This document shows, piece after piece, positions 1 to 64,000 of a stretch of DNA of 64,000 nt (positions are counted from its first letter, which is position 1; each line of letters begins with the position of its first letter). Under the pieces are notes generated by a model, which had not been told where the DNA came from, ran no database searches, and saw only the letters and a program-made list of their open reading frames with translations. Location of the stretch: the NCBI GenBank assembly GCA_032718475.1, contig JAUCBJ010003564.1, positions 1-64,000 on the forward strand, in the 5' to 3' direction. Source of the DNA: Nemertoderma westbladi. Lineage: Eukaryota > Animalia > Xenacoelomorpha. Made by a program: the position numbers and the translations under genes.

Positions 1-703
1 CCACAGTAAACCCTTCCACTCTGTTTCCTAAAGGAATGCCTGTTCACCAGCATGGGTGATCTCCCACAGTAAACCCTGCCACTCTGTTTCCTAAAAGAAT
101 GACTGTTCACCACCCTGGGTGATCTCCCACAGTAAACCCTTCCACTCTGTTTCCTAAAGGATGCCTGTCCATCACCTAGGGTGATCTTCCACATTAAACC
201 CTTCCACTCTGTTTTCTAAAGGAATGCCTGTTCAGCACCATGGGTGATCTTCCATATTAAACCCTTCCACTCTGTTTCCTGAAGGAATGCCTGTTCACCA
301 ACCCATCCACTCTGTTTCCTGATGGAATGCCTGTTCAACACAATAAGGGTGATCTTCCACAGTAAACCCTTCCACTCTGTTTCATAAAGGAATGCCTGTT
401 CACCACCATGGGTGATCTTCCACAGTAAACCCTTCCACTCTGTTTCCTAAAGGAATGCCTGTTCACCACCATGGGTGATCTTCCACTGTAAACCCTTCCA
501 CCCTGTTTCCTAAAGGAATGCCTGTTCACCACCATAAGGGTGATCTTCCACTGTAAACCCTTCCACTCTGTTTCCTAAAGGAATGCCTGGTTCACCACCA
601 TGGGTGATCTTCCACATTAAACCCTTCCACTCTGTTTCCTAAAGGAATGCCTGTTCACCACCATGGGTGATCTTCCACTGTAAACCCTTCCACTCTGTTT
701 CCA
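1..703 (-). repeat. 63-bp minisatellite block A (runs off the window start)
   Basis: Unit ccacagtaaacccttccactctgtttcctaaaggaatgcctgttcaccaccatgggtgatctt; reverse complement of blocks B and C. Confidence 0.97.
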
Positions 704-705
704 AA

Positions 706-835
706 GTTACGAGTGAAGGATGAAAGCATGGGTTGGGCTAGAAGCTGTTCCTAAAGATTGTTGTCCCATCTAGAGATCGAACCAGGACCTCCTAATTGAA
801 AGCCCAATAATTTTACCATTAGTCTAAGCTGCTGC
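706..835 (-). mobile_element. Degenerate tRNA-derived sequence (SINE head or tRNA-Glu-like pseudogene fragment)
   Basis: Minus strand TAGACTAATGGTAAA (A-box-like)...GCTTTCAA (TTC anticodon-loop-like)...GGTTCGATCTC (B-box-like) with tRNA-like spacing. Stems do not pair well, so it is not a functional tRNA. Confidence 0.45.
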
Positions 836-883
836 ATTGTACATTTATCTACATATATATAAATGTACAATGCAGCATCTTAG
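824..883. repeat. Palindrome/hairpin: 25-bp arms (1 mismatch), 10-nt loop
   Basis: ctaagctgctgcattgtacatttat-ctacatatat-ataaatgtacaatgcagcatcttag. Confidence 0.95.
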
Positions 884-884
884 G

Positions 885-1668
885 TGTTTACTGTGGAAGA
901 TCACCCATAGTGGTGAAAAGGCATTGCTTTAGGAAATAGAGTGGAAGGGTTTACTGAGGAGGATCTCCCATCATCATGGTGTTGAACAGGCATCCCTTTA
1001 GGAAACAGAGTGGAAGGGTTTACTGTGGAAGATCACTCATGGTGATGAACAAGCATTCCTTTAGGAAATATAGTGGAAGGGTTTACTGCGGAAGATCACC
1101 CATGGTGGTGAACAGGCATTCCTTTAGGAAACAGAGTGGAAGGGTTTACTGCGGAAGATCACCCATATGGTAGTGAACATGCATTCCTTTAAGAAACAGA
1201 GTGGAAGGGTTTACTGTGGAAGATCACCCATATCTGTGAACAGGCATTCCTTTAGGGAACATAGTGGAAGGATTTACTGTGGAAGATCACCAATGGTGGT
1301 GAAAAGGCATTGCTTTAGGAAATAGAGTGGAAGGGTTTACTGAGGAGGATCTCCCATCATCATGGTGTTGAACAGGCATCCCTTTAGGAAACAGAGTGGA
1401 AGGGTTTACTGTGGAAGATCACTCATGGTGATGAACAAGCATTCCTTTAGGAAATATAGTGGAAGGGTTTACTGCGGAAGATCACCCATGGTGGTGAACA
1501 GGCATTCCTTTAGGAAACAGAGTGGAAGGGTTTACTGCGGAAGATCACCCATATGGTAGTGAACATGCATTCCTTTAAGAAACAGAGTGGAAGGGTTTAC
1601 TGTGGAAGATCACCCATATCTGTGAACAGGCATTCCTTTAGGGAACATAGTGGAAGGGTTTACTGAGG
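885..1668 (+). repeat. 63-bp minisatellite block B, inverted relative to block A, with a 386-bp higher-order duplication
   Basis: Unit gtttactgtggaagatcacccatggtggtgaacaggcattcctttaggaaacagagtggaagg; identical ORFs at 976 and 1362 mark the 386-bp period. Confidence 0.97.
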
Positions 1669-2771
1669 AATGTTAATGCAAATGTGTTCTTTGTGATTTT
1701 AGCTTAATTATTTTGCTCAATTTAAGTTTAAGGTTCCATTTTTATTGATAAGGTTAATTGCGTCATAATATTCTATATTTCTTAACTCAAAACCATTAAT
1801 TGTAATATTGACGCCATCTAGTGTCGTTATATACATAGTCAGCTTAGCTTGGATGCCTTATTTGTGATGTATAGGAGGCGCTACTGCACTTTTAGTCTTA
1901 CTCTTACACTCACTCTTACTATTACTTTTGACATTAATTGTTTAGTGGAGTCATACTTATCCATGTAAAGGGTAAAAAGCACGGACAACTTTAATTGACT
2001 GGTGATTATTACTTGAACTGTCTCTGTTGTCTACAATTAAATTATACATTTGGTTAAAATTATTTGTTATAATATTTTATATCGTACCGGTAAATTCAAT
2101 TTATTTTATTCTGTTATTGAATTAATATAATATCGATGATACCCCGAGATCAAAGACATTTTCTAGACACCAAACCCAGGTAGGTCTCTATAGCTAAGCA
2201 TTATTGATAACCTGGACAATTGTGTCAGATTTACGTGTGTTGTCTTGCCTCTAACTCAATAAATAATTAATCTATGGCGATATTTCAGACCTGTACCGCA
2301 AGTGAAGCTCTTTTAATAACACCATGATTGAGAGTTGTTATAAATTGAATACCATAGCGATAATAATATAAACAGATACAGATAGTTGCAATACGTTTCC
2401 CCTAAAGGGAAACACAATCGCCAGACTTGAGCCCTTACGTAAATAAATAGTCAGACATTTACTTATTGTATTGTGCCGCCACACCCTCTTGGTACTGTAT
2501 ATTAGTTACGGTAAATATAATAGATGATCAATTACCGTTATAGAAACACGTGAAACATTGAACAAATCGATACAGTTGTGGGGAAGAGGGAATAAAAGTG
2601 ATTCACTAAAACGGCCTTCCATTGAAGGTACACTAGCGCCATTACCGTTTCAAGTGTTTCAGACTGGGTTTTTTACTCGCATTCTTATGTGCTCTACAAA
2701 ACAATCGGAGAGAGTCAAAATATATATAATAAGTGGTAAAAACGTCTTTTTTGTCAAATGCGCTAACAAGG

Positions 2772-3450
2772 CAGATCTCCCATCACCGTGGTGGTGAACA
2801 GGCAGGCATTCCTTTAGAAAACAGAGTGGAAGGGTTTACTGTGGAAGATCACCCATGGTGGTGAACAGGCATTCCTTTAGAAACCAGGGTGGAAGGTTTT
2901 ACTGTGGAAGATCACCCATGGTGGTGAACAGACATTCATTTAGGAAACGGGGTGAAGGAATTACTGTAGAAGATCACCCATGATGGTGAGCAGGTATTCC
3001 GTTGGGAAACAGAGGGTGGAAGGGTTTACTGTGGAAGATCACCCATGGTGGTGAACAAGCATTCCTTTAGGAAACAGAGTGGAAGGGTTTACTGTGGAAG
3101 ATCACCCATGATGGTGAACAGGCATTCCTTTAGAAAACAGGGTGGAAAGGTTTACTGTGGAAGATCACCCATGGTGATGAACAGGCATTCCTTTAGGAAA
3201 CAGAGTGGAAGGGTTTACTGTGGAAGATCACCCATGGTGGTGAGCAGGTATTCCGTTGGGAAACAGTATGGAAGGGTTTACTGTGGAAGATCACCCATGG
3301 TGGTGAACAGGCATTCCTTTAGAAAACAGGGTGGAAGGGTTTACTGTGGAAGATCACCCATGGTGGTTAACAGGTATTCCTTTAGGAAACAGAGTGGAAG
3401 GGTTTACTGTGGAAGATCACCAATTGTGGTAAGCAGGCATTCCTTTGGGA
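2772..3450 (+). repeat. 63-bp minisatellite block C
   Basis: Same unit and orientation as block B; ends ~100 bp from the S5 exon donor. Confidence 0.97.
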
Positions 3451-3553
3451 AATTTTGGGAAAGTTTTATAGATAGAAATAAACAAACAGTTTCATCAGTA
3501 TAGCTACTTAACCTTTCCAAACGTAACAATGACTCCCGAAATGAATGACTAAC

Positions 3554-3711
3554 CAGATACAAGCGAATCCATGCCCCAATAGGATGAATGCCACCATAAA
3601 TATAACTAGTTGAGCGGCACCATATTCCAGGTAGTGATCCATATGACGCGCTACTCTCCATATTCGAACGACTAAACGAATTATTTTCAATGTGCTAAAC
3701 GCATCAGCGAC
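3554..3711 (-). CDS. eag: EAG-family K+ channel exon: S4 voltage sensor, S4-S5 linker and S5
   Basis: Acceptor atcatccag|, phase 0, compatible with the upstream exon. VADAFSTLKIIRLVVRIWRVARHMDHYLEYGAAQLVIFMVAFILLGHGFACI(W) matches EAG [34 protein letters not shown]...HWMACIW. Donor TG|gttagt; 158 nt. Confidence 0.92.
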
Positions 3712-3721
3712 CTGGATGATA

Positions 3722-6700
3722 ACAACTGGTACAATTAATAAAGGATAGTAAAACTGGTACACTTATAAAGGATAGTAAACCTGTTACACTTATAAAGGAT
3801 AGGAAAACTGGAACACTTATAAAGGATATAGTAAAACTGTTACACTGATAAAGGATAGTAAAACTGGTACACTTATAAAGGATAGTAAAACTGTTACACT
3901 TAATAACGGATAGTAAAACTGGTACACTTATAAAGGATAGTAAAACTGTTACACTTATAAAGGATAGTAAAACTGTTACACTTATAAAGGATAATAAAAC
4001 TGTTACACTTATAAAGGATAGTAAAACTGTTACACTTATAAAGGATAGTAAAACCGTTACACTTATGAAGGGTAGTAAAACTGTTACACTTATAAAGGAT
4101 AGTAAAACTGTTACACTTAATAACGGATAGTAAAACTGGTACACTTATAAAGGATAGTAAAACTGTTACACTTATAAACGATAGTAAAACTGGTACACTT
4201 ATAAAGGATAGTAAAACTGGTACACTTATAAAGGATAGTAAAACTGTTACACTTATAAACGATAGTAAAACTGGTACAATTATAAAGGATAGTAAAACTG
4301 GTACACTTATAAAGGGTAGTAAAACTGGTACACTTATAAAGGATAGTAAAACTGGTACACTTATAAAGGATAGTAAAACTGTTACACTTAATAAAGGATA
4401 GTAAAACTGGTACACTTATAAAGGATAGTAAAACTGTCACACTTAATAAAGGATAGTAAAACTGGTACACTTATAAAGGATAGTAAAACTGTTACACTTA
4501 ATAAAGGATAGTAAAACTGGTATACTTATAAAGGATAGTAAAACTGTTACACTTAATAACGGATAGTAAAACTGGTACACTTATAAAGGATAGTAAAACT
4601 GGTACACTTATAAAGGATAGTAAACCTGTTACACTTATAAAGGATAGTAAAACTTTTACACTTATAAAGGATAGTAAAACTGGAACACTTATAAAGGATA
4701 GTAAAACTGTTACACTTATAAACGATAGTAAAACTGGTACACTTATAAAGGATAGTAAAACTGGTACACTTATAAAGGGTAGTACAACTGGTACACTTAT
4801 ACAGGATAGTAAAACTGTTACACTTATAAAGGATAGTAATACTGGTACACTTATAAAGGATAGTAAACATGTTACACTTATAAAGGATAGTAAAACTGGT
4901 ACACTTATAAAGGGTAGTACAACTGGTACACTTATAAAGGATAGTAAAACTGTTACACTTATAAAGGATAGTAAAACTGTTACACTTATAAAGGATAGTA
5001 AAACTGGTACACTTATAAAGGATAGTAAAACTGGTACACTTATAAAGGGTAGTACAACTGGTACACTTATAAAGGATAGTAAAACTGGTACACTTATAAA
5101 GGATAGTACAACTGGTACACTTATAAAGGATAGTAAAACTGGTACACTTATAAAGGGTAGTACAACTGGTACACTTATAAAGGATAGTAAAACTGGTACA
5201 CTTATAAAGGATAGTACAACTGGTACACTTATAAAGGATAGTAAAACTGGTACACTTATAAAGGGTAGTACAACTGGTACACTTATAAAGGATAGTAAAA
5301 CTGGTACACTTATAAAGGATAGTAAAACTGGTACGTACACTTATAAAGGATAGTAAAACTGGTACACTTATAAAGGATAGTAAAACTGGTACACTTATAA
5401 AGGATAGTAAAACTGGTACACTTATAAAGGATAGTAAAACTGGTACACTTATAAAGGATAGTAAAACTGGTACACTTATAAAGGGTAGTACAACTGGTAC
5501 ACTTATAAAGGATAGTAAAACTGGTACACTTATAAAGGATAGTAAAACTGGTACACTTATAAAGGATAGTAAAACTTGTACACTTATAAAGGATAGTAAA
5601 ACTGTTACACTTATAAAGGATAGTAAAACTGGAACACTTATAAAGGATAGTAAAACTGGTACACTTATAAAGGATAGTAAAACTGGTACACTTATAAAGG
5701 GTAGTACAACTGGTACACTTATAAAGGATAGTAAAACTGGTACACTTATAAAGGATTGTAAAACTGGTACACTTATAAAGGATAGTAAAACTGGTACACT
5801 TATAAAGGGTAGTACAACTGGTACACTTATAAAGGATAGTAAAACTGTTACACTTATAAAGGATAGTAAAACTGTTACACTTATAAAGGATAGTAAAACT
5901 GGTACACGTATAAAGGGTAGTACAACTGGTACACTTATAAAGGATAGTAAAACTGTTACACTTATAAAGGATAGTAAAACTGGAACACTTATAAAGGATA
6001 GTAAATCTGTTACACTTAATAAAGGATAGTAAAACTGGTACACTTAGAAAGGGTAGTACAACTGGTACACTTATAAAGGATAGTATAACTGGTACACTTA
6101 TAAAGGATAGTAAAACTGGTACACTTATAAAGGATAGTAAAACTGGTACACTTATAAAGGGTAGTACAACTGGTACACTTATACAGGATAGTAAAACTGT
6201 TACACTTATAAAGGATAGTAAAACTGGTACACTTATAAAGGATAGTAAACCTGTTACACTTATAAAGGATAGTAAAACTGGTACACTTATAAAGGGTAGT
6301 ACAACTGGTACACTTATAAAGGATAGTAAAACTGTTACACTTATAAAGGATAGTAAAACTGTTACACTTATAAAGGATAGTAAAACTGGTACACGTATAA
6401 AGGGTAGTACAACTTGTACACTTATAAAGGATAGTAAAACTGTTACACTTATAAAGGATAGTAAAACTGGAACACTTATAAAGGATAGTAAATCTGTTAC
6501 ACTTAATAAAGGATAGTAAAACTGGTACACTTATAAAGGATAGTAAAACTGGTACACTTATAAAGGATAGTAGAACTGTTACACTTATAAAGGATAGTAA
6601 AACTGGTACACTTATAAAGGATAGTAAAACTGTTACACTTAATAAAGGATAGTAAAACTGGTACACTTATAAAGGATAGTAAAACTGTTACACTTAATAA

Positions 6701-6945
6701 AGGATAGTAAAACTGTTACACTTATAAAGGATAGTAAAACTGGTACACTTATAAAGGATAGTAGAACTGTTACACTTATAAAGGATAGGAAAACTGTAAC
6801 ACTTATAAAAGATAGTAATAATATAAAGGATAGTAAAACTGGAACACTTATAAAGGATAGTAAAACTGTTACACTTATAAAGGATAGTAAAACCGGTACA
6901 CTTAATAAAGGATTGTAAAACTGGTACACTTATAAAAGATAGTAA
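3722..6945. repeat. 27-bp AT-rich minisatellite (~120 units) abutting the S4 exon acceptor
   Basis: Unit aaaggatagtaaaactggtacacttat, with ctgtt/ctggt, gggtagtaca and 28-bp variants; explains the SVPVLLSFI/YKCTSFTIL ORFs. Confidence 0.98.
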
Positions 6946-7056
6946 TAATATTTTCTTTCGAGGTGTTCGTGCTTTTTAAACGAGAAGTGAAACTATTTTG
7001 GAATCACCTATCTTTTTTATGAAATTGATTTCTCAACTCTCCAAACCCGCAAGCGT

Positions 7057-10000
7057 TTCGACCCACATACATACCCTAGACCCGATCCACCAGCTGTTGT
7101 TCCCTCTCCGTTCGACCCACATACATACCCCTAGACTCGATCCACCAGCTGTGGTTCCCTCCCCGTTCGACCCACATACATACCCCTAGACCCGATCCAC
7201 CAGCTGTGGTTCCCTCCCCGTTCGACCCACATACATACCCCTAGACTAGATCCACCAGCTGTTGTTTCCTCCTCGTTCGACCCACATACATACCCCTAGA
7301 CTAGATCCACCAGCTGTTGTTCCCTCCCCGTTCGACCCACATACATACCCCTAGACTCGATCCACCAGCTGTTGTTCCTGTTGTTCCCTCTCCGTTCGAC
7401 CCACATACATACCCCTAGACTAGATCCACCAGCTGTTGTTCCCTCCCCGTTCGACCCACATACATACCCCTAGACTCTATCCACCAGCTGTTGTTCCCTC
7501 CCCGTTCGACCCACATACATACCCCTAGACCCGATCCACCAGCTGTGGTTCCCTCCCCGTTCGACCCACATACATACCCCTAGACCCGATCCACCAGCTG
7601 TGGTTCCCTCCCCGTTCGACCCACATACATACCCCTAGACCCGATCCACCAGCTGTGGTTCCCTCCCCGTTCGACCCACATACATACCCCTAGACTCGAT
7701 CCACCAGCTGTAGTTCCTGTTGTTTCCTCCCCGTTCGTCCCACATACATACCCCTAGACCCGATCCACCAGCTGTTGTTCCCTCCCCGTTCGACCCACAT
7801 ACATACCCCTAGACTAGATCCACCAGCTGTTGTTCCCTCCCCGTTCGACCCACATACATACCCCTAGACTCTATCCACCAGCTGTTGTTCCCTCCCCGTT
7901 CGACCCACATACATACCCCTAGACCCGATCCACCAGCTGTGGTTCCCTCCCCGTTCGACCCACATACATACCCCTAGACCCGATCCACCAGCTGTTGTTC
8001 CCTCCCCGTTTGTCCCACATACATACCCCTAGACCCGATCCACCAGCTGTGGTTCCCTCCCCGTTCGACCCACATACATACCCCTAGACTCGATCCACCA
8101 GCTGTTGTTTCCTCCTCGTTCGACCCACATACATACCCCTAGACTCGATCCACCAGCTGTTGTTTCCTCCTCGTTCGACCCACATACATACCCCTAGACC
8201 CGATCCACCAGCTGTGGTTCCCTCCCCGTTCGACCCACATACATACCCCTAGACTAGATCCACCAGCTGTTGTTCCCTCCCCGTTCGACCCACATACATA
8301 CCCCTAGACTAGATCCACCAACTGTTGTTCCCTCCCCGTTTGTCCCACATACATACCCCTAGACTCGATCCACCAGCTGTTGTTCCCTCCCCGTTCAACC
8401 CACATACATACCCCTAGACTCGATCCACCAGCTGTTGTTCCCTCCCCGTTCGACCCACATACATACCCCTAGACCCGATCCACCAGCTGTGGTTCCCTCC
8501 CCGTTCGACCCACATACATACCCCTAGACCCGATCCACCAGCTGTGGTTCCCTCCCCGTTCGACCCACATACATACCCCTAGACTCGATCCACCAGCTGT
8601 TGTTTCCTCCTCGTTCGACCCACATACATACCCCTAGACTCGATCCACCAGCTGTTGTTTCCTCCTCGTTCGACCCACATACATACCCCTAGACCCGATC
8701 CACCAGCTGTGGTTCCCTCCCCGTTCGACCCACATACATACCCCTAGACTAGATCCACCAGCTGTTGTTCCCTCCCCGTTCGACCCACATACATACCCCT
8801 AGACTAGATCCACCAGCTGTGGTTCCCTCCCCGTTCGACCCACATACATACCCCTAGACTAGATCCACCAGCTGTTGTTCCCTCCCCGTTCGACCCACAT
8901 ACATACCCCTAGACCCGATCCACCAGCTGTGGTTCCCTCCCCGTTCGACCCACATACATACCCCTAGACTCGATCCACCAGCTGTTGTTCCCTCCCCGTT
9001 CAACCCACATACATACCCCTAGACTCGATCCACCAGCTGTTGTTCCCTCCCCGTTCAACCCACATACATACCCCTAGACCCGATCCACCAGCTGTGGTTC
9101 CCTCCCCGTTCGACCCACATACATACCCCTAGACTCGATCCACCAGCTGTTGTTCCCTCCCCGTTCAACCCACATACATACCCCTAGACTCGATCCACCA
9201 GCTGTTGTTCCCTCCCCGTTCAACCCACATACATACCCCAAGACTCGATCCACCAGCTGTGGTTCCCTCCCCGTTCAACCCACATACATACCCCTAGACC
9301 CGATCCACCAGCTGTGGTTCCCTCCCCGTTCGACCCACATACATACCCCTAGACCCGATCCACCAGCTGTTGTTCCCTCCCCGTTCGACCCACATACATA
9401 CCCCAAGACTAGATCCACCAGCTGTTGTTCCTGTTGTTCCCTCCCCGTTCAACCCACATACATACCCCTAGACTAGATCCACCAGCTGTTGTTCCCTCCC
9501 CGTTCGACCCACATACATACCCCAAGACTAGATCCACCAGCTGTTGTTCCCTCCCCGTTCGACCCACATACATACCCCTAGACCCGATCCACCAGCTGTT
9601 GTTCCCTCCCCGTTCGACCCACATACATACCCCAAGACTAGATCCACCAGCTGTTGTTCCTGTTGTTCCCTCCCCGTTCAACCCACATACATACCCCTAG
9701 ACTAGATCCACCAGCTGTTGTTCCCTCCCCGTTCGACCCACATACATACCCCAAGACTAGATCCACCAGCTGTTGTTCCCTCCCCGTTCGACCCACATAC
9801 ATACCCCAAGACTCGATCCACCAGCTGTGGTTCCCTCCCCGTTCAACCCACATACATACCCCTAGACCCGATCCACCAGCTGTGGTTCCCTCCCCGTTCG
9901 ACCCACATACATACCCCTAGACCCGATCCACCAGCTGTTGTTCCCTCCCCGTTCGACCCACATACATACCCCAAGACTAGATCCACCAGCTGTTGTTCCT

Positions 10001-13000
10001 GTTGTTCCCTCCCCGTTCAACCCACATACATACCCCTAGACTAGATCCACCAGCTGTTGTTCCCTCCCCGTTCGACCCACATACATACCCCAAGACTAGA
10101 TCCACCAGCTGTTGTTCCCTCCGCGTTCGACCCACATACATACCCCAAGACTAGATCCACCAGCTGTTGTTCCTGTTGTTCCCTCCCCGTTCAACCCACA
10201 TACATACCCCTAGACTAGATCCACCAGCTGTTGTTCCCTCCCCGTTCGACCCACATACATACCCCAAGACTAGATCCACCAGCTGTTGTTCCCTCCCCGT
10301 TCGACCCACATACATACCCCAAGACTAGATCCACCAGCTGTTGTTCCCTCCCCGTTCGACCCACATACATACCCCAAGACTCGATCCACCAGCTGTGGTT
10401 CCCTCCCCGTTCAACCCACATACATACCCCTAGACCCGATCCACCAGCTGTTGTTCCTGTTGTTCCCTCCCCGTTCGACCCACATACATACCCCTAGACT
10501 CGATCCACCAGCTGTTGTTCCCTCCCCGTTCAACCCACATACATACCCCAAGACTCGATCCACCAGCTGTTGTTCCCTCCCCGTTCGACCCACATACATA
10601 CCCCAAGACTCGATCCACCAGCTGTTGTTCCCTCCCCGTTCGACCCACATACATACCCCTAGACTCGATCCACCAGCTGTAGTTCCTGTTGTTCCCTCCC
10701 CGTTCGACCCACATACATACCCCTAGACTCGATCCACCAGCTGTTGTTCCCTCCCCGTTCGACCCACATACATACCCCTAGACTCGATCCACCAGCTGTT
10801 GTTCCCTCCCCGTTCGACCCACATACATACCCCTAGACTCGATCCACCAGCTGTTGTTCCCTCCCCGTTCGACCCACATACATACCCCTAGACTCGATCC
10901 ACCAGCTGTGGTTCCCTCCCCGTTCGACCCACATACATACCCCTAGACTCGATCCACCAGCTGTAGTTCCCTCCCCGTTCAACCCACATACATACCCCTA
11001 GACTCGATCCACCAGCTGTTGTTCCCTCCCCGTTCAACCCACATACATACCCCTAGACTAGATCCACCAGCTGTTGTTCCCTCCCCGTTCGACCCACATA
11101 CATACCCCAAGACTCGATCCACCAGCTGTGGTTCCCTCCCCGTTCAACCCACATACATACCCCAAGACTCGATCCACCAGCTGTGGTTCCCTCCCCGTTC
11201 AACCCACATACATACCCCTAGACCCGATCCACCAGCTGTTGTTCCCTCTCCGTTCGACCCACATACATACCCCTAGACTCGATCCACCAGCTGTAGTTCC
11301 TGTTGTTCCCTCCCCGTTCGACCCACATACATACCCCTAGACTCGATCCACCAGCTGTTGTTCCCTCCCCGTTCAACCCACATACATACCCCTAGACTCG
11401 ATCCACCAGCTGTTGTTCCCTCCCCGTTCGACCCACATACATACCCCAAGACTCGATCCACCAGCTGTTGTTCCCTCCCCGTTCGACCCACATACATACC
11501 CCTAGACTCGATCCACCAGCTGTTGTTCCCTCCCCGTTCGACCCACATACATACCCCTAGACTCGATCCACCAGCTGTTGTTCCCTCCCCGTTCGACCCA
11601 CATACATACCCCTAGACCCGATCCACCAGCTGTTGTTCCCTCCCCGTTCGACCCACATACATACCCCAAGACTCGATCCACCAGCTGTGGTTCCCTCCCC
11701 GTTCAACCCACATACATACCCCTAGACCCGATCCACCAGCTGTGGTTCCCTCCCCGTTCGACCCACATACATACCCCTAGACCCGATCCACCAGCTGTTG
11801 TTCCCTCCCCGTTCGACCCACATACATACCCCAAGACTAGATCCACCAGCTGTTGTTCCTGTTGTTCCCTCCCCGTTCAACCCACATACATACCCCTAGA
11901 CTAGATCCACCAGCTGTTGTTCCCTCCCCGTTCGACCCACATACATACCCCAAGACTAGATCCACCAGCTGTTGTTCCCTCCCCGTTCGACCCACATACA
12001 TACCCCAAGACTAGATCCACCAGATGTTGTTCCTGTTGTTCCCTCCCCGTTCAACCCACATACATACCCCTAGACTAGATCCACCAGCTGTTGTTCCCTC
12101 CCCGTTCGACCCACATACATACCCCAAGACTAGATCCACCAGCTGTTGTTCCCTCCCCGTTCGACCCACATACATACCCCAAGACTCGATCCACCAGCTG
12201 TGGTTCCCTCCCCGTTCAACCCACATACATACCCCTAGACCCGATCCACCAGCTGTGGTTCCCTCCCCGTTCGACCCACATACATACCCCTAGACCCGAT
12301 CCACCAGCTGTTGTTCCCTCCCCGTTCGACCCACATACATACCCCAAGACTAGATCCACCAGCTGTTGTTCCTGTTGTTCCCTCCCCGTTCAACCCACAT
12401 ACATACCCCTAGACTAGATCCACCAGCTGTTGTTCCCTCCCCGTTCGACCCACATACATACCCCAAGACTAGATCCACCAGCTGTTGTTCCCTCCCCGTT
12501 CGACCCACATACATACCCCAAGACTAGATCCACCAGCTGTTGTTCCTGTTGTTCCCTCCCCGTTCAACCCACATACATACCCCTAGACTAGATCCACCAG
12601 CTGTTGTTCCCTCCCCGTTCGACCCACATACATACCCCAAGACTAGATCCACCAGCTGTTGTTCCCTCCCCGTTCGACCCACATACATACCCCAAGACTA
12701 GATCCACCAGCTGTTGTTCCCTCCCCGTTCGACCCACATACATACCCCAAGACTCGATCCACCAGCTGTGGTTCCCTCCCCGTTCAACCCACATACATAC
12801 CCCTAGACCCGATCCACCAGCTGTTGTTCCTGTTGTTCCCTCCCCGTTCGACCCACATACATACCCCTAGACCCGATCCACCAGCTGTTGTTCCCTCCCC
12901 GTTCGACCCACATACATACCCCTAGACTCGATCCACCAGCTGTTGTTCCCTCCCCGTTCAACCCACATACATACCCCAAGACTCGATCCACCAGCTGTTG

Positions 13001-16000
13001 TTCCCTCCCCGTTCGACCCACATACATACCCCAAGACTCGATCCACCAGCTGTTGTTCCCTCCCCGTTCGACCCACATACATACCCCTAGACTCGATCCA
13101 CCAGCTGTAGTTCCTGTTGTTCCCTCCCCGTTCGACCCACATACATACCCCTAGACTCGATCCACCAGCTGTTGTTCCCTCCCCGTTCGACCCACATACA
13201 TACCCCAAGACTCGATCCACCAGCTGTTGTTCCCTCCCCGTTCGACCCACATACATACCACTAGACTCGATCCACCAGCTGTTGTTCCCTCCCCGTTCAA
13301 CCCACATACATACCCCAAGACTCGATCCACCAGCTGTTGTTCCCTCCCCGTTCGACCCACATACATACCCCTAGACTCGATCCACCAGCTGTAGTTCCTG
13401 TTGTTCCCTCCCCGTTCGACCCACATACATACCCCTAGACTCGATCCACCAGCTGTTGTTCCCTCCCCGTTCAACCCACATACATACCCCTAGACTCGAT
13501 CCACCAGCTGTTGTTCCCTCCCCGTTCAACCCACATACATACCCCTAGACTCGATCCACCAGCTGTTGTTCCCTCCCCGTTCGACCCACATACATACCCC
13601 TAGACTACTAGATCCACCAGCTGTAGTCCCTGTTGTTTCCTCCCCGTTCGACCCACATACATACCCCTAGACTCGATCCACCAGCTGTTGTTCCCTCCCC
13701 GTTCGACCCACATACATACCCCAAGACTCGATCCACCAGCTGTTGTTCCCTCCACGTTCAACCCACATACATACCCCTAGACTAGATCCACCAGCTGTGG
13801 TTCCCTCCCCGTTCAACCCACATACATACCCCTAGACCCGATCCACCAGCTGTTGTTCCCTCCCCGTTCGACCCACATACATACCCCAAGACTCGATCCA
13901 CCAGCTGTGGTTCCCTCCCCGTTCAACCCACATACATACCCCTAGACCCGATCCACCAGCTGTGGTTCCCTCCCCGTTCGACCCACATACATACCCCTAG
14001 ACCCGATCCACCAGCTGTTGTTCCCTCCCCGTTCGACCCACATACATATCCCTAGACTAGATCCACCAGCTGTTGTTCCCTCCCCGTTCGACCCACATAC
14101 ATACCCCTAGACCAGATCCACCAGCTGTTGTTCCCTCCCCGTTCGACCCACATACATACCCCTAGACCCGATCCACCAGCTGTTGTTCCCTCCCCGTTCG
14201 ACCCACATACATACCCCTAGACTCGATCCACCAGCTGTTGTTCCTGTTGTTCCCTCCCCGTTCGACCCACATACATACCCCAAGACTAGATCCACCAGCT
14301 GTTGTTCCCTCCCCGTTCGACCCACATACATACCCCAAGACTCGATCCACCAGCTGTTGTTCCCTCCCCGTTCGACCCACATACATACCCCTAGACCCGA
14401 TCCACCAGCTGTTGTTCCTGTTGTTCCCTCCCCGTTCGACCCACATACATACCCCAAGACTAGATCCACCAGCTGTTGTTCCCTCCCCGTTCGACCCACA
14501 TACATACCCCAAGACTCGATCCACCAGCTGTGGTTCCCTCCCCGTTCAACCCACATACATACCCCTAGACCCGATCCACCAGCTGTTGTTCCCTCCCCGT
14601 TCGACCCACATACATACCCCTAGACTCGATCCACCAGCTGTGGTTCCCTCCCCGTTCGACCCACATACATACCCCTAGACTCGATCCACCAGCTGTTGTT
14701 CCTGTTGTTCCCTCCCCGTTCAACCCACATACATAGCCCTAGACCCGATCCACCAGCTGTGGCTCCCTCCCCGTTCGACCCACATACATACCCTTAGACG
14801 TGATCCACCAACTGTTGTTCCCTCCCCGTTCGTCTCACATACATACCCCTAGACTAGATCCACCAGCTGTTGTTCCCTCCCCGTTCGACCCACATACATA
14901 CCCCTAGACCCGATCCACCAGCTGTGGTTCCCTCCCCGTTCGACTCACATACATACCCCTAGACTAGATCCACCAGCTGTTGTTCCCTCCCCGTTCGACC
15001 CACATACATACCCCTAGACTCGATCCACCAACTGTTGTTCCCTCCCCGTTCAACCCACATACATACCCCTAGACTAGATCCACCAGATGTTGTTCCCTCC
15101 CCGTTCGACCCACATACATACCCTTAGACGTGATCCACCAACTGTTGTTCCCTCCCCGTTCAACCCACATACATACCCCTAGACTAGATCCACCAGCTGT
15201 TGTTCCCTCCCCGTTCGACCCACATACATACCCTTAGACGTGATCCACCAACTGTTGTTCCCTCCCCGTTCAACCCACATACATACCCCTAGACCCGATC
15301 CACCAACTGTTGTTCCCTCCCCGTTCAACCCACATACATACCCCTAGACTAGATCCACCAGATGTTGTTCCCTCCCCGTTCGACCCACATACATACCCTT
15401 AGACGTGATCCACCAACTGTTGTTCCCTCCCCGTTCAACCCACATACATACCCCTAGACCCGATCCACCAGCTGTGGTTCCCTCCCCGTTCGACCCACAT
15501 ACATACCCCTAGACTCGATCCACCAGCTGTTGTTCCCTCCCCGTTCGACCCACATACATACCCCTAGACTCGATCCACCAACTGTTGTTCCCTCCACGTT
15601 CAACCCACATACATACCCCTAGACCCGATCCACCAGCTGTTGTTCCCTCCCCGTTCAACCCACATACATACCCCTAGACCCGATCCACCAGCTGTGGTTC
15701 CCTCCCCGTTCGACCCACATACATACCCCTAGACTCGATCCACCAGCTGTTGTTCCCTCCCCGTTCGACCCACATACATACCCCTAGACTCGATCCACCA
15801 GCTGTTGTTCCCTCCACGTTCAACCCACATACATACCCCTAGACCCGATCCACCAGCTGTTGTTCCCTCCCCGTTCAACCCACATACATACCCCTAGACG
15901 TGATCCACCAACTGTTGTTCCCTCCCCGTTCAACCCACATACATACCCCTAGACTAGATCCACCAGCTGTTGTTCCCTCCCCGTTCGACCCACATACATA

Positions 16001-19000
16001 CCCTTAGACGTGATCCACCAACTGTTGTTCCCTCCCCGTTCGTCTCACATACATACCCCTAGACTACTAGATCCACCAGATGTTGTTCCCTCCCCGTTCG
16101 ACCCACATACATACCCCTAGACCCGATCCACCAGCTGTGGTTCCCTCCCCGTTCGACTCACATACATACCCCTAGACTCGATCCACCAACTGTTGTTCCC
16201 TCCCCGTTCAACCCACATACATACCCCTAGACTAGATCCACCAGATGTTGTTCCCTCCCCGTTCGACCCACATACATACCCTTAGACGTGATCCACCAAC
16301 TGTTGTTCCCTCCCCGTTCGTCTCACATACATACCCCTAGACCCGATCCACCAGCTGTGGTTCCCTCCCCGTTCGACTCACATACATACCCCTAGACTAG
16401 ATCCACCAGCTGTTGTTCCCTCCCCGTTCGACCCACATACATACCCTTAGACGTGATCCACCAACTGTTGTTCCCTCCCCGTTCGACCCACATACATACC
16501 CCTAGACCCGATCCACCAGCTGTTGTTCCCTCCCCGTTCGACCCACATACATACCCCTAGACTCTATCCACCAGCTGTGGTTCCCTCACCGTTCGACCCA
16601 CATACATACCCCAAGACTCGATCCACCAGCTGTTGTTCCTGTTGTTCCCTCCCCGTTTGTCCCACATTCATACCCCTAGACTCGATCCACCAGCTGTTGT
16701 TCCCTCCCCGTTCGACCCACATACATACCCCTAGACTCTATCCACCAGCTGTGGTTCCCTCACCGTTCGACCCACATACATACCCCTAGACTCGATCCAC
16801 CAGCTGTTGTTCCTGTTGTTCCCTCCCCGTTTGTCCCACATTCATACCCCTAGACTCGATCCACCAGCTGTTGTTCCCTCCCCGTTCGACCCACATACAT
16901 ACCCCTAGACTCGATCCACCAGCTGTTGTTCCCTCCCCGTTTGTCCCACATACATACCCCTAGACTCGATCCACCAGCTGTTGTTCCCTCCCCGTTCGAC
17001 CCACATACATACCCCTAGACTAGATCCACCAGCTGTTGTTCCCTCCCCGTTCGACCCACATACATACCCCTAGACTCTATCCACCAGCTGTGGTTCCCTC
17101 ACCGTTCGACCCACATACATACCCCAAGACTCGATCCACCAGCTGTTGTTCCCTCCCCGTTTGTCCCACATACATACCCCTAGACTCTATCCACCAGCTG
17201 TGGTTCCCTCACCGTTCGACCCACATACATACCCCAAGACTCGATCCACCAGCTGTTGTTCCCTCCCCGTTCGTCCCGCATACATACCCCTAGACTAGAT
17301 CCACCAGCTGTTGTTCCTGTTGTTCCCTCCCCGTTTGTCCCACATTCATACCCCTAGACCCGATCCACCAGCTGTTGTTCCCTCCCCGTTCGACCCACAT
17401 ACATACCCCTAGACTCGATCCACCAGCTGTTGTTCCTGTTGTTCCCTCCCCGTTTGTCCCACATTCATACCCCTAGACCCGATCCACCAGCTGTTGTTCC
17501 CTCCCCGTTCGACCCACATACATACCCCTAGACTCGATCCACCAGATGTTGTTCCCTCCCCGTTCGACCCACATACATACCCCAAGACTCGATCCACCAG
17601 CTGTTGTTCCCTCCCCGTTCGACCCACATACATACCCCTAGACCCGATCCACCAGCTGTTGTTCCCTCCCCGTTCGACCCACATACATACCCCTAGACTC
17701 GATCCACCAGATGTTGTTCCCTCCCCGTTCGACCCACATACATACCCCTAGACCCGATCCACCAGCTGTTGTTCCCTGCCCGCTCGACCCACATACATAC
17801 CCATAGACCCGATCCACCAGCTGTGGTTCCCTCCCCGTTCGACCCACATACATACCCCTAGACTCGATCCACCAGCTGTTGTTCCCTCCCCGTTCAACCC
17901 ACATACATACCCCTAGACCCGATCCACCAGCTGTTGTTCCCTCCCCGTTCAACCCACATACATACCCCAAGACTCGATCCACCAGCTGTTGTTCCCTCCC
18001 CGTTCAACCCACATACATACCCCAAGACTCGATCCACCAGCTGTTGTTCCCTCCCCGTTCGACCCACATACATACCCCTAGACTAGATCCACCAGCTGCT
18101 GTTCCCTCCCCGTTCGACCCACATACATACCCCTAGACTAGATCCACCAGCTGTGGCTCCCTCCACGTTCGTCCCACATACATACAACTAGACTCGATCC
18201 ACCAGCTGTTGTTCACTCCCCGTTCGACCCACATACATACCCCTAGACTCGATCCACCAGCTGTGGTTCCCTCCCCGTTCGACCCACATACATACCCATA
18301 GACTCGATCCACCAGCTGTTGTTCCTGTTGTTCCCTCCCCGTTCGACCCACATACATACCCCTAGACTCGATCCACCAGCTGTGGTTCCCTCCCCGTTCG
18401 ACCCACATACATACCCCTAGACTACTAGATCCACCAGCTGTAGTTCCTGTTGTTCCCTCCCCGTTCGACCCACATACATACCCCAAGACTCGATCCACCA
18501 GCTGTTGTTCCCTCCCCGTTCGACCCACATACATACCCCTAGACTCGATCCACCAGCTGTTGTTCCCTCCCCGTTTGTCCCACATACATACCCCTAGACC
18601 CGATCCACCAGCTGTTGTTCCCTCCCCGTTCGACCCACATACATACCCCTAGACTCGATCCACCAGCTGTGGTTCCCTCCCCGTTCGACCCACATACATA
18701 CCCCTAGACTCGATCCACCAGCTGTTGTTCCCTCCCCGTTCGACCCACATACATACCCCTAGACCCGATCCACCAGCTGTTGTTCCCTCCCCGTTCGACC
18801 CACATACATACCCCTAGACTCGATCCACCAGCTGTTGTTCCCTCCCCGTTCGACCCACATACATACCCCTAGACTCGATCCACCAGATGTTGTTCCCTCC
18901 CCGTTCGACCCACATACATACCCCTAGACTCGATCCACCAGCTGTTGTTCCCTCCCCGTTTGTCCCACATACATACCCCTAGACTCGATCCACCAGCTGT

Positions 19001-22000
19001 TGTTCCCTCCCCGTTTGTCCCACATACATACCCCTAGACCCGATCCACCAGCTGTTGTTCCCTCCCCGTTCGACCCACATACATACCCCTAGACCCGATC
19101 CACCAGCTGTTGTTCCCTCCCCGTTCGACCCACATACATACCCCTAGACTAGATCCACCAGCTGCTGTTCCCTCCCCGTTCGACCCACATACATACCCCT
19201 AGACTAGATCCACCAGCTGTGGCTCCCTCCACGTTCGTCCCACATACATACCCCTAGACTCGATCCACCAGCTGTTGTTCCCTCCCCGTTCGACCCACAT
19301 ACATACCCCTAGACCCGATCCACCAGCTGTTGTTCCTGTTGTTCCCTCCCCGTTCGACCCACATTCATACCCCTAGACTAGATCCACCAGCTGTGGCTCC
19401 CTCCCCGTTCGACCCACATACATACCCCTAGACCCGATCCACCAGCTGTTGTTCCTGTTGTTCCCTCCCCGTTCGACCCACATACATACCCCTAGACCCG
19501 ATCCACCAGCTGTTGTTCCCTCCCCGTTCGACCCACATACATACCCCTAGACTCGATCCACCAGCTGTTGTTCCCTCCCCGTTCGACCCACATACATACC
19601 CCTAGACTCGATCCACCAGATGTTGTTCCCTCCCCGTTCGACCCACATACATACCCCTAGACTCGATCCACCAGCTGTTGTTCCCTCCCCGTTTGTCCCA
19701 CATACATACCCCTAGACTCGATCCACCAGCTGTTGTTCCCTCCCCGTTTGTCCCACATACATACCCCTAGACCCGATCCACCAGCTGTTGTTCCCTCCCC
19801 GTTCGACCCACATACATACCCCTAGACCCGATCCACCAGCTGTTGTTCCCTCCCCGTTCGACCCACATACATACCCCTAGACTAGATCCACCAGCTGCTG
19901 TTCCCTCCCCGTTCGACCCACATACATACCCCTAGACTAGATCCACCAGCTGTGGCTCCCTCCACGTTCGTCCCACATACATACCCCTAGACTCGATCCA
20001 CCAGCTGTTGTTCCCTCCCCGTTCGACCCACATACATACCCCTAGACCCGATCCACCAGCTGTTGTTCCTGTTGTTCCCTCCCCGTTCGACCCACATTCA
20101 TACCCCTAGACTAGATCCACCAGCTGTTGTTCCCTCCACGTTCGTCCCACATACATACCCCTAGACTAGATCCACCAGCTGTGGTTCCCTCCCCGTTTGT
20201 CCCACATACATACCCCTAGACTCGATCCACAAGCTGTGGTCCCTGTTGTTTCCTCCCCGTTCGACCCACATACATACCCCTAGACTCGATCCACCAGCTG
20301 TTGTTCCCTCCCCGTTTGTCCCACATACATACCCCTAGACTCGATCCACCAGCTGTGGTCCCTGTTGTTTCCTCCCCGTTCGACCCACATACATACCCCT
20401 AGACCCGATCCACCAGCTGTGGTCCCTGTTGTTTCCTCCCCGTTCGACCCACATACATACCCCTAGACCCGATCCACCAGCTGTGGTTCCCTCCCCGTTC
20501 GACCCACATACATACCCCTAGACCCGATCCACCAGCTGTGGTTCCCTCACCGTTCGACCCACATACATACCCCTAGACTCGATCCACCAGCTGTGGCTCC
20601 CTCCCCGTTCGACCCACATACATACCCCTAGACTAGATCCACCAGCTGTGGTTCCCTCCCCGTTCGACCCACATACATACCCCTAGACTCGATCCACCAG
20701 CTGTGGTTCCCTCCCCGTTCGACCCACATACATACCCCTAGACTCGATCCACCAGCTGTTGTTCCTGTTGTTCCCTCCCCGTTTGTCCCACATACATACC
20801 CCAAGACTCGATCCACCAGCTGTTGTTCCCTCCCCGTTCGACCCACATACATACCCCTAGACTAGATCCACCAGCTGTTGTTCCTGTTGTTCCCTCCCCG
20901 TTTGTCCCACATACATACCCCTAGACTCGATCCACCAGCTGTTGTTCCCTCCCCGTTCGACCCACATACATACCCCTAGACCCGATCCACCAGCTGTTGT
21001 TCCCTCCCCGTTCGACCCACATACATACCCCTAGACTCGATCCACCAGCTGTGGTTCCCTCCCCGTTCGACCCACATACATACCCCTAGACTCGATCCAC
21101 CAGCTGTTGTTCCCTCCCCGTTCGACCCACATACATACCCCTAGACCCGATCCACCAGCTGTTGTTCCCTCCCCGTTCGACCCACATACATACCCCTAGA
21201 CTCGATCCACCAGATGTTGTTCCCTCCCCGTTCGACCCACATACATACCCCTAGACTCGATCCACCAGCTGTTGTTCCCTCCCCGTTCGACCCACATACA
21301 TACCCCTAGACTAGATCCACCAGCTGCTGTTCCCTCCCCGTTCGACCCACATACATACCCCTAGACTAGATCCACCAGCTGTGGCTCCCTCCACGTTCGT
21401 CCCACATACATACCCCTAGACTCGATCCACCAGCTGTTGTTCACTCCCCGTTCGACCCACATACATACCCCTAGACTCGATCCACCAGCTGTGGTTCCCT
21501 CCCCGTTCGACCCACATACATACCCCTAGACTCGATCCACCAGCTGTTGTTCCTGTTGTTCCCTCCCCGTTCGACCCACATACATACCCCTAGACTAGAT
21601 CCACCAGCTGTTGTTCCCTCCCCGTTCGACCCACATACATACCCCAAGACTCGATCCACCAGCTGTTGTTCCCTCCCCGTTCGACCCACATACATACCCC
21701 TAGACTCGATCCACCAGCTGTGGTTCCCTCCCCGTTCGACCCACATACATACCCCTAGACTACTAGATCCACCAGCTGTAGTTCCTGTTGTTCCCTCCCC
21801 GTTCGACCCACATACATACCCCTAGACTCGATCCACCAGCTGTTGTTCCCTCCCCGTTCGACCCACATACATACCCCTAGACTCGATCCACCAGCTGTTG
21901 TTCCCTCCCCGTTTGTCCCACATACATACCCCTAGACTCGATCCACCAGCTGTGGTTCCCTCCCCGTTCGACCCACATACATACCCCTAGACCCGATCCA

Positions 22001-22949
22001 CCAGCTGTGGTTCCCTCCCCGTTCGACCCACATACATACCCCTAGACCCGATCCACCAGCTGTTGTTCCCTCCCCGTTCGACCCACATACATACCCCTAG
22101 ACCCGATCCACCAGCTGTTGTTCCCTCCCCGTTCGACCCACATACATACCCCTAGACCCGATCCACCAGCTGTTGTTCCCTCCCCGTTCGACCCACATAC
22201 ATACCCCTAGACTCGATCCACCAGCTGTGGTTCCCTCCCCGTTCGACCCACATACATACCCCTAGACTCGATCCACCAGCTGTTGTTCCTGTTGTTCCCT
22301 CCCCGTTCGACCCACATACATACCCCTAGACTCGATCCACCAGCTGTGGTTCCCTCCCCGTTCGACCCACATACATACCCCTAGACTACTAGATCCACCA
22401 GCTGTAGTTCCTGTTGTTCCCTCCCCGTTCGACCCACATACATACCCCTACACTCGATCCACCAGCTGTTGTTCCCTGCCCGCTCGACCCACATACATAC
22501 CCCAAGACTCGATCCACCAGCTGTTGTTCCCTCCCCGTTCGACCCACATACATACCCCTAGACTCGATCCACCAGCTGTTGTTCCTGTTGTTCCCTCCCC
22601 GTTCGACCCACATACATACCCCTAGACTCGATCCACCAGCTGTGGTTCCCTCCCCGTTCGACCCACATACATACCCCTAGACTCGATCCACCAGCTGTTG
22701 TTCCTGTTGTTCCCTCCCCGTTCGACCCACATACATACCCCTAGACTCGATCCACCAGCTGTTGTTCCCTCCCCGTTCGACCCACATACATACCCCTAGA
22801 CTCGATCCACCAGCTGTTGTTCCCTCCCCGTTCGACCCACATACATACCCCTAGACTCGATCCACCAGCTGTTGTTCACTCCCCGTTCGACCCACATACA
22901 TACCCCTAGACTCGATCCACCAGCTGTGGTTCCCTCCCCGTTCGACCCA
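7057..22949. repeat. 55-bp tandem satellite, left block (longer variants carry +9 and/or +3 bp)
   Basis: Consensus ttcgacccacatacatacccctagactcgatccaccagctgttgttccctccccg repeated head to tail, with a 9-bp duplication variant (tgttgttcc) and a 3-bp variant (act). Confidence 0.99.
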
Positions 22950-25900
22950 TTATTATTTTATTATTAAGTTTATTGACGATAAAAATTACCAGTAAATAGC
23001 CACAAGCAACTGACAAGAAGAGACGTAACAACGGAAAACAATGTAACAAAAACAAACAAAACAATAGCCAAATGGACGGATAATATTAAAATGACGGTAC
23101 ATTAACCGACAGGCAAAATACCGGGACAAATATAAGCTTTAATTAATTTGTGTGAAATTGGGCAGTGGGCTATGAGTCGCAACAATCGTCCAAGAAAATA
23201 ATATTTAAACAAAGGCTCAAACGCGTATTTAAGTATGATTAATACTACCTAATATATATATATATATACAAATAAATAATTTAATAAGTTAATTACACGG
23301 AGATATGTTTTAAATTATTTCAAGTGTGTTCAAGCATCTAACTAAGAATGAACCGCACTCCTCCAAGCGGTTGGAATCAAAAAAGGTCGTAAAAGAGTTG
23401 AAATTAAGGGACGGGTGAGCCGAACGAAGCTCATCCAAAAGCGGACAGTCTCGGATCACGTGTATCTCTGTTTGTATACTCCCGCATTTACAGCGTCTAT
23501 TATCGGGGGGAATTCTGGACCAACGCCCTGTTTCAACCGCTAAATGGGTGGACATCAAACGAAAACGAGTTAGAGCTACACGTTTGCGCTCGGCCAGAGC
23601 TTCTCTGGATAAATAACAAGGTAGAGTAGTGAAATCCGGGTTCATTTGAGTGTAGATAACTCGACGGGTTGAGGTACTAATTAAAACATCGTTCCTTAGT
23701 TTATCACTATAGAAGTTTAAACTGCAGGATTCGGGGTTATTCAGAATGGAATCCACGGCTCTTCCCATAGTGGTACCAGCTTGTCGGACAAGACCTAAGG
23801 CGAAAATAACAGGCGAGTGTCTTTCCGGATTCGAAGAAATTTTCTGTAGGAATTTCCACTGTCTATTAAGGATAACTGCCTTTGGAGACGGGCGACCGAG
23901 TTCAAGCAACAGGATGTCATGACAAGTTTGATGCCGGACGTTAGCTGCGCCTTTTAGCATTGAGAAGTATTGCGATGCTACTGGTGAGAAATTGGCTCCA
24001 ATCCAACACTCGCAGGAGTAAAATATCGCTGCGTTAACTGCGGCGTCTAAAATCATAAGTTTAACCCATAGAGGACTATCTTGATTTTTATTCAGAAAGG
24101 AATGGTACTTGGAAACATGTTTTGCCTTCTCTTTGGACTGCAAAACAACTGATCTGTTGATCCCTCCAGCCTGGGGGATACATGAACCCAGATAAATGTA
24201 ACTGGTACAGTTCTTAACAGAAAGTGATGAACAATCCCAAACTGACGAGATTAAAAATTCTTCCTTATCTAATGACGACCCGTTAATAACGATAAACTTT
24301 GTCTTTGTCTGGTTGATCGCCATATTATAATCATGGCAGAACTCGACTAATATTTCCAATTTCTGAATACAACGCTCCCGAGTTGTGGCTAGAATGACGG
24401 AATCGTCCATGAGAAGCAATGCGTGTAAACACATCAGAAAACCATCCTCACCTAAACATTTCAAGCGATGTAATAGTGGATTAATATACAATGTAAACAG
24501 ACGACAACTTCCTGGGGAACCCTGAAGTACTCCAAGTACACTCTGAATTATCGAAGATCCTATAATGCTGGTAGTTCCAGTGTATAAACCTTGGAGTGCA
24601 CGTAACATGACTCCTCCGCATCCCATACGTTTCAACAACGAAAATAACTTTGACCGTTTCACTCGATCGTAAGCTGTAGAGAAATCTACGAAAACCAAGA
24701 ACAATTTTTTCTTTGATTCCCGGGCATAATCGATTAATAAGTTCAAGGTTAATATTTGTTCTTCACAACAGCGCCCTGCTTGAGCACCGGCTTGTTCGAC
24801 ATCGGGTGAAGCCCACCTAGAAACTCTCTTAGACAAGATGGAGTCATATAATTTGGCGATGGAGTTCATAATGGATATTCCACGATAATTCAAACATAAT
24901 TCCCGAGCACCGCGTTTAAACACAGCAACGAGCCGGGACTGGGACCAAGAGGGTAATGCACAACCGCTTAGAAAAATAGAATTGAATATATGCACCAAAA
25001 ATACAAGCCACTGTATCGGTAAAAATTTAAATAAACCCGGTGATACCCCATCTGGACCCGCAGCTTTATTCGCTTTTGTTTCATTGACAGATTCACGAAC
25101 TTCATCAAGAGTTATGGGGGAATCCAGGAGTGGGATGTAAGGGCAGCTAGACGTATCAATATGGTCTTCCGGTTGAGAAGGGAACTCGTTTGTAGGAGTG
25201 AGGAGTTTTTGGAAATGTTCAGCGAACTCAATATCAGTGGGTGAAGACGTGGGGGATAACATGGCCGAGGTACTCGACTCAAGTCCACCTTTCCAATTGA
25301 TCCGCGCCCATACAGACTTGCTGTCCCTATTCTGAGCTAAAGAAGCCCAAACATCTGCAGTATTTTGCGACCCAGAGTTCAATGAGGACAGGGAATTAGA
25401 TTTAAGAGTTGCACTTTTAGCAGCGTCATATATAATTCTCACAAAAGTATCTGGTGTATCCAAATCGAAACTGTCTAAACTGGAGGTTAACTCGGAAGTT
25501 CTCCCATTTAAATTATGAAGAAATTCTCCAACATTTATCCTCGATTGTCTAACTGGTCTTACACACAAACTATTAGCTTGGGAAGGCCTATTCATGCAGG
25601 CATACCGGCCGAGATCGACGGAACGCATCAAAAGTTCGGAAGCAGAAAGTTCCCGGACAGAGTTAAGTACCAAAATAATCGGGATATGATTGGATGGAAG
25701 AGAACGATCACTCACACCAAACTCAGTGACTCTCCCAACAATTTTCTTGCTAACAATGACCCGGTCCAATTCAGAAATCAGAGAGTCCTTCCGCTTAAAT
25801 GTAAGTCCACCACTAAACTGGATGTCATAGAACGTACCGTAACTAACATTCAATAAATCACAGTCAGATAATAACTGCACTAACCGCTTTCCGTGAACAT

Positions 25901-26496
25901 TTACAACTTTGTCATCAGGAGTACGGTAGCAGGTCAAAGGGTCAAAAGCGCCCGAAAGGGGATTTGAAAGCAACGTGCCAATACGAGAGTTGAAATCGCC
26001 TAAGAGTACAACAGACTTTTCATTGTTGCTATCTAAGACATGTGATTGAATGTCGGCCCAGCTAAAGGGATTATAATAACGGGAATCAGAAGGCGGAATG
26101 TATATGCAACCGAACTCCGCTTTAGGCAATGAGGACAGTATGAACCAAATAATATCGGGGGTAGTCACAGAGAAAGATAAAACATTAATATGGAGCCGGA
26201 TCAGTACAGCTACACCACCCCTTGATGAATTTTTAAGGCAAGGATTATGTATAATATTAAAACCAGGTACTGAAAATTTGAAACCACATTTAGTTTCTTG
26301 TAAAAGGATAATATCAAATTCCATAAAATAACTTAAAACATCGGGGTTCAAATATTTTTCCTTTAAACCGTCACAATTCCAAGTTAAAAATCTCAAATTT
26401 CCAGTTTGCTTGTGGCTGCCTAAAAAATCGGGGCGAAACGATCTACCACGACCCCATCCCTGTAAACTACCCGTTCCTTGGCATCGATACATCGAT
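22950..26496 (-). mobile_element. Non-LTR retrotransposon (LINE, APE-RT type, possibly RTE-X-like), 5'-truncated, inserted in the 55-bp satellite
   Basis: 3.55 kb of unique sequence interrupting one satellite unit. It has a ~360-nt 3' UTR ending (minus strand) in AATAAA plus a TAA-rich tail. CCCA flanks both junctions (22946-22949 and 26497-26500), a possible short TSD. No ORF1 or 5' UTR. Clade assignment is tentative. Confidence 0.95.
23310..26492 (-). CDS. LINE ORF2: APE endonuclease, reverse transcriptase and C-terminal CCHC-type motif (~1060 aa from the first element-internal ATG)
   Basis: APE motifs TWNCDGL, LLQETK, GGVAV, IYIPP, GDFNSRIG, SNH. RT motifs KAAGPDG, NYRGISI, FVDFSTAYDRV, GVLQGSPGS, LLMDD. 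C-terminal VETGRW...RCKCGSIQTEIHVIRDC. No stops or frameshifts. Confidence 0.95.
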   Translation of the reverse strand: MYRCQGTGSLQGWGRGRSFRPDFLGSHKQTGNLRFLTWNCDGLKEKYLNPDVLSYFMEFDIILLQETKCGFKFSVPGFNIIHNPCLKNSSRGGVAVLIRLHINVLSFSVTTPDIIWFILSSLPKAEFGCIYIPPSDSRYYNPFSWADIQSHVLDSNNEKSVVLLGDFNSRIGTLLSNPLSGAFDPLTCYRTPDDKVVNVHGKRLVQLLSDCDLLNVSYGTFYDIQFSGGLTFKRKDSLISELDRVIVSKKIVGRVTEFGVSDRSLPSNHIPIILVLNSVRELSASELLMRSVDLGRYACMNRPSQANSLCVRPVRQSRINVGEFLHNLNGRTSELTSSLDSFDLDTPDTFVRIIYDAAKSATLKSNSLSSLNSGSQNTADVWASLAQNRDSKSVWARINWKGGLESSTSAMLSPTSSPTDIEFAEHFQKLLTPTNEFPSQPEDHIDTSSCPYIPLLDSPITLDEVRESVNETKANKAAGPDGVSPGLFKFLPIQWLVFLVHIFNSIFLSGCALPSWSQSRLVAVFKRGARELCLNYRGISIMNSIAKLYDSILSKRVSRWASPDVEQAGAQAGRCCEEQILTLNLLIDYARESKKKLFLVFVDFSTAYDRVKRSKLFSLLKRMGCGGVMLRALQGLYTGTTSIIGSSIIQSVLGVLQGSPGSCRLFTLYINPLLHRLKCLGEDGFLMCLHALLLMDDSVILATTRERCIQKLEILVEFCHDYNMAINQTKTKFIVINGSSLDKEEFLISSVWDCSSLSVKNCTSYIYLGSCIPQAGGINRSVVLQSKEKAKHVSKYHSFLNKNQDSPLWVKLMILDAAVNAAIFYSCECWIGANFSPVASQYFSMLKGAANVRHQTCHDILLLELGRPSPKAVILNRQWKFLQKISSNPERHSPVIFALGLVRQAGTTMGRAVDSILNNPESCSLNFYSDKLRNDVLISTSTRRVIYTQMNPDFTTLPCYLSREALAERKRVALTRFRLMSTHLAVETGRWSRIPPDNRRCKCGSIQTEIHVIRDCPLLDELRSAHPSLNFNSFTTFFDSNRLEECGSFLVRCLNTLEII

Positions 26497-29400
26497 CCCA
26501 CATACATACCCCTAGACTCGATCCACCAGCTGTTGTTCCTGTTGTTCCCTCCCCGTTCGACCCACATCCATACCCCTAGACTCGATCCACCAGCTGTGGT
26601 TCCCTCCCCGTTCGACCCACATACATACCCCTAGACTACTAGATCCACCAGCTGTAGTTCCTGTTGTTCCCTCCCCGTTCGACCCACATACATACCCCTA
26701 CACTCGATCCACCAGCTGTTGTTCCCTGCCCGCTCGACCCACATACATACCCCTAGACTCGATCCACCAGCTGTTGTTCCCTCCCCGTTTGTCCCACATA
26801 CATACCCCTAGACCCGATCCACCAGCTGTTGTTCCCTCCCCGTTCGACCCACATACATACCCCTAGACTCGATCCACCAGCTGTAGTTCCTGTTGTTCCC
26901 TCCCCGTTCGACCCACATACATACCCCTACACTCGATCCACCAGCTGTTGTTCCTGTTGTTCCCTCCCCGTTCGACCCACATACATACCCCTAGACTCGA
27001 TCCACCAGCTGTTGTTCCCTCCCCGTTTGTCCCACATACATACCCCTAGACTCGATCCACCAGCTGTTGTTCCCTCCCCGTTTGTCCCACATACATACCC
27101 CTAGACTCGATCCACCAGCTGTGGTTCCCTCCCCGTTCGACCCATATACATACCCCTAGACTCGATCCACCAGCTGTTGTTCCCTCCCCGTTTGTCCCAC
27201 ATACATACCCCTAGACTCGATCCACCAGCTGTTGTTCCCTCCCCGTTTGTCCCACATACATACCCCTAGACCCGATCCACCAGCTGTTGTTCCCTCCCCG
27301 TTCAACCCACATACATACCCCTAGACCCGATCCACCAGCTGTTGTTCCTGTTGTTCCCTCCCCGTTCGACCCACATACATACCCCTAGACCCGATCCACC
27401 AGCTGTTGTTCCCTCCCCGTTTGTCCCACATACATACCCCTAGACTCGATCCACCAGCTGTTGTTCCCTCCCCGTTTGTCCCACATACATACCCCTAGAC
27501 TCGATCCACCAGCTGTTGTTCCTGTTGTTCCCTCGCCGTTCGACCCACATACATACCCCTAGACTCGATCCACCAGCTGTTGTTCCCTCCCCGTTTGTCC
27601 CACATACATACCCCTAGACTCGATCCACCAGCTGTTGTTCCCTCCCCGTTTGTCCCACATACATACCCCTAGACTCGATCCACCAGCTGTTGTTCCCTCC
27701 CCGTTTGTCCCACATACATACCCCTAGACCCGATCCACCAGCTGTTGTTCCCTCCCCGTTCGACCCACATACATACCCCTAGACTCGATCCACCAGCTGT
27801 AGTTCCTGTTGTTCCCTCCCCGTTCGACCCACATACATACCCCTACACTCGATCCACCAGCTGTTGTTCCTGTTGTTCCCTCCCCGTTCGACCCACATAC
27901 ATACCCCTAGACCCGATCCACCAGCTGTTGTTCCCTCCCCGTTCGACCCACATACATACCCCAAGACTCGATCCACCAGCTGTTGTTCCCTCCCCGTTTG
28001 TCCCACATACATACCCCTAGACCCGATCCACCAGCTGTTGTTCCCTCCCCGTTCGACCCACATACATACCCCTAGACTCGATCCACCAGCTGTAGTTCCT
28101 GTTGTTCCCTCCCCGTTCGACCCACATACATACCCCTAGACTCGATCCACCAGCTGTAGTTCCTGTTGTTCCCTCCCCGTTCGACCCACATACATACCCC
28201 TACACTCGATCCACCAGCTGTTGTTCCCTGCCCGCTCGACCCACATACATACCCCTAGACTCGATCCACCAGCTGTTGTTCCCTCCCCGTTCGACCCACA
28301 TACATACCCCTAGACTAGATCCACCAGCTGTAGTCCCTGTTGTTCCTTCCCCGTTCAACCCACATACATACCCCTAGACTCGATCCACCAGCTGTTGTTC
28401 CCTCCCCGTTTGTCCCACATACATACCCCTAGACTCTATCCACCAGCTGTAGTCCCTGTTGTTCCTTCCCCGTTCAACCCACATACATACCCCTAGACTC
28501 GATCCACCAGCTGTTGTTCCCTCCCCGTTTGTCCCACATACATACCCCTAGACTCGATCCACCAGCTGTTGTTCCCTCCCCGTTTGTCCCACATACATAC
28601 CCCTAGACTCGATCCACCAGCTGTTGTTCCCTGCCCGCTCGACCCACATACATACCCCTAGACTCGATCCACCAGCTGTTGTTCCCTCCCCGTTCGACCC
28701 ACATACATACCCCTAGACTCTATCCACCAGCTGTAGTCCCTGTTGTTCCCTCCCCGTTCGACCCACATACATACCCCTAGACTCGATCCACCAGCTGTTG
28801 TTCCCTCCCCGTTCGACCCACATACATACCCCTAGACCCGATCCACCAGCTGTTGTTCCCTCCCCGTTCAACCCACATACATACCCCTAGACTCGATCCA
28901 CCAGCTGTTGTTCCCTGCCCGCTCGACCCACATACATACCCCTAGACTCGATCCACCAGCTGTGGTTCCCTCCCCGTTCGACCCACATACATACCCCTAG
29001 ACTAGATCCACCAGCTGTTGTTCCTTCCCCGTTCAACCCACATACATACCCCTAGACTCGATCCACCAGCTGTTGTTCCCTCCCCGTTTGTCCCACATAC
29101 ATACCCCTAGACTCTATCCACCAGCTGTTGTTCCCTCCCCGTTCAACCCACATACATACCCCTAGACGTGATCCACCAACTGTTGTTCCCTCCCCGTTCG
29201 ACCCACATACATACCCCTAGACCCGATCCACCAGCTGTTGTTCCCTCCCCGTTCGACCCGCATACATACCCCTAGACTCGATCCACCAGATGTTGTTCCT
29301 GTTGTTACCTCCCCGTTCGACCCACATACATACCCCTAGACTAGATCCACCAGCTGTTGTTCCCTCCCCGTTCGACCCACATACATACCCTTAGACCCGA

Positions 29401-32400
29401 TCCACCAGCTGTTGTTCCCTCCCCGTTCGACCCACATACATACCCCTAGACCCGATCCACCAGCTGTTGTTCCTGTTGTTCCCTCCCCGTTCGACCCACA
29501 TACATACCCCTAGACTAGATCCACCAGCTGTGGTTCCCTCCCCGTTTGTCCCACATACATACCCCTAGACTAGATCCACCAGCTGTTGTTCCCTCCCCGT
29601 TCGACCCACATACATACCCCTAGACTCGATCCACCAGCTGTTGTTCCCTCCCCGTTCGACCCACATACATACCCCTAGACCCGATCCACCAGCTGTTGTT
29701 CCCTCCCCGTTCGACCCACATACATACCCCTAGACCCGATCCACCAGCTGTTGTTCCTGTTGTTCCCTCCCCGTTCGACCCACATACATACCCCTAGACT
29801 AGATCCACCAGCTGTGGTTCCCTCCCCGTTTGTCCCACATACATACCCCTAGACTAGATACACCAGTTGTGGTTCCCTCACCGTTCGACCCACATACATA
29901 CCCCTAGACCCGATCCACCAGCTGTTGTTCCCTCCCCGTTTGTCCCAGATACATACCCCTAGACTCGATCCACCAGCTGTGGTTCCCTCCCCGTTCGACC
30001 CACATACATACCCCTAGACCCGATCCACCAGCTGTTGTTCCTGTTGTTCCCTCCCCGTTCGACCCACATACATACCCCTAGACTCGATCCACCAGCTGTG
30101 GTCCCTGTTGTTTCCTCCCCGTTCGACCCACATACATACCCCTAGACTCGATCCACCAGCTGTTGTTCCCTCCCCGTTTGTCCCACATACATACCCCAAG
30201 ACCCGATCCACCAGCTGTTGTTCCCTCCCCGTTCGACCCACATACATACCCCTAGACCCGATCCACCAGCTGTTGTTCCTGTTGTTCCCTCCCCGTTCGA
30301 CCCACATACATACCCCTAGACTAGATCCACCAGCTGTGGTTCCCTCCCCGTTTGTCCCACATACATACCCCTAGACTCGATCCACCAGCTGCGGTTCCCT
30401 CACCGTTCGACCCACATACATACCCCTAGACTCGATCCACCAGCTGTGGCTCCCTCCCCGTTCGACCCACATACATACCCCTAGACTAGATCCACCAGCT
30501 GTGGTTCCCTCCCCGTTCGACCCACATACATACCCCTAGACTACTAGATCCACCAGCTGTAGTTCCTGTTGTTCCCTCCCCGTTCGACCCACATACATAC
30601 CCCTAGACTAGATCCACCAGCTGTGGTTCCCTCCCCGTTCGACCCACATACATACCCCTAGACTAGATCCACCAGCTGTGGTTCCCTCCCCGTTCGACCC
30701 ACATACATACCCCTAGACTACTAGATCCACCAGCTGTAGTTCCTGTTGTTCCCTCCCCGTTCAACCCACATACATACCCCAAGACTCGATCCACCAGCTG
30801 ATGTTCCCTCCCCGTTCGTCCCACATACATACCCCTAGACTCGATCCACCAGCTGTTGTTCCCTCCCCGTTCGACCCACATACATACCCCTAGACTAGAT
30901 CCACCAGCTGTGGTTCCCTCCCCGTTCGACCCACATACATACCCCTAGACTACTAGATCCACCAGCTGTAGTTCCTGTTGTTCCCTCCCCGTTCAACCCA
31001 CATACATACCCCAAGACTCGATCCACCAGCTGATGTTCCCTCCCCGTTCGTCCCACATACATACCCCTAGACTCGATCCACCAGCTGTTGTTCCCTCCCC
31101 GTTCAACCCACATACATACCCCAAGACTCGATCCACCAGCTGATGTTCCCTCCCCGTTCGTCCCACATACATACCCCTAGACTCGATCCACCAGCTGTTG
31201 TTCCCTCCCCGTTCAACCCACATACATACCCCAAGACTCGATCCACCAGCTGATGTTCCCTCCCCGTTCAACCCACATACATACCCCTAGACTCGATCCA
31301 CCAGCTGTTGTTCCCTCCCCGTTCGACCCACATACATACCCCTAGACTCGATCCACCAGCTGTTGTTCCCTCCCCGTTCAACCCACATACATACCCCTAG
31401 ACTCGATCCACCAGCTGTTGTTCCCTCCCCGTTCGACCCACATACATACCCCTAGACTCGATCCACCAGCTGTTGTTCCCTCCCCGTTCGACCCACATAC
31501 ATACCCCTAGACTAGATCCACCAGCTGTGGTTCCCTCCCCGTTCGACCCACATACATACCCCTAGACTAGATCCACCAACTGTTGTTCCCTCCCCGTTCG
31601 ACCCACATACATACCCCTAGACCCGATCCACCAGCTGTGGCTCCCTCCCCGTTTGTCCCACATACATACCCCTAGACTCGATCCACCAGCTGTTGTTCCC
31701 TCCCCGTTCGACCCACATACATACCCCTAGACTCGATCCACCAGCTGTGGTTCCCTCACCGTTCGACCCACATACATACCCCTAGACCCGATCCACCAGC
31801 TGTTGTTCCCTCCCCGTTCGACCCACATACATACCCCTAGACTCGATCCACCAGCTGTTGTTCCCTCCCCGTTCGACCCACATACATACCCCTAGACCCG
31901 ATCCACCAGCTGTGGCTCCCTCCCCGTTTGTCCCACATACATACCCCTAGACTAGATCCACCAGCTGTGGCTCCCTCCCCGTTCGACCCACATACATACC
32001 CCTAGACCCGATCCACCAGCTGTGGCTCCCTCCCCGTTTGTCCCACATACATACCCCTAGACTAGATACACCAGTTGTGGTTCCCTCACCGTTCGACCCA
32101 CATACATACCCCTAGACCCGATCCACCAGCTGTTGTTCCCTCCCCGTTCGACCCACATACATACCCCTAGACCCGATCCACCAGCTGTTGTTCCCTCCCC
32201 GTTCGACCCACATACATACCCCTAGACTCGATCCACCAGCTGTTGTTCCCTCCCCGTTCGACCCACATACATACCCCTAGACTAGATCCACCAGCTGTAG
32301 TCCCTGTTGTTCCTTCCCCGTTCAACCCACATACATACCCCTAGACTCGATCCACCAGCTGTTGTTCCCTCCCCGTTCGACCCACATACATACCCCTAGA

Positions 32401-35400
32401 CCCGATCCACCAGCTGTTGTTCCCTCCCCGTTCGTCCCACATACATACCCCTAGACTCGATCCACCAGCTGTTGTTCCCTCCCCGTTCGACCCACATACA
32501 TACCACTAGACTCGATCCACCAGCTGTTGTTCCCTCCCCGTTCGACCCACATACATACCCCTAGACTCGATCCACCAGCTGTTGTTCCCTCCCCGTTCGA
32601 CCCACATACATACCCCTAGACTCGATCCACCAGCTGTTGTTCCCTCCCCGTTCGACCCACATACATACCCCTAGACTCGATCCACCAGCTGTTGTTCCCT
32701 CCCCGTTCGACCCACATACATACCACTAGACTCGATCCACCAGCTGTTGTTCCCTCCCCGTTCGACCCACATACATACCCCTAGACTCGATCCACCAGCT
32801 GTTGTTCCCTCCCCGTTCGACCCACATACATACCACTAGACTCGATCCACCAGGTGTTGTTCCCTCCCCGTTCGACCCACATACATACCACTAGACTCGA
32901 TCCACCAGCTGTTGTTCCCTCCCCGTTCGACCCACATACATACCCCTAGACTAGATCCACCAGCTGTTGTTCCCTCCCCGTTTGTCCCACATACATACCC
33001 CTAGACTCGATCCACCAGCTGTTGTTCCCTCCCCGTTCAACCCACATACATACCCCTAGATTAGATCCACCAGCTGTAGTCCCTGTTGTTCCTTCCCCGT
33101 TCAACCCACATACATACCCCTAGACTAGATCCACCAGCTGTGGCTCCCTCCCTGTTCGACCCACATCCATACCCCTAGACTCTATCCACCAGCTGTTGTT
33201 CCCTCCCCGTTCAACCCACATACATACCCCTAGACTCGATCCACCAGCTGTTGTTCCCTCCCCGTTCGACCCACATACATACCCCTAGACTCTATCCACC
33301 AGCTGTTGTTCCCTCCCCGTTCGACCCACATACATACCACTAGACTCGATCCACCAGCTGTTGTTCCCTCCCCGTTCGACCCACATACATACCCCTAGAC
33401 TCGATCCACCAGCTGTTGTTCCCTCCCCGTTCGACCCACATACATACCACTAGACTCGATCCACCAGGTGTTGTTCCCTCCCCGTTCGACCCACATACAT
33501 ACCACTAGACTCGATCCACCAGCTGTTGTTCCCTCCCCGTTCGACCCACATACATACCCCTAGACTAGATCCACCAGCTGTTGTTCCCTCCCCGTTTGTC
33601 CCACATACATACCCCTAGACTCGATCCACCAGCTGTTGTTCCCTCCCCGTTCAACCCACATACATACCCCTAGACCCGATCCACCAGCTGTGGTTCCCTC
33701 CCCGTTCGACCCACATACATACCCCTAGACTAGATCCACCAGCTGTTGTTTCCTCCTCGTTCGACCCACATACATACCCCTAGACTAGATCCACCAGCTG
33801 TTGTTTCCTCCTCGTTCGACCCACATACATACCCCTAGACTAGATCCACCAGCTGTTGTTTCCTCCTCGTTCGACCCACATACATACCCCTAGACTAGAT
33901 CCACCAGCTGTTGTTTCCTCCTCGTTCGACCCACATACATACCCCTAGACTAGATCCACCAGCTGTTGTTTCCTCCTCGTTCGACCCACATACATACCCC
34001 TAGATTAGATCCACCAGCTGTAGTCCCTGTTGTTCCTTCCCCGTTCAACCCACATACATACCCCTAGACTCGATCCACCAGCTGTGGTTCCCTCCCCGTT
34101 CGACCCACATACATACCCCTAGACTAGATCCACCAGCTGTTGTTCCCTCCCCGTTCGACCCACATACATACCCCTAGACCCGATCCACCAGCTGTTGTTC
34201 CCTCCCCGTTCGACCCACATACATACCCCTAGACTCGATCCACCAGCTGTGGTTCCCTCCCCGTTCGACCCACATACATACCCCTAGACCCGATCCACCA
34301 GCTGTTGTTCCCTCCCCGTTCGACCCACATACATACCCCTAGACTCGATCCACCAGCTGTGGTTCCCTCCCCGTTCGACCCACATACATACCCCAAGACT
34401 CTATCCACCAGCTGTTGTTCCCTCCCCGTTCAACCCACATACATACCCCTAGACTAGATCCACCAGCTGTTGTTCCCTCCCCGTTTGTCCCACATACATA
34501 CCCCAAGACTCTATCCACCAGCTGTTGTTCCCTCCCCGTTCAACCCACATACATACCCCTAGACCCGATCCACCAGCTGTTGTTCCCTCCCCGTTCGACC
34601 CACATACATACCCCTAGACTCGATCCACCAGCTGTTGTTCCCTCCCCGTTTGTCCCACATACATACCCCTAGACTCTATCCACCAGCTGTTGTTCCCTCC
34701 CCGTTCGACCCACATACATACCCCTAGACTAGATCCACCAGCTGTTGTTCCCTCCCCGTTCGACCCACATACATACCCCTAGACTAGATCCACCAGCTGT
34801 TGTTCCCTCCCCGTTTGTCCCACATACATACCCCTAGACTCGATCCACCAGCTGTTGTTCCCTCCCCGTTCAACCCACATACATACCCCTAGACCCGATC
34901 CACCAGCTGTGGTTCCCTCCCCGTTCGACCCACATACATACCCCTAGACTAGATCCACCAGCTGTTGTTTCCTCCTCGTTCGACCCACATACATACCCCT
35001 AGACTAGATCCACCAGCTGTTGTTTCCTCCTCGTTCGACCCACATACATACCCCTAGACTAGATCCACCAGCTGTTGTTTCCTCCTCGTTCGACCCACAT
35101 ACATACCCCTAGACTAGATCCACCAGCTGTTGTTTCCTCCTCGTTCGACCCACATACATACCCCTAGACTAGATCCACCAGCTGTTGTTTCCTCCTCGTT
35201 CGACCCACATACATACCCCTAGATTAGATCCACCAGCTGTAGTCCCTGTTGTTCCTTCCCCGTTCAACCCACATACATACCCCTAGACTCGATTCACCAG
35301 CTGTGGTTCCCTCCCCGTTCGACCCACATACATACCCCTAGACTAGATCCACCAGCTGTTGTTCCCTCCCCGTTCGACCCACATACATACCCCTAGACCC

Positions 35401-38400
35401 GATCCACCAGCTGTTGTTCCCTCCCCGTTCGACCCACATACATACCCCTAGACTCGATCCACCAGCTGTGGTTCCCTCCCCGTTCGACCCACATACATAC
35501 CCCAAGACTCTATCCACCAGCTGTTGTTCCCTCCCCGTTCAACCCACATACATACCCCTAGACTAGATCCACCAGCTGTTGTTCCCTCCCCGTTTGTCCC
35601 ACATACATACCCCAAGACTCTATCCACCAGCTGTTGTTCCCTCCCCGTTCAACCCACATACATACCCCTAGACCCGATCCACCAGCTGTTGTTCCCTCCC
35701 CGTTCGACCCACATACATACCCCTAGACTCGATCCACCAGCTGTTGTTCCCTCCCCGTTTGTCCCACATACATACCCCTAGACTCTATCCACCAGCTGTT
35801 GTTCCCTCCCCGTTCAACCCACATACATACCCCTAGACTAGATCCACCAGCTGTGGTTCCCTCCCCGTTCGACCCACATACATACCCCTAGACTAGATCC
35901 ACCAGCTGTTGTTCCCTCCCCGTTTGTCCCACATACATACCCCTAGACTCTATCCACCAGCTGTTGTTCCCTCCCCGTTCAACCCACATACATACCCCTA
36001 GACTAGATCCACCAGCTGTTGTTTCCTCCCCGTTCGTCCCACATACATACCCCTAGACTCGATCCACCAGCTGTGGTTCCCTCACCGTTCGACCCACATA
36101 CATACCCCTAGACTCGATCCACCAGCTGTTGTTCCCTCCTCGTTCGACCCACATACATACCCCTAGACTCGATCCACCAGCTGTGGTTCCCTCCCCGTTC
36201 GACCCACATACATACCCCTAGACTCTATCCACCAGCTGTTGTTCCCTCCCCGTTTGTCCCACATACATACCCCTAGACTCGATCCACCAGCTGTTGTTCC
36301 CTCCCCGTTCAACCCACATACATACCCCTAGACCCGATCCACCAGCTGTTGTTCCCTCCCCGTTCGACCCACATACATACCCCTAGACCCGATCCACCAG
36401 CTGTTGTTCCCTCCCCGTTCGACCCACATACATACCCCTAGACCCGATCCACCAGCTGTTGTTCCCTCCCCGTTCGACCCACATACATACCCCTAGACCC
36501 GATCCACCAGCTGTGGTTCCCTCCCCGTTCGACCCACATACATACCCCTAGACTCGATCCACCAGCTGTTGTTCCTGTTGTTCCCTCCCCGTTCGACCCA
36601 CATACATACCCCTAGACTCTATCCACCAGCTGTTGTTCCCTCCCCGTTTGTCCCACATACATACCCCTAGACTAGATCCACCAGCTGTAGTCCCTGTTGT
36701 TCCTTCCCCGTTCAACCCACATACATACCCCTAGACTAGATCCACCAACTGTTGTTCCCTCCCCGTTCGTCCCACATACATACCCCTAGACTAGATCCAC
36801 CAGCTGTTGTTCCCTCCCCGTTTGTCCCACATACATACCCCTAGACTAGATCCACCAGCTGTAGTCCCTGTTGTTCCTTCCCCGTTCAACCCACATACAT
36901 ACCCCTAGACTCTATCCACCAACTGTTGTTCCCTCCCCGTTCGTCCCACATACATACCCCTAGACTAGATCCACCAGCTGTTGTTCCCTCCCCGTTTGTC
37001 CCACATACATACCCCTAGACTAGATCCACCAGCTGTAGTCCCTGTTGTTCCTTCCCCGTTCAACCCACATACATACCCCTAGACTCTATCCACCAACTGT
37101 TGTTCCCTCCCCGTTCGTCCCACATACATACCCCTAGACTCGATCCACCAGCTGTTGTTCCCTCCTCGTTCGACCCACATACATACCCCTAGACTCTATC
37201 CACCAGCTGTTGTTCCCTCCCCGTTTGTCCCACATACATACCCCTAGACTCGATCCACCAGCTGTTGTTCCCTCCTCGTTCGACCCACATACATACCCCT
37301 AGACTCTATCCACCAGCTGTTGTTCCCTCCCCGTTTGTCCCACATACATACCCCAAGACTCGATCCACCAGCTGTGGTTCCCTCCCCGTTCGACCCACAT
37401 ACATACCCCTAGACTCGATCCACCAGCTGTAGTCCCTGTTGTTCCCTCCCCGTTCAACCCACATACATACCCCTAGACTCGATTCACCAGCTGTTGTTCC
37501 CTCCCCGTTTGTCCCACATACATACCCCTAGACCCGATCCACCAGCTGTTGTTCCCTCCCCGTTCGACCCACATACATACCCCTAGACTCGATCCACCAG
37601 CTGTGGTTCCCTCCCCGTTCGACCCACATACATACCCCTAGACTAGATCCACCAGCTGTTGTTCCCTCCCCGTTCGACCCACATACATACCCCTAGACTA
37701 GATCCACCAGCTGTAGTCCCTGTTGTTCCCTCCCCGTTCGACCCACATACATACCCCTAGACTAGATCCACCAGCTGTGGTTCCCTCCCCGTTCGACCCA
37801 CATACATACCCCTAGACCCGATCCACCAGCTGTTGTTCCCTCCCCGTTCGACCCACATACATACCCCTAGACTCGATCCACCAGCTGTGGTTCCCTCCCC
37901 GTTCGACCCACATACATACCCCTAGACTCGATCCACCAGCTGTGGTTCCCTCCCCGTTCGACCCACATACATACCCCTAGACTCGATCCACCAGCTGTGG
38001 TTCCCTCCCCGTTCGACCCACATACATACCCCTAGACTAGATCCACCAGCTGTTGTTCCCTCCCCGTTCGACCCACATACATACCCCTAGACTAGATCCA
38101 CCAGCTGTAGTCCCTGTTGTTCCCTCCCCGTTCGACCCACATACATACCCCTAGACTAGATCCACCAGCTGTTGTTCCCTCCCCGTTCGACCCACATACA
38201 TACCCCTAGACTCGATCCACCAGCTGTTGTTCCCTCCCCGTTCGACCCACATACATACCCCTAGACCCGATCCACCAGCTGTTGTTCCCTCCCCGTTCGA
38301 CCCACATACATACCCCTAGACTCGATCCACCAGCTGTGGTTCCCTCCCCGTTCGACCCACATACATACCCCTAGACTAGATCCACCAGCTGTGGTTCCCT

Positions 38401-41400
38401 CCCCGTTCGACCCACATACATACCCCTAGACTCGATCCACCAGCTGTGGTTCCCTCCCCGTTCGACCCACATACATACCCCTAGACTAGATCCACCAGCT
38501 GTTGTTCCCTCCCCGTTCGACCCACATACATACCCCTAGACTAGATCCACCAGCTGTAGTCCCTGTTGTTCCCTCCCCGTTCGACCCACATACATACCCC
38601 TAGACTCGATCCACCAGCTGTTGTTCCCTCCCCGTTCGACCCACATACATACCCCTAGACTCGATCCACCAGCTGTTGTTCCCTCCCCGTTCGACCCACA
38701 TACATACCCCTAGACCCGATCCACCAGCTGTTGTTCCCTCCCCGTTCGACCCACATACATACCCCTAGACTCGATCCACCAGCTGTGGTTCCCTCCCCGT
38801 TCGACCCACATACATACCCCTAGACTAGATCCACCAGCTGTGGTTCCCTCCCCGTTCGACCCACATACATACCCCTAGACTCGATCCACCAGCTGTGGTT
38901 CCCTCCCCGTTCGACCCACATACATACCCCTAGACTAGATCCACCAGCTGTTGTTCCCTCCCCGTTCGACCCACATACATACCCCTAGACTAGATCCACC
39001 AGCTGTAGTCCCTGTTGTTCCCTCCCCGTTCGACCCACATACATACCCCTAGACTCGATCCACCAGCTGTTGTTCCCTCCCCGTTCGACCCACATACATA
39101 CCCCTAGACTCGATCCACCAGCTGTTGTTCCCTCCCCGTTCGACCCACATACATACCCCTAGACTAGATACACCAGTTGTGGTTCCCTCACCGTTCGACC
39201 CACATACATACCCCTAGACTAGATCCACCAGCTGTAGTCCCTGTTGTTCCCTCCCCGTTCGACCCACATACATACCCCTAGACTAGATCCACCAGCTGTT
39301 GTTCCCTCCCCGTTCGACCCACATACATACCCCTAGACTCGATCCACCAGCTGTTGTTCCCTCCCCGTTCGACCCACATACATACCCCTAGACTCGATCC
39401 ACCAGCTGTTGTTCCCTCCCCGTTCGACCCACATACATACCCCTAGACTCGATCCACCAGCTGTTGTTCCCTCCCCGTTCGACCCACATACATACCCCTA
39501 GACTAGATCCACCAGCTGTTGTTCCTGTTGTTCCCTCCCCGTTCGACCCACATACATACCCCTAGACTCGATCCACAAGCTGTTGTTCCTGTTGTTCCCT
39601 CCCCGTTCGACCCACATACATACCCCTAGACTCGATCCACCAGATGTTGTTCCCTCCCCGTTCGACCCACATACATACCCCTAGACTCGATCCACCAGCT
39701 GTTGTTCCCTCCCCGTTCGACCCACATACATACCCCTAGACTAGATCCACCAGCTGCTGTTCCCTCCCCGTTCGACCCACATACATACCCCTAGACTAGA
39801 TCCACCAGCTGTGGCTCCCTCCACGTTCGTCCCACATACATACCCCTAGACTCGATCCACCAGCTGTTGTTCACTCCCCGTTCGTCCCACATACATACCC
39901 CTAGACTCGATCCACCAGCTGTGGTTCCCTCCCCGTTCGACCCACATACATACCCCTAGACTCGATCCACCAGCTGTTGTTCCCTCCCCGTTCAACCCAC
40001 ATACATACCCCTAGACTCGATCCACCAGCTGTGGTTCCCTCCCCGTTCAACCCACATACATACCCCTAGACTCGATCCACCAGCTGTTGTTCCCTCCCCG
40101 TTCGACCCACATACATACCCCTAGACTAGATCCACCAGCTGTAGTCCCTGTTGTTCCTTCCCCGTTCAACCCACATACATACCCCTAGACTAGATCCACC
40201 AGCTGTGGCTCCCTCCCTGTTCGACCCACATACATACCCCTAGACTAGATCCACCAGCTGTTGTTCCCTCCCCGTTTGTCCCACATACATACCCCTAGAC
40301 TCGATCCACCAGCTGTAGTCCCTGTTGTTCCTTCCCCGTTCAACCCACATACATACCCCTAGACTCGATCCACCAGCTGTGGTTCCCTCACCGTTCGACC
40401 CACATACATACCCCTACACTCGATCCACCAGCTGTTGTTCCCTCCTCGTTCGACCCACATACATACCCCTAGACTCTATCCACCAGCTGTTGTTCCCTCC
40501 CCGTTTGTCCCACATACATACCCCTAGACTCGATCCACCAGCTGTTGTTCCCTCCCCGTTCAACCCACATACATACCCCTAGACTAGATCCACCAGCTGT
40601 AGTCCCTGTTGTTCCTTCCCCGTTCAACCCACATACATACCCCTAGACTAGATCCACCAGCTGTGGCTCCCTCCCCGTTCGACCCACATACATACCCCTA
40701 GACCCGATCCACCAGATGTTGTTCCCTCCCCGTTTGTCCCACATACATACCCCTAGACTCGATCCACCAGCTGTTGTTCCCTCCTCGTTCGACCCACATA
40801 CATACCCCTAGACTCTATCCACCAGCTGTTGTTCCCTCCCCGTTTGTCCCACATACATACCCCTAGACTCGATCCCCCAGCTGTTGTTCCTGTTGTTCCC
40901 TCCCCGTTCGACCCACATACATACCCCTAGACTCGATCCACCAGCTGTTGTTCCCTCCCCGTTCGACCCACATACATACCCCTAGACCCGATCCACCAGC
41001 TGTTGTTCCCTCCCCGTTTGTCCCACATACATACCCCTAGACCCGATCCACCAGCTGTGGTTCCCTCCCCGTTCGACCCACATACATACCCCTAGACTCG
41101 ATCCACCAGCTGTTGTTCCTGTTATTCCCTCCCGTTCGACCCACATACATACCCCTAGACCCGATCCACCAGCTGTGGTTCCCTCCCCGTTCGACCCACA
41201 TACATACCCCAAGACTCGATCCACCAGCTGTTGTTCCCTCCCCGTTCGACCCACATACATACCCCTAGACTAGATCCACCAGCTGTGGCTCCCTCCACGT
41301 TCGTCCCACATACATACCCCTAGACGTGATCCACCAGCTGTGGCTCCCTCCCCGTTCAACCCACATACATACCCCTAGACTCGATCCACCAGCTGTTGTT

Positions 41401-44400
41401 CCCTCCCCGTTTGTCCCACATACATACCCCTAGACTCGATCCACCAGCTGTTGTTCCCTCCTCGTTCGACCCACATACATACCCCTAGACTCTATCCACC
41501 AGCTGTTGTTCCCTCCCCGTTTGTCCCACATACATACCCCTAGACTAGATCCACCAGCTGTAGTCCCTGTTGTTCCTTCCCCGTTCAACCCACATACATA
41601 CCCCTAGACTAGATCCACCAGCTGTGGCTCCCTCCCCGTTCGACCCACATACATACCCCTAGACTCGATCCACCAGCTGTGGCTCCCTCCCCGTTCAACC
41701 CACATACATACCCCTAGACTCGATCCACCAGCTGTTGTTCCCTCCCCGTTCGACCCACATACATACCCCTAGACTAGATCCACCAGCTGTTGTTCCCTCC
41801 CCGTTTGTCCCACATACATACCCCAAGACTCGATCCACCAGCTGTTGTTCCCTCCCCGTTCAACCCACATACATACCCCTAGACTCGATCCACCAGCTGT
41901 TGTTCCCTCCCCGTTCGACCCACATCCATACCCCTAGACTCGATCCACCAGCTGTGGTTCCCTCACCGTTCGACCCACATACATACCCCTAGACTCGATC
42001 CACCAGCTGTTGTTTCCTCCTCGTTCGACCCACATACATACCCCTAGACCCGATCCACCAGCTGTTGTTTCCTCCTCGTTCGACCCACATACATACCCCT
42101 AGACCCGATCCACCAGCTGTGGTTCCCTCCCCGTTCAACCCACATACATACCCCTAGACTCTATCCACCAGCTGTTGTTCCCTCCCCGTTTGTCCCACAT
42201 ACATACCCCTAGACTCGATCCACCAGCTGTGGCTCCCTCCCCGTTCGACCCACATACATACCCCTAGACTCGATCCACCAGCTGTTGTTCCCTCCCCGTT
42301 CGACCCACATACATACCCCTAGACCCGATCCACCAGCTGTGGCTCCCTCCCCGTTCGACCCACATCCATACCCCTAGACTCTATCCACCAGCTGTTGTTC
42401 CCTCCCCGTTCAACCCACATACATACCCCTAGACTCGATCCACCAGCTGTGGTTCCCTCCCCGTTCGACCCACATACATACCCCTAGACTCGATCCACCA
42501 GCTGTTGTTCCCTCCCCGTTCGACCCACATACATACCCCTAGACCCGATCCACCAGCTGTGGCTCCCTCCCCGTTCGACCCACATCCATACCCCTAGACT
42601 CTATCCACCAGCTGTTGTTCCCTCCCCGTTCAACCCACATACATACCCCTAGACTCGATCCACCAGCTGTGGTTCCCTCCCCGTTCGACCCACATACATA
42701 CCCCTAGACCCGATCCACCAGCTGTTGTTCCCTCCCCGTTCGACCCACATACATACCCCTAGACCCGATCCACCAGCTGTGGCTCCCTCCCCGTTCGACC
42801 CACATCCATACCCCTAGACTCTATCCACCAGCTGTTGTTCCCTCCCCGTTCAACCCACATACATACCCCTAGACCCGATCCACCAGCTGTGGCTCCCTCC
42901 CCGTTCGACCCACATACATACCCCTAGACTCGATCCACCAGCTGTTGTTCCCTCCCCGTTCGACCCACATACATACCCCTAGACTCGATCCACCAGCTGT
43001 TGTTCCCTCCCCGTTCGACCCACATACATACCCCTAGACCCGATCCACCAGCTGTTGTTCCCTCCCAGTTCGACCCACATCCATACCCCTAGACTCGATC
43101 CACCAGCTGTTGTTCCTGTTGTTCCCTCCCCGTTCGACCCACATACATACCCCTAGACTCGATCCACCATCTGTTGTTCCCTCCCCGTTCGACCCACATC
43201 CATACCCCTAGACTCGATCCCCCAGCTGTTGTTCCCTCCCCGTTCGACCCACATACATACCCCTAGACTCGATCCACCAGCTGTTGTTCCTGTTGCTCCC
43301 TCCCCGTTCGACCCACATACATACCCCTAGACTCGATCCACCAGCTGTTGTTCCCTCCCCGTTCGACCCACATACATACCCCTAGACCCGATCCACCAGC
43401 TGTTGTTCCCTCCCCGTTCGACCCACATACATACCCCTAGACTCGATCCACCAGCTGTTGTTCCCTCCCCGTTCGACCCACATCCATACCCCTAGACTCG
43501 ATCCACCAGCTGTTGTTCCTGTTGTTCCCTCCCCGTTCGACCCACATCCATACCCCTAGACTAGATCCACCAGCTGTTGTTCCCTGCCCGCTCGACCCAC
43601 ATACATACCCCAAGACTCGATCCACCAGCTGTTGTTCCTGTTGTTCCCTCCCCGTTTGTCCCACATACATACCCCTAGACTAGATCCACCAGCTGTTGTT
43701 CCCTGCCCGCTCGACCCACATACATACCCCAAGACTCGATCCACCAGCTGTTGTTCCTGTTGTTCCCTCCCCGTTTGTCCCACATACATACCCCTAGACT
43801 AGATCCACCAGCTGTTGTTCCTGTTGTTCCCTCCCCGTTTGTCCCACATACATACCCCTAGACTCGATCCACCAGCTGTAGTTCCTGTTGTTCCCTCCCC
43901 GTTTGTCCCACATACATACCCCTAGACTAGATCCACCAGCTGTTGTTCCCTGCCCGCTCGACCCACATACATACCCCAAGACTCGATCCACCAGCTGTTG
44001 TTCCCTCCCCGTTCGACCCACATACATACCCCTAGACCCGATCCACAAGCTGTTGTTCCTGTTGTTCCCTCCCCGTTCGACCCACATCCATACCCCTAGA
44101 CTAGATCCACCAGCTGTGGTTCCCTCCCCGTTCGACCCACATCCATACCCCTAGACTCGATCCACCAGCTGTTGTTCCCTCCCCGTTCGACCCACATACA
44201 TACCCCTAGACCCGATCCACCAGCTGTGGTTCCCTCACCGTTCGACCCACATCCATACCCCTAGACTCGATCCACCAGCTGTTGTTCCCTCCCCGTTCGA
44301 CCCACATACATACCCCTAGACCCGATCCACCAGCTGTGGTTCCCTCACCGTTCGACCCACATACATACCCCTAGACCCGATCCACCAGCTGTGGTTCCCT

Positions 44401-47400
44401 CACCGTTCGACCCACATACATACCCCTAGACCCGATCCACCAGCTGTGGTTCCCTCACCGTTCGACCCACATACATACCCCTAGACTCGATCCACCAGCT
44501 GTTGTTCCTGTTGTTCCCTCCCCGTTTGTCCCACATACATACCCCTAGACTAGATCCACCAGCTGTTGTTCCCTCCCCGTTCGACCCACATACATACCCC
44601 AAGACTCGATCCACCAGCTGTTGTTCCCTCCCCGTTCAACCCACATACATACCCCTAGACTCGATCCACCAGCTGTTGTTCCCTCCCCGTTCAACCCACA
44701 TACATACCCCTAGACTCGATCCACCAGCTGTTGTTCCCTCCCCGTTCAACCCACATACATACCCCTAGACTCGATCCACCAGCTGTTGTTCCTGTTGTTC
44801 CCTCCCCGTTTGTCCCACATACATACCCCTAGACTAGATCCACCAGCTGTTGTTCCCTCCCCGTTCGACCCACATACATACCCCAAGACTCGATCCACCA
44901 GCTGTTGTTCCCTCCCCGTTCAACCCACATACATACCCCTAGACCCGATCCACCAGCTGTGGTTCCCTCCCCGTTCGACCCACATACATACCCCTAGACC
45001 CGATCCACCAGCTGTTGTTCCCTCCCCGTTTGTCCCACATACATACCCCTAGACTAGATCCACCAGCTGTTGTTCCCTGCCCGCTCGACCCACATACATA
45101 CCCCAAGACTCGATCCACCAGCTGTTGTTCCCTCCCCGTTCAACCCACATACATACCCCTAGACTCGATCCACCAGCTGTTGTTCCCTCCCCGTTCAACC
45201 CACATACATACCCCTAGACTCGATCCACCAGCTGTTGTTCCTGTTGTTCCCTCCCCGTTTGTCCCACATACATACCCCTAGACTAGATCCACCAGCTGTT
45301 GTTCCCTCCCCGTTCGACCCACATACATACCCCAAGACTCGATCCACCAGCTGTTGTTCCCTCCCCGTTCAACCCACATACATACCCCTAGACCCGATCC
45401 ACCAGCTGTTGTTCCCTCCCCGTTCAACCCACATACATACCCCTAGACTCGATCCACCAGCTGTTGTTCCCTCCCCGTTCAACCCACATACATACCCCTA
45501 GACTCGATCCACCAGCTGTTGTTCCTGTTGTTCCCTCCCCGTTCAACCCACATACATACCCCTAGACTCGATCCACCAGCTGTTGTTCCTGTTGTTCCCT
45601 CCCCGTTTGTCCCACATACATACCCCTAGACTAGATCCACCAGCTGTTGTTCCCTCCCCGTTCGACCCACATACATACCCCAAGACTCGATCCACCAGCT
45701 GTTGTTCCCTCCCCGTTCAACCCACATACATACCCCTAGACCCGATCCACCAGCTGTTGTTCCCTCCCCGTTCAACCCACATACATACCCCTAGACTCGA
45801 TCCACCAGCTGTTGTTCCCTCCCCGTTCAACCCACATACATACCCCTAGACTAGATCCACCAGCTGTTGTTCCTGTTGTTCCCTCCCCGTTTGTCCCACA
45901 TACATACCCCAAGACTCGATCCACCAGCTGTTGTTCCCTCCCCGTTCAACCCACATACATACCCCTAGACTCGATCCACCAGCTGTTGTTCCTGTTGTTC
46001 CCTCCCCGTTTGTCCCACATACATACCCCAAGACTCGATCCACCAGCTGTTGTTCCCTCCCCGTTCAACCCACATACATACCCCTAGACTCGATCCACCA
46101 GCTGTTGTTCCTGTTGTTCCCTCCCCGTTTGTCCCACATACATACCCCTAGACTCGATCCACCAGCTGTTGTTCCCTCCCCGTTCGACCCACATACATAC
46201 CCCTAGACTCGATCCACCAGCTGTTGTTCCTGTTGTTCCCTCCCCGTTTGTCCCACATACATACCCCTAGACTAGATCCACCAGCTGTTGTTCCCTCCCC
46301 GTTCAACCCACATACATACCCCTAGACTCGATCCACCAGCTGTTGTTCCTGTTGTTCCCTCCCCGTTTGTCCCACATACATACCCCTAGACTAGATCCAC
46401 CAACTGTTGTTCCCTCCCCGTTCAACCCACATACATACCCCAAGACCCGATCCACCAGCTGTTGTTCCCTCCCCGTTCAACCCACATACATACCCCTAGA
46501 CTCGATCCACCAGCTGTTGTTCCCTCCCCGTTCAACCCACATACATACCCCTAGACGTGATCCACCAACTGTTGTTCCCTCCCCGTTCAACCCACATACA
46601 TACCCCTAGACTCGATCCACCAGCTGTTGTTCCCTCCCCGTTCAACCCACATACATACCCCTAGACTCGATCCACCAGCTGTTGTTCCCTCCCCGTTCGA
46701 CCCACATACATACCCCAAGACTCGATCCACCAGCTGTTGTTCCTGTTGTTCCCTCCCCGTTTGTCCCACATACATACCCCTAGACTCGATCCACCAGCTG
46801 TGGTTCCCTCCCCGTTCGACCCACATACATACCCCTAGACTCGATCCACCAGCTGTTGTTCCCTCCCCGTTCAACCCACATACATACCCCTAGACCCGAT
46901 CCACCAGCTGTTGTTCCCTCCCCGTTCAACCCACATACATACCCCTAGACCCGATCCACCAGCTGTGGTTCCCTCCCCGTTCGACCCACATACATACCCC
47001 TAGACTCGATCCACCAGCTGTTGTTCCCTCCCCGTTCAACCCACATACATACCCCTAGACCCGATCCACCAGCTGTTGTTCCCTCCCCGTTCAACCCACA
47101 TACATACCCCTAGACTCGATCCACCAGCTGTTGTTTCCTCCTCGTTCGACCCACATACATACCCCTAGACGTGATCCACCAACTGTTGTTCCCTCCCCGT
47201 TCAACCCACATACATACCCCTAGACCCGATCCACCAGCTGTTGTTTCCTCCCCGTTCAACCCACATACATACCCCTAGACCCGATCCACCAGCTGTTGTT
47301 TCCTCCCCGTTCAACCCACATACATACCCCTAGACGTGATCCACCAACTGTTGTTCCCTCCCCGTTCAACCCACATACATACCCCTAGACCCGATCCACC

Positions 47401-50400
47401 AGCTGTTGTTTCCTCCCCGTTCAACCCACATACATACCCCTAGACGTGATCCACCAACTGTTGTTCCCTCCCCGTTCAACCCACATACATACCCCTAGAC
47501 CCGATCCACCAGCTGTGGTTCCCTCCCCGTTCGACCCACATACATACCCCTAGACTCGATCCACCAGCTGTTGTTCCCTCCCCGTTCGACCCACATACAT
47601 ACCCCTAGACCCGATCCACCAGCTGTTGTTCCCTCCCCGTTCGACCCACATACATACCCCTAGACTAGATCCACCAGCTGTTGTTCCCTCCCCGTTCGAC
47701 CCACATACATACCCCTAGACTCGATCCACCAGCTGTTGTTCCCTCCCCGTTCGACCCACATACATACCCCTAGACCCGATCCACCAACTGTTGTTCCCTC
47801 CCCGTTCAACCCACATACATACCCCTAGACCCGATCCACCAGCTGTTGTTCCCTCCCCGTTCGACCCACATACATACCCCTAGACTCGATCCACCAGCTG
47901 TTGTTCCCTCCCCGTTCGACCCACATACATACCCCTAGACCCGATCCACCAACTGTTGTTCCCTCCCCGTTCAACCCACATACATACCCCTAGACCCGAT
48001 CCACCAGCTGTTGTTCCCTCCCCGTTCGACCCACATACATACCCCTAGACCCGATCCACCAACTGTTGTTCCCTCCCCGTTCAACCCACATACATACCCC
48101 TAGACCCGATCCACCAGCTGTTGTTCCCTCCCCGTTCGACCCACATACATACCCCAAGACTCGATCCACCAGCTGTTGTTCCCTCCCCGTTCGACCCACA
48201 TACATACCCCTAGACTAGATCCACCAGCTGTTGTTCCCTCCCCTTTCGACCCACATACATACCCCTAGACTCGATCCACCAGCTGTTGTTCCCTCCCCGT
48301 TCGACCCACATACATACCCCTAGACCCGATCCACCAACTGTTGTTCCCTCCCCGTTCAACCCACATACATACCCCTAGACCCGATCCACCAGCTGTTGTT
48401 CCCTCCCCGTTCGACCCACATACATACCCCTAGACTCGATCCACCAGCTGTTGTTCCCTCCCCGTTCGACCCACATACATACCCCTAGACCCGATCCACC
48501 AACTGTTGTTCCCTCCCCGTTCAACCCACATACATACCCCTAGACCCGATCCACCAGCTGTTGTTCCCTCCCCGTTCGACCCACATACATACCCCTAGAC
48601 CCGATCCACCAACTGTTGTTCCCTCCCCGTTCAACCCACATACATACCCCTAGACCCGATCCACCAGCTGTTGTTCCCTCCCCGTTCGACCCACATACAT
48701 ACCCCTAGACTCGATCCACCAGCTGTTGTTCCCTCCCCGTTCGACCCACATACATACCCCTAGACCCGATCCACCAACTGTTGTTCCCTCCCCGTTCAAC
48801 CCACATACATACCCCTAGACTCGATCCACCAGCTGTTGTTCCCTCCCCGTTCGACCCACATACATACCCCTAGACCCGATCCACCAACTGTTGTTCCCTC
48901 CCCGTTCAACCCACATACATACCCCTAGACCCGATCCACCAGCTGTTGTTCCCTCCCCGTTCGACCCACATACATACCCCTAGACTCGATCCACCAGCTG
49001 TTGTTCCCTCCCCGTTCGACCCACATACATACCCCTAGACTCGATCCACCAGCTGTTGTTCCCTCCCCGTTCGACCCACATACATACCCCTAGACTCGAT
49101 CCACCAACTGTTGTTCCCTCCCCGTTCAACCCACATACATACCCCTAGACCCGATCCACCAGCTGTTGTTCCCTCCCCGTTCGACCCACATACATACCCC
49201 TAGACCCGATCCACCAGCTGTTGTTCCCTCCCCGTTCAACCCACATACATACCCCTAGACTCGATCCACCAGCTGTTGTTCCCTCCCCGTTCGACCCACA
49301 TACATACCCCTAGACTCGATCCACCAGCTGTTGTTCCCTCCCCGTTCGACCCACATACATACCCCTAGACCCGATCCACCAGCTGTTGTTCCCTCCCCGT
49401 TCAACCCACATACATACCCCTAGACTCGATCCACCAGCTGTTGTTCCCTCCCCGTTCGACCCACATACATACCCCTAGACCCGATCCACCAGCTGTTGTT
49501 CCCTCCCCGTTCAACCCACATACATACCCCTAGACCCGATCCACCAGCTGTTGTTCCCTCCCCGTTCGACCCACATACATACCCCTAGACTCGATCCACC
49601 AGCTGTTGTTCCCTCCCCGTTCGACCCACATACATACCCCTAGACTCGATCCACCAAGCTGTTGTTCCCTCCCCGTTCAACCCACATACATACCCCTAGA
49701 CCCGATCCACCAGCTGTTGTTCCCTCCCCGTTCGACCCACATACATACCCCTAGACTCGATCCACCAGCTGTTGTTCCCTCCCCGTTCGACCCACATACA
49801 TACCCCTAGACTCGATCCACCAGCTGTTGTTCTCCTCCCCGTTCAACCCACATACATACCCCTAGACTAGATCCACCAGCTGTTGTTCCCTCCCCGTTCA
49901 ACCCACATACATACCCCTAGACGTGATCCACCAGCTGTTGTTCCCTCCCCGTTCAACCCACATACATACCCCTAGACTCGATCCACCAGCTGTTGTTCCC
50001 TCCCCGTTCAACCCACATACATACCCCTAGACTCGATCCACCAGCTGTTGTTCCCTCCCCGTTCAACCCACATACATACCCCTAGACTCGATCCACCAGC
50101 TGTTGTTCCCTCCCCGTTCAACCCACATACATACCCCTAGACTAGATCCACCAGCTGTTGTTCCCTCCCCGTTCAACCCACATACATACCCCTAGACGTG
50201 ATCCACCAACTGTTGTTCCCTCCCCGTTCAACCCACATACATACCCCTAGACTAGATCCACCAGCTGTTGTTCCCTCCCCGTTCAACCCACATACATACC
50301 CCTAGACTCGATCCACCAGCTGTTGTTCCCTCCCCGTTTGTCCCACATACATACCCCTAGACTCGATCCACCAGCTGTTGTTCCCTCCCCGTTCGACCCA

Positions 50401-53400
50401 CATACATACCCCTAGACTAGATCCACCAGCTGTGGTTCCCTCCCCGTTCAACCCACATACATACCCCTAGACTCGATCCACCAGCTGTTGTTCCCTCCCC
50501 GTTCGACCCACATACATACCCCTAGACTAGATCCACCAGCTGTTGTTCCCTCCCCGTTCGACCCACATACATACCCCTAGACTAGATCCACCAGCTGTTG
50601 TTCCCTCCCCGTTCGACCCACATACATACCCCTAGACTCGATCCACCAGCTGTTGTTCCCTCCCCGTTCAACCCACATACATACCCCTAGACTAGATCCA
50701 CCAGCTGTTGTTCCCTCCCCGTTCGACCCACATACATACCCCTAGACTCGATCCACCAGCTGTTGTTCCCTCCCCGTTCAACCCACATACATACCCCTAG
50801 ACTCGATCCACCAGCTGTTGTTCCCTCCCCGTTCGACCCACATACATACCCCTAGACTAGATCCACCAGCTGTTGTTCCCTCCCCGTTCGACCCACATAC
50901 ATACCCCTAGACTCGATCCACCAGCTGTTGTTCCCTCCCCGTTCGACCCACATACATACCCCTAGACTAGATCCACCAGCTGTTGTTCCCTCCCCGTTCG
51001 ACCCACATACATACCCCTAGACTCGATCCACCAGCTGTTGTTCCCTCCCCGTTCGACCCACATACATACCCCTAGACTCGATCCACCAGCTGTGTTCCTG
51101 TTGTTCCCTCCCCGTTCGTCCCACATACATACCCCTAGACTCGATCCACCAGCTGTTGTTCCCTCCCCGTTCGACCCACATACATACCCCTAGACTCGAT
51201 CCACCAGCTGTTGTTCCCTCCCCGTTCGACCCACATACATACCCCTAGACTCGATCCACCAGCTGTTGTTCCCTCCCCGTTCGACCCACATACATACCCC
51301 TAGACTCGATCCACCAGCTGTTGTTCCCTCCCCGTTCGACCCACATACATACCCCTAGACTCGATCCACCAGCTGTTGTTCCCTCCCCGTTCGACCCACA
51401 TACATACCCCTAGACTCGATCCACCAGCTGTTGTTCCCTCCCCGTTCGACCCACATACATACCCCTAGACTCGATCCACCAGCTGTTGTTCCCTCCCCGT
51501 TCGACCCACATACATACCCCTAGACTCGATCCACCAGCTGTTGTTCCCTCCCCGTTCGACCCACATACATACCCCTAGACTCGATCCACCAGCTGTTGTT
51601 CCCTCCCCGTTCGACCCACATACATACCCCTAGACTCGATCCACCAGCTGTTGTTCCCTCCCCGTTCGACCCACATACATACCCCTAGACTCGATCCACC
51701 AGCTGTTGTTCCCTCCCCGTTCAACCCACATACATACCCCTAGACTCGATCCACCAGCTGTTGTTCCCTCCCCGTTCAACCCACATACATACCCCTAGAC
51801 TCGATCCACCAGCTGTTGTTCCCTCCCCGTTCGACCCACATACATACCCCTAGACTCGATCCACCAGCTGTTGTTCCCTCCCCGTTCAACCCACATACAT
51901 ACCCCTAGACTCGATCCACCAGCTGTTGTTCCCTCCCCGTTCGACCCACATACATACCCCTAGACTCGATCCACCAGCTGTTGTTCCCTCCCCGTTCGAC
52001 CCACATACATACCCCTAGACTCGATCCACCAGCTGTTGTTCCCTCCCCGTTCGACCCACATACATACCCCTAGACTAGATCCACCAGCTGTTGTTCCCTC
52101 CCCGTTCGACCCACATACATACCCCTAGACTCGATCCACCAGCTGTTGTTCCCTCCCCGTTCGACCCACATACATACCCCTAGACTAGATCCACCAGCTG
52201 TTGTTCCCTCCCCGTTCGACCCACATACATACCCCTAGACTGATCCACCAGCTGTTGTTCCCTCCCCGTTCGACCCACATACATACCCCTAGACTCGATC
52301 CACCAGCTGTTGTTCCCTCCCCGTTCGACCCACATACATACCCCTAGACTCGATCCACCAGCTGTTGTTCCCTCCCCGTTCGACCCACATACATACCCCT
52401 AGACTCGATCCACCAGCTGTTGGTTCCCTCCCCGTTCGACCCACATACATACCCCTAGACCCGATCCACCAGCTGTTGTTCCCTCCCCGTTCGACCCACA
52501 TACATACCCCTAGACTCGATCCACCAGCTGTTGTTCCCTCCCCGTTCGACCCACATACATACCCCTAGACTCGATCCACCAGCTGTTGTTCCCTCCCCGT
52601 TCAACCCACATACATACCCCTAGACTCGATCCACCAGCTGTTGTTCCCTCCCCGTTCGACCCACATACATACCCCTAGACTCGATCCACCAGCTGTTGTT
52701 CCCTCCCCGTTCGACCCACATACATACCCCTAGACTCGATCCACCAGCTGTTGTTCCCTCCCCGTTCGACCCACATACATACCCCTAGACTCGATCCACC
52801 AGCTGTTGTTCCCTCCCCGTTCGACCCACATACATACCCCTAGACTCGATCCACCAGCTGTTGTTCCCTCCCCGTTCGACCCACATACATACCCCTAGAC
52901 TCGATCCACCAGCTGTTGTTCCCTCCCCGTTCGACCCACATACATACCCCTAGACTCGATCCACCAGCTGTTGTTCCCTCCCCGTTCGACCCACATACAT
53001 ACCCCTAGACTAGATCCACCAGCTGTTGTTCCCTCCCCGTTCGACCCACATACATACCCCTAGACTCGATCCACCAGCTGTTGTTCCCTCCCCGTTCGAC
53101 CCACATACATACCCCTAGACTCGATCCACCAGCTGTTGTTCCCTCCCCGTTCGACCCACATACATACCCCTAGACTCGATCCACCAGCTGTTGTTCCCTC
53201 CCCGTTCGACCCACATACATACCCCTAGACTCGATCCACCAGCTGTTGTTCCCTCCCCGTTCGACCCACATACATACCCCTAGACTCGATCCACCAGCTG
53301 TTGTTCCCTCCCCGTTCGACCCACATACATACCCCTAGACTCGATCCACCAGCTGTTGTTCCCTCCCCGTTCGACCCACATACATACCCCTAGACTCGAT

Positions 53401-56400
53401 CCACCAGCTGTTGTTCCCTCCCCGTTCGACCCACATACATACCCCTAGACTCGATCCACCAGCTGTTGTTCCCTCCCCGTTCGACCCACATACATACCCC
53501 TAGACTCGATCCACCAGCTGTTGTTCCCTCCCCGTTCGACCCACATACATACCCCTAGACTAGATCCACCAGCTGTTGTTCCCTCCCCGTTCGACCCACA
53601 TACATACCCCTAGACTCGATCCACCAGCTGTTGTTCCCTCCCCGTTCGACCCACATACATACCCCTAGACTCGATCCACCAGCTGTTGTTCCCTCCCCGT
53701 TCGACCCACATACATACCCCTAGACTCGATCCACCAGCTGTTGTTCCCTCCCCGTTCGACCCACATACATACCCCTAGACTCGATCCACCAGCTGTTGTT
53801 CCCTCCCCGTTCGACCCACATACATACCCCTAGACTCGATCCACCAGCTGTGGTTCCCTCCCCGTTCGACCCACATACATACCCCTAGACCCGATCCACC
53901 AGCTGTTGTTCCCTCCCCGTTCGACCCACATACATACCCCTAGACTAGATCCACCAGCTGTTGTTCCCTCCCCGTTCGACCCACATACATACCCCTAGAC
54001 TCGATCCACCAGCTGTTGTTCCCTCCCCGTTCGACCCACATACATACCCCTAGACTAGATCCACCAGCTGTTGTTCCCTCCCCGTTCGACCCACATACAT
54101 ACCCCTAGACTCGATCCACCAGCTGTTGTTCCCTCCCCGTTCGACCCACATACATACCCCTAGACTCGATCCACCAGCTGTTGTTCCTGTTGTTCCCTCC
54201 CCGTTCGACCCACATACATACCCCTAGACTCGATCCACCAGCTGTTGTTCCCTCCCCGTTCGACCCACATACATACCCCTAGACTCGATCCACCAGCTGT
54301 TGTTCCCTCCCCGTTCGACCCACATACATACCCCTAGACTCGATCCACCAGCGGTCCTGTTGTTCCCTCCCCGTTCGTCCCACATACATACCCCTAGACT
54401 CGATCCACCAGCTGTTGTTCCTGTTGTTCCCTCCCCGTTCGTCCCACATACATACCCCTAGACTAGATCCACCAGCTGTTGTTCCTGTTGTTCCCTCCCC
54501 GTTTGTCCCACATACATACCCCTAGACTAGATCCACCAGCTGTTGTTCCCTCCCCGTTCGACCCACATACATACCCCTAGACTCGATCCACCAGCTGTTG
54601 TTCCTGTTGTTCCCTCCCCGTTTGTCCCACATACATACCCCTAGACTCAGATCCACCAGCTGTTGTTCCTGTTGTTCCCTCCCCGTTCGTCCCACATACA
54701 TACCCCTAGACTCGATCCACCAGCTGTTGTTCCCTCCCCGTTCGACCCACATACATACCCCTAGACTCGATCCACCAGCTGTTGTTCCCTCCCCGTTCGA
54801 CCCACATACATACCCCTAGACTAGATCCACCAGCTGTTGTTCCCTCCCCGTTCGACCCGCATACATACCCCAAGACTCGATCCACCAGCTGTTGTTCCTG
54901 TTGTTCCCTCCCCGTTTGTCCCACATACATACCCCTAGACTCGATCCACCAGCTGTGGTTCCCTCCCCGTTCGACCCACATACATACCCCTAGACTAGAT
55001 CCACCAGCTGTTGTTCCCTCCCCGTTCGACCCACATACATACCCCTAGACTAGATCCACCAACTGTTGTTCCCTCCCCGTTCGACCCACATACATACCCC
55101 TAGACTAGATCCACCAGCTGTTGTTCCCTCCCCGTTTGTCCCACATACATACCCCTAGACTCGATCCACCAGCTGTTGTTCCCTCCCCGTTCGACCCACA
55201 TACATACCCCTAGACTCGATCCACCAGCTGTTGTTCCCTCCCCGTTCGACCCACATACATACCCCTAGACTAGATCCACCAGCTGTTGTTCCCTCCCCGT
55301 TTGTCCCACATACATACCCCTAGACTCGATCCACCAGCTGTTGTTCCCTCCCCGTTCGACCCACATACATACCCCTAGACTAGATCCACCAGCTGTTGTT
55401 CCCTCCCCGTTCGACCCACATACATACCCCTAGACTAGATCCACCAGCTGTTGTTCCCTCCCCGTTCGACCCACATACATACCCCTAGACTAGATCCACC
55501 AACTGTTGCTCCCTCCCCGTTCGACCCACATACATACCCCTAGACTCGATCCACCAGCTGTTGTTCCCTCCCCGTTCAACCCACATACATACCCCTAGAC
55601 TAGATCCACCAGCTGTTGTTCCCTCCCCGTTTGTCCCACATACATACCCCTAGACTCGATCCACCAGCTGTTGTTCCTGTTGTTCCCTCCCCGTTTGTCT
55701 CACATACATACCCCTAGACTCGATCCACCAGCTGTGGTTCCCTCCCCGTTCGACCCACATACATACCCCTAGACCCGATCCACCAGCTGTTGTTCCCTCC
55801 CCGTTCGACCCACATACATACCCCTAGACTAGATCCACCAGCTGTTGTTCCCTCCCCGTTTGTCCCACATACATACCCCAAGACTCGATCCACCAGCTGT
55901 TGTTCCTGTTGTTCCCTCCCCGTTTGTCCCACATACATACCCCTAGACTCGATCCACCAGCTGTTGTTCCCTCCCCGTTCGACCCACATACATACCCCTA
56001 GACTAGATCCACCAGCTGTTGTTCCCTCCCCGTTCGACCCACATACATACCCCTAGACTCGATCCACCAGCTGTTGTTCCTGTTGTTCCCTCCCCGTTTG
56101 TCCCACATACATACCCCAAGACTCGATCCACCAGCTGTTGTTCCTGTTGTTCCCTCCCCGTTCGACCCACATACATACCCCTAGACCCGATCCACCAGCT
56201 GTTGTTCCCTCCCCGTTCGACCCACATACATACCCCTAGACTAGATCCACCAGCTGTTGTTCCCTCCCCGTTCGACCCACATACATACCCCTAGACTCGA
56301 TCCACCAGCTGTTGTTCCTGTTGTTCCCTCCCCGTTTGTCCCACATACATACCCCAAGACTCGATCCACCAGCTGTTGTTCCTGTTGTTCCCTCCCCGTT

Positions 56401-59400
56401 CGACCCACATACATACCCCTAGACTCTATCCACCAGCTGTGGTTCCCTCCCCGTTCGACCCACATACATACCCCAAGACTCGATCCACCAGCTGTTGTTC
56501 CCTCCCCGTTCGACCCACATACATACCCCAAGACTCGATCCACCAGCTGTTGTTCCTGTTGTTCCCTCCCCGTTTGTCCCACATACATACCCCTAGACTC
56601 GATCCACCAGCTGTGGTTCCCTCCCCGTTCGACCCACATACATACCCCTAGACCCGATCCACCAGCTGTGGTTCCCTCCCCGTTCGACCCACATACATAC
56701 CCCAAGACTCGATCCACCAGCTGTTGTTCCTGTTGTTCCCTCCCCGTTTGTCCCACATACATACCCCTAGACTCGATCCACCAGCTGTTGTTCCCTCCCC
56801 GTTCGACCCACATACATACCCCTAGACTCGATCCACCAGCTGTTGTTCCCTCCCCGTTCGACCCACATACATACCCCAAGACTCGATCCACCAGCTGTTG
56901 TTCCTGTTGTTCCCTCCCCGTTTGTCCCACATACATACCCCTAGACCCGATCCACCAGCTGTTGTTCCCTCCCCGTTCGACCCACATACATACCCCAAGA
57001 CTCGATCCACCAGCTGTTGTTCCTGTTGTTCCCTCCCCGTTTGTCCCACATACATACCCCAAGACTCGATCCACCAGCTGTTGTTCCTGTTGTTCCCTCC
57101 CCGTTTGTCCCACATTCATACCCCTAGACCCGATCCACCAGCTGTTGTTCCCTCCCCGTTCGACCCACATACATACCCCTAGACTCGATCCACCAGCTGT
57201 TGTTCCTGTTGTTCCCTCCCCGTTTGTCCCACATACATACCCCAAGACTCGATCCACCAGCTGTTGTTCCTGTTGTTCCCTCCCCGTTTGTCCCACATTC
57301 ATACCCCTAGACCCGATCCACCAGCTGTTGTTCCCTCCCCGTTCGACCCACATACATACCCCAAGACTCGATCCACCAGCTGTTGTTCCTGTTGTTCCCT
57401 CCCCGTTTGTCCCACATACATACCCCAAGACTCGATCCACCAGCTGTTGTTCCTGTTGTTCCCTCCCCGTTTGTCCCACATTCATACCCCTAGACGCGAT
57501 CCACCAGCTGTTGTTCCCTCCCCGTTCAACCCACATACATACCCCTAGACCCGATCCACCAGCTGTTGTTCCCTCCCCGTTCGACCCACATACATACCCC
57601 TAGACTCGATCCACCAGCTGTTGTTCCCTCCCCGTTCGACCCACATACATACCCCTAGACTCGATCCACCAGCTGTGGTTCCCTCCCCGTTCGACCCACA
57701 TACATACCCCTAGACCCGATCCACCAGCTGTTGTTCCCTCCCCGTTCGACCCACATACATACCCCTAGACTAGATCCACCAGCTGTTGTTCCTGTTGTTC
57801 CCTCCCCGTTTGTCCCACATACATACCCCTAGACCCGATCCACCAGATGTTGTTCCCTCCCCGTTTGTCCCACATACATACCCCTAGACCCGATCCACCA
57901 GATGTTGTTCCCTCCCCGTTTGTCCCACATACATACCCCTAGACTAGATCCACCAGATGTTGTTCCCTCCCCGTTTGTCCCACATACATACCCCTAGACT
58001 CGATCCACCAGCTGTTGTTCCTGTTGTTCCCTCCCCGTTTGTCCCACATACATACCCCTAGACTAGATCCACCAGCTGTTGTTCCCTCCCCGTTCGACCC
58101 TCATACATACCCCTAGACTCGATCCACCAGTTGTTGTTCCCTCCCCGTTCGACCCACATACATACCCCTAGACTCGATCCACCAGCTGTGGTTCCCTCCC
58201 CGTTTGTCCCACATACATACCCCTAGACCCGATCCACCAGCTGTTGTTCCCTCCCCGTTCGACCCACATACATACCCCTAGACTAGATCCACCAGCTGTT
58301 GTTCCTGTTGTTCCCTCCCCGTTTGTCCCACATACATACCCCTAGACCCGATCCACCAGCTGTTGTTCCCTGCCCGCTCGACCCACATACATACCCCAAG
58401 ACTCGATCCACCAGCTGTTGTTCCCTCCCCGTTCGACCCACATACATACCCCTAGACTAGATCCACCAGCTGTTGTTCCCTGCCCGCTCGACCCACATAC
58501 ATACCCCAAGACTCGATCCACCAGCTGTTGTTCCCTCCCCGTTCGACCCACATACATACCCCTAGACTCGATCCACAAGCTGTTGTTCCTGTTGTTCCCT
58601 CCCCGTTCAACCCACATACATAGCCCTAGACTCGATCCACCAGCTGTTGTTCCCTCCCCGTTCGACCCACATACATACCCCTAGACTAGATCCACCAGCT
58701 GTTGTTCCCTGCCCGCTCGACCCACATACATACCCCAAGACTCGATCCACCAGCTGTTGTTCCCTCCCCGTTCAACCCACATACATACCCCTAGACTCGA
58801 TCCACCAGCTGTTGTTCCCTCCCCGTTCAACCCACATACATACCCCTAGACTCGATCCACCAGCTGTTGTTCCCTCCCCGTTCGACCCACATACATACCC
58901 CTAGACTCGATCCACCAGCTGTAGTTCCTGTTGTTCCCTCCCCGTTCGACCCACATACATACCCCTAGACTCGATCCACCAGATGTTGTTCCCTCCCCGT
59001 TCGACCCACATACATACCCCTAGACTCGATCCACCAGCTGTTGTTCCCTCCCCGTTCGACCCACATACATACCCCTAGACTCGATCCACCAGCTGTTGTT
59101 CCCTCCCCGTTTGTCCCACATACATACCCCTAGACTCGATCCACCAGCTGTTGTTCCCTCCCCGTTTGTCCCACATACATACCCCTAGACCCGATCCACC
59201 AGCTGTGGTTCCCTCCCCGTTTGTCCCACATACATACCCCTAGACTCGATCCACCAGCTGTTGTTCCCTCCCCGTTTGTCCCACATACATACCCCTAGAC
59301 TCGATCCACCAGCTGTTGTTCCCTCCCCGTTCGACCCACATACATACCCCTAGACTAGATCCACCAGCTGTTGTTCCCTCCCCGTTCGACCCACATACAT

Positions 59401-62075
59401 ACCCCTAGACTAGATCCACCAGCTGTTGTTCCCTGCCCGCTCGACCCACATACATACCCCAAGACTCGATCCACCAGCTGTTGTTCCCTCCCCGTTCAAC
59501 CCACATACATACCCCTAGACTCGATCCACCAGCTGTTGTTCCCTCCCCGTTCAACCCACATACATACCCCTAGACTCGATCCACCAGCTGTTGTTCCCTC
59601 CCCGTTCGACCCACATACATACCCCTAGACTCGATCCACCAGCTGTAGTTCCTGTTGTTCCCTCCCCGTTCGACCCACATACATACCCCTAGACTCGATC
59701 CACCAGATGTTGTTCCCTCCCCGTTCGACCCACATACATACCCCTAGACTCGATCCACCAGCTGTTGTTCCCTCCCCGTTCGACCCACATACATACCCCT
59801 AGACTCGATCCACCAGCTGTTGTTCCCTCCCCGTTTGTCCCACATACATACCCCTAGACTCGATCCACCAGCTGTTGTTCCCTCCCCGTTTGTCCCACAT
59901 ACATACCCCTAGACCCGATCCACCAGCTGTGGTTCCCTCCCCGTTTGTCCCACATACATACCCCTAGACTCGATCCACCAGCTGTTGTTCCCTCCCCGTT
60001 TGTCCCACATACATACCCCTAGACTCGATCCACCAGCTGTTGTTCCCTCCCCGTTCGACCCACATACATACCCCTAGACTAGATCCACCAGCTGTTGTTC
60101 CCTCCCCGTTCGACCCACATACATACCCCTAGACTAGATCCACCAGCTGTTGTTCCCTCCCCGTTCGACCCACATACATACCCCTAGACTCGATCCACCA
60201 GCTGTTGTTCCCTCCCCGTTTGTCCCACATACATACCCCTAGACTCGATCCACCAGCTGTTGTTCCCTCCCCGTTTGTCCCACATACATACCCCTAGACC
60301 CGATCCACCAGCTGTGGTTCCCTCCCCGTTTGTCCCACATACATACCCCTAGACTCGATCCACCAGCTGTTGTTCCCTCCCCGTTTGTCCCACATACATA
60401 CCCCTAGACTCGATCCACCAGCTGTTGTTCCCTCCCCGTTCGACCCACATACATACCCCTAGACTAGATCCACCAGCTGTGGTTCCCTCCCCGTTTGTCC
60501 CACATACATACCCCTAGACTCGATCCACCAGCTGTTGTTCCCTCCCCGTTTGTCCCACATACATACCCCTAGACCCGATCCACCAGCTGTGGTTCCCTCC
60601 CCGTTTGTCCCACATACATACCCCTAGACTCGATCCACCAGCTGTTGTTCCCTCCCCGTTTGTCCCACATACATACCCCTAGACTCGATCCACCAGCTGT
60701 TGTTCCCTCCCCGTTCGACCCACATACATACCCCTAGACTAGATCCACCAGCTGTTGTTCCCTCCCCGTTCGACCCTCATACATACCCCTAGACTCGATC
60801 CACCAGCTGTTGTTCCCTCCCCGTTCGACCCACATACATACCCCTAGACTCGATCCACCAGCTGTGGTTCCCTCCCCGTTCGACCCACATACATACCCCT
60901 AGACTAGATCCACCAGCTGTTGTTCCCTCCCCGTTCGACCCACATACATACCCCTAGACTCGATCCACCAGCTGTGGTTCCCTCCCCGTTCGACCCACAT
61001 ACATACCCCTAGACTCGATCCACCAGCTGTTGTTCCCTCCCCGTTTGTCCCACATACATACCCCTAGACTAGATCCACCAGCTGTTGTTCCCTCCCCGTT
61101 CAACCCACATACATACCCCTAGACTCGATCCACCAGCTGTTGTTCCTGTTGTTCCCTCCCCGTTTGTCCCACATACATACCCCTAGACTCGATCCACCAG
61201 CTGTTGTTCCCTCCCCGTTCGACCCACATACATACCCCTAGACTAGATCCACCAGCTGTTGTTCCCTCCCCGTTCAACCCACATACATACCCCTAGACTC
61301 GATCCACCAGCTGTTGTTCCTGTTGTTCCCTCCCCGTTTGTCCCACATACATACCCCTAGACCCGATCCACCAGCTGTGGCTCCCTCCCCGTTCGACCCA
61401 CATACATACCCCTAGACCCGATCCACCAGCTGTGGTTCCCTCCCCGTTCGACCCACATACATACCACTAGACTCGATCCACCAGCTGTTGTTCCCTCCCC
61501 GTTTGTCCCACATACATACCCCTAGACTCGATCCACCAGCTGTTGTTCCCTCCCCGTTCGACCCACATACATACCCCTAGACTAGATCCACCAGCTGTTG
61601 TTCCATCCCCGTTCGACCCACATACATACCCCTAGACTAGATCCACCAGCTGTTGTTTCCTCCCCGTTCGACCCTCATACATACCCCTAGACTCGATCCA
61701 CCAGTTGTTGTTCCCTCCCCGTTCGTCCCACATACATACCCCTAAACTACTAGATCCACCAGCTGTTGTTCCTGTTGTTCCCTCCCCGTTTGTCCCACAT
61801 ACATACCCCTAGACTAGATCCACCAGCTGTTGTTCCCTCCCCGTTCGACCCTCATACATACCCCTAGACTCGATCCACCAGTTGTTGTTCCCTCCCCGTT
61901 CGTCCCACATACATACCCCTAGACCCGATCCACCAGCTGTTGTTCCCTCCCCGTTCGACCCACATACATACCCCTAGACTCGATCCACCAGTTGTTGTTC
62001 CCTCCCCGTTCGTCCCACATACATACCCCTAAACTACTAGATCCACCAGCTGTTGTTCCTGTTGTTCCCTCTCCG
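26497..62075. repeat. 55-bp tandem satellite, right block; the terminal unit overlaps the channel exon
   Basis: Same unit and orientation as the left block; merges into unique coding sequence at gttccctctccg|aagaatct (~62075). Confidence 0.99.
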
Positions 62076-62165
62076 AAGAATCTATCGAAGTTAATCACGT
62101 CGAATACATCGTAAGGAATGCATGCTAACATATCGATAACGAACCAACTCTTCACGTAATTCCAT
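62027..62165 (-). CDS. eag: EAG-family K+ channel exon: S3 and S3-S4 linker; its 3' end is the first unit of the 55-bp satellite
   Basis: Acceptor ttttttttcttattag; the first base completes AG|A (Arg) from the previous exon. (R)WNYVKSWFVIDMLACIPYDVFDVINFDRFFGEGTTGTTAGGSSSLG matches EAG [21 protein letters not shown]. Best donor is GGG|GTATGT (GT at 62026-62025), phase 0. The 3' boundary is inferred. Confidence 0.88.
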
Positions 62166-63241
62166 CTAATAAGAAAAAAAATATCAACCGAATTAAAACT
62201 TCAGTACCATATACTTATTTAGTTAAAACAATATATATATATCAAATATGTTGCTAGTATTACAATGGACAATACTTATTAAATATATAAATATATAGAA
62301 CATACCGGTAATTATAATTATTAAAGTAGAAAATATTGGAAAATAGTATTGGAAAAAATGTTCTCAACGTTTTTTTCCATGTAATACGTAAATTGTATTC
62401 TTAAATTGGTACTTTTTTGTTGCTCAATTCTTTAATAAAATAATAAAATATAGAACGATTTAGTGTTACAAAATAAAATGAACTCTAGTATTTTACTATA
62501 ATGCTTCCATAGTTACTGCGATTTCAATTACTGTACTCTTCAACTCCTGATGCTCGACTGCGTTACTCAATGTTAAATAATTTAGTGTTCTCGAATATTT
62601 ATTACGTAACTAGAGAGCCGCTCAAAAACGTAAACCAATATTGGATTTTGAGTTGATTTTGAGTTTTGAGTTTTGAGTTCGCCTTGCAGACACTAAACTT
62701 CCAATAACTTTTGTGTGTATGCACGGATTTTGCTCAAATTACGTGCAAACATTTTCTACGTCGATGCTCTTTCAACACATGTAATAAATTTTAGGAGAAA
62801 TTCCATCAAAAATATTTTATTTTACCTTTTTCACCGGGAAAAAGTAAAATCAATGCAATCCTATGGGTTACTTTTTCCCTAGTGTAAAAAGTGCAACTTT
62901 TTCTCCCGTTTTTGGGGTATATTCGAGCGAAAAAGTAATAATTTAAGAATAAAATATTTTTGATAGAATTTCTTAAATGTTATTAAATGTGTTGAAACAG
63001 CATCGAAGTAGAAATCTTTGCAAGTCTTTTCAATATATTTTGTAACACTATATCGCTATCTATCTATGTAACACTATCTCGACGCTTTATTAACTGGCGC
63101 TTGGTAAATAAAATGCATCGAGAATAGTGAATAAAGTTTTACTTTTTTTCCAATATAATAAATAATTAATTATTTCACCAAAACATTTTATTATGTGCGT
63201 AAATCTGAATATATTTAGATAATTAAGTAAAAATAATTAAC
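62166..63241 (-). other. Phase-2 intron (~1.08 kb), AT-rich
   Basis: GT at 63241-63240 and AG at 62167-62166 join two EAG exons in frame (PKLIR-WNY). Confidence 0.9.
62741..63025. mobile_element. MITE-like element with ~80-bp imperfect inverted repeats
   Basis: 62741-62822 (tgcaaacattttctacgtcgatgctctttcaacacat...catcaaaaatattttatt) is the approximate reverse complement of 62948-63025 (aataaaatatttttgatag...atgtgttgaaacagcatcgaagtagaaatctttgca). No TSD identified. Confidence 0.6.
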
Positions 63242-63396
63242 CTTATTAATTTAGGATCCGATATAACTTCTTCTAATGCACCAACGTATGTTGTGTGAAA
63301 GTTTAGCACTATGTCAATAAAGAATATTAAATCGATGACACAATTTGTCACAAAGAATGTGAGAGCGACTCGGTTTTTATAAATATTATTTGTGTC
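63242..63396 (-). CDS. eag: EAG-family (Kv10/KCNH1/5-like) K+ channel exon: S1-S2 linker, S2 and S2-S3 linker
   Basis: Manual translation [51 protein letters not shown](R) matches the EAG motif [23 protein letters not shown]. Acceptor tttttccctccacag, donor AG|gttaat; 155 nt, ends in phase 2. Confidence 0.93.
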
Positions 63397-63422
63397 CTGT
63401 GGAGGGAAAAATAAAAATAATT

Positions 63423-64000
63423 AGATACCGGTACACTAATGTATGATAAACTTACACTGAAATCAGACACCGGTACACTAATGTATGCTAAACTTACACT
63501 AAAATCAGATACCGGTACTCTAATGTATGCTAAACTTACACTGAAATCAGGTACCGGTACCCTACACTAATGTATGCTAAACTTACACTGAAATCAGATA
63601 CCGGTACACTAATGTATGCTAAACTTACACTAAAATCAGATACCGGTACTCTAATGTATGCTAAACTTACACTGAAATCAGGTACCGGTACCCTACACTA
63701 ATGCATGCTAAACTTACACTGAAATCATATACCGGTACACTAATGTATGCTAAACTTACACTAAAGTCAGATACCGGTACACTAATGTATGCTAAACTTA
63801 CACTGAAATCAGATACCGGTACACTAATGTATGCTAAACTTACACTGAAATCAGATACCGGTACACTAATGTATGCTAAACTTACACTGAAATCAGATAC
63901 CGGTACACTAATGTATGCTAAACTTACACTGAAATCAGATACCAGTACACTGATGTATGCTAAACTTACACTGAAATCAGATACCGGTACACTGATGTAT
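63423..64000. repeat. 42-bp minisatellite (runs off the window end), ~25 bp from the S2 exon acceptor
   Basis: Unit agataccggtacactaatgtatgctaaacttacactgaaatc; two 47-bp variants near 63551 and 63682 give a 131-bp higher-order period. Confidence 0.97.

Follow-up and report, generated by a model that had tools for sequence, protein, structure and literature searches.

Tandem repeats that multiply a splice donor have been described for several genes. In the 37-bp VNTR of human F7 IVS7 (Borensztajn et al. 2006), the first monomer crosses the exon-intron boundary with 4 exonic nt, so that the intron carries the same donor again in every further monomer, with 5-9 copies in total. Splicing was demonstrated for this repeat, and the most upstream donor is used exclusively, with downstream copies acting only once the most upstream one is lost (PMC1557585). 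The same source describes the minisatellites of LMNB2 and PDGF intron 4, where only the first donor is used, and those of CBS intron 13 and IFI 6-16, where the first two to three copies are used; these repeats likewise reiterate donors, in 10-25 copies. The units of the 25-bp VNTR in ABCA7 intron 18 start with the donor GT (De Roeck et al. 2018). Long alleles exist, length polymorphism and its effects have been shown, and the second donor copy is also used, yielding a frameshifted mRNA (PMC5954066). Mirage minisatellites of the lancelet are known from Adh3, BflGb6 (3-6 units), BflGb9, troponin C and PGBD5 (PMC3087553, PMC3902484) and are reported to leave splicing undisturbed (PMC3087553). Finally, the chicken LL2R is a long tandem array in which donors exceed acceptors, as they do here; in the preprint it is a non-coding transcription unit studied on lampbrush chromosomes and is not described as an intron of a coding gene (bioRxiv 10.64898/2026.03.19.712899).

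The locus described here shares this plan. The window, i.e. the whole 64-kb stretch of DNA that was analyzed, contains a tandem array on the minus strand (7057-62075) for which our own parse gave 913 units of 55, 64 or 67 nt. As judged from the sequence, the units are arranged head-to-tail, the first one spans a predicted exon-intron boundary and the donor is reiterated, as in minisatellites of the mirage/F7 type. The architecture is already known from human F7, CBS and ABCA7 and from the lancelet mirages, where the first donor prevails, and size is what stands out. The published cases found comprise up to ~427 donor copies (largest ABCA7 allele, 10.7 kb), usually 5-25, and no array this large was found in the open-access literature searched by exact words. 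Compared to F7, the exonic share of the unit is 36-48 nt, and splicing is predicted rather than demonstrated. The ABCA7 unit, unlike the one found here, is free of exon sequence, and BflGb6 is two orders of magnitude smaller than the present array, which also holds a LINE. A sequence-only reading of the window had reported about 900 tandem donors over about 55 kb in a K+ channel gene. This was borne out, with the LINE interruption as a correction: once the 3.5-kb element is subtracted, the actual repeat DNA amounts to ~51.5 kb. The explanation that we favor, and regard as probable though far from certain, is that the first unit represents the end of the S3 exon together with its donor, that the array originated from a local duplication of this junction and that splicing takes place at the first copy.

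The host gene is, on sequence grounds, an EAG (KCNH1/5-like) K+ channel gene on the minus strand. Using 8 EAG homologues as tblastn queries, just three exons were found in the window (Table 1), while the PAS, selectivity filter and CNBHD regions lie outside. The S4-S5 exon matched KCNH5 and KCNH1 with E values of about 1e-12 versus 4e-09 for KCNH2, and the S3 exon matched KCNH1 with 9e-07 versus 6e-03 for HCN1; by these similarities the S2-S5 part resembles KCNH1/5 more than it does ERG or HCN. Both exons flanking the array match consecutive KCNH1/5 segments, in support of the gene identity and exon layout proposed earlier. The S2-region exon is bordered by a CAG acceptor and a phase-2 donor AAG/GTTAAT (read from the sequence; slashes mark splice borders). 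The S3 exon follows the acceptor TTCTTATTAG/ with a pyrimidine fraction of 0.87, and the S4-S5 exon begins at the phase-0 acceptor CAG/GTC at 3711, at the conserved EAG intron position; the pyrimidine fractions of the real acceptors were 0.87 and 0.67. It starts 28 residues before EYG, matching 66 of 91 exon-level homologue ORFs, a count biased toward 28 by taking the Q nearest to that distance. The intron holding the array would measure 58,315 nt, from donor 62026 to acceptor 3711.

Table 1. Coordinates of the features discussed, in positions of the window.
Feature	Position	Strand	Basis
Putative upstream exon (S2 region)	63242..63396	-	tblastn with 8 EAG homologues, 54-65% identity; translation
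Putative S3 exon (WNYVKSWF...PYDVFDVINFDRFF plus repeat-derived GEGTTGTTAGGSSSLG)	62027..62165	-	KCNH1 residues 281-303, E 8.9e-07
Unit 1, 67 nt: 48 nt of predicted exon end followed by 19 nt of intron	62008..62074	-	parse
Proximal array, units 1-631	26497..62075	-	TRF, own parse
Non-LTR retrotransposon (APE endonuclease and RT)	~22951..26496	-, the gene's own strand	ORF, Pfam, junctions
Distal array, units 632-913; last unit with GGAGAG, then non-repeat intron	7057..22950	-	sequence, own parse
Non-repeat intron after last unit	6946..7056	-	sequence; coverage in 0/4 runs
Putative S4-S5 exon (VADAFSTLKIIRL...EYGAA...ACIW)	3513..3711	-	KCNH5 residues 317-370, E 1.2e-12

The S2, S3 and S4-S5 segments and the conserved S3-S4-loop intron are shared with EAG/Kv10 channels (KCNH1, KCNH5; bEAG1/bEAG2) as described in PMC2217119. 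In contrast to these, identity is only about 55-65%, the loop extension is repeat-derived, and the S4 register is shifted by one residue relative to all canonical EAGs. A HMMER search of 1.84 billion representatives gave 416 matches at E values up to 0.001, and among the 150 of these that were listed (44-59% identity) the linker of this channel was absent. The nearest homologues among the top hits reached only 45-58% identity. None of 19 candidates from a word-index protein search matched as a close orthologue, and metagenome scans gave 0 confirmed S3 exons from 601 candidates. Judged by its S4 shift, this may be an atypical gene or one in decay. In line with such divergence, it could be an EAG paralogue that is silent or decaying; alternatively, the exon could end at GAC/GTGATT (62098). 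In both cases the array would be a neutral intronic satellite outside the mRNA, which we regard as very improbable. No stop interrupts the three successive exons, their phases fit together and their splice sites are intact, and all 28 of 28 sampled words around the S4-S5 exon are present in X1 and X2, contig sets from two studies, one of which is possibly the window's own source data. The site at 62098 is indeed a phase-0 GT with 5/9 consensus letters, and phase-0 GTs earlier than the unit 1 donor occur only there or upstream of it. However, an exon end at this site would reduce the PYD-to-EYG distance to 34 residues, versus 41 in 19 of 23 spliced homologues, leaving the S3-S4 segment 7 residues shorter than canonical, and would lose the FDR motif, which is present in the insect-type NAFDRDED. 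Also at odds with a silent locus, unit 1 differs from the array consensus by silent or in-frame changes alone: 3 of 3 substitutions are silent and both length differences are in-frame insertions (chance of all being silent 0.03-0.04; 7 of 57 other units with three substitutions are likewise all silent).

Sequence and homology instead suggest an exon boundary within unit 1, as our preferred explanation would have it. Unique coding sequence, PYDVFDVINFDRFF, continues in frame into unit 1, GEGTTGTTAGGSSSLG/GTATGT, which would contribute the final 16 codons of the S3 exon. Its donor GGG/GTATGT has its G at 62026, 139 nt downstream of the acceptor 62166, and no other phase-0 GT occurs between FDRFF and this donor. 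With this position and the in-frame entry, unit 1, already proposed as the donor by the sequence-only reading, appears to be the most plausible one. The border between unique exon and unit 1 is bridged with 0 differences by X1 and X2 contigs (62042-62397 and 62042-62420). When GTs at offsets 0, +4 and +8 were tried in each of the 913 units, an open join to the next exon resulted only from unit 1 (+0) and from the weak +8 site of unit 2. Donor 2 causes a frameshift (+55) and a TAG at 61921 lies ahead of donor 3, both as stated previously. The additional claim that only the first donor gives a full channel holds for strong donors; weak phase-0 GTs at 61963, 61933 and 61924, all before the stop, keep it from being strictly true.

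TRF called a single 55-nt array at 7057-62059. Among the 912 unit spacings in our parse, 770 were 55 nt, 122 were 64 nt and 9 were 67 nt long. The GT is intact in 910 of 913 donor positions and GGG/GTATGT is found in 867 units; many other positions of the unit are equally invariant. A second GTATGT follows four bases 3' of the first in nearly every unit (per-position table), which brings the array to ~1,800 such motifs. Units differ from one another by a mean of 2.9/55 nt, and exact block duplications reach a length of 13 units. GGAGAG was found in just 4 of the 912 parsed units (numbers 1, 839, 908 and 913), an enrichment at the far end that agrees with the earlier observation there, and the private TTTAGGG end of unit 1 was copied in unit 6. 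Pairwise differences, block duplications and the distribution of GGAGAG show an array interior that was homogenized, with edge units partly left out. In-frame insertions of 9 nt and 3 nt are found in ~130 units. Coding constraint over the whole array was ruled out by exon-frame stops in 36 of 912 units and by the absence of a silent bias; in the exon-like part, 12 of 40 changes among distinct variants were silent, compared to 33 of 108 possible ones. The transition of the last unit into about 110 nt of unique intron, described before, was seen in the parse as well. Since 0 of 4 runs covered the far flank (6946-7073), it is the assembly of the window itself that supports the distal border and the length of the array. 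The LINE of ~3.5 kb inside the array has an open ORF of at least 1,036 aa with the domains PF03372 (E 2e-10) and PF00078 (E 1.6e-24), a (TAA)n tail and a target duplication TGGG of about 4 nt; a protein search gave 26 relatives with up to 39% identity. In sense orientation it carries 7 strong YAG sites and 4 AATAAA. The element was absent from the sequence-only account.

For the origin of the array, we propose that the exon-intron junction of the S3 exon was duplicated locally and that the copies then grew in number by unequal exchange. Exonisation offers another route, unlikely in our judgment but deserving serious consideration. The ancestral exon would have ended near FDRFF at canonical length, its old donor would have disappeared or been out-competed, and a minisatellite, either intronic or inserted, would have had its first unit recruited into the exon, providing GTATGT as the new donor and a new 16-residue Gly/Thr/Ser loop, with the first donor still in use. 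The PYD-to-EYG distance is 58 residues here versus 41 in canonical channels, and 42 without the repeat part; the 16 repeat-encoded residues account for 16 of the 17 residues of linker excess over homologues, a near-exact match that exonisation explains more simply. The added loop peptide is of low complexity, other introns in the window also have minisatellites 13-22 nt from splice sites (27-mer from 3724, 42-mer from 63419), and EAG channels accept insertions at this loop, as in homologues P0096 and P0052 and in cattle bEAG2, where a 27-residue insertion is tolerated with altered activation kinetics (PMC2217119). However, by eye neither a decayed donor at TTC/GGAGAG was recognizable nor a target-site duplication flanking the array was seen. 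Homologues often have long variable loops at the same position, and exchange between repeat and exon would be best tolerated at unconstrained residues, giving the same coincidence in length. Nor was a further copy of the unit seen, either elsewhere in the 64-kb window or, using a 24-nt unit motif, in metagenome contigs (0 matches). The summed unit depth in X2 was 1,416x the unique depth versus a simulated 11,917 for the array of the window taken by itself, a rough copy number as Logan contigs are simplified and the simulation is not; lying below that of the simulated array, the X2 depth would not accommodate a very large dispersed family. As a guide to length differences between alleles, depth ratios were 1,416 (X2), 280 (X1) and 10 (X3), and since X1 and X3 come from one sample, library bias alone amounts to 28-fold. 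In a loose-end test for dispersed copies, none of 323 contigs led from the repeat into unlike DNA; as the test likewise failed to recover the known exon and LINE junctions and the unique flank was uncovered, its result counts for little.

Under local duplication with first-copy splicing, exon definition from the strong acceptor 62166 would select the nearest strong donor, 62026, and this donor would be committed before the distant acceptor (3711) is transcribed. The array contains no strong acceptor and no AATAAA, and its downstream copies would define no exons because they are without a partner acceptor. Occasional use of donor 2 would result in a frameshift and NMD, similar to the one-unit retention in ABCA7. 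The choice among hundreds of donors, presented as a puzzle by the sequence-only reading, loses much of its force with the exclusive use of the most upstream F7 copy (PMC1557585). By this analogy, the gene is probably spliced at the first copy, with the remaining copies mostly silent; the use of second or third copies in CBS, IFI 6-16 and ABCA7 speaks against this. The encoded channel would have an S3-S4 loop that exceeds the usual length by 17 residues, and the sequence of this loop would be open to exchange with the array. A masking of the donors through RNA folding was rejected, since the array RNA folds less than shuffles (z +2.1). Recursive splicing was likewise rejected, given a single AGGT and 0 of 2,105 YAG sites in the array with a pyrimidine fraction >0.6, which leaves the earlier suggestion of stepwise intron removal without sequence support. 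We consider it decidedly unlikely that the array affects expression, with ~1,800 GTATGT binding U1, diverting splicing to donor 2 or LINE acceptors, slowing splicing or nucleating a splicing-factor body, so that array length would tune channel output through NMD. The doubled motif in nearly every unit and the sense-strand acceptors and AATAAA of the LINE would fit such an effect. The density of ~35 units per 2 kb compares to >5 predicted donors per 2 kb in chicken LL2R, an array reported to concentrate snRNPs (bioRxiv 10.64898/2026.03.19.712899), and ABCA7 VNTR length influences splicing (PMC5954066). However, the equal invariance of other unit positions gives no sign of selection on donors in either direction, and F7 pseudo-donors are described as failing to compete even if strengthened.

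A more far-reaching proposal, which we hold to be quite unlikely, is that the satellite created, and continues to edit, a loop relevant to gating: both the donor and all of the additional S3-S4 loop would stem from the first unit, and the 900 downstream copies would form a reservoir of in-frame variants that may be exchanged into the exon, while also placing ~1,800 U1 sites on the nascent RNA. If true, a 50-kb satellite and a protein loop would be evolving in concert, and the locus would be the largest natural test of first-donor selection found. As the S3-S4 loop would be encoded by the exonic part of the repeat, exchange between array and exon could, by analogy to the kinetics of cattle EAG, alter channel behavior. 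If a normal mRNA is made, selection of the first donor would prevail over >900 equal competitors spread across 50 kb of an invertebrate-like genome, making the locus an inexpensive natural test of exon definition and of commitment during transcription.

The 55-nt satellite was recovered by Tandem Repeats Finder as a single array (Table). Parsing of the minus strand, on which the gene reads, yielded 913 donor positions, with an intact GT at 910 and GGG/GTATGT at 867 of them. Unit spacings were 55 nt in 770 of 912 cases, 64 nt in 122 and 67 nt in 9. Units differed from each other at 2.9 of 55 positions on average, and the longest exact block duplication comprised 13 units; given this heterogeneity, the array is not a collapsed or looped assembly. 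The border between the unique exon and unit 1, the gene-proximal copy (62008-62074), was spanned by contigs from two studies with 0 differences, either run being a possible source of the window, while the far border was covered in none of the four runs. The ~55-kb satellite of about 900 tandem donors described by the sequence-only reading is real and its anatomy was right, apart from a retrotransposon absent from that account.

Features of the channel gene and its repeats
Feature	Position	Strand	Remarks
63-nt repeat arrays	1-706, 886-1670, 2803-3452		first inverted relative to the other two
S4-S5 exon	3711-3513	minus	matches EAG channels
S4	3640-3711	minus	
27-nt array	3724-6945		119 copies
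55-nt array	7057-62059		
Non-LTR retrotransposon (APE-RT)	22951-26496	minus	3.5 kb, splits array between units 631 and 632
S3 exon	62165-62027	minus	matches EAG channels
Dispersed element	62359-63174		
S2 exon	63396-63242	minus	matches EAG channels
42-nt tandem array	63419-64000		

The three exons encode consecutive EAG channel segments with compatible phases. KCNH1 and KCNH5 were the top solved-structure matches, and the closest proteins among 1.84 billion representatives were ~57% identical. PAS, pore and CNBHD lie beyond the window. S4 reads K-II-R-LVV-R-IW-R-VA-R-H, with an extra residue separating its first two arginines and one residue fewer before S4 compared to canonical EAG, a shift which may alter voltage sensing.

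The S4 exon starts 28 residues ahead of the EYG motif, a spacing shared by 66 of 91 exon-level homologue ORFs running in from the intron (150 proteins examined, 114 scored, the script picking the Q closest to 28). The acceptor is thereby assigned to the conserved phase-0 intron, and consequently the donor must be phase 0. Ahead of the read-through stop, phase-0 GTs are found at 62155, 62140, 62107, 62098, 62026, 61963, 61933 and 61924. The GT at 62026 (GGG/GTATGT), the first of these after the FDRFF motif, matched the donor consensus best, with 6 of 9 letters. An exon ending at 62098 would leave 34 residues from PYD to EYG, the span measuring the S3-S4 linker, versus 41 in 19 of 23 spliced homologues. 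Unit 1 carries insertions of 9 nt and 3 nt relative to the array consensus, and none of its three substitutions changes an amino acid (chance 0.03-0.04). Among the other units with three substitutions, 7 of 57 were likewise entirely silent. This suggests, short of proof, that unit 1 is translated. The full array showed no coding constraint: stops occur in 36 of 912 units, and its distinct variants were not biased toward silent ones (12 of 40 versus 33 of 108 possible), although three of the four commonest substitutions were silent. Whether the repeat arose from the exon or was recruited into it, use of the first donor is predicted with good confidence.

The S3-exon acceptor is strong (pyrimidine fraction 0.87), with the first donor 139 nt downstream. 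The array contains no strong acceptor (0 of 2,105 YAG sites exceed a pyrimidine fraction of 0.6), one AGGT and zero AATAAA, and its RNA folds less than shuffled sequences. Exon definition with early commitment to the first donor is the simplest reading; the remaining copies would be silent or seldom used, later donors having no acceptor within the array to pair with. The proposed frameshift at donor 2 and a stop before later donors were borne out (TAG at 61921), so that leak products would be NMD substrates. Stepwise (recursive) intron removal, also proposed, found no support in the single AGGT and the YAG sites. Read on the gene strand, the retrotransposon contains 7 strong YAG sites as well as 4 AATAAA motifs. 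With its APE-RT ORF, which is uninterrupted over at least 1,036 aa, its (TAA)n tail and its 4-nt target duplication, it is probably recent and 5'-truncated; its closest relatives were at most 39% identical.

Concerning the origin of the array, the GGAGAG state of the exon end is confined to units 1, 839, 908 and 913. Unit 6 (61739) shares the private 67-nt form of unit 1 including TTTAGGG, suggesting that the exon end was recently copied into the array; units of the 67-nt form, or related ones with TAGTAG, were also found 31-48 kb away. The GGAGAG pattern and unit 6 fit a local duplication with a homogenised middle and ongoing exchange at the edges. No further copies of the unit were found elsewhere in the window or in metagenome contigs. 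Summed contig depth in run X2 reached 1,416x unique depth, below the 11,917 simulated with an unsimplified graph from the array of the window; by this rough test, a very large dispersed family cannot be accommodated. In run X4, summed depth on the 55-mer (7074-7170) reached 63,324, yet none of the sampled words around the S4-S5 exon appeared. This would be explained by long reads with many errors, or by a library enriched for GATC, which each unit contains; possible alternatives are RNA from the satellite or a much higher copy number elsewhere. Orthologues were not found, including by a protein search over 1.84 billion representatives. The claimed duplication of the exon end gained from the edge units and unit 6, but the unique exon part alone already has canonical length (42 versus 41 residues), the repeat supplying 16 of 17 extra linker residues. 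This would be expected had repeat sequence been recruited into the exon together with a new donor; the same fit arises, however, if the loop was long and unconstrained beforehand and no other place would have tolerated such a repeat. Overall, we favour duplication of an old junction and consider exonisation distinctly less probable.

Several splice sites of the gene adjoin arrays. The 27-nt array in the same intron stops 13 nt from the S4-exon acceptor, excluding its AG and covering the expected branch-point region, and the 42-nt array starts ~22 nt from the upstream-exon acceptor. The dispersed element is of high copy number and occupies most of the short intron; in four runs it showed many loose ends and a summed depth that exceeded that of unique sequence by a factor of thousands.

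The array is a very large case of a known architecture. A boundary-spanning first unit is described for the human F7, CBS, IFI 6-16, LMNB2 and PDGF minisatellites, where splicing uses only the first, or the first two to three, donors, and downstream copies of F7 become active only once upstream copies are destroyed (PMC1557585). Each 25-nt unit of ABCA7 opens with a donor, alleles reach ~427 units, and the second donor gives a frameshifted product (PMC5954066). Lancelet 'mirages' are built like this array and show concerted evolution and distinct edges (PMC3087553, PMC3902484). No bigger junction-spanning array was found in the open-access literature; the largest published case found has about half as many units and a fifth of the length. 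A donor-rich chicken repeat is described as gathering splicing factors (bioRxiv 10.64898/2026.03.19.712899), and in bovine EAG a 27-residue insertion in the S3-S4 loop is stated to alter kinetics (PMC2217119). In a less probable reading, the array would have built the gating loop of this channel and would keep editing it.
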